A DNA stretch of 64,000 nucleotides from an uncultured Gemmatimonadaceae bacterium (GCA_963790305.1 CAWBOC010000005.1:320001-384000); one strand, 5' to 3'; shown: positions 1-64,000, counted from the stretch's first letter. Translations and numbers: made by a program. The notes: generated by a model from the letters alone, not told the origin.

Positions 1-223
1 CCGTGATCCGTGCTTGAGTGATGCTGAACGTCGAGGAATCCCGGCGGATCGTCTCCCGAACCGATACATAGCCACTCAAATGCAGCTCACCGCTGGATGC
101 TCGCGGGTCGAGCACTGGTGACGGTGCCAGGGGGTACTGTGCCTCGGATGCCGTGGCGCCAAGGATGAACGCGGTCGCGATGAGAGACGTGCGGATGCGG
201 AGATGTTGCAGGTCGACCCTCAT
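1..223 (-). CDS. 5' part of an exported protein, possibly a porin-like outer-membrane protein (runs off window)
   Basis: Manual translation MRVDLQHLRIRTSLIATAFILGATASEAQ...LHLSGYVSVRETIRRDSSTFSITQARIT. Signal-peptide-like N-terminus; frame open to the window edge. Confidence 0.5.
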   Translation of the reverse strand, partial: MRVDLQHLRIRTSLIATAFILGATASEAQYPLAPSPVLDPRASSGELHLSGYVSVRETIRRDSSTFSITQARIT

Positions 224-271
224 TCGTACCGGACATCGAACCTTCGTCACAACGGAGTGCAGCGCAAGGTC

Positions 272-2566
272 TCAGGCGCCGTACATGCTTCTGTAGAGCT
301 CACGGTTGCGGAGAATGATGCGCACGTAATCCCGCGTCTCACGGAACGGGATACGCTCCACGAAGACTTCGGGATCGTCCGTCCCTGGCTTCTCGAGCCA
401 CCGCTTCGCGCGAGAGCTTCCGGCGTTGTACGCAGCGAGCGCGTGCGAGACATGCGCATAGCCACTGAGGAGACCGGCGAGATGCGTCGTGCCGAGCTCG
501 AGGCTCACGTCGGGCTGGTAGAGCAGCTCGGCATCCCACATGTGGTAGTCTTCTCCCGAGGCCAGTTGACGGCCTACGGCGGGCATGATCTGCATGAGAC
601 CACGCGCTCCGGCACGCGAGGTCGCTCGCGGCTCGAAGCTCGATTCCTGGCGAATGAGCGCCGCCACCAGCGCCGGATCGATGCGGCGGCGTTGCGCCTC
701 ACGCGTGAGCGGTCCCTTGAACGCGAGAGGATACAGCGCCTCGTACAGCCGCTCATCCCGCGCGGCGCCACTCGACAGCGCTCTGTTCCCCAGGCGAATC
801 GCGCGCGGCGCGAGGTCTCGTTGACGGAACGCGTGCGCGGCTGCCAGCGTCGCCTCGACCGAACGCTCCGCCTGGGACACGAGCCAGTCGTACTCGAGCT
901 GCGCCTCGGTGTCCATCCCGAGATGCAGGAGGAGGTCGGCACGCCGCAGCGCCGCGACCATGAGCGAATCCGGTGCGATGGTGTCACTCACCGCGCTCGG
1001 TGCCCACGTCTCACGCTCCAGTCGCCGCGCGGCAAGCATCGCGTAATACGATCCGGGGTCTCGCGTGATCACGTCCGACCATCGCGCGCGAGCGGTGGTG
1101 CTGTCGCCCAGTCGTTCCCAGGCGCGGCCGCTCCAGTACAGCCCCGACAGCGTCTCGGTGCTGCTCGGCCAATGCAGCGCCAGCGTGTCCAGCTCGAGCG
1201 CCGCCGCTCGAAAGTCCGCCTTGACGAAGGCGAGAATGGCGGCCCTGAAACGCGCGCTCGCCCCGAGCGCCGACGACGGGTACTTCGCCGCCACTCGACG
1301 GAAGAACGTGCGGGCGTCGTCGTCGCGTCCATCATCGGCCGAGAGGTCGCCCAGGAGGTAGAGTGCGGACGACGCGGCCGACGTGTCGGCGGCGTACTGT
1401 GTGACGATCGACTCGAGCGCTGTGCTGGCCCTGGTCCCCTGGCCATCCCGCAGGAGTGCGCGCGCCCGCTCGTAGGCCGCCCTCCCGACCAGCTTCGAGG
1501 AAGCGGGCACATTCGCGAACTGCACCGCCGCTTCGCGATAGCGGCCGGCATTCGCCAGGGCCGTGGCGTAGGCGTATCGATCGTTAGGCGTGGCCCGCCC
1601 CGCCTTGATCGCCCGGGCGAAGCCGTCGAGCGCGCGCGTCGCCGGCCCTGACACGGCGGCGCTGCGCGCGACGGTCAGCTCTTCGTCGGCGGTGAGCGGC
1701 GTGACGCTGCCGTCGATGAGCTCTACGGCCAGACGCGCATTCGTGCTTCCCCGCCCGGTCGTCACGATCTGAAAGAGCGCGCGGCGTATCGTGTCCCGCG
1801 CCAGGGTGTCCCCTGCAGCCGCGGCAGCCGCGAGGCGCAGACGAAGCGCCGACATGCGCGCGCCCAGCGCTTCGTAGGCGAGCACTGCGCCGGCGAGATC
1901 GCTCGTGCGCTCTCGCGCCTGCGCGTCCACCCAGGACACGCGTGACCTGGCCGCGTCTCCTTGCAGCGCCAGGTAGTGTGCTGCACGTGACGCGCTGTCG
2001 GCGGTCACCGCCGCGGCGCGCAACCGAAGCCAATCCGCGACGTCCGGGAGGAGCGTCGCAGCCTCAGCATATGCAGCACCAGCGCGGTCCAGCGAGTCCA
2101 TGCGATCGAGCGCGCGGGCGATGAGGACGACCCGGGCTCCTCGCTCCTGCGAGGTGCTCGCCTGACTCACCGCGAGCTGCGCGTGACGAAGGACGACGGT
2201 ATCTTCGCGACGCGCGGTAGCGGCTCGAGCGAGGAGCTCACGGCCGAGCCCGGCGAATCGCGAGTCCAGCCACATCTCCTTCGCGAGGAGCCGATCGACC
2301 TGGCTCCATCCGCCCCACTCGGCGGCTGCTCTCGCCGCGAGGAGCACGCGCTCAGGCGTTCGCTGCGCGGAATCACGAAGGACGGGCTCCAGAATCTGTG
2401 CCGCGCGCCATGGCTGACCGTTCTGGAGCGCCGCGGTGGCAGTGAGCAGAATCGAATCGCCGGCCGCGGGGGCCTCGAGCGCCCCTTCCGACATCTCGCG
2501 CGCCGCGGGCTGGCTGCAGCTCACCGCGGAAACAAGCAGACAGAACAGCAAACGTCTCATATCCAC
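272..2566 (-). CDS. Soluble lytic transglycosylase (Slt-type) lipoprotein with TPR-like helical region
   Basis: C-terminal SLT motifs IRQESSF, GARGLMQIMP, AAYNAG, IPFRETRDYV; lipobox-like SAVSC. Confidence 0.9.
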   Translation of the reverse strand: MDMRRLLFCLLVSAVSCSQPAAREMSEGALEAPAAGDSILLTATAALQNGQPWRAAQILEPVLRDSAQRTPERVLLAARAAAEWGGWSQVDRLLAKEMWLDSRFAGLGRELLARAATARREDTVVLRHAQLAVSQASTSQERGARVVLIARALDRMDSLDRAGAAYAEAATLLPDVADWLRLRAAAVTADSASRAAHYLALQGDAARSRVSWVDAQARERTSDLAGAVLAYEALGARMSALRLRLAAAAAAGDTLARDTIRRALFQIVTTGRGSTNARLAVELIDGSVTPLTADEELTVARSAAVSGPATRALDGFARAIKAGRATPNDRYAYATALANAGRYREAAVQFANVPASSKLVGRAAYERARALLRDGQGTRASTALESIVTQYAADTSAASSALYLLGDLSADDGRDDDARTFFRRVAAKYPSSALGASARFRAAILAFVKADFRAAALELDTLALHWPSSTETLSGLYWSGRAWERLGDSTTARARWSDVITRDPGSYYAMLAARRLERETWAPSAVSDTIAPDSLMVAALRRADLLLHLGMDTEAQLEYDWLVSQAERSVEATLAAAHAFRQRDLAPRAIRLGNRALSSGAARDERLYEALYPLAFKGPLTREAQRRRIDPALVAALIRQESSFEPRATSRAGARGLMQIMPAVGRQLASGEDYHMWDAELLYQPDVSLELGTTHLAGLLSGYAHVSHALAAYNAGSSRAKRWLEKPGTDDPEVFVERIPFRETRDYVRIILRNRELYRSMYGA

Positions 2567-2641
2567 CTCAGACTACTCGTCGGCCTTCGCGTCACGCCAC
2601 GGAGGCAGGGCGGATATTGCAAGTACAAGTCCGCGTCTTCC

Positions 2642-3433
2642 TCATACACCAGCGGGCTTGACGAGGTCGAAGAGGACGTAGTAGGGAACGCGCGCCGCGT
2701 CCTCGAGATCGGGCCGTAGCTCGAGCGCCGAGGCGGTCGGCGAGGGCTCGCGAAACCCGCGCAGCCGAAACCCGGCGGTCAATACCCACTCGAACCAGTC
2801 CTCCAGGGTCGCGTGCATGGCCGGGGTGGACACCGTCTCACCGAACCGCTCCCACGTGTACGTGATGGGCCCGCGCTCGAAGTATCGATCCACGCAGAGC
2901 CACCTTTTTGCCCCGCTCACGTCGCGCTCCCAGCGGCGAAACGGCATGTCGCTGCAGGGATGGGTGATCGAGGCTACGAATCGGCTACCCGGGCGGAGGA
3001 CGGTGAATACTCCGCGCAGCACGTCGGCGGCGTTAGGCATGTCCTGAAGCGCCATGCACGATGTCGCCATGTCGAACGATCCCAACCGTGTGTACGAGGT
3101 GACGTCGGCGGCATCCGCGATGCGATACGCAATCCCCAGCGGCGCCTCGGCCTCATGGCGCTCGGCAATCGCGATCATCCGCGGTGAGATGTCGATCCCG
3201 GTGACGTTCGCACCCCGCTCGGCCATCGCCCGAGCCAGGTAGCCGCTTCCACACCCGACATCGAGCAGGCGAAGGCCTCGCACATCGCCACAGAGCTCGA
3301 GGTGCGCCGGGCCGAAGAATTCGGATCGGTAGTAGTCGAGACCCGACGTCTGCGCACGATCGAATGCTGCGGCCGCGCGGTCCCACGAGTCGCGCACGGA
3401 CTCGGCGTCGAAGCGCGGAGCCGGTTCCGTCAC
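2642..3433 (-). CDS. Class I SAM-dependent methyltransferase
   Basis: LLDVGCGSG motif [18 protein letters not shown]; overlaps the upstream kinase stop (GTGA). Confidence 0.88.
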
Positions 3434-5185
3434 GGCGCGCGCGGCAGCGTCAACGTGAACGTCGATCCCACGCCGACCTCGCTCTCCACTGAAAGATCGC
3501 CGCCCATTCCGCGCGCGAGATCACGGCTGATGGCGAGTCCAAGACCTATTCCTTCCTCGGTTCGCGTGAGCCGGGCGTTCACCTGTACGAATGGGTCGAA
3601 GATCGAGTCGATCTGGCCCGCGGGAATGCCGATACCGGTGTCCGACACGTGGAACGCGAGCGTGTCCGCACGGGGCTCGCAGCGCAGCCGCACCGATTCC
3701 GCCAGGCGGAGTGAACTTGACGGCGTTGGACAGCAGATTGACGAAGATCTGACCGACCCGTTCGCGATCAGCGAGGACGTATTGGTCCGCGCGACCGTTT
3801 TCCCGCTCGAAGGAGAGCGACTTGGCACGGAGAAGCGGCGCGACGAGAGGCTCTATCGTCGACATGAGCTCTTCGGCGGAGCGTGGCGCGATCTCGTACC
3901 GCATCGCACCCGCTTCGATGCGCGTGTAATTGAGCACCTCGTTGATTAATCCAAGGAGGTGGGTCTGGCTTCGCTTGATGCGCGCGAGGTCGTTGCGCTG
4001 CCACTCGGTCACGGGACCCCTGACCTCCATCTCCATGAGCTCGACATACCCGCCGATCGCGTTCAACGGGGTGCGCAGCTCGTGGCTCATCACGGCGAGG
4101 AAGTCGCTCTTGGCGCGGTTCGCGGCTTCGGCGTCGGCGCGCGCACGAGCCGCCTCCGCGGCCGCCTCCTGTGCTCGGCGTGTTGCACGCTCGGCCTGGG
4201 TACGTGCGGCCTCCTCACGCTCGAGCACGAGCTGACGCTCGCGGTCCACCGCCCGCACGACGACGACGCTCCGCATCACGATGGCGAGCAATACGCCGAT
4301 AGTCGTTAGGCTCAGCAGCGCGATTCCACCCTCGCGACTGACGACCGGGACTTCGCGCCCCCGAATGAAGAGCCATCCGAGCAGAAGGGGAACGACAATG
4401 GTGGCAGGCAGCAGTCGCCGCGCGAGCAACGCGCCCAGATCGGGTGCCGTGAGGAGCGCGACGTGGCCCCGATCCGGCCGGGCGAGCACCAGGCCGACAA
4501 GAAGAAACATGAAGGCGAGCGTCGTAATGAGCGCCATCCCCGCGGCGCGATCGATCGCGTAGAGCGGCCTCGCGCCATAGAGATGCCCGACCAGCGCCAG
4601 GGTCGCGATCGCGAGGCCGGTCGACGCCAGGAGTTGCGAGGGCCGCCATCCTCGCCTGGTCTCGACCTCGATCGTCAGCAACGACGCCCCCACGAGCGTG
4701 AAGCAGACCGTCGAGTTGGTGGCCATGAGGCCGACTGGCCGGTACGGAAAGAGGGCGACCCGCTCGGAAAACATCAGCCGGTCGATCCCGAAGTCGACAC
4801 CGGTAACGCGCTCGATGAACGACATGAGTCCCAGCAGCAGAACGACTCCCGCCAAGACACGGCCGAAACGAACCGCGTTGACGGGTGCGTCCTCACGTCG
4901 CAGGAGCCAGAGCGCCAGCCCGCCCATCATGAACCCAACCGACGTATTGGGCAGCATGACGATGGAATCCGGCGGCAGATATCGCAGCCACGCGATGTCG
5001 AAGGTCCACCCAATGAACACCAGGGCGCCTATCGCGATCACGACAACGGCCGCTAGCGCTGACACCCGAGAGCCCAGGCGGCGCGACGGTGCCGAAAAAG
5101 ATTCTGGTATCACGACCGTGCGATCTACTGCTTCAGGGCTTCGATGGGTGGCGGAATGTACCTGTTGACCAATCCTCGTAAGCAC
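3430..5185 (-). CDS. Membrane-bound sensor histidine kinase, split by a +1 frameshift near 3697
   Basis: About 7 TM segments, H-box [14 protein letters not shown] and N-box [10 protein letters not shown] in ORF 3521..5185; G1/F/G2 boxes ([21 protein letters not shown]) in ORF 3430..3828. Start uncertain. Confidence 0.85.
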
Positions 5186-5248
5186 GCTCTGGACCGCGGC
5201 GGTAGCTTGGGCTCACGCCTATTCCAGCCCGCCCCGAGGAGAACGCCG

Positions 5249-6328
5249 GTGACGCCAATCCGAGAACCCTTTCACGTCGGCCTCATCGGCTACGGTCTCG
5301 CTGGGGAGTCCTTCCACGCGCCGTTCATCGGCGTGACACCCGGTCTGCGACTCGCTGTCGTCGTCACCGGAAATCCGGACCGTCGGCGCGCGGCCCTACG
5401 GGCACATCCCAATGCGACCGTCGTCGAATCGGCATCACACCTCTGGGAGCGCGCGCGCGATCTCGATGTCGTCGTGATCGCCACGCCGAACCGCACGCAT
5501 GCGCCGCTTGCGATGGAGGCTCTCGCTCACGGGCTCGACGTTGTCGTCGACAAGCCCTTCGCGACCAGCGTGAGCGAGGCCCGCGCGCTCGTCGCCGAGG
5601 CGCAGCGAAGAGATCGGTTCATCACGGTGTACCAGAACCGCCGATGGGACGGCGATTTTCTCACTCTCCAACGCCTGCTCGCCGAGGATGCGGTTGGCCG
5701 TCCGCTGCGCTTCGAGTCGCGTTTCGAGCGCTGGCGTCCCCTTCCTCGAGGCAACTGGCGTGAGAGTGGAGCACCAGAAGAGGCGGGGGGCATCCTGTTC
5801 GATCTTGGAAGTCATATCATTGATCAGGCGCTCCTGCTGTTCGGTCCCGCGCTCCAGGTCTATGCCGAGCTCGATGTTCGTCGCGCTGGCGTCGAGGCGG
5901 ACGACGACTCGTTCGTCGCACTCACTCACGCGAACGGCGTGCGGTCGCACTTGTTCATGACCGCCCTCGCGGCGCAGACCGGGCCGCGGTTCCGCGTGTT
6001 GGGGAGTCGCGGCGCGTACGTGAAATGGGGAATGGACCCGCAGGAAACGAAGCTGCGCGAGGGACAGTCGCCCGATACCCCTGGATTCGGCGAAGATCCC
6101 GAGAGCCACTGGGGAATGCTGGGAGTGGGAACGGAGTTGAGGACCGTCCCTACCGAAACCGGTGCCTATCGACGATTCTACGAAGGTGTGGTCGACGCCC
6201 TGCGCCGCATCGCACCGCCGCCCGTAAACCCTCACGACGCGATCGCAGCGCTGGCCGTCATCGAGGCCGCACGCCGATCCGCCGCTGAGCGCGTCATCGC
6301 CGTCCCGAATGACGCCTCTCGGATCTAG
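5249..6328 (+). CDS. Gfo/Idh/MocA family oxidoreductase
   Basis: GLIGYGLAG Rossmann motif, VVVDKPF, YQNRRWDGDF, LFDLGSHIIDQ; GTG start after GAGGAG. Confidence 0.9.
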   Translation: MTPIREPFHVGLIGYGLAGESFHAPFIGVTPGLRLAVVVTGNPDRRRAALRAHPNATVVESASHLWERARDLDVVVIATPNRTHAPLAMEALAHGLDVVVDKPFATSVSEARALVAEAQRRDRFITVYQNRRWDGDFLTLQRLLAEDAVGRPLRFESRFERWRPLPRGNWRESGAPEEAGGILFDLGSHIIDQALLLFGPALQVYAELDVRRAGVEADDDSFVALTHANGVRSHLFMTALAAQTGPRFRVLGSRGAYVKWGMDPQETKLREGQSPDTPGFGEDPESHWGMLGVGTELRTVPTETGAYRRFYEGVVDALRRIAPPPVNPHDAIAALAVIEAARRSAAERVIAVPNDASRI

Positions 6329-6361
6329 CGACGTCGACGCCTACCGGATACCAGAGACTCG

Positions 6362-7333
6362 ATGTCCACGCCTGTCATCCCGCCACTGGCCACCCGGCGA
6401 GCTCGCCGGCGCCTGCGCCTAACGGGCGTCGTCGCCATCGTCGTGCTCGTGATCGGCATCGCCGGAAGCCTGTGGCTCAGCCGGGACCCCGAGCCGCGTA
6501 TGCTGGAGCGACGCTCTCGCCTGGCAGGGGTGACGGAAGGTCGCGCCGTTCGAGAGGGAGCCCACGAGCTGCGCGACGTGAAGCTGCGCGCGGAAAGCGG
6601 GATCGAGGTCGAGCTGACCGTCAAGCGCCCTCTGGCCGACGGTAACGCGAAGGCGCGCCGGCCGATCGCGCTCGTTCTCGGCGGTCACCGAACCGCGCGA
6701 AGCGCGGTCAAGTTCATTCCTGATGCGGGAGAGATGATCGTCGCCGCACTCTCGTACCCGTATGCCGGAGAGCCGCGCCCGGATGCACTCGAGTTCGTGC
6801 GAGACATTCCAAACATTCGGCGAGCATTCCTCGACACGCCACCGGCGATCATGCTCGCCCTCGATTACCTGCTGGCACAGCCCGACGTCGATCCCAACTG
6901 GGTCGAGGTCGTCGGCGTCAGCCTCGGCGGCCCCTTTGTCACGATCGCCGCCGCGCTCAATGAGCGCATCAGCCGCGTGTGGGTCGTGCACGGCTCCGCG
7001 GGATCGTACCGGCCGCTCGAGGTCAGCATGCGGCGTGAGATTCCGGTGCCGGGTCTCAGGCATGCCGCCGCGGCGCTTTCGGCTCTCATCATCAACCCGC
7101 GCATGGCCCCCGAGAAGTGGGTGCACCGGGTCGCTCCCAGGCCTTTCATGATGGTGAATGCGCGAGACGACGAGCGCATGCCGCGCGAGCTCGTGGAACG
7201 GCTCTTCGAAGGCGCCAATGAGCCGAAGTCGATCGTCTGGCTGCCCGGCGGCCACGTTCGGTCCAACGCCGCCGTCCTGAAGCCCCTGGTGGACACGGTC
7301 GTCGCCATGATGGCCAGCCAACCGCCACGGTAA
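6362..7333 (+). CDS. Membrane-anchored alpha/beta hydrolase
   Basis: N-terminal TM; GVSLGG nucleophile elbow; Asp (RDDERM) and His (GGHV). Confidence 0.75.
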   Translation: MSTPVIPPLATRRARRRLRLTGVVAIVVLVIGIAGSLWLSRDPEPRMLERRSRLAGVTEGRAVREGAHELRDVKLRAESGIEVELTVKRPLADGNAKARRPIALVLGGHRTARSAVKFIPDAGEMIVAALSYPYAGEPRPDALEFVRDIPNIRRAFLDTPPAIMLALDYLLAQPDVDPNWVEVVGVSLGGPFVTIAAALNERISRVWVVHGSAGSYRPLEVSMRREIPVPGLRHAAAALSALIINPRMAPEKWVHRVAPRPFMMVNARDDERMPRELVERLFEGANEPKSIVWLPGGHVRSNAAVLKPLVDTVVAMMASQPPR

Positions 7334-7518
7334 CAGCGTGCGCGGAGGAGACATCCGCGCGTCTCCCGGCACGGACACCGCCGACGATTACCTGTTCGGA
7401 AGAAAGCGCGCATCGCTCGACAGGAAAACGAGATAGGCGCTGCTTCGACGCTGATCGGGAACCCGGCCTCGCCCATGCCTTGCCTCGTAGCGACCGCTAT
7501 CGCCAACGAGGCATTTCA

Positions 7519-8445
7519 ATGCGAGCCCCCGCGTTCCTTTTCAGCGCCCTCACCGCCGCGCTGATCGTCCCCGCCACACCCGCATCCGCACAGACCACGA
7601 GCGCCGACCCCGACCCCCGGGTCTTGCTCGGGATCGAGGTCTCGATGTCGGGCACCAGTCGCGACACGCTTGGTGTCCTCGTTTCCTCCGTCGCCTCGGG
7701 AAGCCCGGCTGACCAGGCGGGACTTCAGCAACGCGAGCGCATCGCCGAGGTCAATGGCATGAGCCTGCGTGTCTCGCGCGAAGACGTGGGGAGCAAGGAT
7801 GCTGAGGATCTCGTGTTTCGGCGGCTCGCCAGAGAGTTGGAGCCCCTCAGACCCGGCAATGCCGTGAGCATGCGCGTGTACGGCGGGGCTCGACCGCGCA
7901 CCGTCACCATTCGCATCCCGGTCGAGGAGCCGGCCGTGCGTGCCCGCGACGACGGCGCTGGCGTGGTGGACATCATAGCCTCGCTGCGTGAAATGCAGAC
8001 CCGTCTGCATGAGCTCGTCTCTAACGAAAGCGGTGCGGTCCGCGACTCGCTCGCACAGGTCGAGCTCGAGATCGCGGAGCTTCAGCGCAGACTCCAGTTG
8101 CTCGAGGTTCAGCGCCGGCGGCGGATGGAGCGCGACCGTCCCCGGCGTGGCGACGACGTCGGACGTATCGATGAACCGGCGGAAAGCCTACGTGGTCTTC
8201 GCGTGACGGTTGTCAGTGACGAGCTCGAGCCATACTTCGGTGAGGGCAGCGCGCGCGGTCTGCTCGTGCTCGAGGCCGACGAGTCGTGGGCGCCCATTCG
8301 CACCGGTAATGTGATCGTGCGCGTCAATGGTGCCGCGGCCACGATGGAATCGCTCCGCGACGCGTTCGACTCGCGTCGATCCAGCGAGGTTGAGGTGCTG
8401 CGGCGACGCAGATCACTAATTCTGTCGATCGGCGGAGGTCGCTGA
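7519..8445 (+). CDS. Exported PDZ-domain protein (two PDZ-like regions around a coiled coil)
   Basis: Signal peptide; GVLVSSVASGSPADQAGL...IAEVNG; second GLLVL...GNVIVRVNG; heptad-rich linker. Confidence 0.75.
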   Translation: MRAPAFLFSALTAALIVPATPASAQTTSADPDPRVLLGIEVSMSGTSRDTLGVLVSSVASGSPADQAGLQQRERIAEVNGMSLRVSREDVGSKDAEDLVFRRLARELEPLRPGNAVSMRVYGGARPRTVTIRIPVEEPAVRARDDGAGVVDIIASLREMQTRLHELVSNESGAVRDSLAQVELEIAELQRRLQLLEVQRRRRMERDRPRRGDDVGRIDEPAESLRGLRVTVVSDELEPYFGEGSARGLLVLEADESWAPIRTGNVIVRVNGAAATMESLRDAFDSRRSSEVEVLRRRRSLILSIGGGR

Positions 8446-8537
8446 CCGGCAGTCGAGATTCCCCGCGGATGGCCCGCGGCGGCCCGGCGCTTGCCGACCA
8501 TGCGAATCCCTTAGTCAGTTTTCACTGAGGAGGACAC

Positions 8538-8897
8538 ATGGCAATCCACGATGGACTGGGAACCGGCGCCGGCCCTGCCACACCGGCGGGTGTCGACTGG
8601 ACCGCGGAAGACATGTATTGGCGCTCCAACTTCCGTGCGCGTCCGTACGTTGGCGCAGACCGGGGGTACGAAGCGTACCAACCGGGCTACCGGTATGGAT
8701 TCGAGTCTGCGAAGCGTCATGCCGGCCGGAAGTGGGACGAGATCGAGTCTGACCTCCGGAGCGGCTGGGACCGCTATGAGCATCGCGGCCAGTCCGCATG
8801 GGAGAACATCAAGGACGCCGTGCGGGATGCGTGGGATCGTGTAACGGGCGATCGGCCCCGCGGCACCGATCGCGACACCGTTCGCTCGACGTACTGA
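8538..8897 (+). CDS. Small hypothetical protein (aromatic-rich, WE..KDAVRDAWDR tail)
   Basis: Strong RBS GAGGAGG; followed by a terminator hairpin. Confidence 0.8.
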   Translation: MAIHDGLGTGAGPATPAGVDWTAEDMYWRSNFRARPYVGADRGYEAYQPGYRYGFESAKRHAGRKWDEIESDLRSGWDRYEHRGQSAWENIKDAVRDAWDRVTGDRPRGTDRDTVRSTY

Positions 8898-8917
8898 GGC
8901 TGCTCGGCGTCAGCGAG

Positions 8918-8947
8918 AGAATGGCCGCCTTCGCAGGCGGCCATTCT
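8918..8947. terminator. Hairpin between convergent genes (likely bidirectional terminator)
   Basis: AGAATGGCCGCCT-tcgc-AGGCGGCCATTCT, perfect 13-bp stem. Confidence 0.75.
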
Positions 8948-8953
8948 TGCTTG

Positions 8954-9568
8954 TCATTCGTCACGAATCGGCAGCACGGGGAGGTGCAGGCCCCAGAGAA
9001 TCGACGCGAGCCTCAGGCCGACAATGGCTGCCGTCCCCACGGCGGCGGCGACTTGCCGCGGAATTCCCACGCCCTCGAGCAGAAGATACAATGCGGCGCC
9101 GACAATCGCGGCCGTCGCGTAGAGCTCGCCCTTCCTGAAGATGAGCGGCACCTCCGCCGACAGAACGTCGCGAATGACGCCGCCGGCGACACCGGTCATG
9201 GTGCCCATCACGACGACGACGATCGGTTCCATCATTTCTCGCTGAGCGATCTGTGCGCCCGTGATGGTGAACAGAGCGAGCCCGAGCGCATCCGCGATGG
9301 CGAGCGAATGGTTGGGAGGGCGTCGGAATCGGACGTACGCGAGCGTCAACACCGCGGCAATGACGCTCACCACGAGATACGAGGGATCTTCGATCCACGA
9401 CACGGGGTGGCGGTCGAGAAGCAGATCGCGGATCGTGCCGCCGCCGATTGCCGTAACGATCGCGATCACGACGACGCCGAGCAGGTCCATGCGCTTCCGT
9501 CCCGCCGCGAGCGCGCCGCTGGCGGCGAAGACGGCTGCGCCGAGGAGCTGCAGGACGTAGAACCTCAT
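8954..9568 (-). CDS. Trimeric intracellular cation channel (UPF0126) family membrane protein
   Basis: Duplicated motifs TAIGGGTIRDLL and TGVAGGVIRDVL, ELYATAA. Confidence 0.9.
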   Translation of the reverse strand: MRFYVLQLLGAAVFAASGALAAGRKRMDLLGVVVIAIVTAIGGGTIRDLLLDRHPVSWIEDPSYLVVSVIAAVLTLAYVRFRRPPNHSLAIADALGLALFTITGAQIAQREMMEPIVVVVMGTMTGVAGGVIRDVLSAEVPLIFRKGELYATAAIVGAALYLLLEGVGIPRQVAAAVGTAAIVGLRLASILWGLHLPVLPIRDE

Positions 9569-9603
9569 GACGCTAGTCCCGGTTTTTCCTGGCGGTCTCG
9601 CCC

Positions 9604-9993
9604 CTATGCTGGGGGATGCTCTGCCGGTTCGTCGCGCTTCGTGCGATGGACGGTGCCATCGGGATGCTCGGGCGGACTATAGAGCGTGTAGAGGCGAAGC
9701 GGCGAGTCCGCGGACGTGTTGATGACGTTGTGCTCGACCCCGGCAGGAATGACCACCGCGACGCCGTCGCTCAGCGTATGCTCCTTCCCCGCGAGAACGG
9801 CCACGCCTCGGCCGGCCTCGACGCGGATGAACTGGTCGTGCCCCTCGTGCACCTCACGTCCAATCTCGTCCCCGGGGCGCAGTGTCATGAGCACGAGCTG
9901 CGTGTTCCGACCGGTAAAGACGACGCGGCGGTAGTCTTCATTCGCGAGCGTCTCGTGCTCGATGTTGGTGACGTAACCTGCCTTCGTGGTCAT
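9604..9993 (-). CDS. Cupin domain protein
   Basis: QLVLMTLRPGDEIGREVH...DQF; IPAGVEHNVINT; LYTLYSPPEH. Confidence 0.88.
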   Translation of the reverse strand: MTTKAGYVTNIEHETLANEDYRRVVFTGRNTQLVLMTLRPGDEIGREVHEGHDQFIRVEAGRGVAVLAGKEHTLSDGVAVVIPAGVEHNVINTSADSPLRLYTLYSPPEHPDGTVHRTKRDEPAEHPPA

Positions 9994-10112
9994 GAAGTCT
10001 CCTCGTCTGAATGCGTTGGCACCATACCCACGAGGCTGCGCAATTGCGCGGCCAGGTCATTGTGGGATAGCGTGTAGGCCGCCCACGCGCTCACCGCTGT
10101 CGCTCGCCACGA

Positions 10113-12501
10113 ATGACGGAAAATCCGGTCGACAATACGCCGCGGGGATGGCTTCGCGCCATCTACGATTGGGCGACGGGGACGACGACGCCACCTCCGT
10201 CGCTCGCTCCGTCGCTCGCGAGTGATGCCTCTACCGCTCGGGAGCAGCCACCAGCTCGCGTCGGACACTACGCGATCGAGCGCAAGCTGGGGCAAGGCGG
10301 GATGGGCGTCGTCTACGCCGCGCGTGACGAGCGGCTCGAGCGCACCGTCGCGCTGAAAATGATGTCGTCGCTGGCCGACGATGAAACCGCACGCCGCCGA
10401 TTCTGGCGCGAAGCCCGCGCCGCGGCGAGCGTCAACCATCCGAACATTCTGTCAGCTCTACGAGATCGGCGAGGACGCCGGCGAGCTGTTCATCGCCATG
10501 GAGCTGCTGGAGGGCGAGGCGCTCAATGCGCGTCTCCGTCGTGGACCTCTGAGCGTTTCGGAGGCGGTGCCGATTGGGCTTGCGGTGCTGGCCGCGCTGT
10601 CGGCGCTGCACGCGCGAGGGATCGTCCACCGGGACCTCAAGCCATCGAACGTGTTCCTCACCCGGCACGGGGTGAAGCTGCTCGACTTCGGCCTGGCCCG
10701 GCCCACCAACGCCGTGGCGCGCTCGCTCGACTCGGACGCGAACCTCACGCAAAGCGGGATGCTGATCGGATCTCCGGGCTACATGGCTCCCGAGCAGCTC
10801 ACGGGCGACGGTCTCGACGCCCGCACCGATGTGTTCGCGACCGGCGCGATCCTGTTCGAGATGCTCGCTGGGCGCCCGGCGTTCAGCGGCACCAACTTCA
10901 TCGACACGTTGCACGCCACGCTCCACGAACAGCCCCCTGCGCTGACTGGCTCTCCGGCCGTCGCCGCGGTCGACCGCGTGATTCGACGCGCCCTCGCGAA
11001 GCATCCCCGCGATCGACCCGCATCCGCCGATGCGATGGCCGATGAGCTACGGGGGGTTCACGGCGTCGCGGGCGATGACGCGGCGACACTGGCCCGCGCT
11101 CTGACACGCCTGGTGGTGCTGCCATTTCGCAACCTGCGCCCCGATCCGGAAACGGACTTCCTGGCCTTCAGTCTTCCCGACGCGATCGCGACATCGCTCT
11201 CCGGAATCAGTTCGCTCGTCGTCCGCTCGAGCGCCACCGCCGCTCGCTTCGCCGGCGAGTCGCCCGACCTCAAAGCACTCGCGGCGGAGGCCGACGTCGA
11301 CCGAGTCGTGATCGGGACGCTCGTCCGCGCCGGTGATCAAGTCCGGGCGTCGGCGCAACTCGTCGAGGCGCCGGGCGGAACGCTGCTTACATCGCATACT
11401 GTCCAGTCGCCGTTAGGCGACCTGTTTCGACTTCAGGACGATCTGGCGCGGCGGGTGGTGGAGGCGCTCGCGCTCCCGCTGGGACGGCAGGATACATCGC
11501 CCATGCCCGGCGCGCCGCGCGACCCGCGCGCGTACGAGTTCTACCTGCGCGGAAACGAATTGGCCCGCAGCTACGAGCACCTCGTACAGGCGCGCAACCT
11601 GTATCAACGGTGCCTCGAGATCGATCCCAGTGTCGCGCCCGCGTGGGCGCAGCTTGGCCGCTGCCATCGCGTGATCGGCAAGTACATCGAGGAAACCCCC
11701 GACTCCGAGGACCGGGCCGAAGCGGCGCTTCGCCGCGCGCTCGAGCTCAATCCGCGTCTATCACTGGCGCACAAATTCTACGCGCAGCTCGAAGCCGATA
11801 CCGGCAAGGCGCGTCGGGCGCTCGTGCGGTTGCTCACCCAGGCGAACCGACATGGAAACGATCCGGAGCTGTTCGCGGGACTCGTCCACGTCTGTCGCTA
11901 TTGCGGACTGAACGAGCAATCGATCGCCGCCCACGAAGAGGCTCGGCGTCTCGATCCGAATGTGCCGACCAGTCTCGAGCAGACCATCCTGATGACCAGT
12001 GACATCGAGCGACTGCTGGCCGTGGAGCCGCCGGTGTTGGCAGGAAGTGGCGACCAGGGGATCCGCATCATTGGCCTGGGTCTCGCGGGCCGTCGCGACG
12101 AGGCCCGCCGGGCGTTGATCGCCATGCGCGGGACGTCACACCTCCCGCTATTCCAGGCATGGACCGACTATCTGACGGCGTGGCTCGACGGACGCGGCGG
12201 GGACATGATCGTGAACATGTCGGCGTTCAACAATGTGAAGATCATGGACGACCCGGAGGCGATCTTCCAGGAAGGCTGGCTCCTCTGCGACGCCGGCGAG
12301 CACGAGCGCGGCCTCGAGTATCTGCAGCGCGCCGTCGCCAAAGGGTACTCGGTCGCCCCCACTCTGGCTGCCGCGCCGGCGTTCGATACGTTGCGGAGCA
12401 CGCTCGCGTTCCAGGCGGTGCTGGCGCAGGCTCGGGCAGGATGCGAGGAGGCGCTCTTGGCGTTCCATGAGCACGGCGGCGAGCGGCTGCTTGGCCGGTG
12501 A
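10113..12501 (+). CDS. Ser/Thr protein kinase with TolB-N-like and TPR regions, split by a +1 frameshift near 10447
   Basis: LGQGGMGVVY, VALK, HPNI in the first ORF; HRDLKPSN, DFGLA, YMAPEQ, LVVLPFRNL and TPRs in the second. Confidence 0.9.
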
Positions 12502-12525
12502 TGTGCCGTTAGGCGGAGTTTCACC

Positions 12526-12985
12526 ATGAAAACGCTCGCTCGCCAACGCGACAAGGCGGAGCTCGTTGACCGGTTGAGGGCCCTGCGTCCGGACAGCGTC
12601 CGTCGCTGGGGACGCATGTCGGTGCACCAGAATGATCTGTCACCTGTGCGACGGCTTTCGTATGGGAACGGGGGAAAAGCCCGTCCGCAGCGTCACCACC
12701 CCGTTTCGGGGCACCATGCTCAAGTGGTTCGCGCTGTACGGGCCCGTCCGCTGGCCCCGAGGCATTCGCACGCGGCCGGAAATCGATCAGGACCGGTTAG
12801 GCACCACGCCCGTCGAGTTCGCGGCGGATGTCGCGCAGCTCGAGGCGCTGCTGGACCGGGTCACTGCGCAGCCTCGGGATTTCGACTGGCGCGCGCACCC
12901 GCTGCTCGGCAACATGTCCGAGGCGGCCTGGCTCCGGTGGGGCTACCTGCATGTCGACCACCATCTTCGTCAGTTCGGAGCGTAG
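12526..12985 (+). CDS. DinB-like (DUF1569-type) protein, split by a +1 frameshift near 12631
   Basis: RRWGRMSVHQ|MICHL...HPLLGNMSEAAWLRWGYLHVDHHLRQFG. Confidence 0.8.
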
Positions 12986-13071
12986 CACGACCTAACGGTC
13001 GCGATGCGATGGTCAGTGGCCGGAGCCGGGACGCAGAGTTTTCAGAAGGTCATCGCAACCGTATCCATCGT

Positions 13072-15781
13072 TTAGTCCACCCTCAGCGCTTCCGTCGGCT
13101 GCACCCGCAGCGCGCGGGCGGTAGGCACGACGCAGGCAAGGGCGCAGACACCGAGCATCAGGATCGCGTACCCGACGAGCAGTGCGATGTCGCCGGCCGT
13201 GAGCCCCGGGGGCATGGTCCCGCTGAAGTGGGTCGTGTTGCGAACGCCGAGCGAGGCTACGGCGATCAGGATGCTTCCCGCGATCACGCCGAGGGTGACC
13301 TGCGTCAGTGGCCGCCTGAAGATCGACGCGATCACTCGACGCGCGCTCGCACCCAGTGCCACCCGCACCCCGATCTCCCGCGTACGACGTGCGACGGTGT
13401 ACGACAGCACCGCGTAGATCCCCGACAGCGAGAGCAGAAGGGCGACCGCCGTCAGACCGGCAATGATTCGTGTCCACAGGCCCAAGAGCCAGAGCGTGGA
13501 GCTCGTCACCTGGTCGAGGCGCGTCGTCTGCTCGACCCGGAGCGACGGATCGACCGCCATTGCCAGCTCGCGGACACGTGGCGCGATCGACAGCAGGCCG
13601 CCGGGGCCATGCACGATCATCTTGACGGCGCCCTGGCTTCCCGGAACGACTGGCAGGTACACCCCAGCGGCCCGCTGGGGCATTGCGACGCTTGTCATGC
13701 CGAGCTCCTTCACCACGCCGACGATCTCGTACCACGGCAGTTGCGCCGCGCTCGAGTCGGACATCTGCGACGGGCGCATGCGCACGCGATGACCGACCGG
13801 ATTGCGTCCGGACATCACGAGGTCGACGAAGCCTTGATCGACGATCACGACGCGAACGTCGGAAGAGAGATCACCGCTCGTGAAGGCGCGGCCCGCGAGC
13901 ATGGGCACGCGCAGCACGTCGAAATAGGAACGATGGACCGATGCCGTGGTCACCCACGCGGATGGGCTCCCCGGCAGGGACACCATTTCGACGAGGCGAG
14001 CGGCGTGATCCTCTGCCGGGAACGCGTCGACGAATGTCACGCCGGCAACCCCCGGCTCGGCTTCCAGCCGCTGGCGCAGCGCTTCGAGGGAGGAGCTGAT
14101 CCGGGTGCCTGGGGCGGCGGTCCCCTCGGGGGTCACCGTTTCCCCCAGCGCACCGTCAACGCCGAGGGTCACGCCGAGGTACTCCTCGGCTGCAAAGCCA
14201 GGGTCGTAGGACGCGATGCGCCTGCTCTCGCCGCGAATGAGCATCACGACCGCCGGCAACGCGACGGTGAGCGCGATCTGCGCGACGATGACCGCCGTCC
14301 ATACGCCGCCGAAGCTCACGCCACCACCGCCGGCGCTTACCCCGCGAAGCCGCGTTCCGAGGCCGCGGGTGATCTTCCGCGCCGGCATTACCCCCGCCAC
14401 CACCGCCCCGACCATCGCGAACGCGAGGGCGTTCGCGATCGTCTTCGGCGACAGATTGAAGTCGTACCAGAAGGGCAGCCGCCCGAAGTTCATGACGAGA
14501 TACGGCTCGCCCCAGCGCGTCAGGGCCAGCTGCGCCGCCGCCAGCCCGACCACGGCCGCAACGCCGGCGAGCACCAGCGCCTCGACGAAGAGCTGCGTCA
14601 CGATGCGGCGAGGGCTCGCGCCCAGGGCGCTGCGGATGAGAATCTCCGTCTCCCGCGACGCCGCGCGCGCGAAGAGGAGGAGTGCAACGGTGCTGCACAC
14701 GACCACCACGAGCGCGACGACGAAGAGGTAGGTCAGTCCCATCACCGCCATCGGATCGGGGCTGTTCACATTGAACTGCGTGTACGGAAGCACGTGCGGC
14801 TGGAGCTGCGCGTGCGTCGTCGGATGTTCCGTGGCGAGGCGCTTGCCGATGGTCGCCAGCTCCGCCTGCGCGGTCTCGAGCGTCATGCCGGGCGCGAGGC
14901 GGCCGAAGATGGTGATCGGGGCGCCGCCTAACGGCTGCACGCCGGCGACATCCGTGCGCAGCGGCAGCCACAGCTCGTGTGATACAGGGAACGCATAGCC
15001 GTCCGGCATCACACCGACGACCGTCGCGAAGCGGTTCCCGACCTTGACGGTGCGTCCGACGATCTGCGGGTCGCGATCGAAGCGCCTGGTCCACACCGCG
15101 TGGCCGAGCACGATCACCGGCGCCGCGCCCGCAAGTTCATCCGACGCCGCGAGCACGCGGCCGAGCAGCGGGTGCTCGGGGGCGATGCGGAACGCGGATG
15201 CGGTGATCTCCGCCGCGACCGCGGGCAGCGTGGTGCCGTCCGCGCCCACCAGATTGATGCTCGCGTCGCGAAAGGCGCTGATGTCGGTGATCGACCGCAT
15301 GGAGCGCCAGAACTGGTAGTCGTACAGCACGCGATCCTCGTCCTGGCCCGTCTTCAGATCCCAGTTCTGGATCCTCACGATGCGATCGCCGTCCGGTAGG
15401 GGCAGCTCGGTGCTGGTCAGCATGTCGAACATCTGGAAGGTGATGGCGCCGAACCAGAATGCCGAACGCCATCGCCAGGACGCCGACGATGGTGAGCCCC
15501 GGATATTTCACGAGCATTCGGACGCCCAGCTTCAGGTCGAGCGACAGTCCGTTGAACCACGCGGTACCGCGGCCTTCGCGGAGCGTCTCTCGATGCTGCT
15601 GCGCGCCGCCGAAGGTCACGAGTGCGCGACGTCTGGCTTCGGCGTGTTCGAGCTTCTGCTCGCGCATCAGCCGCTCCGTCTCCATCTCGATGTGAAAGCG
15701 GATCTCGTCGTCGATCCTGGACTCGGCGTCGCGTCGGGCGAGGAGGCGCAGGCGCGCGCGAGCGGCGTGGAACCACGTCAT
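13072..15781 (-). CDS. Duplicated MacB/FtsX-type ABC permease (ADOP-like), split by a +1 frameshift near 15458
   Basis: N-terminal IDDEIRFHIEM...EARRRALVTFGG prefix; two MacB-FtsX repeats; RTREIGVRVALGA; QPTEALR terminus. Confidence 0.88.
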
Positions 15782-15827
15782 GAAATGCTCCGGGGATGAG
15801 AGCGCGCGGCGCGGACGCCGCGCGCGG

Positions 15828-16160
15828 TCACGATACGCGCAGTACGGCCTCGAGGCCCGCCGCGAACCGACGCCAGTTCTCGAGCTCGACGCCGAGCGCG
15901 CGGCGTCCCGTTGCAGTGAGCCGGTAGTACCGGGCGCGACGGTTGTTGTCGGTCGTGTCCCAGTCGCTGGTCACGAGGCCATCCTTCTCGAGGCGCTGCA
16001 GTGCGGGATACAGCGACCCCTGGTTCATCTCCAGCACGCCCTCCGAGATCTGCTGCACTCGCTGGCTGATCCCCCACCCGTGCATCGGGGCGAGCGAGAG
16101 CGTCTTCAGGATCAGCAGGTCGAGCGAGCCTCGCAGGGCGTCCGTTTGTGACCGTGGCAT
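15828..16160 (-). CDS. PadR family transcriptional regulator
   Basis: LRGSLDLLILKTL..PMHGWGI, NQGSLYPALQRLE, NNRRARYYRLT; directly upstream of the permease. Confidence 0.92.
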   Translation of the reverse strand: MPRSQTDALRGSLDLLILKTLSLAPMHGWGISQRVQQISEGVLEMNQGSLYPALQRLEKDGLVTSDWDTTDNNRRARYYRLTATGRRALGVELENWRRFAAGLEAVLRVS

Positions 16161-16367
16161 GTGAGCTCCGGGCGGCTTCTGTAGCTGTCGACAAGACAGC
16201 ATACAGGCGACTCCTGTCGCTGTCAAGAGAAGCGGTGCTGAGCGCACGGTTTCGTCGCGCTCGCGCGATCGGGCGAATGGGGAGGATTGGGGAGGAAAAG
16301 AAGCGCGGCGACTTTCGAGTGAAAGTCGCCGCGTTCGTATCTCCGTCTACTTCATCGACTTTCCGAA

Positions 16368-16440
<73 letters not shown>

Positions 16441-16446
16441 CCGACC

Positions 16447-17334
16447 GTGCAAGCTAACCGGACGCTCGTTTCCCCTCAACCCGACATCCACACCGCTCTG
16501 CATCCGATCGTCGCGCGCCAGCTCGAGCGCCTGCCACCTCTCGGCCGCGACATCGCACGCCGACTCATCGATCACGACTTCGTCGGCGAAGCGGCGAAGA
16601 TGGCGTACTTTTATTTTCTCTCCGTCTTCCCCGCGGTGCTCATCGTCTTCGCGCTCACTGGCTTCATCGGCGGTGACGCGGCCTTCGCGCGCATAACGAC
16701 GGTCGTTCTCACGCTCACGCCGCCCGACGCCACCGCCTTCCTGCACGGCTTCATGGCCGAGCTCGCGTCGGAGCGCAGGCCGGGAATGCTTTCCTTCGGC
16801 GCGCTGGTGCTCTTCTGGGCCGGGTCGAGCGGGATCGCCGCGCTCACCGAAGCGCTCAACCGAATCCATGGCGTGTCCGAGGGACGAGGGTGGGTGAGTC
16901 GACGCTCGCTCGCGCTCTCGATTCTCGCCGTCGGCTCCATCCTCATCGTTCTTGGCACCCTCATCGTCCTGGGCGGCGTCTCGGCACTACGGGCGCTCGG
17001 GCTTTCCGCGGTGTGGGACGTCGTGCGGTGGCCGCTCGCTGCCGCGCTGCCCCTGGTCGCGCTCTGGCTGGCGTTCTATTTCCTCCCCGACCGCGGGCGA
17101 CGCGGCGGCGTCTGGGAGGCCTTCGTCGGCGCAACCGTCGCGACGCTGCTCTGGGCGATCGCGACCGCGCTGTTCAGCGTCTATCTCACCGGCATCCGCG
17201 ACTATAGCCGAGTGTATGGAGCGATCGGGACGGTGATGGCGCTGCTGATCTGGTTTTTCCTTTCAGCGCTCGCTGTCTTGGTGGGTGGCGTCGTCGATGC
17301 CTCGCTCGAGCGCCGGCACCGTGGCCAGATATGA
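16447..17334 (+). CDS. YihY/BrkB family inner membrane protein
   Basis: AAKMAYFYFLSVFP, ALNRI, YSRVYGAIGTVMALLIWFF. Confidence 0.9.
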   Translation: MQANRTLVSPQPDIHTALHPIVARQLERLPPLGRDIARRLIDHDFVGEAAKMAYFYFLSVFPAVLIVFALTGFIGGDAAFARITTVVLTLTPPDATAFLHGFMAELASERRPGMLSFGALVLFWAGSSGIAALTEALNRIHGVSEGRGWVSRRSLALSILAVGSILIVLGTLIVLGGVSALRALGLSAVWDVVRWPLAAALPLVALWLAFYFLPDRGRRGGVWEAFVGATVATLLWAIATALFSVYLTGIRDYSRVYGAIGTVMALLIWFFLSALAVLVGGVVDASLERRHRGQI

Positions 17335-17340
17335 ATGCAT

Positions 17341-17364
17341 ATATATCAGTCTCCGTTGATGTAT
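17341..17364. promoter_or_regulatory. Second copy of the ArsR-like operator at the 3' end of the ArsR gene
   Basis: ATATATCAG-N6-TTGATGTAT: same left arm and spacing, right arm 7/9. Confidence 0.55.
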
Positions 17365-17693
17365 TCCAGGCAGACCTCGAGATCGACTTGCTTGGACGTC
17401 TCGGCGGGGTCGGCCGCTCCGCCTTCGAGCAACGTGACGAGGCGCTCGAGCCGCGCGACCCCGCTCGGATCCAGGGCGTACCACACGGTGCGTCCCTCCT
17501 TTCTGGAAAAGACTAGTCCAACGTCCCTCAACACCTTGAGATGAAACGACATCAAGGATTGCCGAGCGGTGGTGTCATTGCAGAGCTCGTTGACGCTGCG
17601 CTCCCCAGAGCGAAGGCGATCGAGAATCGCGAGGCGCGTGGGGTCGGCGAGCGCCGCGAACAGCGGGGCGGCGCGGAGAAGGAGAGTGGCCAT
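17346..17693 (-). CDS. ArsR/SmtB family transcriptional regulator
   Basis: FAALADPTRLAIL, QSLMSFHLKVLRDVGLV..RKEGR..WY. Confidence 0.9.
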   Translation of the reverse strand: MATLLLRAAPLFAALADPTRLAILDRLRSGERSVNELCNDTTARQSLMSFHLKVLRDVGLVFSRKEGRTVWYALDPSGVARLERLVTLLEGGAADPAETSKQVDLEVCLEYINGD

Positions 17694-17701
17694 TGGGTGC
17701 C

Positions 17702-17729
17702 AATATATCAGGTACGACTGATATATCAA
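17702..17729 (-). promoter_or_regulatory. Sigma70-type promoter overlapped by a palindromic operator (probable ArsR autoregulation, near-leaderless mRNA)
   Basis: Minus strand TTGATA-N16-TATATT with extended TG, 8 nt before the ATG; perfect inverted repeat ATATATCAG-N6-CTGATATAT at 17703-17726. Confidence 0.7.
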
Positions 17730-17744
17730 TCACCACCGACCGCG

Positions 17745-17788
17745 TGAGCACCCTGAGCACCCTGAGCACCCTGAGCACCCTGAGCACC
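17745..17788 (+). repeat. 9-bp tandem repeat (TGAGCACCC) x5
   Basis: Four perfect units plus one 8/9 unit, intergenic. Confidence 0.95.
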
Positions 17789-17869
17789 GCTAGTACCCCG
17801 ATGGCCTTGACCGCCCCGCGTCTGGCCTTAGCTATGCAGCGAGTTGTTTTGTCCCCCTGGGAGGGTCTG

Positions 17870-18364
17870 ATGCGCCACACTCGGGTTTTGCTCACGGCCG
17901 CTGCGGCGGCTCTTGTTGCATGCGCTCAAAGGCAGGTCGAGGTCGAGACTGGCGACGTTCTGCTCGACGCACGCTGGGTCGCGACGCTTGCGCCGGTTGC
18001 GGTCACGCGTGATTCCGCCGCGATCACCGGCGCAACCACCGTCACACTCGGCGGACGTGGCAGCATGATGCGCGGCAGCAGCTCCGTCGAGACGCGCGCG
18101 ATGCTGTCACTCTTTGGCGCCGCACCTGGCTCGACGCACGCCTGGCACCTGCATCTGGGCTCCTGCAGCAACGATCGAGGAATTCTGGGCGCGCCCGAGC
18201 TGTACACGCCGGTCGTGGCCGGGAACGACGGCCGCGGTGACATCACCGTGACGCTTCCCTTTACGACTCCCAATTCGGGAGAGTTCTACATCGACGTGCA
18301 CGAGACGCAGAGCTCGGCGAGTCGCATCGTCGCCTGTGCGCCCCTGACGGCCGGCAACACCTAA
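17870..18364 (+). CDS. Lipoprotein with Cu/Zn-SOD-like or CHRD-like fold
   Basis: Lipobox LVAC; HAWHLHLGSC; FYIDVHE; RIVACAPL; RBS GGAGGG. Confidence 0.65.
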   Translation: MRHTRVLLTAAAAALVACAQRQVEVETGDVLLDARWVATLAPVAVTRDSAAITGATTVTLGGRGSMMRGSSSVETRAMLSLFGAAPGSTHAWHLHLGSCSNDRGILGAPELYTPVVAGNDGRGDITVTLPFTTPNSGEFYIDVHETQSSASRIVACAPLTAGNT

Positions 18365-18382
18365 CGAGCATCCGTCGAAGGA

Positions 18383-18417
18383 AGAGGCGTTCGTGCCGGT
18401 TCGGCACGAACGCCTCT
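18383..18417. terminator. Hairpin between convergent genes
   Basis: AGAGGCGTTCGTGCCG-gtt-CGGCACGAACGCCTCT, 16-bp stem. Confidence 0.8.
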
Positions 18418-18445
18418 CGTGTCTCTGCGCGGCACCGGACCGGGC

Positions 18446-19243
18446 TTACTCGACCCGGACTCTGCCCTTCACACCCGAGTAGCTCAGCCCGCGCTTCCGG
18501 CTCCGCTCGACGGTCAGATCGCCGCCGACGTCGACAACGCGAATTCCCCCTGAGCCGTCGCGCTGTACGTGCACCGATCCTCCCACGGTGCGAGCGCTGA
18601 TCGAGCCCGAGCCGTCGCGCACCGTCAGGGTCCCGGTCATATCGCGTACGTCGATCTCGCCCGAGCCATCATCGATCGTTACGTCGCCGCGAACGTTCTC
18701 GATCTCGAGCTCTCCGGAGCCATCCCGGACGCGCAAGGCACCACCAATGTCGCGGATCTCGACCCCGCCCGAGTTGTCATCAACATCGAGTGCTGCAGTG
18801 CCCGTCACTCGGAGATCGCCGCTCGAATCCTCGATCTCTACCGGAATATTCCTGGGCACCGTGACCGTGAGGTCGAGCGCCGGCCCGCTGTCCCAGCTCG
18901 AATCCCAGTCGCGGTGCTCCATCTTCGGCATCTCGACCTCGATGCGGACGACGTCGCCCTCACGCGTCCCGGTGAGCTTGATGTCGCGGAGCAGATCTGT
19001 GCGGGGAGCGCGGGCGGTTCCCTCGGCAACCACTTCGGTCGTGCCCTCCTTGCCCTCGACGCGAAGCCAGCCCGCGCGCCCTACGATGACGATACGCGTC
19101 GCCCCCCGGGCGTTTACGCGAGCGGTCCGCGGCTCATCATATGGTCTCACACGCGAAGGTCTCGCTTCGTCGATGATGACCGGTGAGGGCGCGAGCGCGG
19201 ATAACACGACAAAGAGTACGGCGTTCATGGCGGTGGCCTCCAT
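18446..19243 (-). CDS. Exported DUF4097-type beta-repeat protein
   Basis: Repeated DxSG(D/E)(L/I) units; LDLTVTVP; signal peptide. Confidence 0.8.
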   Translation of the reverse strand: MEATAMNAVLFVVLSALAPSPVIIDEARPSRVRPYDEPRTARVNARGATRIVIVGRAGWLRVEGKEGTTEVVAEGTARAPRTDLLRDIKLTGTREGDVVRIEVEMPKMEHRDWDSSWDSGPALDLTVTVPRNIPVEIEDSSGDLRVTGTAALDVDDNSGGVEIRDIGGALRVRDGSGELEIENVRGDVTIDDGSGEIDVRDMTGTLTVRDGSGSISARTVGGSVHVQRDGSGGIRVVDVGGDLTVERSRKRGLSYSGVKGRVRVE

Positions 19244-19539
19244 CGGGAGCGCGAGGCACCGGCGATACCGACTTGCCGCACCTCGCGTTGACTCCCCCTT
19301 TACGATGACAGCGTGCTTGCGGGTTCAGGGTAGAGCACCGGGTTGGACACCACCCATAGGCCCAGGGTTTGGAGCGGGTCTTGACCCTCGTAACCATCCC
19401 GCCACAACCTCCCGACGTTCGCCTCGCAATCGTTGCTTTCCCTCGTGAGTTGGCGTTACCCTATGGGCGGTGCCAGCACCTCGGCGCCGCTCCCCCGGCG
19501 CTCCTCCGTTCCGAGCGCCCCCGCCACACTCTCTCGAGG

Positions 19540-22500
19540 ATGCACCGCATGCTCAGACTCCGTGCGATCGCTGCGCTCGGCGTAGTCGCCGCGCTGGCTG
19601 CACTCTCCCCCTCGACGGTCGACGCCCAAGGCGTCACCACGGGCGCCGTCACTGGCGTGGTAACCGACGAATCGGCCCAGGGCGTCGAGAACGCGCAGAT
19701 CCAAGTCACGAACCGAGCGACCGGCTACACTGCCGGCTCGATGACTCGTGCGGGCGGCCGCTACTTCGTTCAGGGCCTCGAGATCGGCAGTCGATACGCA
19801 GTAACGGTTCGTCTCCTGGGTTACGCGCCCCAGACGATCGAGAACGTCACGCTCGTCCTGGGAACCGCGACAGCGGTGAACTTCCGCTTGCAGCGACAGG
19901 CGACTGAGCTCGCTGGAGTCACCGTGACGGCGACGCCCGCGGAGTTCTCGCCAACCCGACACGGCATTTCCACGGTCGTCTCCGACTCCGCTCTGCGGAA
20001 ACTGCCCTCGCTCGAACGCAACTTCACCGACTTCGTCGCACTCACTCCCCAGGTATCGACCAACGTCCGAACGGGCGGTCTCTCCGCCGGCGGGGTCAAC
20101 AACCGGTTCAATCACATTCAGATCGACGGCGCCTCGGAGACCGACCTGTTCGGCCTCGGGGCGACGGGACAACCTGGCGGACAGGCCAGCGGGAAGTCGA
20201 TCGCAATCGAGTCCGTGAAGGAGTACCAGGTCCTGCTGACGCCCTTCGACGTGCGGCAGGGGAACTTCGCGGGGCTGCTCGTCAACGCCGTTACCAAGAG
20301 CGGGACGAACGACTTTCACGGCACGGCATACGGGTTCACGCGCGGTGATGCCTATACTCGCTCGCAACCCTACATCGCGGACTACGAGAACACGCAGTAT
20401 GGATTTGCCGTGGGCGGTCCCGTTGTGCGCGACCGCGCGCACTTTTTCATCAACCCTGAATTCCAGCGCCTGAACGAGCCGGCGAGCGGAGTCTCGCTGG
20501 GAGCGAGCGGGCTCACGCTGACGCAGGCGAGAGTCGATAGTTTGAGCACGCTGCTCGCCCGGGACAACGTCCCCTCGGGCTCGGCCGGGCCAGTGACGAA
20601 CGACAACCCGCTCACCAACATTTTCGGGCGGGTCGACATCCAGCTGCCGTGGAATACGTCGCTCGTGCTCCGCCACAACTACGGCCGTGCCGAGGATGAC
20701 GTTTTTTCGCGCGGGAGTGCGGGACCGGTCTTCGATTTCCCACTCAGCAGCAACGCGTACTTCTTCGAGTCCACGAAGAACTCCACGGCGCTTCAGCTGC
20801 GGACGCAGTTCAGCAACACGCTGTTCAACGAGCTCATTGCCGGCTACAACACCATTCGGGATCGACGCACTCCGGTGGTGCGCTCGCCTGAGGTGACGGT
20901 CGCCGTGCCGGGCGCGACGTTGCGGTCCGGGGCCGAGCGGTTCTCGCACGCCAATGAGCTGGACCAGGACATGTTCGAGGTCACGAACAACGTCACGTGG
21001 ACCCGCGGTGACCACGCCATCACCATTGGCGGGCTCGCCAATTTCTTCAGTGTCCGGAACCTCTTCCGGCAGTCCTCCCTGGGTGCATGGCGGTTCGGGA
21101 GCCTCGACTCGCTCGAGACGCGGCTGCCTAACCAGTACATCATTGGCGTTCCCGTCGCGGGCGATGGTGCGGTGCGGTTCGATGCCGCCGTCTATGCCGG
21201 ATATTTGCAGGATCGGTGGCTCGTGTCGCCGAACCTGACCCTCTCGGCCGGAGTGCGCTTCGACATGCCTGTATTCAAGGACCGGCCGCCCAGCAATCCG
21301 ACGCTGCTCACGCAGCTCAATCGCAACACACGCGACATCCCCTCCGGCAACCTCCAGTGGTCACCGCGGGTGAGCTTCAACTGGGATGTGACTGGGGACC
21401 AGCGGAATCAGCTCCGGGGCGGAATAGGAGCGTTTACAGGGCACCCCGCCTACGTCTGGCTCAGCAATGCCTTCCAGAACTCCGGCCTGACCGGTGTCGC
21501 GCTTCTGACCTGCAACGCGCCGAACGCGCCTCAGTTCACCCCGGCGAACATTGCCACTCCGCCAACGCAGTGCACGAACGGGACGACCGCCAGCGCGGGC
21601 GCCGAGATCAACCTGCTCGCGAAGGATCTGCGGTTCCCGCAGACGGGGCGCGCTTCACTCGGGTACGATCGGGATCTGGGACGCGGTCTCGTCGCGACGC
21701 TCGAAGGCATGTACACCGTCGGCATGTACTCGCCCTTCTACGAGAACATCGCGCTCGCAGGCCCGCAGGGTGTCGACGCAAACGGCCGTGTCATGTACGG
21801 TCCGCGGCCCGCCACCCCGGTGCTGCGTGTCGCCGCGCGAAGTCAGGTGTTCGAGGCGCGGAACACCAAATGGGAAGACAGATATACGCAGCTCACGGCT
21901 GGGTTGAAGCGCCGCTTCGAGAACAACTGGGAGGGATCGTTCTTCTACACGTGGTCGCGCGCGCGCGACGTGGTGACCCTCACCTCGAGCACCGCCTTCT
22001 CTCAGCTACGCTTCGGCCGCGTGTGGGCCGGCAATCTCTCCGATACGCGGGCCACGCGCTCGTCGTTCGAGCAGCCGCACCGCATCGTCGCGACCGGTAT
22101 CTATACCTTCCCGACGCGGACATCGGTCTCCCTCATTTATCAGGGTGGATCGGGGAGGCCGTTCACGTACATCACCGACGGCGATCTCAACGGCAACAAC
22201 TTCACCTTGGATGATCCGATCTACGTGCCGACGGCGGCGGAAGTGCCGACAATGAACTTCCAGGCATACACGTCCGGCACGACGACGGTGACGCCGACCG
22301 AGCAGGCAACGGGATTCGAGCAGTTCATTCGGGGCATCGAGTGCCTGAGAGAGAATCGTGGGCGGATATTGCCGCGAAACGAGTGCGAGTCGCCATGGAC
22401 GAACACCCTCAATCTCTCCGTGAGCCAGGCGCTCCCCGTCTTCCGTCAACAGAACGTCTCCGTCCAGCTCGACGTGTTCAACTTCCTCAATCTGCTCAAC

Positions 22501-22707
22501 AAGGATTGGGGCGAGCGGACGTTCATCGATCCACAGGTCACGGCGCTGGCGTTCCGCGGACTGACCGTGCCTACGGGATCGCTCATTACTGGCGCCGCCA
22601 CGCCGACGCAGCCCATTTACCGGTTCACCGTGGGGCAGAGTCGGTACAGCTTCAACAACATCGACTCCAACTATCAGCTTCAGCTGTCGCTGCGCTACAG
22701 CTTCTAG
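19540..22707 (+). CDS. Oar-like TonB-dependent receptor with N-terminal carboxypeptidase-regulatory-like domain
   Basis: Signal peptide, GAVTGVVTD, IESVKEYQV...FDVRQGNFAG..VNAVTKSGTNDFHG, C-terminal LSLRYSF. Confidence 0.92.
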   Translation: MHRMLRLRAIAALGVVAALAALSPSTVDAQGVTTGAVTGVVTDESAQGVENAQIQVTNRATGYTAGSMTRAGGRYFVQGLEIGSRYAVTVRLLGYAPQTIENVTLVLGTATAVNFRLQRQATELAGVTVTATPAEFSPTRHGISTVVSDSALRKLPSLERNFTDFVALTPQVSTNVRTGGLSAGGVNNRFNHIQIDGASETDLFGLGATGQPGGQASGKSIAIESVKEYQVLLTPFDVRQGNFAGLLVNAVTKSGTNDFHGTAYGFTRGDAYTRSQPYIADYENTQYGFAVGGPVVRDRAHFFINPEFQRLNEPASGVSLGASGLTLTQARVDSLSTLLARDNVPSGSAGPVTNDNPLTNIFGRVDIQLPWNTSLVLRHNYGRAEDDVFSRGSAGPVFDFPLSSNAYFFESTKNSTALQLRTQFSNTLFNELIAGYNTIRDRRTPVVRSPEVTVAVPGATLRSGAERFSHANELDQDMFEVTNNVTWTRGDHAITIGGLANFFSVRNLFRQSSLGAWRFGSLDSLETRLPNQYIIGVPVAGDGAVRFDAAVYAGYLQDRWLVSPNLTLSAGVRFDMPVFKDRPPSNPTLLTQLNRNTRDIPSGNLQWSPRVSFNWDVTGDQRNQLRGGIGAFTGHPAYVWLSNAFQNSGLTGVALLTCNAPNAPQFTPANIATPPTQCTNGTTASAGAEINLLAKDLRFPQTGRASLGYDRDLGRGLVATLEGMYTVGMYSPFYENIALAGPQGVDANGRVMYGPRPATPVLRVAARSQVFEARNTKWEDRYTQLTAGLKRRFENNWEGSFFYTWSRARDVVTLTSSTAFSQLRFGRVWAGNLSDTRATRSSFEQPHRIVATGIYTFPTRTSVSLIYQGGSGRPFTYITDGDLNGNNFTLDDPIYVPTAAEVPTMNFQAYTSGTTTVTPTEQATGFEQFIRGIECLRENRGRILPRNECESPWTNTLNLSVSQALPVFRQQNVSVQLDVFNFLNLLNKDWGERTFIDPQVTALAFRGLTVPTGSLITGAATPTQPIYRFTVGQSRYSFNNIDSNYQLQLSLRYSF

Positions 22708-22737
22708 TTTGCTCGCTCAGTAGGAGAGTGGATAACG

Positions 22738-22767
22738 AACCGCCCTGGCAGGGAAGCCAGGGCGGTT
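22738..22767. terminator. Hairpin after the receptor, between convergent genes
   Basis: AACCGCCCTGGC-agggaa-GCCAGGGCGGTT. Confidence 0.75.
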
Positions 22768-22800
22768 TGTACGACGGTCCGTCGCCTCCTGTGCCTGGCC

Positions 22801-24528
22801 TTACAGCCCCCGGAGATTCCGGCGCCAGATGGCGCGGACAGCACCCAGGGACCAGCCCGCCGGCGCCGCGACGTTGGACGTAACTTGCGTCGGCCGGAAG
22901 ACGCTGGAGCGAGTTGGGAAGTAGCTCTTTGTCCCTGCGTCGACAACACGCTCGAAACAGTACACGAGATGGTCGGAGCCGTTAGGCCGGTAGGTAGATG
23001 GATATCCGCCAAAAAGTCGGCAGCTTCGAATCGTCCCGCCAACGTACGAGCCTGGGAAGTGAACCGCATCGAACGCCTCATTCGCCGGATCGGTCAGGTC
23101 GTACAGCATCGACGCCACAGGACCCTCGATGATCGATCCGTCGCCAGAGGAGTAATAGGCGTTGGATTCAATGTTCGGGAGAAAATACCCGACATCAGCG
23201 CCAAACGTGACGACGGCATGATAGTCGGCAAACCCCTCTCGGAAGGCGCATCCCAGCGTGCCGGGTCCGTAGATGTAGTGCGGGTCAGGACAAGGCCCAC
23301 CGTTGTGGTCATAGCCACCAAGGCCGCCGTAGTGCATCGCGTGTCCGTACTCATGCGCCTGCGTGAACGCACCGTAGGGTGAGTTGAACACCGCGCGGTT
23401 GTTGCCGGCGGTCGCGATCTCAATACGCTCCGGAGAGGGAAAGTACCTGCTCACCGGGATGGTGTTCAGGAGAGCGACGCTAACTCTGCCTCGCGAAGCG
23501 CTGAAGAAGGCACGCGAGGCAGGAATGATTCGCGTCATGTTGACATAGACGTGACTGGGATCAGAGGGGAGAATGATCGTCTCGAGAGCGACGCTGCAAT
23601 CCCTGCCGCCATACGAGTAGCGCCCGTTTTGGATAAAGACATCCGGGTTACCCAGGTCGAGATAGCTCTCCACTCGCGTGTTCGGGTACGAGTAGCAGGG
23701 CGCCGGGACCAAGCCATTCGCGTCGGCGATAGCGCTCCACGTTCCCAGGAGTGTGCCGTCGATGGCGTCGTATTCCTCAAAGTAGAACCAGGCTCCTGCG
23801 ACGGGTCGATACACGCCCAGCTCTGAGTGGTAGTAGACAAACTGAAATTGTGCGTTGTCGACCGCTTGGGCCGACGGATCGTCTCGCGGTGTCGCGCCTG
23901 GTGCCTTGTGAGCTGCCGTCAGCCGGAACGGACCTGGCGAAGGCACGAATTGTTTCTCGAAGGTGACCGCTTCCTGAGTGAGTGTGACACCGCCGCCTCG
24001 TTCGCTGACCCGAACCCACACCTCCTTGAACTGCGTGTGGTGTATCGCGACGCTGCCCTCGAAGTCGGGTTCCGATGACCGCTTCACCACAATGGCGAGA
24101 ACACGGTAGACGCCAGCCGCGGGAATCGTGATCCTGGCGTTTGCCTCGAGCTCCGCACCGGCGGGTAGAGGCGCTCGTTGTTCCGAGACTGAGCCAATGG
24201 TGAGACCAACCGGACTCCGATCGACGCGCCAATTTGTCTGGCGGGCGAACTCGACCTCCGGCAGCACAATGCGAAAGTCGACCTCCGCCGTGGACAAGAG
24301 ACCGCGTACCCAGGCTCTGACCTGAAAGGGCTCTCCTGGCTTCAATGAGCCAGCAACCGACACGTTCAGATGGAATCTGTCGCGGGCCTGAGGCTCCAGA
24401 TGATCGTCCGCAGTTACGTCAGGTCGGTCCTGCTCCAGGATCGGTGCGATTGGCGCGGCTTCATCGCTACAGCCACCAAGAACCAGCGCCGCACCCACAA
24501 GCGACGCCACGCAGCGAGCAACTCTCAT
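22801..24528 (-). CDS. Lipoprotein with HExxH zinc-metallopeptidase motif
   Basis: RBS GGAGG; lipobox LGGC; AHEYGHAMH with downstream FREGFADY. Confidence 0.7.
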   Translation of the reverse strand: MRVARCVASLVGAALVLGGCSDEAAPIAPILEQDRPDVTADDHLEPQARDRFHLNVSVAGSLKPGEPFQVRAWVRGLLSTAEVDFRIVLPEVEFARQTNWRVDRSPVGLTIGSVSEQRAPLPAGAELEANARITIPAAGVYRVLAIVVKRSSEPDFEGSVAIHHTQFKEVWVRVSERGGGVTLTQEAVTFEKQFVPSPGPFRLTAAHKAPGATPRDDPSAQAVDNAQFQFVYYHSELGVYRPVAGAWFYFEEYDAIDGTLLGTWSAIADANGLVPAPCYSYPNTRVESYLDLGNPDVFIQNGRYSYGGRDCSVALETIILPSDPSHVYVNMTRIIPASRAFFSASRGRVSVALLNTIPVSRYFPSPERIEIATAGNNRAVFNSPYGAFTQAHEYGHAMHYGGLGGYDHNGGPCPDPHYIYGPGTLGCAFREGFADYHAVVTFGADVGYFLPNIESNAYYSSGDGSIIEGPVASMLYDLTDPANEAFDAVHFPGSYVGGTIRSCRLFGGYPSTYRPNGSDHLVYCFERVVDAGTKSYFPTRSSVFRPTQVTSNVAAPAGWSLGAVRAIWRRNLRGL

Positions 24529-24780
24529 GTACGACCTCCGGCGTTGAGGATTCGCCGCGACCAGGCGGCCGTGCCCCTTCCACTGGTTGCGTGCGCAACA
24601 GTAGTTGGCCTCGGTGGTGGGGCAAGCGCCGTTTTGCGACACGTTAGGCCACTTTTCGGACAGCACGTGGCGGAACCAATCGTTAGGAAATCCTCACCAC
24701 GCGGAAGCTTTGAGCATTGGCTGAAAAAAAGGCCGAGGAAGCGTATCCTCGGCCACCGTGTTCGTACCCGCGTCGCGGCG

Positions 24781-26352
24781 TTACTTCAGGATTCCCTCCG
24801 CCTTCGCGAACGCCTCCACTGCGCGCTTGACGTCGCCGCTCTGCACCGCCGCGAGACGATAAAACCCCGCATCGCCCCACTTCGCCTGCGCCACCCACCT
24901 AACGATCGCGCGCTCCAGCCGAGTATCGACCTCGGCGCCATCGGGAATCGTCACACCCTGCTCCAGGGCGAACCGCCGAAAGTCGGCCACAGCCCCCGGA
25001 GCCGCCTTCCCCGATGCAGCCAATGCATCGAGGGTGGAGTACGTCCCGGCTGCGGCCGTCACATGGCCCGCGATCCACTTGAGATCGAGTCGCTCCTCGT
25101 GCACGCGCGCCAGCCAGAGCGGGTCAGGGTCGCCCTCGGGGAACACGATGTCCGGATAAATGCCCCCTCCGCCGTACACCACACGCCCGCTCGCCGTCTT
25201 GCACGACGGCCGGCCCACGGTGTCACGGTCTGCACCAGCGAGCCGGTAGTAGTCGCGACGGGTGATCCCGTGATAGCGGCGCTGCACGATACGCCCGCAC
25301 GGTGTGCGCACATGTCCGATCACGAGCATGGCGACGGAGCCATCCGTCAACGGGAATCCCTGCATCAGCAGCGACTTGCCGAAGCTCGGACGGCCGACGA
25401 TCAAGGCTCGATCGTGATCCTGCAGCGCACCCGCGACGAGCTCCGAAGCACTGGCGGTGCCGTCGTTCACCATCACCACGATCGGATATCGCTTCTCACG
25501 ACTCCAGAACGAGCGACCGACACGGCCGGTATCGCTCACCTCCTGCTTGCGACCCTGCTGTGTGTAAATCAGGGCGCCTTTCGGTAGAAACTCGCCGGCC
25601 ACTTTCGCCGCTTCGTCGACGAGCCCGCCACCGTTGTCCCGGAGATCCAGGATCAGTCGCTTCATGCCCTCGTGCTCGAGTCGTGAGAGCGCATCGTGCA
25701 AATCGTCGGAGACCTTGTCCGACCCGAACGGGATGAGCCGCACGTAGCCGGTTGTCGGGTCGAGAAGGAACGACGCAACCACCGCGCTCTCCTCCCCGGG
25801 CCACTCCCGCTTCACCTCACGGTCGAGCTGCACGCGTGAGCCGTCGAGCCTCCTCCGCTCCAGCGTTAGGCGCACCCGGGAGTTCTTGGCGCCGGCGAGG
25901 GCGATCTCGAGCTCGCCGGCACTCGCCCATGGGACGGGCTTGCCATCGACGGCGATCAGCTCATCACCAGGGAGAATGTCACTCCGCGCTGCCTCCGTCC
26001 CCGGCGCCACGGAAATCACGACCGGCGCACCCTCGACCATTCCGAAGTTCACCGGCACCGGATGCATCTTCCGCTCGCGGTATGCCTTCTCCTTCTCGGG
26101 CGTCAGCTGATAGTACGCGTAGACCCACGAGTGAGGATCCGCCGCCGCTATCATCCCGCGAATCGCGGACATGATGAGCTTGTGGGAATCCAGCGAGTCC
26201 GGATGGTTCACGCGTAGCTGATTGAGCACCTGACTGAACAGCTGCAGGTCCTCGTACATCGTACGCTTCCGGATCACCCGCGCGCTGTCCTGCGCGAAGG
26301 CAGCGGGCATGAGCACTGCCACCCCCGCCACCGCGAGGAGAAGTCTGCGCAC
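24781..26352 (-). CDS. S41 C-terminal processing peptidase (CtpA/Prc-like)
   Basis: PDZ region, LILDLRDNGGG, TASASELVAGALQD, SFGKS. Confidence 0.92.
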   Translation of the reverse strand: MRRLLLAVAGVAVLMPAAFAQDSARVIRKRTMYEDLQLFSQVLNQLRVNHPDSLDSHKLIMSAIRGMIAAADPHSWVYAYYQLTPEKEKAYRERKMHPVPVNFGMVEGAPVVISVAPGTEAARSDILPGDELIAVDGKPVPWASAGELEIALAGAKNSRVRLTLERRRLDGSRVQLDREVKREWPGEESAVVASFLLDPTTGYVRLIPFGSDKVSDDLHDALSRLEHEGMKRLILDLRDNGGGLVDEAAKVAGEFLPKGALIYTQQGRKQEVSDTGRVGRSFWSREKRYPIVVMVNDGTASASELVAGALQDHDRALIVGRPSFGKSLLMQGFPLTDGSVAMLVIGHVRTPCGRIVQRRYHGITRRDYYRLAGADRDTVGRPSCKTASGRVVYGGGGIYPDIVFPEGDPDPLWLARVHEERLDLKWIAGHVTAAAGTYSTLDALAASGKAAPGAVADFRRFALEQGVTIPDGAEVDTRLERAIVRWVAQAKWGDAGFYRLAAVQSGDVKRAVEAFAKAEGILK

Positions 26353-26353
26353 G

Positions 26354-27520
26354 TTACTTTCCTCCCACCGACGACAGTGCGGTCAATCGCGCCTGGGCCA
26401 GGGGTCTCAGCTCGTGGTTCTGCGCCGCGATCGCCATGAACTTTTTGTACCGCTCCACGGCTTCCGCGGTCTTGCCAAGCCCGTCGTAGGCGTTCGCGAG
26501 CACGGCGTACGAGCGCGCGTACCATGGCTCGAGCTCGATCGCCCGCAACAAGTGCGGCTCTGCCTCCGCATGCTTTCCGAGCATCACCAGCACCGTGCCG
26601 TACTCGGCGCGCAACGGAGCGTCATCGTTGTTCAGCTCGACGGCAAGCTGGTACTCGGAGAGTGCCGTTGCCGTGTCACCCGTCTTCAGCGAAAGCGCCG
26701 CCAGGCGTTGGTGCGCGACATAGAACGAAAGATCTTCCGTCAGCGCGCGCCCAAGCGCTTCCCGTGCCTCCTGAAGCTTGCCCGCCTGGATGTACGCGTT
26801 GGCGATGCTGTACTCGTACATCGCCTTCGATTCGTAGAGCACGACGAGATCCTCGTCGTCGTCCTTGCGATACCCCGCGAGCGCCAGGTTCAATTCGGCG
26901 ACCGTGCTGTCGAACCGATTCATGTGATAGAAAGCACGTGCGCGCTCGGCATGCAGCTCGTAGTCCTTCGGCTCCTTCTCGATCGCCCTCGCGTACAACT
27001 CGACTGCTTGCTGAAAGTTGGTCTGACTGTACGCGAACCACGCGCGCATCTCCGGATCCCCGCTGATCATGCCATGCTGTCCAGTGAACTCCTGGTACAG
27101 TCGGTCGATGAGCATCTTGTCGTGCCGGCGGAAAAAGAACGGATCGCGCAGCAGGGCACGAAAGTGCAGCGAGTCAGCCCGTCTGACGTCGGCCGACTTC
27201 AGGACGTACTTCGTCCCAATGAGGTACTTCCAGAAGCGGTCGAGGTTCGACATGTGAAACGCGATGCGCTGCGCATACAGTGGATCGGCCCATGCCGGAT
27301 CGAGCCGCGAGGCCCAGTAGAATGCGTCCTCTGCGCTCCGGGGACTCGATTCGAGTTGGCCAAGCCCCCAGTAGTAGTAGGCGCCAGCGCTGTTGGTATC
27401 GCGTCCGGCCTGCATCTTCGGGCGCTTGGGTTCCTTTGGCTTCTTCTGCGCGTCGGCCACGGTGGCAAACAGAAGAGCGGCGACGACGAGGGAGGCGGCA
27501 CGGAGCGCTCGCATGGGCAT
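26354..27520 (-). CDS. Exported tetratricopeptide-repeat protein
   Basis: Signal peptide ending ADA; multiple TPRs (YARAIEKEP, YQLAVELNN, LLRAIELEP); ends 1 nt before the S41 start. Confidence 0.85.
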   Translation of the reverse strand: MPMRALRAASLVVAALLFATVADAQKKPKEPKRPKMQAGRDTNSAGAYYYWGLGQLESSPRSAEDAFYWASRLDPAWADPLYAQRIAFHMSNLDRFWKYLIGTKYVLKSADVRRADSLHFRALLRDPFFFRRHDKMLIDRLYQEFTGQHGMISGDPEMRAWFAYSQTNFQQAVELYARAIEKEPKDYELHAERARAFYHMNRFDSTVAELNLALAGYRKDDDEDLVVLYESKAMYEYSIANAYIQAGKLQEAREALGRALTEDLSFYVAHQRLAALSLKTGDTATALSEYQLAVELNNDDAPLRAEYGTVLVMLGKHAEAEPHLLRAIELEPWYARSYAVLANAYDGLGKTAEAVERYKKFMAIAAQNHELRPLAQARLTALSSVGGK

Positions 27521-27868
27521 CCTTCGGAATGAGTGACTGGGCCTGTGTGTCGCCGAGGGCGACATAAGCGTCAGACTAGGGGGCCACGGTTCGAGCACGT
27601 GGCGCTAGGAGTATGAGGTGAGCTACCTGCGGGCTGACAAATCCGGCGACTATCGCCCCCGCGTCGTCCTCGACGCGCGTCAGGCGGAACGGGTCACGAT
27701 TTTGTTAGGGTACAATGCCTGACGATTGCTCGCCAGTGTCTGATGGACACGAACCGAACATCCTCCACGGGCAGGCCCATTTACAAGGCACGCTCTTGGC
27801 AATACTATCGGACAGGCAGGCGCTCTCTGCACCTGCCGTCGCCGCCGCGTGAACGGCGTGGCGGTACT

Positions 27869-27902
27869 GCCCCCCAGGCCTAGCCTGGGGGGCTCTTTTC
27901 TT
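27869..27902 (+). terminator. Rho-independent terminator, plus-strand orientation
   Basis: GCCCCCCAGGC-cta-GCCTGGGGGGC followed by TCTTTTCTT. Confidence 0.75.
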
Positions 27903-27908
27903 GAGGGC

Positions 27909-27972
27909 AATGCGGAACGCAAAAAACGGAATGCGGGAGGTCTCCCCCTCCGCATTCCGCTTTCCCGTATTC
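27909..27972. repeat. Heptamer-built inverted repeat (GGAATGC type)
   Basis: AATGCGGAAC...CGGAATGCGG / CCGCATTCCG...CCGTATT; related to 37195 and 48440. Confidence 0.7.
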
Positions 27973-27982
27973 TCCTCGCTTC

Positions 27983-28894
27983 TCAGCGGTCTTTAAGCCT
28001 CTTACTCATTTCCTCCAGCAGCTTTCGCTCTTCGCTCGTCAGGCTCGACAGGCCTTTCTCGCTGATCTTGTCGAGCACGCGATCGAGCGCTTCGGCTTTC
28101 GCGTCGCGCGCATGAGCGACGGGGGTCGCCGTGGCGGGGCGGCGCGGCGCGGCGAGCGCCTTGTTGCTTCGGGCAATCACCTCGTCGATTCCCTCGCGGC
28201 GCTCGGAGTCACGAGGGCGTGAACGCGGAATCGCCCGTGGCGGCTCGTCGGGGACATCGGGGAGCGGCGACATTCGCTCGCGTAGACGTTCGAGGCTCAC
28301 ACCGGCCGAAATCCAGCGCAGGTACAGCCAGCCAAACGCGAAGCCGCCGAGGTGAGCGAAGTAGGCGACGTTCGGCGATGCGCCAATCACGCCCAGGCCC
28401 CGGGTCAAATCGAGCACCGCGAGCCCGGCCACGAGCCACTTCACCTTCACCGGCACCAGGAAGAACAGGACTTCGTCGTCCGGCCACCGCATCGCGTACG
28501 CGAGCATTACGCCGTAAACCGCGCCCGACGCGCCAATGAGCGTTCCATCGCGCGTGATCATCAAATGCATGAGCCACGCACCGAGCCCGCACCACACGTA
28601 ATACAGTCCGAAGCTCCGCGGATTCCACGCCTGTTCGACGCGTCGTCCGAAGAGCCACAGCGAGTACATGTTGAAGAAAATGTGCAGGAAATCGCCGTGG
28701 ACGAACATGTACGTCAACACGGTCCACGGCTGCTCGGTGAGATCGCGCACGTGGAACCCGAGCCCGGCCTGGATGTCGGCGCGATCGATCATCGTCATCT
28801 GGAGGAAATAGACGACGACATTCATCGCGATGAGCCACCGCACCGCGGGGGTCATCCGCGGTGGCTCGAGATCATCCGTGACGGTAAACGACAT
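27983..28894 (-). CDS. Rhomboid intramembrane serine protease with C-terminal soluble tail
   Basis: HIFFNM, IGASGAVYG, AHLGG; tail LDRVLDKISEKGLSSLTSEE. Confidence 0.92.
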   Translation of the reverse strand: MSFTVTDDLEPPRMTPAVRWLIAMNVVVYFLQMTMIDRADIQAGLGFHVRDLTEQPWTVLTYMFVHGDFLHIFFNMYSLWLFGRRVEQAWNPRSFGLYYVWCGLGAWLMHLMITRDGTLIGASGAVYGVMLAYAMRWPDDEVLFFLVPVKVKWLVAGLAVLDLTRGLGVIGASPNVAYFAHLGGFAFGWLYLRWISAGVSLERLRERMSPLPDVPDEPPRAIPRSRPRDSERREGIDEVIARSNKALAAPRRPATATPVAHARDAKAEALDRVLDKISEKGLSSLTSEERKLLEEMSKRLKDR

Positions 28895-28967
28895 GCGGCT
28901 GCTCCTGCGCTGCCCGTGCCACTAATAACCGCGCGTTCGGCCGCGAGTTCCGCGGGGCCCTTGCCGG

Positions 28968-29633
28968 TCAGCGAACGCCGATCGGCGAGGGGACGGGGAG
29001 CGTGAGGCGAACGTCCGGATGCACCGACGCCGCCTGCTCGAGAAGCGAAGCGTAACGCCGGTCGAGACCCCGCTTTTCCTCGCCGGGGAGGGGATGCACA
29101 ACAATCTTCGTGCCCGTACTTACCGCTCGGGCTTGCTCAATCAGTCGCAGCACCAGGGGATCCGCAACGCCTTCGCGCAAGGGCAGGACGAGGGCGTGTT
29201 CCAGCTTTGCTTGTGCGGCCGCGGCCAGCATCTCGAGCGCGCGGTCACTGGATGCTGACGGCGCACCGAAGTCGATCGTCACTTGAACCATCGTCAGCGC
29301 GAACGCCAGCTCTGGCACGGCCTCCGGACGCGCGACATCCGCGTCGAGCATGACCGGCAGCGGAGGTGCCTTCTGCTGAAAGGTGGCAAGGAGAAAGTTC
29401 ACCCCCACCAGGGGGTCGCGACCCGCCAGGGAAATGGAGTGCGGACGCGATCGCTCGAGGGCGCGCTCCATGTGCCGGATCATCGTGTCCGGCGTGTACA
29501 TCGTCGCCGTCTCGGCTTCGCCGGCGAACCGAACGAAAAGCTGTCGATATCCCGCCCACACCCCGTACGCCTGAACGCCCGATGCGATGCCGCTGAGGGC
29601 GGCGGTAGCGGGGTTCCGGCGTGTCGCCGTCAC
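28968..29633 (-). CDS. QueE-like protein lacking the radical-SAM cysteine triad (probable pseudoenzyme)
   Basis: SGVQAYGVWAGYRQLFVRFAG, HSISLAGRDPL and terminal DVRLTLP..IGVR parallel QueE motifs; no Cys in 221 aa. Confidence 0.65.
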   Translation of the reverse strand: MTATRRNPATAALSGIASGVQAYGVWAGYRQLFVRFAGEAETATMYTPDTMIRHMERALERSRPHSISLAGRDPLVGVNFLLATFQQKAPPLPVMLDADVARPEAVPELAFALTMVQVTIDFGAPSASSDRALEMLAAAAQAKLEHALVLPLREGVADPLVLRLIEQARAVSTGTKIVVHPLPGEEKRGLDRRYASLLEQAASVHPDVRLTLPVPSPIGVR

Positions 29634-30646
29634 TTCTTCGGCCTCGTCTCGAGTGCCAGGCGTACGATGCGCTCACACAGCAGCGGGAAGGGAATGCCGT
29701 GCGCCGCCGCCGCTTGTGGGATGAGTGACGTCTCGGTCATTCCCGGAAGCGTATTCGCCTCGAGGCAGAAGAACTTTCCCTGAGGCGTCATGCGAAAGTC
29801 AATGCGCGCATACCCGCCCAGCTTGAGCGCACGAAATGCGAGCAGCGCCTGCTGCTGCACATCCATGGTCTCACCCGGCGACAGCTTGGCGGGGAATTCT
29901 TCCTCCGCCATTCCCTTCGTGTACTTGCACTCGTAATCGTAGATCTCGTGCTTCGGGATGATCTCTCCAACTGGCAGCGCCTGGTCTCCGAGAATCCCCA
30001 CCGTGAGCTCGCGCCCGGGAACGAACGCCTCGATCATCACTTCGTCGTCGTACTTGAGCGCTTCGTTGATCGCTGGCTTGAGCTGTGTGGATTCCTTCAC
30101 CAGCGTGAGCCCCACTGTCGATCCCTGCTTCGAGGGCTTCACGATCACCGGGAACCCCAGCGCTGACTCCACTTCAGGCGCCGTCGCAGGGGCCATCAGC
30201 CAATCGGCCGTGCCCACACCGGCGGCGCGAAAGAGATGCTTCGACAGATCCTTATCCATCGCGAGCGCGCTCGCGAGGTGCCCACTTCCTGTGTACACCA
30301 CACCGACCATGTCGAGTAAGGCCTGCACCGTGCCGTCCTCTCCCTGACCACCGTGCAGCGCAAGGAAGACGACGTCGGCCTCTCGTATTGCCGATATCGT
30401 GCCCAGCGATGGAGACAGTGAGGTGCGCGTCATTTGGGCGAGTGCATCCAGCGAAGGCGGGGCGGCCTTCACCACTCCGCCCGCGAGCAGCTCCTGCTCC
30501 TCTGCTTCATCGATCGCGCCGCGCGCCGTATCGAACGACGTAACCTCGTGCCCTTTCGAGCGCAGTGCCTGCGCAATCCGCAGCCCGGAGGCCAGCGAAA
30601 CATCGCGCTCGGCCGACGTGCCGCCCATCAATACCGTGATTTTCAT
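29630..30646 (-). CDS. ddl: D-alanine--D-alanine ligase
   Basis: MGGTSAERDVS, LHGGQGEDG, KPSKQGSTVG, YDYECKY, EANTLPGMT. Confidence 0.95.
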   Translation of the reverse strand: MKITVLMGGTSAERDVSLASGLRIAQALRSKGHEVTSFDTARGAIDEAEEQELLAGGVVKAAPPSLDALAQMTRTSLSPSLGTISAIREADVVFLALHGGQGEDGTVQALLDMVGVVYTGSGHLASALAMDKDLSKHLFRAAGVGTADWLMAPATAPEVESALGFPVIVKPSKQGSTVGLTLVKESTQLKPAINEALKYDDEVMIEAFVPGRELTVGILGDQALPVGEIIPKHEIYDYECKYTKGMAEEEFPAKLSPGETMDVQQQALLAFRALKLGGYARIDFRMTPQGKFFCLEANTLPGMTETSLIPQAAAAHGIPFPLLCERIVRLALETRPKK

Positions 30647-30712
30647 GGTTACAGAAGAATGTTCGGAGCGCCGCAGGCGGGCAAGCAACACCGCCGCATG
30701 CGCACGCGTGGA

Positions 30713-31330
30713 TCAGTCGGCGAGTGCGCTCGAGGTGCTGCGTTGCATTCGCCAGCACGCGCGTGCGGGCGATGTCATGCGACGCGAGAGACCTTCGTCG
30801 TCACCGTCGACCGTTCGCACGAGGCGAACGAGATCGCCGCCCGGCGAGGCAGGCCAGTCGTTCGCATCCATCGTGCCCGAGGCACGCACCATCACGTGCG
30901 CGACATCGCCATCGTCGGAGAAACCAATGTCACCGAGCTCGAGAACGAGCAGTCCTTCACTCGGCTCGGCACCGAGCGATGCGTACATCTTTGGACCGCG
31001 AGGACGAGCGATTCGGGCGAGAATGCCGCGCCGGCCGAGCTCCTGCCGGATAGCGTCCGCGGGCGGTGCATTTCTGGTTTGGGGAAGTCGCACTTCAGCG
31101 GATGGTTTCCCCCCGTCGGCGCGCGGATGGCACTGTCCCGTCGCGTCGAGGACGCAGACTCTCTCCGCCACGACGCGGGTGTAGATCGCGATCGTGCGAG
31201 CCAGTGCTCCGTGTTCAGCCCGCTCGCACCCCACGTCACGCGAGGCGAGCCGTCGCGCCTGTCCGGCGGACAGGTTCGTGGCGCAGCCAGCCAGGGCGAG
31301 GAGCGAGAGATATCGAAGGAAATGGCGCAT
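30713..31330 (-). CDS. Hypothetical lipoprotein
   Basis: Lipobox LALAGC; no recognised domain. Confidence 0.55.
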   Translation of the reverse strand: MRHFLRYLSLLALAGCATNLSAGQARRLASRDVGCERAEHGALARTIAIYTRVVAERVCVLDATGQCHPRADGGKPSAEVRLPQTRNAPPADAIRQELGRRGILARIARPRGPKMYASLGAEPSEGLLVLELGDIGFSDDGDVAHVMVRASGTMDANDWPASPGGDLVRLVRTVDGDDEGLSRRMTSPARACWRMQRSTSSALAD

Positions 31331-31449
31331 CTAGTCTCGAGGCGGGCGGGTGCCCTCTGGGCAGGGCTTGCGGCAAGCAACACGGCTCGTCTTGGGGGGA
31401 TGACGAAGCCCGCACTGGGGGCGTAACGGTCGCGGCTGCCTGAGGCGGC

Positions 31450-31908
31450 GTGTACATTATGCCGATGCCCCTCTCGCCGATCTCCTTACTACTCACGGCC
31501 TTGGCCCTTGCTGCCTGCATGGACCAGGCGACAACGCAGAAGGCACTCGAATCACTCGGCGCCTCCGGCCCGCGCCCCGACGTCATGCCCGCGATGCTCA
31601 ATGAGACGCTTCCCTTTCGGTACCCACCGGCGCTCTTTGCACAGAAGGTCCAGGGAAACGTCACGCTGCGGATCTTCATCGACAGTACCGGCGCCGTGCT
31701 CTCCGACTCCACCTCGGTCGAGGAGTCGTCCGGATATCCGGGCCTCGATTCCGCGGCGGTGAAGGGAGCCGAAACGCTGCGCTATCAGCCGGCGATGCTC
31801 GGTGGGAATCCAATCGGGGTGTCGATTCTGCTGCCGGTGTACTTTCGCCATCCCGAGATGCCGCCGCTTCCTGGCGACACCCTCCTCAATCGCACGCGTC
31901 AGCGTTGA
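31450..31908 (+). CDS. TonB C-terminal domain protein with lipoprotein-like N-terminus
   Basis: YPPALFAQKVQGNVTLRIFID, SSGYPGLDSAA, YQPA..GG.PI.V...LPVYF; LALAAC. Confidence 0.8.
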   Translation: MYIMPMPLSPISLLLTALALAACMDQATTQKALESLGASGPRPDVMPAMLNETLPFRYPPALFAQKVQGNVTLRIFIDSTGAVLSDSTSVEESSGYPGLDSAAVKGAETLRYQPAMLGGNPIGVSILLPVYFRHPEMPPLPGDTLLNRTRQR

Positions 31909-33327
31909 ATGACCATCCACACCGAATTGCTGGCGAGCCTCGAGCGTAACCGACGTCCCTACGACGACGTCCTCGCGACCATCGGATGGACGCCGCTCAT
32001 CCGCCTGAACAAGATCACGCGCGGGATGCGCTCGCGCGTCTACGGCAAGGCGGAGTTCTTCAACCCCGGTGGCTCGGTGAAGGACCGCATCGGGATGCCG
32101 ATCATCGACCGCGCCGAGCGTGAAGGCCGTCTGAAGCCGGGCGGTACCATCGTGGAGGGAACGAGCGGAAACACGGGTGTCGGGCTCGCGATTGCCGCCG
32201 CCATCAAGGGATATCGCTGCATTTTCACGATGCCCGACAAGATGTCGCAGGAGAAAGTGCGACTGCTGAAGGCCTTCGGGGCCGAAGTCATTATCACCCC
32301 CACCGCGGTGCCACCCGATCATCCGGACAATTACGTGATGATGGCCAAGCGCATCGCGGAGGAAACGCCGAACGCGATCCTGGCGAACCAGTTCTACAAC
32401 GACGCGAATCCCGAAGCGCACTATGCGACCACGGGTCCCGAGATCTGGGAGCAGACCGAGGGGCGGATTACTCATTTCGTGTCGTCAGCCGGAACGGGCG
32501 GAACGACCACCGGCGCCGGGCGCTACCTGAAGGAGAGAAATCCCAAGGTGCAGGTGATCGTCGGCGATCCGGTGGGATCCATTCTCGCCGAGCTGTGGCG
32601 GAGCAAGGGACAGACGAAGCCGGAAGGCGTTCCGTACAAGGTCGAGGGCGTGGGCCAGGACAAGCTGCCTGGAACGCTCGACCTCTCCGTCATCGACGAA
32701 TATCAGACGGTGAGCGATCGTGACTCGTTCGCCATGGCGCGCCGCCTGACGAGAGAAGAAGGGCTGTTCGTCGGGGGCTCGTCCGGGCTCATCACGCATG
32801 TCGCGCTCAACGTCGCGCGCCGCCTCGACGACCCGAATACGGTGGTCGTTGCCCTGCTCTGCGACACGGGGGAGCGCTACCTCTCGAAGCTGTACAGCGA
32901 TGAGTGGATGCGCGAGAACCAGATGATGGAGCCGGACAAGCTCACGCTGCAATCGCTGCTCACGCGAAAGGATGGCGACACCCCGTCGGTGGTGAGCATC
33001 GCGTCCGGAGCCACGGTGCGTCAGGCGCTGCGCCTGATGACGCTGCACGACGTCTCACAGCTTCCGGTGATGGACGGCGACAGCTGCGTTGGATCCGTGA
33101 GCGACTGGTCCCTCTCAGCAAAGAGCTTGGAGAACACCAAGCTGCTCGACGCGACGATGAGCGACATCATGGAGGCGCCATTTCCGGTCGTCGAGTCGAC
33201 GCAGTCGGTCGACGCGATCGCCAAGCTCCTGTCGAAGGCCAACCCCGCCGTCCTGGTCCGCAGTGGCGGCCGCCTCGCTGGGATCGTCACGCGCTCCGAC
33301 GTCCTTCAAGTCATGATGGCACGGTGA
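31909..33327 (+). CDS. Cystathionine beta-synthase (PLP enzyme with CBS pair)
   Basis: NPGGSVKDRI, GTSGNTG, GTGGT, VGGSSG, ERYLSK; two C-terminal CBS domains. Confidence 0.92.
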   Translation: MTIHTELLASLERNRRPYDDVLATIGWTPLIRLNKITRGMRSRVYGKAEFFNPGGSVKDRIGMPIIDRAEREGRLKPGGTIVEGTSGNTGVGLAIAAAIKGYRCIFTMPDKMSQEKVRLLKAFGAEVIITPTAVPPDHPDNYVMMAKRIAEETPNAILANQFYNDANPEAHYATTGPEIWEQTEGRITHFVSSAGTGGTTTGAGRYLKERNPKVQVIVGDPVGSILAELWRSKGQTKPEGVPYKVEGVGQDKLPGTLDLSVIDEYQTVSDRDSFAMARRLTREEGLFVGGSSGLITHVALNVARRLDDPNTVVVALLCDTGERYLSKLYSDEWMRENQMMEPDKLTLQSLLTRKDGDTPSVVSIASGATVRQALRLMTLHDVSQLPVMDGDSCVGSVSDWSLSAKSLENTKLLDATMSDIMEAPFPVVESTQSVDAIAKLLSKANPAVLVRSGGRLAGIVTRSDVLQVMMAR

Positions 33328-33332
33328 AAGAC

Positions 33333-33425
33333 CAAGGGCTGCGACCTGCGAGCTGCGAACTGCGAACACTGCTTGTATGAGCATCCCGACGCCGTTAGTT
33401 CGCAGCTCGCAGGTCGCAGCCCTTG
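33333..33425. repeat. Perfect 29-bp inverted repeat built of CTGCGA(A/G/C) heptamers
   Basis: CAAGGGCTGCGACCTGCGAGCTGCGAACT (33333-33361) and its exact reverse complement (33397-33425). Confidence 0.9.
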
Positions 33426-35927
33426 CTTTGGCGCTTTTCATCGGCTTCCGCGGCTTCGCCCCCGCGCCGCCGGTCGGACCGTTCCTCGATCCCGTTCACG
33501 GTGTGTGGGCGGTTGCGCGCGGCTCTGAATTATCGGTGCGCAATGCGGGGCACGTGCCGGCGCTAGGCGCTGACGTCCGAGTCATCTACGATGACCGCGG
33601 CGTTCCCCACATCTTCGCCACCTCCGTCGAGGACGCCACGCGAGCCCTCGGCTTCGTCGTCGCACGCGACCGGCTCTTTCAGATGGAGCTCGCGACGCGC
33701 GCCGCCGCCGGTCGTCTCACCGAGATCGCCGGAGCGCGTGCGCTCGAGGTAGACCGAGCGCAACGATCGCTGGGCTTACCCTGGGCCGCCGAACGAAAGC
33801 TCGCCGCCATTGATACGACGAGCGCCGGATGGCGCCTGATGAAGGCGTACGCCGAGGGTGTAAACGCGTGGATTGGAAACATGGGCGAGGAGGATGTGCC
33901 GCTCGAGTACCATTTGCTCGGCGTGCGTCCGTCGCGTTGGGAACCGGTGCAGTCGATTCATCTGCTCAACCGCATGGCGTGGACGCTCGCGCACGGCGAC
34001 ATCGAGCTGCGGATGCGTCAGGTGGAGGCGCTGGTCGGACGCGAAGCGACGGCGGCGCTCTTTCCGCGCAACAGCCCGATTCAGGAGCCGATCGTGCCCA
34101 ATGGGCGGCGGGAGCCGCGAGTCGATGTGTCGACGCTTCCCGCCCCACGAATGCCAGACGCGCGCGAAGCCAATGTCATCAGCGCGCTCGACGGTTTCCG
34201 GGAGCGGCTTCGCCTCATCGACGCCGGGCTGGACGAGCCCGGGGATGCGCTCGGAAGCAACAACTGGGCTGTGTCGCCAAGCCGCACGCGGGATGGTCAT
34301 GCGCTGCTCGCGGGCGACCCGCACCTCGAGCTCACTCTCCCGTCCATCTGGTACGAGGCGCACCTCGTCGTTCCCGGTGAGATCGACCTCTATGGCGTGA
34401 CCATTCCGGGCTCTCCAGGCATCGTCATTGGGTTCAATCGCGATGTCGCATGGTCCTTCACCAACGTCGAGTCCGACGTCATGGACTATTTCGTCGAAGT
34501 CGTCGACGACCCGCGGCACCCTACGCGATATCGGCTCGATGGCGTGTGGAAACCGCTCGGATCGCGGGTTGAGCGCTACCGCGACAAGCGCGGCGACGTC
34601 GTCGCCACCGACACGGTGTTGTACACGCACCGCGGCCCGCTCACGCGAGAAGGCATGCTCTGGATCTCGACACGGTGGACGGCCCACGACACGACCAACG
34701 AAAGTGACGCGCTTGCGCGCGCCGCGCGCAGTCGTTCAGTACAGCAGTGGCTGGACGCGATGGCGACCTTTTCCGTGCCGGCGCAGAACGGCATCGTCGC
34801 CGACCGATCGGGAACGATCGCGATTCGCTCGACGGGTCGCTTTCCCATCCGCGCTCCTGGCGCACGCGGTGACAGGCTTCAGGACGGCTCATCGACCGCC
34901 AACGATTGGCGCGGTGCGTTGCCGCTTTCGCGCTATCCCTTCGCCATGGATCCGGCGCAGGGCTACCTCGCCTCGGCCAACCAGCAGCCGGTCGATCCTC
35001 GCGTGGACTCGACGTACCTCGGCGCGCACTGGTACTCGCCGTGGAGAGCGATGCGCATTAACGCGCTGTTGCGCGTCAATGCCAGTGTCACCCCTGAGGC
35101 AATGCAGCAGTACCAAACGGACCCTGGGAGTGCCCGGGCCGAGGCGTTCGCTCCAGCAATGGTTGCTGCGGCGGCGGCCATTCGTGCTTCGGGGCGAGGC
35201 GATCCCACGCTCGATACCGCCGCACGGCTGCTCGCGGAATGGGACCGTCGATACACGAAGGAAAACGAGCACGCTGTACTGTTCGAATCGATCATGAGCG
35301 CGCTGCAGGAGCTCGCCTGGGATGAGCTCGCTCGGCCGGCCCGGCCGGTGGTGCGAAATGAGCGTCGACGCGCCGTGCGTGCCCGCACCTCACCCCCGCG
35401 AGTCGATACCCCAGCCGACCAGAATGCTCGCTCTTCTGCTGCGCGATCCGTTGAGCCCCTGGTGGGACGTCCGCGGAACGCAACAGATCGTCGAGCGACG
35501 TGACGACATCCTTGCTGCCGCAATGCGCGAAGGATATCGGCGTGTGCGCGAGCGCCATGGCAGTCCTGCCAATGGAAGCTGGCGCTGGGAGCGCGTGCAC
35601 CACGCGAACATTTACCACATTCTTCGCCTCGAACCCCTGTCCCGGTTGGATGTGCCGGTTCAGGGGGGGCCATCGACCCTGAGCCCGTCATCGGGTGAAG
35701 GCCGATTCGGCGCCAGCTGGCGCATGGTCGTCGAGCTCGGCCCCACCGTTCGGGCGTGGACGATCTATCCTGGCGGGCAATCGGGAAATGCCGCCTCCAG
35801 TCGTTATGCGGACCGGGTAGCCCGCTGGTCGGCCGGAACGCTCGACCCCGTGCTCCTTCCACGAGCGGAAGGGGAGATTCCGGCGGACCGCATCGTCGCT
35901 CGGCTTACGCTCTCGAAAGAGCACTAG
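33377..35927 (+). CDS. Penicillin acylase family Ntn-hydrolase, split by a +1 frameshift near 35423
   Basis: DDRGVPHIFA, ARDRLFQM, GSNNWAV, GDPHL, SANQQP; C-terminal GASWRMVVEL, YPGGQSGN in the second frame. Confidence 0.9.
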
Positions 35928-36277
35928 TGCGCTTCGCACTTCGCGTTCTCCTGCTCGCTCTCTCGTTTGCGATCGGAACGTGGATTCTCGGGTGGTGGTC
36001 GGTTCCGCTCTTCGCCGCGGTGGCGGGAGTGATGGCGCGCCACGTTCGCCATCAGGGAATCGCCGCCGGTCTGGCGGCCGCCCTTGCGTGGGCAGCGTTG
36101 CTCGGATGGAGTGCGAGTCAGGGCTCGGTGTTGTCGTTCAGCCGCGTTGCCGGCGGGGCAATGGGCATCTCCGGCGTAGCACTGATTCTCGTGACGCTGC
36201 TGTTTCCCGCAGCGCTGGCGTGGCTGGCTACTGCGGTCGCGCAATTCCTCGCCCGAGGAAAACCCGTCACAAACTGA
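35927..36277 (+). CDS. Small membrane protein
   Basis: 3-4 hydrophobic segments; GTG overlaps the acylase stop. Confidence 0.7.
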   Translation: MRFALRVLLLALSFAIGTWILGWWSVPLFAAVAGVMARHVRHQGIAAGLAAALAWAALLGWSASQGSVLSFSRVAGGAMGISGVALILVTLLFPAALAWLATAVAQFLARGKPVTN

Positions 36278-36394
36278 TGTTCGCCTTGCCTCGAAGCGGC
36301 CGGTGACCCTAACGTGAGTGCGAGCGCGGCAGATCTTAACGTGCCGCCGGACGACGCGTCTACCTGGGCGTCTTCCTTCCACTAGGACGGTCCC

Positions 36395-37189
36395 ATGCGT
36401 AGGCCAGTTCTCCTCGTCGCCTCTCTCCTCATTCTGGGCAGCGTTACTGCGTGTGCGAATGACGCGACTGCGCCGTCGGAGGATGAGATTGATGCGACCG
36501 CTGAAGCGCTTGCCCTTGCCGAAGGATTGGGGTTACCAGGCACGAATGCCGATCGGGAGACGGGTTCCGCTCCCACCGGCACCGCGCGTCAGCCCTGCCG
36601 ATACAATGAAGCCGAGGGGCGGTGGGTCTGCCCACCGATCACACGCGATGGGCTGACGTTCCGGCGCTCGTTCGCGTACGCCAATGGCGATGGCAACCCT
36701 ATGCGTCGCTACGACGCGCTCCTCACTGCGGCGACGAATACACGGAACGCGGTCTCTGGAACGCTGCAACGCGAGAGCGCGACGGTCGCCATTCGCAGCG
36801 CAGGCGAGATGACCGTCGGCGGACTGCTCGGTGAGGAGACGACGCACATCCTCCATGGACGAGAGGTCGGGCAACGCACGACCGAGCTTGTCACCGATCG
36901 GGGCGCGGCGAGCTCCGTGGTGCAGTTCGCCAATCGGACCGTTGCGGTGGTGATTCCCGTGGTCCGGCGCGACGGACGCATGTTGCCCAGTCGCAGCTGG
37001 CCCCTTTCAGGCCACGTGATTCGCGAGCACGTCGTATCGCTGACACGCAATGGCGAAACGAACACGGAGCGTTGGCGCGAAACGACGGCCTTCAACGGTA
37101 CCGCGATCGTGCCCGTGGAGATCGTCAGCTCTCACGGAACGAGGAGCTGTCTCCGAAATCTCGAGACCGGTATGATGCGGTGCGAATGA
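36395..37189 (+). CDS. Hypothetical lipoprotein
   Basis: Lipobox VTAC; beta-rich body with paired Cys. Confidence 0.7.
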   Translation: MRRPVLLVASLLILGSVTACANDATAPSEDEIDATAEALALAEGLGLPGTNADRETGSAPTGTARQPCRYNEAEGRWVCPPITRDGLTFRRSFAYANGDGNPMRRYDALLTAATNTRNAVSGTLQRESATVAIRSAGEMTVGGLLGEETTHILHGREVGQRTTELVTDRGAASSVVQFANRTVAVVIPVVRRDGRMLPSRSWPLSGHVIREHVVSLTRNGETNTERWRETTAFNGTAIVPVEIVSSHGTRSCLRNLETGMMRCE

Positions 37190-37194
37190 AGAGC

Positions 37195-37255
37195 CAATGC
37201 GGAATGCGGAATAGGAGCTCCTCACTCCTTGTTCCGCATTCCGCGTTCCGCATTG
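37195..37255. repeat. Heptamer-built inverted repeat (GGAATGC type) overlapping the mutS 3' end
   Basis: CAATGCGGAATGCGGAA ... TTCCGCATTCCGCGTTCCGCATTG. Confidence 0.85.
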
Positions 37256-39856
37256 ACCTCGTTGACTAGCTCGCCAAGCAACTGAATCGCCTGCAGCGGC
37301 GTCATCGCGTTCGGATCGAGGGATCGCAAGCGTTCGACGACCGGATGTGGGGCGGTGGGGAGCGAGAGGCTGAGCTGCTCGTCAGGCGCCGCCACGTGCG
37401 CTTTCCCGCTGGCGGAGCTCGCCGCCACGAGAATGACCACCCTCGAGCAGCCGGAGAATCCCCCGCGCTCGCGTCAACACTGCCGCCGGAAGCCCCGCAA
37501 GACGACCAACCTCGATGCCGTAGGACCGGTCCGCCCCGCCCGGTCGGAGCCGGTGGAGGAACAGCACTTCGCCTCCAACGTCGCGAACATCCACCGTGTA
37601 GTTGCGGACTCCAGCGAGCTCATCGGCCAGCTGCGTTAGCTCGTGATAGTGCGTGGCGAAAACCGTCTTGCACCCTACCGCATCATGCAGATGCTCGCTG
37701 ACCGCCCACGCGATGGACACTCCGTCGTACGTCGACGTCCCGCGGCCAATCTCGTCGAGCAGCACGAGGCTCCGCCGAGTCGCCGTGTGCAGGATGGCGC
37801 TCGTCTCCGACATCTCCACCATGAACGTGGACTGACCTCGTACGAGATTGTCGCTGGCCCCAACACGCGTGAACAACCGGTCGACGACACCGAGTCGCGC
37901 GCGCTGTGCGGGCACGAAGCTGCCGATCTGCGCCAACAGCACGATGAGCCCGACCTGGCGCAGAATCGTGGACTTGCCGGCCATGTTCGGACCGGTGAGC
38001 ACGATGAGGCGCGCGTCCTCCGTCAGCGTGACGTCATTCGGGATGAACTTGTCCCGAGGCATCATGCGCTCGACCACCGGGTGCCGCCCCGCCGTGATCT
38101 CCAGCGCGAACTCGTCCGTCATCTCGGGCCGTGTGTAGCCCTCTCGCTCCGCGACCTCGGCAAGCGCCGCCAGCACATCCAGCTGCGCCAGCAGCGAGGC
38201 GGCACACTGCAGACGGGCGATGCTGCGTCCCAATCGCTCCCGCAACGCTTCGATTAGCACTCGCTCGCGGGCCTCGATGCGCTCGGCGGCCGTCAGCACC
38301 TTCTCCTCGAAATCCTTCAGCTCCGGAGTGACGTATCGCTCGGCGCCAGACAGGGTCTGGCGGCGCTGATAGTCCGGGGGGACGAGATGCGCATTCGAGT
38401 TCGTGATCTCAATGTAATACCCGAACACTCGGTTGAACCCGACTTTGAGCGATGAGATGCCCGTCCGCTCTCGTTCTCGGGCCTGGATCCCGGCAATGCC
38501 ATCCCGTCCACCATCACGGATCGCCCGCAGCTCGTCCAGCTCCGCATCCACACCCGCGCGTACGGCCGGCTCGTCACCGATCGTGGCCGGTGGCCGTTCT
38601 ACGAGAGTGCGTGTAACCTCGTCCGCCAGCTCCGCGCATCCGTCCCACGTGCCAAGCACGTCCGCCAGCACCCCGCGCGGAGCCATTCGCCGAACTGCTG
38701 CCTCCACCGCCGGCATTCGCCCTAACGACGCTCCCAGGGCACCGATCTCCCGTGGAGTGGCACGGCCAGCCGCTGTCTTGCCCGCGAGCCGCTCGACATC
38801 GCGTACGCCATCGAGCGCATCGCGCAGCGCGTGCCGGGAGATGAGATCGTTCGCCAGGGCCGCCACCGCGTCGAGTCGGCGATCGATCGCTTGGCGATCG
38901 ACGAGCGGCGCGAGGATCCATTGGCGCAGCAGGCGCGCCCCCATTGGCGTACTCGTCCGATCCAGAACGCCGAGCAGTGTGCCGGAGATGTCCCGCCCGC
39001 GCATCGATTCCACGAGCTCGAGATTGCGTCGCGTCATCTCGTCGATCGGCATCGTCGAGCCGGCGCGTTCAATGACTGGACGGGCGAGATGGGGAACGCC
39101 TGCGGGCTGTAGCTCTCGCAGGTAGCGAAGCAGGGCGCCGGCCGCTGCGATCGCAAGGTCATCGCCCGGGCCGATCCCGAATCCCTCCAGGGAATGCACC
39201 CCGAATTGCCGGGCGAGCTCGGGCCGCGCAAGGTCGGCGTCGAATTCCCACGGCTCGCGCTCGGTGACGAGCGCGTCTTCCTCACGTCCGGGTGGGCGCA
39301 CCGCGTTGGGGGCGCGTGCGCCGCGTGGAACGACGACCTCGGTTGGGGAGAGCCGCGCGAGGATCGAGTCGAGATCTGCCAATGCGACGATCGCGAGCCG
39401 TGTCTCTCCAGTGGACACGTCCGCCGCAGCCAGCCCGACTCGATCGTCGCGGACGATCATCGCGCAGAGGAAATTGTTGCGCGCGCCCTCGAGCAGGTCA
39501 TCGGAGAAGGCGGCGCCTGGCGTAATCGTCTCGATCACCTCGCGGCGGACAATCCCCTTCGCGAGTCGCGGATCCTCCACCTGCTCGCAGATGGCGACCC
39601 GGAATCCGTGCTTCACGAGCCGGCGGAGGTATTCGTTGACTGCCTTCACCGGGACTCCAGCCAGCGGCACGTCGGAGGCGCCACCGTTATGCCGCGCGGT
39701 GAGCGTGAGGCCGAGCACACGGGATGCCACTTCCGCATCCTCGTAGAACATCTCGTAGAAGTCACCCATCCGGAAGAAAAGAATCGCGTCCTGGTGACGC
39801 GCCTTGATCTCCCGATACTGCTGCATGAGGGGCGTTGACGCCTCCCGCGTCGTCAC
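37222..39856 (-). CDS. mutS: DNA mismatch repair protein MutS, +1 frameshift near 37432 in the C-terminal linker
   Basis: TPLMQQY, FFRMGDFYEMF, TGPNMAGKST, DEIGRGTST, SYGIEVG; tail QLSL...LDPNAMTPLQA in ORF 37222..37440. Confidence 0.96.
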
Positions 39857-40752
39857 GGCGATTCGGCCTCCGTCACGAATGCCTCGATTCGTTTCGCCTT
39901 GAGCGAGCGCGCGGCAGCGGCCGCCGCATCGCGCGACGCATATCGTCCAATGCGCACCCGCCACAGCGCCCCGACCTTGACCACGCGCGGAGCCTGCCCT
40001 TGCGCGCTCAACTGACGATGGCGGGCGTCGGCATCCGCGCGGTTCGCGTACGCACCGATTTGCACAGTGTAGGCGGTCGCGCCACGTGCAGGTGGGCGCT
40101 GAGCCGGCGGCGTGGCGACGGCTCCTGGTCGCGCCGGCATGGCCCGCGTCGACTCTGCCGACGTCGTGCGCACGACGACGGTCGTATCGACTCCCTCGCA
40201 GCGCTGCGAGTAATACTCGAGCTGGTTCCGCATCTCAACAGCCTCAGCGGGCGTGTTGCGACGGGAGTCCTCCAGTCGCGCGCACGCACGGGGAAAGTTG
40301 CCCGCGTCGAAATGAACGCGCGCCATCCAGAAGCTTGCGCGCGCACGTGATGGCCCGGTGGGATGCTCGCGCACGACTCGCTCGAGATGTTGCATGGCCT
40401 GTGATCGGTCCCCGCGCGCCAGCTCGAGCTGGGCCAGACCAATGAGCGCGCTCTCCGCGCGTCGCGACACCGGGAACTCAATGATGATGCGCTTGTAATC
40501 ACGCTCGGCATCCGCCGCGGTAGCGGCCAGGGCGGCTCGCCAATACAAAGCCTCGACGTAGCGTGGCGAGCCCTCGGGCGCCGCCGCTAGCTCGCGCGCA
40601 ATGACCGCGCGACCCTCCTGGCCACGGCCCTCGACGACGAGGCGTTGCGCTGCGAGAAAGGTGGTGTCGGTGCTCGTGCTATCCGATTGCTGCGCGGAGA
40701 GGGCAGCGAACGGCGCAATCGAGAGACAGAGGATGCCGAGAAGACAATGCAT
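39853..40752 (-). CDS. Exported TPR + SPOR domain protein
   Basis: Signal peptide; YbgF/BamD-like TPRs; YTVQIGAY...WRVRIGRY SPOR motif. Confidence 0.85.
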   Translation of the reverse strand: MHCLLGILCLSIAPFAALSAQQSDSTSTDTTFLAAQRLVVEGRGQEGRAVIARELAAAPEGSPRYVEALYWRAALAATAADAERDYKRIIIEFPVSRRAESALIGLAQLELARGDRSQAMQHLERVVREHPTGPSRARASFWMARVHFDAGNFPRACARLEDSRRNTPAEAVEMRNQLEYYSQRCEGVDTTVVVRTTSAESTRAMPARPGAVATPPAQRPPARGATAYTVQIGAYANRADADARHRQLSAQGQAPRVVKVGALWRVRIGRYASRDAAAAAARSLKAKRIEAFVTEAESP

Positions 40753-40773
40753 GAGACGTATCGGTGAACCTGG

Positions 40774-41844
40774 TTAGGCTGCTGCGCGCTCGGGGGAGCA
40801 AATGGCGAGAATCGTCGTGGCGATCACCCGGTCCTCCGTGGAGACCCGTGTGTCCTTGAGCGCAATGTCGGCATCGTACAGGAGCCCGAGCGCGCGATCC
40901 ACCGCTCGTACATCCCATCGTTCCACATCGCGCACCCAGGCCCTCACGGCATCGCCCCACGGACGGCCGGTCATGACGCTCCCGCCGGATTTCAGAAACT
41001 TCCAGTATTCGGACTCCAGTGCACGGCTGGAAGTTCCCGCCGCACGGAGGGCCGCACCGTAGCCGAGCGCCAGCATTTGCGCGGTGAGCGCCATCACGAC
41101 CGGGACGCCGCCCATCTTCGGCTGCTCCATCACGTGCGGAAGCACGGAAAGGGAGCCAGGAGCATCTCGTTGCGCCACGCGATCGAGCAGGTCGGCCAAT
41201 GTTTCTCCACGGCGCACCCCCACAACTGCTGACACGGCGTTCTCGTCGATCGTTGCCCCCGACCCCGACACATAGCTCGCCAGCTTGTCGATTTCCCCCG
41301 CGAGCGCTGGCAGATCGTTACCTACGATGCTGTGAAGCATCGCGCACGCCTCGGGGGTGATCGTGGCCCCGTGCTCCTCCTTCGCGTGGTGAGCGATCCA
41401 CTTGGGCAGACGCTCATCGTCGAGCGGGGCGAACTCGACCAGGCACGATCGGGCACGCAGGTCGTCGTCACTCTTCTTCGACTCGCCCGCCGGGGCGACC
41501 ATCACGAGCATGAGATCGGGCGCCGGCTGCGCGAGGTACCGCGTGAGCGCGCCGCGCGTGTCCTTCTTCATCGCTTGCACATCACGCAATACGACGACCC
41601 GCCGCTCGGCCATCATTGGAGGCGTACCCAACAGCGAGCCCAGCGATTCCGCATCGAGCTCCGATGCGCTGCGGATGTCGAGGTTGAAATCGCGAGTAGC
41701 CGGATCCACCGCGCTGGCGAGGAGCTCGCGAAGCGCGTCCTCCTTCAGGTAGTCATCGGCGCCGTGGAGATAGTAGACCGGCTCGAAGGGACCACGCGCT
41801 CGGATGGCCTTTCGCAGCGCCTTCTCGGCGTCAGGGGCGGGCAT
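40774..41844 (-). CDS. holA: DNA polymerase III delta subunit
   Basis: PVYYLHGADDYL, TPPMMAERRVVVLRD, VGNDL..LAGEIDKL, ADIALK. Confidence 0.9.
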   Translation of the reverse strand: MPAPDAEKALRKAIRARGPFEPVYYLHGADDYLKEDALRELLASAVDPATRDFNLDIRSASELDAESLGSLLGTPPMMAERRVVVLRDVQAMKKDTRGALTRYLAQPAPDLMLVMVAPAGESKKSDDDLRARSCLVEFAPLDDERLPKWIAHHAKEEHGATITPEACAMLHSIVGNDLPALAGEIDKLASYVSGSGATIDENAVSAVVGVRRGETLADLLDRVAQRDAPGSLSVLPHVMEQPKMGGVPVVMALTAQMLALGYGAALRAAGTSSRALESEYWKFLKSGGSVMTGRPWGDAVRAWVRDVERWDVRAVDRALGLLYDADIALKDTRVSTEDRVIATTILAICSPERAAA

Positions 41845-41860
41845 GGCAGGAATATACGCG

Positions 41861-43382
41861 CTAGGGTGGACCGTAGCCCGTATTCACGCCGTTTCCGCAT
41901 GGCGCAGCAACGGGTGCAGGGCCAGGCGCGTCCGAATCGCCCAATTCATCGCGAAGCGCTTCCATGCGTGCACGGAGCTCACCGACCATGCGTGCGTGCT
42001 CGCGCCGGCCGGCAAGGTTGTTGAGCTCGTCCGGATCGCTCGCGAGGTCGTACAGCTCCCACTCCTCCGGATGCTCCCAGAAGTGAATGAGCTTCCACCG
42101 CGCCGTTCGCACGCCTCGATGTTTCCGCACGCAATGCTCGGCCGGGTACTCGTAGTACTCGTAGAGAAACGCGTCGCGCCACGGTGCGTTTGGTTGCCCG
42201 CTGAGTATCGGCACCATGCTGCGACCATGCATCCAGCCCGGAACGGGAATACCCGCAAGCTCGAGCAGCGTCGGCGCGACATCGACGTTGAGCATCATAT
42301 GCGAGCGGTCCACGGTACCGGCACGAACGCGGGCGGGAAAGCGCACGAGCATCGGCACCCGGATCGATGGCTCGTACATCAGGCGCTTGTCGAAGAGCCC
42401 GTGCTCGCCGAGGAAGAACCCGTTGTCCGAGGTGTAGATGATGATCGTGTTCTCGGCGAGACCGTCGCGATCGAGTGCGTCGAGCAGTCGGCCGACGTTC
42501 TCATCCACCGACAGCAGCACGCGATAGTAGTTTTTCACCAGCTGCTGAAGGTTGAGTCGCTTGCGCTCGCCAGCCGGCAGCGACGGATCGACGCCGCGAT
42601 CGCGAAAGTCGGGCATGTCGGCGATCGCCATCTCGGCGCGCCGAAGCGCCTCCGGCCGTCCCGCGAGCTTGTCTTCGAACGTCCTCGGTAATGGGATCTC
42701 GACGTCTTCATAGGTGCGAGCGAAGCGCTCCGCCGGCATCCACGCCCGGTGCGGCGACTTGAACTGGTAGAGGAGGCAGAACGGACGATCCCGGGGCCGG
42801 TCGCGCAGAAACAACAGACCTTGATCACCCACAATGTCGTCGGCATGCCCACGAAGCTTCATGCGCATACCGTTCGCGATCAATTCCGGATCGTGGTAGA
42901 TGCCCTGCCCGGGAAAGACGGCCCACCGATCGAACCCGCGCGGCTCGGATCGCAGAATGCCACTTTCCGATCAGCGCGGTGTGGTAGCCAGCGCTCCGGA
43001 GCAGGTCGACGAAGGTGGGTTGCTCAGGGCGAAGGCCGGGCTGGTTGTAGTACTGCGGCCCGCCACCGTTCGTAATGACCCCGTGGGCATGCGAGTACAA
43101 TCCGGTGAGTATGCTCGCGCGGCTGGGAGCGCACAGTGCGTTGGTGACGAACGCATCGGCGAAGCGCACACCCTCAGTAGCGATGCGATCGATGTTCGGC
43201 GTGCGCAGAATCGGGTTGCCGGCGACACTCAGCGCATCGTGCCGCTGGTCATCGGTCATGATGAACACGATGTTCGGCGGCGTCGCGCGATGCGGCTGCG
43301 ACGCCGCCAGCGCATTCGGATCGAGCCGAAGCGTCGCGAGCGCGCCGAGTGCCTTGAGTGCTTCGCGGCGCGAGAGGGACAT
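41861..43382 (-). CDS. Tat-exported sulfatase, split by a +1 frameshift near 42956
   Basis: SRREALK Tat motif, PNIVFIMTDD, CAPSRAS (CxPxR), GKWH, YTSDNGFFLGEHG, ELYDL..DP.E. Confidence 0.92.
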
Positions 43383-43471
43383 GCGGAGTGAAGGGAGGAA
43401 GACGAGAAACCCCTCGGGAAGATGCCGTCGCATCCCGAGGGGTCAAGCTACGTCTTCACAACCGCCTGGCG

Positions 43472-43996
43472 TCAGCGCGAAAGCGTCGCGAAGTGCGCCT
43501 CCGCATGGACGAAGTGCGCACTGGCCTGCTCGGCGAGAACCGCGGCGGGCCACATGGGCATCCCCGTCGAGGATGCCGCGACGAATGGATAATCGACGAT
43601 CGGCGGTGGAAGCGCGGGGCTGCTCGCGATCACCGGCTCGAGCACGAGATCGCGGCGCATCTCCGTCCAGTGTAGCATCGACGCCGCCGCGAACCCGAGC
43701 GCCACGACGCCGGCGGCAGCAACGAACGCGCCCATGCCCGGCGCCCGAAAAAGCTCCGCCCGTTGGTCAGGTTGACCCAGCGCACGCAAACGCGCGTGCA
43801 GACGCGTCGCGAAATCCGACGAAGGCTCCACCGGCGCGAGGTTGCGGAAGACGAGCAGCCCGCGACGAAGCGCCGTGTCGTGCCGCATGCACTCGTCACA
43901 TTCGCTGAGATGGCCCTGCATCGCGACCATGTCCGCTTCGGACATGGTGCCATCGACGAACGGAAGGTGTCGTTTGCGGAATTCGCTGCAGTGCAT
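43472..43996 (-). CDS. Zinc-binding anti-sigma factor (ZAS)
   Basis: HLSECDEC (HxxxCxxC), one TM; downstream of the ECF sigma. Confidence 0.85.
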   Translation of the reverse strand: MHCSEFRKRHLPFVDGTMSEADMVAMQGHLSECDECMRHDTALRRGLLVFRNLAPVEPSSDFATRLHARLRALGQPDQRAELFRAPGMGAFVAAAGVVALGFAAASMLHWTEMRRDLVLEPVIASSPALPPPIVDYPFVAASSTGMPMWPAAVLAEQASAHFVHAEAHFATLSR

Positions 43997-44070
43997 GGCG
44001 TAGGGTTGGAGTCGACTGGCTCGGGGCTGCTGGGAGTACCCGACGGGCGCAGGCGAGTTCCTAACCTACT

Positions 44071-44155
44071 GCTGCGAACTGCGAACTGCGAGCTAACCCC
44101 CCCGGGAGGCTATGTCGTGGCCTCTCCAGGGGGGCTTAGTTCGCAGTTCGCAGCT
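44071..44155. repeat. Heptamer-built inverted repeat (CTGCGAA type) between sigma and anti-sigma genes
   Basis: GCTGCGAACTGCGAACTGCGAGCTAA-CCCCCCC...GGGGGG-CTTAGTTCGCAGTTCGCAGC. Confidence 0.85.
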
Positions 44156-44156
44156 C

Positions 44157-44795
44157 TTATTCTAGTCCCGGCTCTATGATCGCCGCGAACGAATTCCTTG
44201 CTCGGTTCAACCGGCTCTTGACCGTTCCCAGGTTACAGCCGGTGATCTCGGCGATTTCCTCGTACGACTTCCCTTCCAGCTCGCGCAGCACGAAGACCTG
44301 GCGGTGATGCTCGGGAAGCTGAGCGACCGACGTTTCCACCAGCTCGCGCAGGTGGCGCTTGCGGTACAGATCATCCGGCCGCGCCGTCGAGTCCTCGAAC
44401 TGCAGCGGACGGTCATCCTCCTGCCACGGTCGCCGAATCGCCTGGAAGAGCACCAGCGGATTCCGCGAGCGGTTCCGCAGCTCATTCTTCGCCAGGTTGG
44501 AGGCGATCGTGTAGATCCAGGTCGAAAACTTCTTCGACTGGTCGAATCGGTGCAGGTGCCGGTACACTCGGATGAAAACCTCCTGCACGAGGTCCTCCGC
44601 TCGTTCCCGGTCGCCGATGGTGCGGAACACGAAGTTCAGGAGCCGAGTCTGGTATCGTTCGACGAGCTCCTGAAACGCTCGCTCCTCTCCACCCAGAAAG
44701 GCCCCGACCACCCCCGCATCATCCATGGAATGCAGCCGTTCTCGAACGGTTGCACTCTGCGCCGGCACGGTGTGCTTCAGCGCGACTTCAGCCAT
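44157..44795 (-). CDS. ECF RNA polymerase sigma factor (RpoE/SigW-like)
   Basis: AEDLVQEVF, FSTWIYTIA.N, SYEEIA, GTVKSRLNRAR. Confidence 0.93.
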   Translation of the reverse strand: MAEVALKHTVPAQSATVRERLHSMDDAGVVGAFLGGEERAFQELVERYQTRLLNFVFRTIGDRERAEDLVQEVFIRVYRHLHRFDQSKKFSTWIYTIASNLAKNELRNRSRNPLVLFQAIRRPWQEDDRPLQFEDSTARPDDLYRKRHLRELVETSVAQLPEHHRQVFVLRELEGKSYEEIAEITGCNLGTVKSRLNRARNSFAAIIEPGLE

Positions 44796-45072
44796 TGGTC
44801 CGTCCCTCGACAGCGAAAGGGTGACTCGTTCGACGAGAAAGTTCAGGTGATTCACGCTCCTCTTGTCGGACGCCACAATGAAAAGCAGGGGACATGCCGA
44901 ATCGTGCGTCGTGTCGCTGGATCGCGTAATTCCTTTCTGATCAACAACTTCTGACCAGCGATCGTTCCAGGGAACATGGCGAACAAATGCCGAACTGTCC
45001 ACTTCCCGTGACATCGACCGCGACAGTTTTCCCTTTGGACATCCGCTGACCGCCGAGCGTCGCCTTGGAAGG

Positions 45073-45624
45073 TCAGACCCCAGCGCGAAATCCGGCTGCG
45101 TAGAGGATACCGAGCGCTGTCTTGGCGTCCTGAATCACCCCGTCCCTAATCATCTCCAACGCCTGCGACAGGGGCACCGTCTCCAATGTCAGAAATTCGT
45201 CCGATTCGCGCCCGGTCTCCCCATGTGCCAGCCCGGTCGCCATGAAAAGGTGGATTCGCTCGTCGGTGAAACCGGGCGTCGTGTACATGGTGTACAGGAG
45301 CTCCACGCGCTCCGCGGAACAGCCCGTCTCTTCTCGCAGCTCCCGCCTGGCACATGTCTCCGGCGTCTCGCCGGGATCGAGGCGGCCGGCAGGGAGCTCG
45401 TACAAAAAGCCGTTTGCGGCGTACCGATACTGTTTAATGAGCAGGAGTTGCGGATCTTCTCCCGCCGGGTCGCTGAGGAAGGGGACGACCGCGCTCGCTC
45501 CCGAGTGCCTGATCATCTCGAGCTCACCGACCGAGCCGTCGGGAAACCTCACCCGATCAATGTCGAGGTTCAGGACCTTCCCGGTGTAGATCCGTCGGCT
45601 TTCCAGCGCACCTGGGGTAATCAC
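45073..45624 (-). CDS. NUDIX hydrolase, ADP-ribose pyrophosphatase-like
   Basis: QYRY, ELPAGRLDPGE...ARRELREETG, TTPGFTDE, DAKT. Confidence 0.9.
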   Translation of the reverse strand: MITPGALESRRIYTGKVLNLDIDRVRFPDGSVGELEMIRHSGASAVVPFLSDPAGEDPQLLLIKQYRYAANGFLYELPAGRLDPGETPETCARRELREETGCSAERVELLYTMYTTPGFTDERIHLFMATGLAHGETGRESDEFLTLETVPLSQALEMIRDGVIQDAKTALGILYAAGFRAGV

Positions 45625-45654
45625 CCTGCGCTCCGCGTCAAAGTCACAATGGGC

Positions 45655-47049
45655 CTACGGGCGCTGGGTGCCTTCCGTGTCGTATGACTGTAGAGGCCCC
45701 AGATCCATCGCCTCCAGAGGCTCCCTGACTACGGCAGGGTCGCCCACCGCGACGAACTGCAGCTCCTCGGGGCGGAGAAACTCGCGCGCTGCACGCAGGA
45801 CGTCGGGCGCGGACACCGCACGGACGCGGTCCCGATACGTGTCGAAGTAGTCGGTTGGAAGACCGTAGACGACCATCGCCGCGAGCGCACGGGCAATGGC
45901 CGCCGTCGTTTCGTACCGAATCGGAAAGACCCCCTCCAAATAGCTCGTCGCCAAAGAGAGCTCCTCGACGCTCACCTTCTCGGCGCGCATACGGTCGATC
46001 TCCGTGAGCACCTCTCCCGCAGCCGCGGCGGTGACATCGCTGCGCACGGCAGTGGCCACGGCGAAGGGCCCGGCCTGCCGGCGCCAATCGAAGAACGACG
46101 AGGCGCCGTAGGTGTACCCGTGCGCCTCGCGCAGGTTGAGATTGATGCGCGAGGAAAAGAGTCCGCCGAGCAGCATGTTCATCACCAACGCTGCGAAGTA
46201 GTCGGGATGCACGCGTGGAATCCCGACGTGCCCGATGCGGAGCTCCGACTGCGGCGCGTCAGCCTTCTCGACCAGATGTACCGCCCGCGTGCGCCGCGCG
46301 GGCCGGTCGTCTGCATCCATGACAGCAGCGCGCTGCGCTGGCCAGGCATCGAAGCGCGACCGCATGACCCGTAAGGCATCGTCGATCCCAATGTCGCCGA
46401 CGATGATCGCGGTCGTGCTCCCCGGCCGGTATCGCGCGGCGTGGAACGCCGCGACGGCCTTGCGATCGATCGCCGAGACCGACGCCACAGACCCGCCTTC
46501 AGGCAGTGCATACCGGGAGTCGCCGGCGTAGACAAACCGGGCGAACATGTCATCGGCGAGCCCACGCGGCTCCGCGCGACGCTGAAGGATCTCCGCCAGC
46601 CGCTCCGCCTTGAGTCGCTCGAGCTCCCGCTCGGGGAACGCGGGCTCGAGCACCACCTCGGCGACCAGCGCCATCGCTTCGGACAACCGGCTCGTGAGAA
46701 CGGTCATCGTGAGTGCGCCGCTGTCCCACTCCGCGTCGGCGTCGAGCGAAGCACCGAGACGCTCGAGACTCTCGGTCAGCACGTCGCCCGTGCGGGATCT
46801 GGTGCCTTCGAGAAGCGCCCTCGCAGTGAGTCGCGCAGCTCCCTCCTGTCCCATCGGCTCGGTCACCGCGCCGGCGTCGGCGACGAGCGATACCGTCACG
46901 ACCGGCAGCTTCCGCACCGGCACGACGATCACTGACAGGCCGTTGTCGAGCGACGCTTGCTCGAAATGTGGGAAGTGGTACGGGCGTGCTGGGCCCGGGG
47001 CAGGGCGTTGCGCCGATCCCCGAGGCGCGGATGTCGTGGAGCTTGTCAG
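45655..47049 (-). CDS. M16B peptidase non-catalytic subunit (cytoplasmic); probable CTG start
   Basis: LDNGL, no HxxEH, SSRINLNLREAHGYTYGA; frame open to a CTG overlapping the upstream TGA, GGAGG 8 nt before. Confidence 0.85.
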   Translation of the reverse strand: MTSSTTSAPRGSAQRPAPGPARPYHFPHFEQASLDNGLSVIVVPVRKLPVVTVSLVADAGAVTEPMGQEGAARLTARALLEGTRSRTGDVLTESLERLGASLDADAEWDSGALTMTVLTSRLSEAMALVAEVVLEPAFPERELERLKAERLAEILQRRAEPRGLADDMFARFVYAGDSRYALPEGGSVASVSAIDRKAVAAFHAARYRPGSTTAIIVGDIGIDDALRVMRSRFDAWPAQRAAVMDADDRPARRTRAVHLVEKADAPQSELRIGHVGIPRVHPDYFAALVMNMLLGGLFSSRINLNLREAHGYTYGASSFFDWRRQAGPFAVATAVRSDVTAAAAGEVLTEIDRMRAEKVSVEELSLATSYLEGVFPIRYETTAAIARALAAMVVYGLPTDYFDTYRDRVRAVSAPDVLRAAREFLRPEELQFVAVGDPAVVREPLEAMDLGPLQSYDTEGTQRP

Positions 47050-48362
47050 GACACTACCTCCGCCTCGGTACGCTCCTCGGGTGCAACCGCGCGCGAGCCA
47101 TTCGCTGGCACATAAAGCAGGGACGCGCGATTGTCTTCGCCGAGGCGTGCTCGTGCGAACTCCGTCACCTGCTCCGCGGTAACGGCCCGATAGCGATCGA
47201 CCTGGTCGTTGACGAGCGATGGATCGCCGAAATACGTCGCGAACATCGACAGTTTGTCCCCGCGCTCACCTGCCGATTGCATGGATGTCACGAATGCGGT
47301 CTCGACGAGCGCGACGGCGCGCTCCACCTCGTCACGTGATACTCCGTTCGAGCGCATCTCGTTGACGAGGTCTGCAGCCGCGCCCTCGAGAGCGTTTTCG
47401 GACACCTCCGGACGCCCAGTCACGTCGAGCACCAGCAGATCGGCACCCTTGGAGAGATCGAACGTGAAGGCGGTCGCCTCGCTCGCGACCTCGCGCTCGC
47501 GCACGAGAATGCGCTGCAGGCGACTGCTCTTGCCAACCCCGAGGATGGCCGAGGCGACGCTGGCCGCGTAGTACTCCTCACTTCCGAATACCGGCGAGCG
47601 AAACGCGAGGAAGAGGCGCGGCACCATCACCTCGTCAGGCACCGTCGCTCTCAACCATCGTCCGAAGCGCTCCGGCAATCCCATCTCGGCCAGCGGTGGC
47701 TTGCGACCGCCACGTGGGATCGGACCGAAGTAGCGCCTGACGAGCTCGCGCGCCTCCGACGGATCGAAGTCGCCGGCGATCGAGAGGACGGCGTTGTCAG
47801 GGGTGTAGTACGTGGCGAAAAAATGCTCGACATCCTCGAGGCTCGCCGCCGTCAGATCCTCCATCGAACCGATGAGCGAGTGGTGGAACGGATGCTCGGG
47901 CGGATACGCCAGCGCCGGGAGTCGCTCCCACCAGGTGCCGTAGGGCTGGTTGTCGACCGACCAGCGTCGCTCGTTCTTCACGACGTCGCGCTGGGTGTCG
48001 AGCTTTTGCTGGGTCATCGCTGGAAGGAGCGCTCCCATACGATCGGCCTCGAGCCACAGCGCCAACGCGAGCTGGTTTGACGGCAGCGTCTCGAAGTAGT
48101 TCGTGCGGTCCAGCCACGTCGACCCGTTCAACGTTCCACCCGCGCGCTGCACGAGCTCGAAGTGCTCGTTCGCGGCCACGTTTGCCGAGCCCTGAAAGAG
48201 CATGTGCTCGAACAGGTGGGCGAAGCCGGTGCGGCCGCTCCGCTCGTTGGCGGACCCCACGTGATACCAGAGGTTCACGGCGACGATGGGCGCCGTATGA
48301 TCCTCGGACAGGGTGACGAACAAGCCGTTGTCGAGTCGAAATGTCTCGATCGGAATACGCAT
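47046..48362 (-). CDS. M16B zinc peptidase catalytic subunit (no signal peptide)
   Basis: WYHVGS, TGFAHLFEHMLFQGS (HxxEH), DRTNYFE. Confidence 0.92.
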   Translation of the reverse strand: MRIPIETFRLDNGLFVTLSEDHTAPIVAVNLWYHVGSANERSGRTGFAHLFEHMLFQGSANVAANEHFELVQRAGGTLNGSTWLDRTNYFETLPSNQLALALWLEADRMGALLPAMTQQKLDTQRDVVKNERRWSVDNQPYGTWWERLPALAYPPEHPFHHSLIGSMEDLTAASLEDVEHFFATYYTPDNAVLSIAGDFDPSEARELVRRYFGPIPRGGRKPPLAEMGLPERFGRWLRATVPDEVMVPRLFLAFRSPVFGSEEYYAASVASAILGVGKSSRLQRILVREREVASEATAFTFDLSKGADLLVLDVTGRPEVSENALEGAAADLVNEMRSNGVSRDEVERAVALVETAFVTSMQSAGERGDKLSMFATYFGDPSLVNDQVDRYRAVTAEQVTEFARARLGEDNRASLLYVPANGSRAVAPEERTEAEVVS

Positions 48363-48439
48363 GATTCTAAGTAATCACCACCAGCGCCGGTTGGAACCCC
48401 GACAGCCTTGCCCTGCCTAGGGAATTGACGACATTTGAA

Positions 48440-48522
48440 CTCGAATGCGGAACGCGGAGTGCGGAATGTGGACGGACACCTCCGTTGTCCCTTGGCTTCC
48501 GCGTTCCGCAATCCGCATTCGA
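48440..48522. repeat. Heptamer-built inverted repeat (GGAATGC type) upstream of the QueD-like gene
   Basis: CTCGAATGCGGAACGCGGAGTGCGGAA ... TTCCGCGTTCCGCAATCCGCATTCGAG. Confidence 0.85.
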
Positions 48523-48528
48523 GGTTCC

Positions 48529-49059
48529 ATGCGCTCCTTCAGGGTCGCCGTCAGCAAGGATTATCTCGTCTTCGCCTCCGCCCACTTCATCACCTTCGCG
48601 GGGCACCGGTGCGAGCCCTTGCACGGCCACAATTACCGCGTGTCGGTATCTCTCGAAGGCGCGCTCAATGAGGAGAGCTGGTACGTCGTCGATTTCTCCG
48701 AGCTCAAGCGCATCATGCGCCAGCTGTGCGACGAGATCGACCACAAGATGCTGCTGCCGCTGCGCAACCCGAAGCTCGACGTGCGAGAGCGCGACGGCGC
48801 GGTCACGGTGGCCTACGAGGGGAAGCAGAAGTACGTCTTCCCGGTCGAGGATTGCGCGCTTCTCGACATCCCCAACACGACAGTGGAGATGCTTGCTCAG
48901 TTCCTCGCGGCACGCCTCCGCACCGCCTTGAACGAGCTCGGCGTTCACAGCCTGACCGCCATCGAGCTCGAGGTCGAGGAGAACTTTGGACAGTCGGCGA
49001 CATACCGCGAGTCTCCTATCCTCGATGACGTAGAGCCTCCGCGGCCCCGGAGGGCCTGA
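48529..49059 (+). CDS. PTPS/QueD family pterin synthase
   Basis: FASAHF, CEPLHGHNY (CxxxHGH), VVDF..LK, IDHK, NTTVEMLA, VEE. Confidence 0.88.
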   Translation: MRSFRVAVSKDYLVFASAHFITFAGHRCEPLHGHNYRVSVSLEGALNEESWYVVDFSELKRIMRQLCDEIDHKMLLPLRNPKLDVRERDGAVTVAYEGKQKYVFPVEDCALLDIPNTTVEMLAQFLAARLRTALNELGVHSLTAIELEVEENFGQSATYRESPILDDVEPPRPRRA

Positions 49060-49061
49060 CC

Positions 49062-49418
49062 ATGGGAGAACGAGTCTACTCCGAACAGGAAGCATCCCGC
49101 GCGCTCAGCGAGCTCCCGGCGTGGCGCGCCGAGCGTGGAGTCATCAGCCGCACGTTCGACACCGACGGGTGGGCGACAACCCTGATGCTCGTCAATGCGA
49201 TCGGTTTCGTGGCCGAGGCGGCCGACCATCATCCGGATCTCGACGTGTCGTGGCCGAAGGTCACCGTGCGGTTGTCGACTCATAGCGCCGGGGGCATCAC
49301 TGACAAGGACATTGCGCTCGCTCGGGAGATCGAGCGCGTCGCGCTGTGGCGCCCCACGGCGGACAGTCCCCTCCGCGGTGTCAAGCGCCCATTCGTGAAG
49401 CGCGAAACGGGCCGCTGA
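49062..49418 (+). CDS. Pterin-4a-carbinolamine dehydratase (PCD/PhhB family)
   Basis: AEAADHHPDL, LSTHSAGGITDKDIALA. Confidence 0.92.
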   Translation: MGERVYSEQEASRALSELPAWRAERGVISRTFDTDGWATTLMLVNAIGFVAEAADHHPDLDVSWPKVTVRLSTHSAGGITDKDIALAREIERVALWRPTADSPLRGVKRPFVKRETGR

Positions 49419-49424
49419 AACAGC

Positions 49425-51530
49425 CTAACGACCCGCCGTCAGGCTGAGCCCGACCGAGATCGTGCGTTCCGGCGCCGGCTCGTAGTAGCGGCCGGCGGCT
49501 GCGTTGATCACGACCGAGCCGACGTAGCGCCGATCGAACAGGTTCTGGATGGCCACGACCGGAACCGCGGTCGTCCCTCCGATGGGAATTCGTCCTCCCA
49601 TCCGCACGTTCGCGATGCCCCAGCCCGCCGCGGCGCTCGTGTTGGCATCATCGACGAGCGCGCGGCTCGACCCTATTCCTTCCGCCGTGAGAAAGATCCT
49701 GCTCCACCGCCACGTCACGCTCGTCTGGAGCTGATGCAACGGAATGCCCGGGATGCGATTGTCGTCGTATCGCTCCGTGACAGCGCCCGTAGTGACCGCG
49801 TAGTCGTCGAACCGGAAATCGGAATAGCTGTACGCCGACGCGAAGGAGGCGGCGCCGGCGGTGAGCTCGAGACCAGCCTCGAGTCCGCGCCGCACTGTCC
49901 GGCCCGCGTTGCGGAAGTAGCGCCGGCCCGCCCCGCCGGGGACCTCGAAGGGAATGAGCTCATCCTTCACCCCGGTGAAGAATCCGGCAATGTCATACCG
50001 CAGTCGCATCGCGAGAATTCCCTTCACGCCAACCTCGAAGGTCGTGGCCGTCTGGGGGTCGAGATCGCGATTGATGCCGCCCGCGCCCTCCGGTCGGTTG
50101 CCCAGCTCTGTCGCAGTCGGAGTTTCGAACGCGGTCGAGATGTTCCCGTACGCTGACGTGAGAGTTCCCACGCGCGCGATGACACCCGCCATCGGACTCC
50201 ACGCGCGAAGCGTGCGCCGCCCCGAGTCGTCCGGGTTCTGCCCCGGCCCCGCCGGAATAACGAAGCGATCCTCAATGTCGAAGATCACATAGTCCGCACG
50301 CAGTCCCGCGTGTACGTGGACACGCTCGCCAACCGTGAACTCGTCACGCACGAATGGGCCAATGCTGGTCACCAGCTCGCGCTGATCGAGCCGCAGGGCC
50401 CCACGCTCGACCGTGTCGGCTCGCGGACATGCGGCCGTCGGCGTCGCCACACCATTGCAGTTCTCGAAATTCTTCCGATCGTCATCGAGCCGCTGAATAT
50501 CCACTCCTGCACTCAGCCGGTGCCGAGCGCCAAACGGCAATGTGGCGGAGGTCATTCGCACCGACCCGCCAACCGTCATGCGATCAATGGCGACGACGGC
50601 GAAGGTCAGCGGATTGTCGAGATCGCGAGTTCCGCCGTAGAGCGACGCTGTCAGCTCGCCTGCTGAAAGGGGTCGGGTGGCGATCAGCGAGAGTTGGTTC
50701 TGACTGACTTCCTTGCGCGCACGCTTCGCGACAGAGAATGCGACCGCCTGGCGGGGGTCTGCTGCCATCTCGGTGGCAGTCAGCGCTCCTGGGTTCTCCG
50801 CTACCGGCATCGAGAAGAGTTGCGCCTGCCACGCGATGTCGGCCCCGGCGAGGGTATGCAGGACGCGCCCGGTGGCGTGCGTGGTCTTCTGGTGCGCATA
50901 TCGACGATACCCATCCTGCTCCGTGCGCGTGACCATCGCCTGATAGCGAAGCGGGGCGAGGGTTCCTCCCAGGCCGGCCGTCCATCGTTGGAGGCCGTCG
51001 CTGCCTCCAAGTGCACGAAGGTCGAGGGTCACCGGCGATGTCGGTGGCGGGCTCGATCGAAAATCGACGACGCCCCCTGCGGCGTTGCCATACAGAGCGG
51101 AGGCGCTGCCCCGGATGACTTCGACCGATCCGACCGACGCGAGGTCGAGATAGTCCGTCGGCGTCTGTCCATCGGGAAGCGTGAGTGGGATTCCGTCCCG
51201 CAGGATGCGAACGCTGCGCACGCCGAACGCCGCCCGCGCGCCAAACCCCCGAACGGCAATGCGGGGATCCTGCGTTGGATTGTTCCGGTTGGCCACCGAC
51301 ACCCCGGGGACGAGCATCAACGTCTCGTCAGCCGCCAGGTTGCGCTGGCCCGGGCGAAGGCTATCGGGCACCACCCGCGTGATCGCGAGCGGCAGCTCCA
51401 GCGGCGAGCGCGCGACGTCCCGCGTCACCGTCACTACGACGGGAGGAAGTGTCGTCGGCGCTGCTTGCTCCTGCGCGGCGGCCGGTGCCGCGAGGAGAAC
51501 GAGGAACGAGGAACGAGAAAGCGCTCTCAC
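49425..51530 (-). CDS. TonB-dependent receptor, YncD/PqqU-like
   Basis: Plug NRNNPTQDPRIAVRGFGARAAFGVRSVRILRDGIPLTLPDGQ; FETPT; RYVGSVVINAAAGRYYEPAPER. Confidence 0.88.
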   Translation of the reverse strand: MRALSRSSFLVLLAAPAAAQEQAAPTTLPPVVVTVTRDVARSPLELPLAITRVVPDSLRPGQRNLAADETLMLVPGVSVANRNNPTQDPRIAVRGFGARAAFGVRSVRILRDGIPLTLPDGQTPTDYLDLASVGSVEVIRGSASALYGNAAGGVVDFRSSPPPTSPVTLDLRALGGSDGLQRWTAGLGGTLAPLRYQAMVTRTEQDGYRRYAHQKTTHATGRVLHTLAGADIAWQAQLFSMPVAENPGALTATEMAADPRQAVAFSVAKRARKEVSQNQLSLIATRPLSAGELTASLYGGTRDLDNPLTFAVVAIDRMTVGGSVRMTSATLPFGARHRLSAGVDIQRLDDDRKNFENCNGVATPTAACPRADTVERGALRLDQRELVTSIGPFVRDEFTVGERVHVHAGLRADYVIFDIEDRFVIPAGPGQNPDDSGRRTLRAWSPMAGVIARVGTLTSAYGNISTAFETPTATELGNRPEGAGGINRDLDPQTATTFEVGVKGILAMRLRYDIAGFFTGVKDELIPFEVPGGAGRRYFRNAGRTVRRGLEAGLELTAGAASFASAYSYSDFRFDDYAVTTGAVTERYDDNRIPGIPLHQLQTSVTWRWSRIFLTAEGIGSSRALVDDANTSAAAGWGIANVRMGGRIPIGGTTAVPVVAIQNLFDRRYVGSVVINAAAGRYYEPAPERTISVGLSLTAGR

Positions 51531-51578
51531 GGTTCGGCTGCCCCAGCCTTCACACGACGCTGTTCTCGTTCCTCGTTC
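51497..51578. repeat. Heptamer-built inverted repeat (GAACGAG type) enclosing the receptor start codon
   Basis: GAACGAGGAACGAGGAACGAGAAAGCG ... CGCTGTTCTCGTTCCTCGTTC. Confidence 0.8.
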
Positions 51579-51579
51579 A

Positions 51580-53091
51580 TCAACGCCTAACGGGCTGCCC
51601 CGTGAGGTCACGGATGGTGACCTCTCCGAGGTTGAGCGACCGCAACCCCGCCTCGATCGCCTTGCGGTCACCTACCACCACGACGGCGAACTTCGAAGGA
51701 TCGACATATCGTTCAGCGACACGCTGCACATCGGCGACCGTGACTTCCTCGATCCGCTGGACATACGAGTTGTAGTAGTCGAGCGGCAGTCCGTGTACGA
51801 CGACGGGAATGAGCTGACTCGCGATGTCGCCCGTGGTTTCGAACTCGCCCGGGAGCTGCAGCTGCAGGTAGCGCTTCGCCTTCTCGAGCTCGGTCTCCGG
51901 AACAGCCTCACGAATCGCGCGGAGCTCCTTCATGAACTCGATCAGCGAAGAGTCGCTTTTCGCTCCGACCACTTCGGCCCGGGCGGTGAAGGGGCCCGCC
52001 GAGCGGCGCATGGAGAAGCCCGAGCTCGCCCCATACGTGTAACCGTGCGTTTCACGCAGGTTCGTCATGAGCCGGCTGGTGAATGCGCCCCCGAGGATTG
52101 TGTTCATCACCAGGATGGCGAAGTAGTCCTCGGTCGAGCGCGGCACCCCGATTGATCCAATGCGTACCGACGACTGCGGAGCGCCCGGTTTGTCGATGAG
52201 ATAGATCGCCGTGGCGAGGCCGGCGGGTGGCGCCGCGAACTGCGTCGCCGGCACGGTCCCCCGGGACCAGCCGCCGAACAGCCCGCGTACGCGCCGCTCC
52301 ACATCGTCCGCTGTCACATCGCCGACGACGATCAGCGTTGCGTTGTTCGGCCGATAGTACGTTTGATAGAACCGCTGCACATCGGCGCGGGTGATCGCGC
52401 GCGTTGATGCTTCGGTTCCCGACAGCGGGCGACCGTAGGGATGGCGCTCGCCATACAGAATGGAGGCGTACGCGCGATCGGCGATCTGAGGCGCGCGGTC
52501 CTTGAGCTGGAGCAGCTCGGTCAGTCGCTCTTTCCGGAGGCGCTCGAGGTCGCTCACCGGGAACGTGGGCCGAAGTGCGACATCGGCGAAGAGCGTCATC
52601 GCACTGTCGAGCACTGCGACCGGTGCATGCAGCGACACGATCGACTGGTCCCAGCCGCTTCCAGTTCCAACCTGGACGCCGAGGAAGGCCTCCTGATCGG
52701 CAATGTCGAGGGAGCTGCGCCGTCCGGCTCCCTCATCCAGCATGGATGCCGCGAGCGTCGCGACCCCCGGCTTGCTGGCCGGATCGCCTTCGCCGCCCGT
52801 CTTCACGACGAGAATCATGTCGACCAGCGGAAGCTCGTGATGCTCGACGACCAGAATCTCCAGTCCGTTGTCGAGCTGGCGGCGCGTCACCGGGGGCAGC
52901 GCAAGCTGACCGAGTGTCCCGAGCGCGGGAGGCTTCGTCCGATCGAACGCCGGGGTACGCGGTGTATCGACGGCCACGGCCACTGGCGGCGTGACTGGCG
53001 CGGGAACGGGCTCGGGCGTCGGCGCCTGCGCGCACGCGACCGCGAGCGTTCCGAGGATCGCGGTCGTTAGGCACTTACGGAATCCGGACAT
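51580..53091 (-). CDS. M16B peptidase non-catalytic subunit, lipoprotein
   Basis: Lipobox LAVAC; LDNGL; TSRLMTNLRETHGYTYGA; no HxxEH. Confidence 0.88.
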   Translation of the reverse strand: MSGFRKCLTTAILGTLAVACAQAPTPEPVPAPVTPPVAVAVDTPRTPAFDRTKPPALGTLGQLALPPVTRRQLDNGLEILVVEHHELPLVDMILVVKTGGEGDPASKPGVATLAASMLDEGAGRRSSLDIADQEAFLGVQVGTGSGWDQSIVSLHAPVAVLDSAMTLFADVALRPTFPVSDLERLRKERLTELLQLKDRAPQIADRAYASILYGERHPYGRPLSGTEASTRAITRADVQRFYQTYYRPNNATLIVVGDVTADDVERRVRGLFGGWSRGTVPATQFAAPPAGLATAIYLIDKPGAPQSSVRIGSIGVPRSTEDYFAILVMNTILGGAFTSRLMTNLRETHGYTYGASSGFSMRRSAGPFTARAEVVGAKSDSSLIEFMKELRAIREAVPETELEKAKRYLQLQLPGEFETTGDIASQLIPVVVHGLPLDYYNSYVQRIEEVTVADVQRVAERYVDPSKFAVVVVGDRKAIEAGLRSLNLGEVTIRDLTGQPVRR

Positions 53092-54445
53092 CGCCCATCT
53101 CCTTCACCATGAGGTCGGGTTTGCCTTCGGGGACAACCGTCAGGATGATTTTGGGCTTCCCCAGATAGTCGCGGGTAACGCGCTGCACATCGGCGGCGGT
53201 CACCGCGTCGTACCGTGCGGCATCCTGTCGCACGTAGTCCGGCGTGCCGGCGAAGTAATCATAGAAATTGAGCTGGTCCGCCTTGCCGTTGACGCTCGCC
53301 AGACGATCGAGGAACTGTGCGCGATAGGTGTTCTGCGCCCGGGCGAGCTCCCGGTCGGTGATTCCCTGGTTGCTCAACTTTCGAATCTCTTCGTTGACGA
53401 GCTGAGCCATTCGCGCTGGGCTCTGTCCCGGCTTCGGCGTGACCGTCACGCCGAACATGCCATCGAGGCGGCCGCTCATCTGGAACGCGTTGACATCCTG
53501 CGCAACCTGCATCTCGTACACGAGGCGCTTGTAGAGTCGGGAGTTCTTGTCTCCCGCCAGGACATACGCGAGCAGATCGAACGAGGCATCGTCAGCGTGG
53601 AACGCCTTCGCCGATGGCCACGCGTAGTACAATCGCGGCAGCTGCACCTTGTCTTCAAGCACGAGGAAGGTGTCCTTCGGCACCGTAACCGCCTGCACCG
53701 CCGGTCGTGCCGGCATCGCCGGCCCACGCGGAATTTCGCCGAAGTACCGCTGAACCCACACCTTCACGGAGTCGCGGTTGAAGTCGCCAGCGATCGCGAG
53801 CGTCGCGTTGTTCGGAGCGTAGTACGTCCGAAAGAATTGCTTCACGTCCTCGAGCGACGCGGCAGACAGGTCAGCCATCGAGCCGATCGTTGGCCACGAG
53901 TAGGGATGGCCAGAAGGGAACACCGCCGCCAGAATCGTCTCGAAGGCTCGGCCGTAAGGCACGTTGTCATAGCTCTGCCGACGCTCGTTCTTCACCACAT
54001 CACGCTGCACATCGAGCTTCGCCTGGTCCATCGTCGGCAGAAGCCACCCCATGCGATCGGCTTCCAGCCACAATGCGAGTGGAAGCGCGTTCGACGGCAT
54101 CCATTCGAAGTAGTTCGTGCGATCCTGGGAGGTGGACCCGTTATTGTTCGCGCCCGCCGCTTCCAGCCATTGATCGAACGCACCCACCGGCACGTGCTCC
54201 GAGCCCATGAACATGACGTGCTCGAAGAGGTGCGCGAATCCCGTGCGCCCGGGCTGTTCGTCGCCCGATCCCACGTGGTACCACACGTTGACCGCTACCA
54301 TCGGGGTGGAGCGATCCTCGTGCAGAACGACCGTCAAGCCATTGTCCAGCGTGTACCGCTCATTGGTGAGCGGCGGAATCCCCTGCGCGGCCACAGTCGT
54401 GGTGGCAAGCACGCAGGTGGCTATCGCGAACATCGCGTATCTCAC
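53075..54445 (-). CDS. M16B zinc peptidase catalytic subunit, exported
   Basis: Signal peptide; TGFAHLFEHVMFMGS; DRTNYFE. Confidence 0.92.
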   Translation of the reverse strand: MRYAMFAIATCVLATTTVAAQGIPPLTNERYTLDNGLTVVLHEDRSTPMVAVNVWYHVGSGDEQPGRTGFAHLFEHVMFMGSEHVPVGAFDQWLEAAGANNNGSTSQDRTNYFEWMPSNALPLALWLEADRMGWLLPTMDQAKLDVQRDVVKNERRQSYDNVPYGRAFETILAAVFPSGHPYSWPTIGSMADLSAASLEDVKQFFRTYYAPNNATLAIAGDFNRDSVKVWVQRYFGEIPRGPAMPARPAVQAVTVPKDTFLVLEDKVQLPRLYYAWPSAKAFHADDASFDLLAYVLAGDKNSRLYKRLVYEMQVAQDVNAFQMSGRLDGMFGVTVTPKPGQSPARMAQLVNEEIRKLSNQGITDRELARAQNTYRAQFLDRLASVNGKADQLNFYDYFAGTPDYVRQDAARYDAVTAADVQRVTRDYLGKPKIILTVVPEGKPDLMVKEMGDVRIP

Positions 54446-55047
54446 TGCGACCTCCGTTCGAAGATGTACGCGAGCGGTACCTTCACCGACTCGCTGACCA
54501 TGTACTTCCAGTGCTCCTCCCGATTCGATGTGATCGGGCTCGTGCGCGTTGGCGAGGTGTACGGCTCCAGTCCAAACCGCCTTGCCAAGATAGACAGTCG
54601 AAGCATGTGAAAGGGATCGCTGACGAGGATCACCGAGCTCTGCTCACGATCATCCATGATTCGCGCCACCGCCTGCATCGACTCGCTCGTTGTCCGGCCC
54701 TTGATCTCGATTACGATCGCGCGATCGGGCACCCCCCGCGACATTGCATACTTTCGAGCAACTGCCGCTTCGCTGGTCGTGTCCCCTACCCCTGTCCCAC
54801 CGGTAAGGATCAGGGTCGGGGCCAACCCGCGCTTCCACAGGGATACGGCGTGGTCCACGCGGGCCCGAAGCACGGGCGACGGCCGGCCGACGTACTGCGC
54901 CGCTCCCAGTACCACGATCGCATCCGCGCGCTGAGCTTGGTCACGCCGCCCGACCCGATCCACCGCTATCATCGAGATCACCCACGCGATCACCACGACA
55001 GCCGCGATCGCGACGATCGTGCGGAGGTAGGAGCGCGGCTTCGGCAT
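54442..55047 (-). CDS. YdcF/DUF218 (SanA/ElyC-like) protein
   Basis: ADAIVVLGAA, ILTGG, SEA, VSDPFHMLR; N-terminal TM. Confidence 0.9.
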   Translation of the reverse strand: MPKPRSYLRTIVAIAAVVVIAWVISMIAVDRVGRRDQAQRADAIVVLGAAQYVGRPSPVLRARVDHAVSLWKRGLAPTLILTGGTGVGDTTSEAAVARKYAMSRGVPDRAIVIEIKGRTTSESMQAVARIMDDREQSSVILVSDPFHMLRLSILARRFGLEPYTSPTRTSPITSNREEHWKYMVSESVKVPLAYIFERRSQ

Positions 55048-55097
55048 CCGGGGAAGCTACGATGGCACGCGCATGCGGTGAAGGCTTATCTCACGAG

Positions 55098-55697
55098 CTA
55101 TTCGGCAAGCCCGAGGAGTGCGAGCCAGAGCACGTCGAACGCCGCCCGAGCATCCGCTCCGCCCGCGCCAGCCGGCACAGAGGCCAGGCCATCGACGACC
55201 GTGACGAGCAAATCCCCAAGAAGCACGGGAGGAACGCGCGGCCGAAGCGCCAGGAGCTCGAAGAGGCGTTCGGCACTCGCCGTTGCCGCTGTACGGCGCA
55301 TGTGCATCGCCTCGGCGGTCGCCGGGCGCACGCTCCCGCCGCGCCACCCGGCGAGCTCCACGAGCGCGCGGACATGTCCCCGCGCCAACTCCGCGTCGAG
55401 CCAGCGCCAAAGATCATCGATCGCGCCGTGTGGCGTCGATCCCGCCAGCGCGGCACGCTCGCGCCTCACGAGTCCCTCGGCGATCCACATCACGAGCCGC
55501 GCAAGTAGCGTGTCCTTGTCCTGGAAATGATAGTGAATGAGTCCCTTGCTCACCCCCGCTTCCTCGGCCACCTCCTGCATGGTCATTGCGCTGGCCCCGG
55601 AGATGGCGAGCCTCGTGGCTGCAGCCTTGAGGATTCGCTCGGTGGCGTCTGGCCGCGCACGGGCGCCAGACAGCGGCACGGGAGGCGTAGCCGTCAT
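55098..55697 (-). CDS. TetR family regulator
   Basis: TMQEVAEEAGVSKGLIHYHF..K. Confidence 0.9.
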   Translation of the reverse strand: MTATPPVPLSGARARPDATERILKAAATRLAISGASAMTMQEVAEEAGVSKGLIHYHFQDKDTLLARLVMWIAEGLVRRERAALAGSTPHGAIDDLWRWLDAELARGHVRALVELAGWRGGSVRPATAEAMHMRRTAATASAERLFELLALRPRVPPVLLGDLLVTVVDGLASVPAGAGGADARAAFDVLWLALLGLAE

Positions 55698-55699
55698 GG

Positions 55700-57082
55700 T
55701 CAGCTGCTCACCCGGGTGAATTGCTCAGGACAGGTGACTCGATAGCCTGTGTCGCGCAGTCGTGCGGCAAGCGCATCCTGTGGACCGGGCTCACCGTGAA
55801 CGAGATACACGTCGCGCAGGGCAGGCGACGTCGCTCGCACCGCATCGAGCCAGGCGGTCAGCTCGGTACGGTCGGCGTGCGCGCTATATCCGTTGAGCAC
55901 CTCCACCTGCGCACGCAGCGGGATTTCCTCCCCGTGAATTTTGAGCGTGGGCTGCCGCTCCACGATTCGTCTGCCAAGGGTATGCTCCGCCTGAAAACCC
56001 ACGATGAGAATCGTGTTTCGCGGGTTGGCAGCGCCGACCTTGAGATGGTGAACGATACGTCCAGCTTCCGCCATTCCCGACGGTGCGATGATGACCATCG
56101 GACCAACGGCGTTGTTGAGGGCCTTCGACTCCTCTGCCTTACGAGTATAGTGGGCCTGCTGAAAGCGAAAGAGCATCTGGACACGTTGCACGAAGTCTTC
56201 GGTGCGGTCGAAAACCTCGGGGTGGGTCTCGAAGACCGCCGTTGCCTCGATGGCGAGCGGACTGTCGATGTAGATCGGAATCGCCGGGATCTCGCTCGCC
56301 AGGGCGAGCGAGTGAAGGTCGTACACGATCTCTTGGGCACGGCCGACCGCGAATGCCGGGATGAGGATACGTCCCCCTCGGGCTGCGGTCTCGCGGACGA
56401 TCCTTGCCAGCTCCTGACGGGCTGACGTGTATGGCGCGTGATCCCGGTCGCCGTACGTGGATTCCATGATGACGACGTCGGCCCCCTGCGGGGGCTTGGG
56501 ATCCCGGATGATGGGAAGGCCGTTGCGTCCAATGTCTCCGGAGAACACGAGGCGCTGGTTGCGTCCCCCCTCCTCGATATCGAGAACGACGGATGCCGAG
56601 CCGAGGATGTGGCCGGCGTCGATGAATGTCACGCGAACCCCGGTCGTGACCTCGAACGTCTTTTCATACGGAACGCCAGCCATGAGATCCGCCGCACGCG
56701 TCGCATCGACCATGGAATAGAGCGGCGGAACGACATCCTTCCGGTGCCGGGCCAGAAACTCGGCATCCTTCTCCTGAATGTGTGCGGAGTCGGCGAGCAT
56801 CACGACCGCGAGATCGCGCGTTGCCGCCGTGCACCAGACGGTTCCGCGATACCCCTCCCGTACCAGGAGTGGGATTCGCCCAGCGTGATCAATGTGCGCG
56901 TGCGAGAGAACGACGGCATCAATGCGCGAGACGTCCAGGGGCAATCGGAGGTTCTTTTCGTATGTCTCGCTCCGTCGGCCCTGAAAGAGACCACAGTCGA
57001 GAAGGATGTGCTTTCCATTCACGTGCACAATGTGGCACGATCCGGTGACCTCCCGCGCAGCGCCGGCGAACGTGATCTCCAT
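55700..57082 (-). CDS. Beta-CASP metallo-beta-lactamase ribonuclease
   Basis: GAAREVTGS, SHAHIDH, AGHILGS, MESTYG, PAFAVGR, YSAHAD, LVHGE. Confidence 0.92.
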   Translation of the reverse strand: MEITFAGAAREVTGSCHIVHVNGKHILLDCGLFQGRRSETYEKNLRLPLDVSRIDAVVLSHAHIDHAGRIPLLVREGYRGTVWCTAATRDLAVVMLADSAHIQEKDAEFLARHRKDVVPPLYSMVDATRAADLMAGVPYEKTFEVTTGVRVTFIDAGHILGSASVVLDIEEGGRNQRLVFSGDIGRNGLPIIRDPKPPQGADVVIMESTYGDRDHAPYTSARQELARIVRETAARGGRILIPAFAVGRAQEIVYDLHSLALASEIPAIPIYIDSPLAIEATAVFETHPEVFDRTEDFVQRVQMLFRFQQAHYTRKAEESKALNNAVGPMVIIAPSGMAEAGRIVHHLKVGAANPRNTILIVGFQAEHTLGRRIVERQPTLKIHGEEIPLRAQVEVLNGYSAHADRTELTAWLDAVRATSPALRDVYLVHGEPGPQDALAARLRDTGYRVTCPEQFTRVSS

Positions 57083-57208
57083 GCACTTCTCGGCTCGAGG
57101 ATCGGTCAGTGTGGCACTCCAGCACGGGAGTGTAAAGGTCGGTCTGGTAGTAGGCCGCGGCGATCTCGAAGTGCTATGTTGGTCGCCGCACCAAACGGAG
57201 CCGACACG

Positions 57209-58447
57209 ATGACCGCTGGCACGATCGACACTGGAGTGCCTCCTGCGCTCGGGGCAGAGCCCGACGTCACTCGCTGGCGCGAGGAAACGCCAGGATGTGC
57301 GGATCGGACTCATCTCAACAATGCCGGTGCTGCACTCATGCCGGTGCCGGTGATTCGCGCTATTGAAGGTCACCTGACTCTGGAAGCGCACATCGGCGGA
57401 TACGAAGCGGCTGAGGAGTGCGTCCCCGAGACGAACCGGGTCTACGACGCCCTCGCGACACTCGTCAAGGCTACCCCGCGGAATATCGCCATCACGCCGA
57501 GCTCGACGGCGGCATTCATTCAGGCACTGTCCACGATCGACTTCCAGCCCGGAGATGTCATCCTGACATCGCGGTGCGACTATACATCCAACCAGCTTCA
57601 CTATCTGTCGCTTGCACGGCGACATGGCGTCCGCGTTGTGCGCGCCGAAGACCTTCCCGAGGGCGGCGTGGACCCGGATTCTGTGAAAGCGATCGCGCAG
57701 CAAAAACGACCGCGCCTCGTCGCCATTTCATGGGTGCCGACCAACTCCGGCCTCGTACAGGACGTCGGCAGCATCGGCCAGATCTGCGAGGACCTCGGCC
57801 TGCCCTATCTCGTCGATGCGTGCCAGGCGGCTGGGCAGATTCCAATCGATGTGGGCCGTCTTCGCTGCGACTACCTGTCGGCGACAGCACGAAAATTCCT
57901 GCGCGGGCCGCGCGGAATCGGTTTCCTCTACATCTCGGACAAAGCGCTTGGCCGGGGGGATTACCCCCTGTACGTCGATATGCGCGGAGCAGTGTGGACA
58001 GGGGCCAATGAGATCTCACTCGTCGAGGACGCCCGTCGCTTCGAGGATTGGGAGTTTCCGTACGCACTCGTCCTTGGCTTCGGCGCCGCCGCCGAGTACG
58101 CGCAGTCCGTCGGCGTTGCACGTGCGGGGGGACGCGCGGCTGCGTTGGCGAGCCACCTTCGGCGTCGGCTCATGACCATCGAGGGGACTCGCGTCCTCGA
58201 TCGCGGCCGGGACCACTGCGCCATCGTTACCGCCGACATCGCAGGCCAGGACTCGACTCACCTCGTCGCGGAGTTGCGTCGGCGGCACATCAACACATCG
58301 GCGACGCTCGCCTGGTATGGCTTGATCGACATGAGAGAAAAGAACGCGCGGTCGGCGATCCGGCTGTCACCCCACTACTACAACACCCTCGAGGAGGTCG
58401 ACGCTGCCGTCGAAGCACTCCGTGAAATCGTCAACGCCCGGAACTGA
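57209..58447 (+). CDS. Class V PLP-dependent enzyme (C-S lyase-like)
   Basis: HLNNAGAAL, DACQAAGQ, SATARKFLRGPRG, RLSPHYYNT; no SufS/IscS-type C-terminal catalytic Cys motif seen. Confidence 0.88.
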   Translation: MTAGTIDTGVPPALGAEPDVTRWREETPGCADRTHLNNAGAALMPVPVIRAIEGHLTLEAHIGGYEAAEECVPETNRVYDALATLVKATPRNIAITPSSTAAFIQALSTIDFQPGDVILTSRCDYTSNQLHYLSLARRHGVRVVRAEDLPEGGVDPDSVKAIAQQKRPRLVAISWVPTNSGLVQDVGSIGQICEDLGLPYLVDACQAAGQIPIDVGRLRCDYLSATARKFLRGPRGIGFLYISDKALGRGDYPLYVDMRGAVWTGANEISLVEDARRFEDWEFPYALVLGFGAAAEYAQSVGVARAGGRAAALASHLRRRLMTIEGTRVLDRGRDHCAIVTADIAGQDSTHLVAELRRRHINTSATLAWYGLIDMREKNARSAIRLSPHYYNTLEEVDAAVEALREIVNARN

Positions 58448-59024
58448 GATTCCCCTCGTCTTTCATCCGCTGACTATCGATCGGTGGGCAGACCTCGAGT
58501 CGCTATTCGGAGAGCGCGGCGGGTGTGGGGGCTGCTGGTGCATGACCTGGCGAGTTCCTCGCGCACGGTACGAGGAAGGAAAGGGTGCCGGGAATCGCGC
58601 TGCGTTCAAGCGGCGTGTTCGGAGCGGCCTGCCACCCGGCATTCTTGCGTATGTGGAGGCGGATCCTGTCGGTTGGTGCGCGGTGTCGCCGAGGGCCGAA
58701 TACGATTATCTGGCGCGGTCGCGAGTTCTGCGTCCCATCGATGACCAGGCGGTGTGGTCGATTTCCTGCCTCCTGGTCGCGAAGCCTCTTCGGAGCCGCG
58801 GCGTCTCCGTGCAGCTCCTGCGTGCCGCCGTGGACATGGCTGGGCAGGCAGGCGCGGCGATCGTCGAAGGCTATCCCGTGGTCTCGCGCACGGGGCGCAT
58901 GCCGGACGCTTTCGCGTGGACTGGAACGCTCTCGGCCTTTCGCGCGGCGGGGTTCCAGGAGGCAGCTCGCGGCTCACCAAGCCGGCCGATCATGCGTGCC
59001 TACCCCGGGCGCGCTACTCGTTAG
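58422..59024 (+). CDS. GNAT family acetyltransferase
   Basis: GGCWCMTWR, VGWCAVSPR, RSRGVS, VEGYP, FRAAGF. Confidence 0.85.
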   Translation: MKSSTPGTEIPLVFHPLTIDRWADLESLFGERGGCGGCWCMTWRVPRARYEEGKGAGNRAAFKRRVRSGLPPGILAYVEADPVGWCAVSPRAEYDYLARSRVLRPIDDQAVWSISCLLVAKPLRSRGVSVQLLRAAVDMAGQAGAAIVEGYPVVSRTGRMPDAFAWTGTLSAFRAAGFQEAARGSPSRPIMRAYPGRATR

Positions 59025-59196
59025 GGGGAACGGTCGGTCGACGGCTGAATACCACCGTCAGTCGCGTCGTGCCTTGCGCGATCATGGCAGGCTCCCACCC
59101 GCCACGGCTGCGCTCATTGAGGAGATCGGTGAGGGCATCCTCATCCTCCTGCATGTGCCGCGTGAGCTTGAGGATGACCGCCTGATATTCGTTCAT
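59014..59196 (-). CDS. Small DUF4177-like protein (60 aa)
   Basis: MNEYQAVIL...LTDLLNERSRGGWE...VVFSR pattern; the ORF-track extension upstream is antisense to upp. Confidence 0.65.
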   Translation of the reverse strand: MNEYQAVILKLTRHMQEDEDALTDLLNERSRGGWEPAMIAQGTTRLTVVFSRRPTVPPNE

Positions 59197-59298
59197 GGCC
59201 GGGAAGCTACTTCCGGCGCCGGGTAGCGGGTAGACCGCGCCGTCGGCCATAATGGGATAACTCCCGAAGGCTCTCGTTTGGCAATCCTGGCTCTCGCA

Positions 59299-59946
59299 AT
59301 GGACACTGCGCCCGCGTTTCCCACCCTTTCTATCACGCGGCATCCGCTCATTCAGCACAAGCTGACGATCCTCCGTGACCGGCGGACGCCGACGAAGATC
59401 TTCAAGGAGCTCGTCGATGAGATTGCCATGCTGATGGCCTACGAGGCGACGAGTGGCCTTCAGCTCGAAGCGGTCCCCGTCGAAACGCCCCTCGAGCCCG
59501 CGACAGGATGGCAAGTGAGCGGAAAAAAGCTCACGCTCGTGCCGATTCTTCGCGCGGGGCTTGGGATGGTCGAGGGGATCTTGCGTCTCGTGCCTGGGGC
59601 GCGCGTTGGGCACATCGGTCTCTACCGTGATCACGACACCCTGGAGCCGGTCGACTATTACTTCAAGGTCCCCAGCGACGCCGCAGAGCGTGATTTTTTC
59701 GTTCTCGACCCCATGCTCGCCACCGGCGGCAGCGCCGCGGCGGCGGTGACCTCACTCAAAAGGGCAGGCGCGACGAGAATTCGCTTTCTCTGTCTCGTGG
59801 CCGCACCCGAGGGCGTGAAGCGACTCGCGAAGACACACCCTGACGTGCCCGTCTACTGCGCTGCGCTCGATCGCGAGCTCAACACGCACGGGTACATCCT
59901 GCCAGGCCTTGGGGACGCGGGCGACCGTCTTTTTGGGACGCGCTAG
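59299..59946 (+). CDS. upp: Uracil phosphoribosyltransferase
   Basis: [44 protein letters not shown]. Confidence 0.97.
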
Positions 59947-59963
59947 AACGGGAGGAGAGAAGA

Positions 59964-60045
59964 CGTCGGGCTGGGGAGGCGAGAAGACCCGGTAGCGAGA
60001 TCCACCTGCGAGGTAACGTGCTCTCTCCTCGCTCCCAGCCCGACG
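59964..60045. terminator. Long inverted repeat between convergent genes
   Basis: CGTCGGGCTGGG ... CCCAGCCCGACG with further imperfect inner pairing. Confidence 0.55.
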
Positions 60046-60061
60046 CGTATTGCGGCCTGGA

Positions 60062-60715
60062 TCAGCCGAACCACTCGCGTGGATAGTCGCGCTGCTGCCG
60101 CGCAGCGTCGAGAATCCACTGCTGCGTCTCGGCATTCGTAAGCTCATTGCTCACGCGGTCGAACCACTCGTTCGCCTGCGCGTTGTCGCCGACACGCCGC
60201 CACAGCTCGCCGACGAGATAGGTCAGGACTGCGCGCTCATCGCGATCCACGCCATCGTACGTCGACAGTGCCTTCTCGAACATCCACGCTGCCTGACGAC
60301 GGAAATAGCGTTCCGCTTCGATGTCGCCTTCGTCGACGCAGCACCACGCGGCACGCAGCAGCAGGTCGGCAACCCGACGTGGTTCCGATCCCTGCCAGAG
60401 GGCAACCTTGGCGGCGAACTCGTATTTGTCGGATCCGCCAACGGGTCCTGACGAGAGCTTGGGCGCCAGCTCATCCCACACGTGTTCCTTTAGAATTGGG
60501 CTGACGTCGGTCTCCTCGGTGAAGTCCCGCTCACTTCCCGAGTACCCACACCGCGAGCATGTGTGGATGAAGAACGGCAGCGGCTGTGCGCCAGCCGCCC
60601 GCTCATGAAAATCGGTGCGTTTTCCACCAAATGAATTGGTGGAGATGACGGCCTGTGAATTGAACCGATTGTAGCAAATCGGACAGGCTAGCTCTATTTG
60701 TCGCAGCGTTGTCAT
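60062..60715 (-). CDS. DUF2225-like zinc-ribbon/helical protein
   Basis: CPIC, CSRCGYS, LRAAW, YLVGELWRRVG. Confidence 0.8.
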   Translation of the reverse strand: MTTLRQIELACPICYNRFNSQAVISTNSFGGKRTDFHERAAGAQPLPFFIHTCSRCGYSGSERDFTEETDVSPILKEHVWDELAPKLSSGPVGGSDKYEFAAKVALWQGSEPRRVADLLLRAAWCCVDEGDIEAERYFRRQAAWMFEKALSTYDGVDRDERAVLTYLVGELWRRVGDNAQANEWFDRVSNELTNAETQQWILDAARQQRDYPREWFG

Positions 60716-60868
60716 TTGGCCTCTGGCCTCTCGCTAACCCCCGCTGCGGCCTGTATTGAAAATCGCGTGCCACGGCAACTGTTCCCCTTGTTGGTGTCGA
60801 CAGGGGCTGGTATCTTGCCGCCCGGTTGACCCTCCCTCCGCCGACAGCTTTCCCGCGTTCCGGCACTG

Positions 60869-61816
60869 ATGCTGATCAATCTGCTGCCTGACTTTTTCGC
60901 GGTGCTGAGCGCCAGCGATCGCGTGGCCGCGTACCAGCACTATTACTCCACGCATCGCAGAATTCTCGAGCCGTATTGGCACAACTACGTCATCGATCCG
61001 GAAGGACCGCATTTCCTCGATGTCGTTCGATCGACGGTCCACGCCGACCGTGACGACCTCCGAACCATGTTGGAGCGCACGGACGTCGAGGCGCTCGCCC
61101 GTGAGGCCGAGGCCCGGTGCACCAAGCTCCTCGCGATAGACGTCGAGATCGACACGGTGCTCATGGTCGGTGTCGGGGCTGCGAATGCCGGAGAGCTCGT
61201 CACCGAAAATCGCGGAATTGCCTTCGTGTGCCTCGAGCATTTCACCAGCACCCAGAATCCGGACACGCAGGGGCTTGGGCTGGATCCGGAGGTCATTCCA
61301 CTCTGGCTCGCCCACGAAATCGCGCATTGTGTTCGGTACACCTCACCAAGTAGCCGAAGTGAGATGAAGGCACTCATCGATGACGTGAACGGCTACTACT
61401 CGTACTGGGAGACCGGCCGGCGTGCGACGCTGCGAGAGCTCGTGCTCAATGAGGGGCTCGCCGTCGAAACCGCCCGAGCCATCAGCCCGGGGCATGCCGA
61501 ATGGGAATACTTCGGGTACGCACGCCGCCAGTACGCTCGAGTTCGCGAGATGGAGCCCCTCCTCGTACGTGCCATCGCCGAGGATCTCGATCGAACCGGC
61601 CTGGGGCTGCGGCTGAAGTACCTCTCGGGCGGGATGAGTGATAGCGCTCGCGCCCTCGACGATCGGCACGTCATCCCGGAACGCGCCGGATACTACCTCG
61701 GCGCTCGAATGGTGGAGCCGGCAATCGCCGCACGGGGGCTTGAGTGGGCAGTGCGGGCAAGTGCGCGCGAGCTCGGCGAATCCAGCCGGAGCATGATTGC
61801 GGGCGCCAGTGCCTGA
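60869..61816 (+). CDS. Putative Zn-dependent protease (DUF2268-like)
   Basis: AHEIAHCVR, LNEGLA, RAGYYLG..MV. Confidence 0.7.
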   Translation: MLINLLPDFFAVLSASDRVAAYQHYYSTHRRILEPYWHNYVIDPEGPHFLDVVRSTVHADRDDLRTMLERTDVEALAREAEARCTKLLAIDVEIDTVLMVGVGAANAGELVTENRGIAFVCLEHFTSTQNPDTQGLGLDPEVIPLWLAHEIAHCVRYTSPSSRSEMKALIDDVNGYYSYWETGRRATLRELVLNEGLAVETARAISPGHAEWEYFGYARRQYARVREMEPLLVRAIAEDLDRTGLGLRLKYLSGGMSDSARALDDRHVIPERAGYYLGARMVEPAIAARGLEWAVRASARELGESSRSMIAGASA

Positions 61817-61838
61817 CTCAGGCGCCTAACGGCGGCCG

Positions 61839-63212
61839 CTACTTGCCGACACAGAACGTCGAGAAGACGCGTCCCAGAACGTCCTCGACATCAATCGATC
61901 CGATCAGCTCGGCGAGGTGATGGGCCGCCTCGCGCAGATGAATGGCAGCCACCGAGCTTGGCGGATCGTTCATTTCCCATGCGTCACGGAATGCGGAGAG
62001 TTCAACTCGAGCCGAGTTGACTGCGTCACGATGCCGTTGCCGTGTCAACAGAGGCGTCTCGCTCCCGCTCGTCCCAAATCGTTCCGACAGCTGTGCCGAG
62101 ACATGCTCTGCCAGCAGATCGAGCCCTGCTCCTGTCAACGCACTTGCGCGAATGGCATGCTTCGGCCCAGCGGAGATCGCTGCGACGTGTAGATCCGCCT
62201 TGGTCAGCACAGGTATCATGACGGTGGAAGCAACGGTCTCGGCACGCTCGATGAGCGTCTCGAGCTCGCGAGAGTGCTCCGCACAGAGCAGCACAACATC
62301 GGCATCGGCGAGATAGCGCTCGCTGATCTCGATTCCTAGCCGCTCGACGACATCGGTCGATTCCCGCAGGCCGGCGGTGTCTACGAGGCGAACTGGCCAA
62401 CCCTGCAGCTCGATCACAGCCTCGATTGCATCACGCGTCGTTCCAGCAATGTCCGTCACGATCGCCCGATCACGACCAACGAGCGCGTTGAATAGCGAAG
62501 ACTTGCCAGCATTCGGCGCGCCCCCAATGACGACCAGCGCGCCTTCGCGAAGCATCTCCCCTGTTTCGCCTGTGGCAAGAAGCTCATCGAGCGCCTTGAT
62601 CGTCCGCATCAGCACCGCCGTGACTCGACGTCGGTCAACGGACCCTTCGTCCTCCTCGGGAAAGTCAATGTCGTAGGCAATGAGCGCTTCGAGTTCGAGA
62701 ACGGTATTTCGAAGCTCCGCGGCACGGCGGGAAAGGCTACCTTCGAGTTGCCCAAGCGCAGCGCGATGCGCCATCCGCGAACGCGCATCGATGAGGTCGG
62801 CGACTGCCTCGGCCTGCAGCAAGTCCATGCGGCCGTTGGCCACTGCGCGACGAGTGAACTCCCCAGGTAGCGCCTGCCGTGCACCAGCAGCAATGAGAGC
62901 GCCCAGAACGAGGGAGGGAACAATCGCACCACCATGGACCGAGATCTCGACGACATCCTCGCCGGTATAGCTGTGAGGATGGCGGAACAGAGTAACGAGC
63001 GCCTCATCGAGAAGGGTGTCTTCAGTCGGGTGCCGAACTGAGACGAGATGAGCTACTCGTGGTGTGTTCCTGTCGAAGCCGGGAATGACACGGCTTGCAA
63101 TGTCCATTGCCTGTGGTCCACTCAGGCGTACGAGCGCAATTGCACCTCGTCCCGGTGCCGTCGCAATCGCGGCAATTGTGTCGTCCGCGCCGGGAAGGGC
63201 TGACCTACTCAC
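61839..63212 (-). CDS. mnmE: tRNA modification GTPase MnmE
   Basis: DTIAAIAT, SYTGED, GEFTRRA, GAPNAGKSS, GTTRD, DTAG, FCVGK terminus. Confidence 0.97.
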   Translation of the reverse strand: MSRSALPGADDTIAAIATAPGRGAIALVRLSGPQAMDIASRVIPGFDRNTPRVAHLVSVRHPTEDTLLDEALVTLFRHPHSYTGEDVVEISVHGGAIVPSLVLGALIAAGARQALPGEFTRRAVANGRMDLLQAEAVADLIDARSRMAHRAALGQLEGSLSRRAAELRNTVLELEALIAYDIDFPEEDEGSVDRRRVTAVLMRTIKALDELLATGETGEMLREGALVVIGGAPNAGKSSLFNALVGRDRAIVTDIAGTTRDAIEAVIELQGWPVRLVDTAGLRESTDVVERLGIEISERYLADADVVLLCAEHSRELETLIERAETVASTVMIPVLTKADLHVAAISAGPKHAIRASALTGAGLDLLAEHVSAQLSERFGTSGSETPLLTRQRHRDAVNSARVELSAFRDAWEMNDPPSSVAAIHLREAAHHLAELIGSIDVEDVLGRVFSTFCVGK

Positions 63213-63218
63213 AATGCC

Positions 63219-64000
63219 TCAGGGAAGAGTGAGCGTCTCGCCTGGTTCGAGGATGCGCACGCGCTGACGATGCTCGTAGCCCGGAAGTCGCGCCCGTAAC
63301 CGATCGATCGCGTCGAAGGCGCTTGCGCTGACGTGGTGGAACGTCCCCCAGTGGAAGGGGACAAAGTGCCGTGCTTGCGTTCGCTCGAAGAGGCTCAATG
63401 CATCAGCAGAAGTGAGGTGCCCTCGCCGAAATCCGGGTTTCCACCATGGCGCGTGACCAATGGGCAGGAGCGCCACGTCAAGCTGTCGGCCTCGCTCTGT
63501 CACATGCTCATGGACCACCCGGTCCGTGTGCTCTGTAAGAGCCGTGTCACCGGTGAAGAAAACGGTGTGCTGTTTTGTCAGGAGCAGGTACATGTTTGCC
63601 GCAGAACGCCAGCGGTCGATACCGTAACGGCTCCCATAGTGCTTGGCTGGCGCTGCCCGAATAGTTAGGCCGCCGACTGTGACACTCTCCTCCGGCGCCA
63701 GAGGCTCGGCATGACCGTAGCCGCGGCGAGCAAGCCAGCGTGCGACGGCTGGCGGGCTATAGAGCGGGATGTCCTGAGGGAGTGCATCGAGGCACGCAAA
63801 TGAGAGATGATCTGCATGAGCGTGGGTCAAGAGAAGTGCATCGATGGCCGGTAGGTCCCCGATCGAAATGCCAGGCGCGCTCACCCTGGGCAGAAAACGG
63901 CCGAGCCGGCCCCCAAAGTGAGGATCGGTCAGCACCCGCACGCCACCGAGCTCTAGTAGAAGTGTTGCGTGCCCAATGTAGGTAATACGAAGCGGCGGCA
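63219..64000 (-). CDS. Metallo-beta-lactamase fold hydrolase (UlaG/NAPE-PLD-like); start at or beyond the window edge
   Basis: ITYIGHAT, LTDP, THAHADHL, FTGDT, LLPIG, PFHWGTF. Confidence 0.88.
   Translation of the reverse strand, partial: PPLRITYIGHATLLLELGGVRVLTDPHFGGRLGRFLPRVSAPGISIGDLPAIDALLLTHAHADHLSFACLDALPQDIPLYSPPAVARWLARRGYGHAEPLAPEESVTVGGLTIRAAPAKHYGSRYGIDRWRSAANMYLLLTKQHTVFFTGDTALTEHTDRVVHEHVTERGRQLDVALLPIGHAPWWKPGFRRGHLTSADALSLFERTQARHFVPFHWGTFHHVSASAFDAIDRLRARLPGYEHRQRVRILEPGETLTLP

Follow-up and report, generated by a model that had tools for sequence, protein, structure and literature searches.

In the assembly of an uncultured Gemmatimonadaceae bacterium (GCA_963790305.1, here G000), consensus errors concentrate at the word MGATG/CATCK (M = A or C), probably as the result of a methylated adenine and of miscalls in the reads from one DNA strand. 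The genes interrupted by these errors are intact in the organism, and their broken frames are sequencing-assembly errors rather than gene loss. This applies to the window, a stretch of 64,000 nt (CAWBOC010000005.1:320001-384000; G000:C5:320001-384000) for which an earlier note had listed seven frameshifts, and to the genome as a whole. The assembly comprises 4.31 Mb in 13 contigs with a completeness of 94.3%. Membership in the Gemmatimonadaceae is indicated by the names of homologues, and the error types suggest that the data are native nanopore reads. When public runs were searched for DNA of this organism, 16 of them contained 0.05-0.17 of the sampled words and none reached half.

One-base insertions in the window and across the genome

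All seven extra bases are present in the assembly and missing from congeners, and the words around them were found where the earlier note had placed them (Table 1), as were the intact CAGATG copies, of which two more lie at 32920 and 33680. Protein domains are broken accordingly: the Pkinase domain of the kinase gene is split over two frames (1-62 / 61-259), PF01804 of the acylase over 1-552 and 518-671, PF00884 of the sulfatase over 1-103 and 143-301, and HisKA and HATPase_c of the histidine kinase lie in different frames. In the congener G004, the permease orthologue is an uninterrupted frame of 966 aa. In mutS, whose product matches MutS domains I-V, the base is missing in 7/7 congeners with the gap placed on the motif. 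The gene at 12629, previously called DinB-like, has a weak DUF1569 match (E 1e-4). A longest-frame measure lengthened six of the seven frames and was misled at 12629 by shadow frames (809 to 786 aa).

Table 1. Positions of extra bases, an intact motif copy and candidate miscalls in the window
Feature	Position	Strand	Sequence and comparison
Extra base, histidine kinase gene, off-motif	3695..3700	-	GATTCC (minus-strand GGAATC)
Candidate G-to-A miscall	5821	.	CGATG in G004; non-synonymous
Candidate G-to-A miscall	6959	.	CGATG in G004; non-synonymous
Extra base, Ser/Thr kinase-TPR gene	10445..10450	-	CATTCT (minus-strand AGAATG); gap against G004 at 10448
Extra A, small DUF1569-type gene	12629..12634	+	AGAATG; gap against G004 at 12631
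Extra A, ADOP-family duplicated permease gene (gene on minus strand)	15456..15461	+	AGAATG; gap against G004 at 15458
Intact CAGATG	22826..22831	+	The window has 96 intact AGATG sites, this one included
Extra A, penicillin-acylase-family gene	35421..35426	+	AGAATG; gap against G004 at 35423
Extra base near the mutS 3' end (gene on minus strand)	37430..37435	+	AGAATG
Extra A, sulfatase gene (gene on minus strand)	42954..42959	+	AGAATG; gap against G004 at 42956

Near-identical DNA was available for two of the seven sites in public contigs from other samples, which are at least 97% alike over window positions 2500-22400 and none of which spans the sites at 3697 or 10445. Within these 19.9 kb, the only indels are those at 12631 and 15458, and in both cases the public contigs leave the base out. 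The base at 12631 is absent from a 213-base contig that differs at 3 other positions, and the base at 15458 from contigs that one sample yielded in two runs. Between window positions 30000 and 46000, where public contigs were compared at 85% likeness, the three motif sites do not appear among 12 of the 20 indels, a comparison that says little about them.

For a comparison of whole genomes, 140 regions covering 2.45 Mb of the approximately 4.0 Mb of G004 were aligned to about 2.08-2.11 Mb of G000 (48% compared). Clean one-base gaps were strongly unequal, with 517 bases extra and 180 missing in G000, while three-base gaps were balanced (106 vs 103). The enrichment of indels at particular words proposed as a check in the earlier note was borne out: AGAATG was the top insertion word, with a gap in 33/687 copies (4.8% against a mean of 0.18%, p ~1e-34), and no reciprocal AGAATG gap occurred on the G004 side of the alignment. 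An ab initio scan for frame changes, with 296 candidates, likewise ranked AGAATG first (22 observed vs 3.5 expected).

The A of AG[A]TG was doubled at 33/3342 sites (1.0%), compared with 0-0.16% in the 23 other contexts tabulated. Broken down by the preceding base, doubling occurred in 19/707 words with C, 13/1618 with G, 1/717 with A and 0/300 with T. As doubling was rare outside AG[A]TG, at 13/13120 for CG[A]TG, 2/6128 for AG[A]TC, 4/5743 for GG[A]TG and 3/6652 for GG[A]TC, the pattern RGA(A)TS, into which the earlier note had fitted all seven sites, has to be abandoned. Six sites at one motif agree with the genome-wide enrichment, but the histidine kinase site does not belong to the same pattern. 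Since its context doubles at the background rate, it is probably an ordinary background insertion; moreover, the base is missing in two relatives with different gap placement, GGA-ACG in G008 and GGA-TCG in G005, so that its position is ambiguous. With 6/102 motif sites affected against about 1% genome-wide, the window is unrepresentative.

A second mode of insertion, new here and beyond the earlier note, extends AGATG at its 5' edge by one base, in most cases a G (27 vs 0.82 expected per position). The two modes together account for 58/517 insertions. These errors are motif-specific as had been claimed, but the remaining 459/517 lie at no motif. Error-dense patches contain 16% and 11% of the two motif classes, where 15% is expected, and 36% of the other insertions. 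The inserted base adjoins its transition partner in 31/31 doubled-A cases, which is true by definition of this class, and in 23/27 cases at the 5' edge, against 0.51 at random; the motif-free insertions also favour transition partners (0.63 vs 0.51). By orientation, the doubled-A insertions divide evenly (15 vs 16) and the 5'-edge insertions 8 vs 19. Clustering of motif insertions is not established: 12.7 pairs no more than 10 kb apart were expected and 19 observed (p 0.06). Neighbouring insertions showed no shared orientation. The motif did not stand out in observed/expected k-mer counts of the whole genome, and in pattern counts over five genomes the effect was too small to resolve.

Most motif insertions (46/58) fall within open G004 frames. 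Among the genes struck, named by NCBIfam at 1e-20 with 16/46 lacking a match, are rpoC, dnaE, rplO, asnS, purH and selA. Because rpoC, dnaE, rplO and asnS are affected, the motif-linked lesions are not pseudogenes. The earlier note was right to consider the interrupted genes intact, given that congeners lack the extra bases and that essential genes are among those hit. Counting all classes, G004 frames called as coding contain 323/517 insertions.

G-to-A substitutions at CGATG

Substitutions added a second word to the picture. Among 69,526 isolated substitutions, the change from CGATG in G004 to CAATG in G000 showed the strongest asymmetry (572 vs 246), which extended to the non-synonymous class (77 vs 6). 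The excess comprises 71 non-synonymous to 215 synonymous changes, compared with 407:799 in sampled sites, and is mostly, though not wholly, codon-blind. Sorted by the strand of the G000 contig, the counts were 405:99 on the plus and 167:147 on the minus strand (Fisher p 3e-16). The plus-strand excess recurred in 11/11 contigs with such events, under either sign of GC skew and in either orientation of the G004 contig. The strand that an assembler happens to write out means nothing to a cell, so the G-to-A excess is a consensus artefact. Cytosine deamination and replication-strand bias were rejected as its cause, for the excess tracks contig orientation and not GC skew.

The effect was confined to a narrow context. 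With A, G or T in the first place or C in the last, there was little or no G-to-A effect, and after removal of CGATG no other context was clear (best p ~1e-5 among 1509 tested). TCGA was rejected as a separate motif, being largely explained through overlap with CGATG. The over-represented CCTAA/GTTAGG was also dismissed; nearby indels run both ways and look mostly intergenic, and its significance is lost without the main motif. On account of the miscalls at CGATG we widened the motif to MGATG/CATCK. The proposal of (C/G)AGATG in the earlier note was incomplete, as a C in place of the first A of AGATG is affected too, in the form of the substitution. That AGATG and CGATG constitute one motif is something we infer only, since substitutions are not in excess at AGATG (138 vs 132) and insertions are rare at CGATG.

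Origin of the errors

The following sequence of events could account for both kinds of error. If the adenine in MGATG were methylated, reads from one DNA strand would be miscalled, and reads of the two strands would then disagree about evenly between G and A. A consensus retaining both letters would yield AGAATG (AGATG plus AAATG) or GAGATG (AGATG plus GGATG), and a consensus applying a fixed rule would prefer A over G, which is wrong, and C over T, which is right, so that the substitution would depend on orientation. The mark itself is presumably N6-methyladenine. Three observations sit uneasily with this mechanism, namely that AGATG lacks the substitution excess, that doubled-A insertions are balanced in orientation, and that motif-free insertions favour transition partners. 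The low share of affected AGATG sites, about 1%, counts against modification, and the strand effect appears as contig-orientation dependence in the assembly, not in reads.

Errors of this class are known. R10.4.1 assemblies are reported to contain strand-specific C2T/G2A errors that were traced to modification via amplified DNA, at motifs including C(6mA)TCTC (PMC11610603), and this motif was found in Acinetobacter pittii (PMC11610603; bioRxiv 10.64898/2026.01.14.699587). The latter source describes eight false C2T calls at C(6mA)TCTC and a G2A/A2G bias that amplification does not remove, and modification-mediated errors also figure in PMC10687267 and PMC12392509. The A. pittii errors resemble ours in their short motif, their G-to-A/C-to-T form, the partial hitting of sites and a similar CATCT core; in contrast, the G000 errors were deduced from the assembly alone, are partly +1 insertions, lie at MGATG/CATCK and show an effect of contig orientation. 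The GCAGC/GCTGG errors of Listeria, addressed with Modpolish, are similarly a matter of a lineage-specific pentanucleotide recognized by comparison with close relatives, but they are mismatches whose cause was shown by amplification, whereas those of G000 are known from assembly comparison only (PMC10687267). By analogy, the G000 errors would seem to match published modification errors closely. While the class of artefact is already published, the motif MGATG/CATCK in Gemmatimonadaceae is likely to be undescribed. We found no relevant literature on the motif or on a frameshift version in metagenome assemblies, in a search of mostly open-access sources with REBASE outside its scope; no paper on the motif in this phylum, likewise in mostly open-access literature; and no 'Gemmat' entry in the supplements of Blow et al. 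One measured methylome was found for the phylum, that of Gemmatirosa kalamazoonensis, with three 6mA motifs (RGATCY, ATGCAC and CCAGN7TCA), each more than 99% methylated (PMC3974934). One of these has a GAT core (RGATCY) and none equals MGATG/CATCK (PMC3974934).

Instead of a modification at MGATG, a pure bias of basecaller or polisher at this context might produce such errors on unmodified DNA. An A2G/G2A bias does survive amplification in nanopore reads (bioRxiv 10.64898/2026.01.14.699587), motif-free insertions are abundant in the assembly (459/517), and such a bias could be strand-specific too, because a non-palindromic word differs between strands. We nevertheless hold this explanation to be unlikely in view of the sharp word specificity, AGATC and CGATC showing little or no effect, and of the lack of a clear second context once the main one is removed; in amplified R10.4.1 reads, strand differences exceeding 0.35 had an FDR <1e-6 (PMC11610603). 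The broader proposition that MGATG carries no modification is doubtful. That the frameshifts are real, whether as pseudogenes or as programmed or slippage sites, is scarcely credible: although near-identical DNA from other samples was compared at only two of the seven sites, essential rpoC, dnaE and rplO are affected, the base is missing in congeners and in near-identical contigs, the related substitution follows an arbitrary contig orientation, and the sites are neither homopolymers nor known slippery words. A non-methyl modification, be it phosphorothioate, 7-deazaguanine or another, is very improbable as well. Its genes could be absent from an assembly that is 94% complete, and a +1 insertion is not the most frequent published form of error, but the G-to-A form is that of an ordinary methylation error. 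The search for dnd and dpd genes suggested in the earlier note lent it no support in this 94%-complete genome, in which DndB is absent, DndD appears only far below the cut-off, and the single PF01702 match is a full-length housekeeping TGT with no second divergent copy (dpdA). For Ssp, there was no SspB-like DUF4007 match, and control genomes gave none either.

Candidate enzymes and implications

For methylation of MGATG, a stand-alone adenine methyltransferase of the D12 class could well be the writer. Its intact gene (G000:C10:191806-192909) encodes 368 aa with a DPPY motif and matches PF02086 at 5e-22; the best PADLOC matches are type II methyltransferases at 1e-67 (MTase_II and oMTase models). 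In DPPY motif and PF02086 match it resembles the Dam-like N6-adenine methyltransferases, and it differs from them in that the gene stands alone. It is flanked by a CoA-transferase III gene on one side and an ECF-type sigma-70 factor gene on the other, and no restriction enzyme gene adjoins it as in type II pairs like FokI/SfaNI. No solved structure related to it by sequence was found. We rank this enzyme first solely because GAT-core targets are typical of the D12 class (Dam, FokI, SfaNI). The gene was matched in 64/150 genomes of the family and in 47/150 at E <1e-60; this tally and the one given below include the unpublished G023 and G042, and no claim depends on those two alone.

A family-wide IIG-like (Eco57I-type) methyltransferase is a less probable writer and, in our judgement, an unlikely one. 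Enzymes of this kind typically modify a single strand where the target word is asymmetric, which speaks for it. Its intact gene (C7:232989-236084) encodes NPPW and DPACGSG motifs and was matched in 145/150 family genomes. A gene for an SNF2 helicase follows directly, but PF09369 (DrmB, DUF1998) is absent from the 94%-complete genome, unlike in DISARM class I, where methyltransferase and helicase are likewise adjacent. Against it stand the GAT-core targets typical of the D12 class and the missing MGATG in the methylome of Gemmatirosa (PMC3974934), although this strain may lack the IIG-like enzyme or have one of another specificity. An all-frame scan of G000 for methyltransferase motifs gave 13 matches and, by inspection, no further obvious DNA methyltransferase, and PF01555, PF00145 and HsdS had no match in the 94%-complete genome. 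It is improbable that the writer is an enzyme missing from this assembly.

The 323 or more frame-breaking insertions counted in 48% of the assembly extrapolate to about 650 or more genome-wide, and several hundred false G-to-A changes come on top. Any gene loss or residue change claimed from the G000 assembly consequently needs checking. Asking whether a substitution depends on how the contig is oriented is a simple, read-free test to tell a consensus artefact from a mutation. If the mark is real, it supplies a candidate motif and a candidate enzyme for a soil phylum with a single measured methylome found. As a tentative proposal, a stand-alone Dam-like methyltransferase present in about one third of Gemmatimonadaceae genomes (47/150) might write an undescribed, non-palindromic MGATG/CATCK adenine mark. 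If this is true, the mark would be readable from public assemblies, and methylomes of uncultured lineages could be mapped without raw signal.

Individual sites within the window

The one-base gap relative to the congener G004 at 31906–31911 is real, because a public contig of 385 bases, carrying one other difference, shows no gap at this position. The base at 43467, left out by one public contig, is possibly an eighth error or else a strain difference. The short stretch at 16373–16440 was matched by public contigs of 47–48 bases at a depth of up to 266 and is probably a repeated intergenic element.

Sites and regions in the Gemmatimonadaceae assembly (C, contig; motif, MGATG/CATCK)
Location	Feature
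C1:100000-125000	Patch dense in motif-free one-base insertions
C5:775000-800000	Patch dense in motif-free one-base insertions
C6:125000-175000	Patch dense in motif-free one-base insertions
C7:75000-100000	Patch dense in motif-free one-base insertions
C8:100000-125000	Patch dense in motif-free one-base insertions
Window 31906-31911	One-base gap versus G004; stop/start junction, GAATG look-alike
Window 43467	Base left out by one public contig, off motif
C7:232989-237581	IIG/DrmMI-like adenine methyltransferase, then SNF2 helicase
C9:49930	Apparent doubled-A site in tandem DnaA-like ATPase gene

Errors and words across the genome

The insertion-dense patches contain up to 21 motif-free one-base insertions per 13 kb aligned. 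Low read depth is probably their cause, and gene calls within them are unreliable. The tandem DnaA-like ATPase gene appears to contain one of the doubled-A sites; in G004 its orthologue reads through without interruption for 638 aa and includes two stretches of DnaA. Compared genome-wide with G004, the palindrome CACGTG displayed a weaker G-to-A asymmetry (41 vs 10 overall, and 25:5 for the plus strand), which is not significant once the number of tested contexts is allowed for; CACGTG may be a second modified word. CCTAA/TTAGG, the top over-represented 5-mer genome-wide (1741 vs 716 expected), is no hotspot for errors.

The IIG/DrmMI-like methyltransferase locus

No DUF1998 (DrmB) protein was found in the 94%-complete assembly. 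A match to the IIG/DrmMI-like methyltransferase is present in 145 of the 150 family genomes, an unusual constancy for a defence-type gene.
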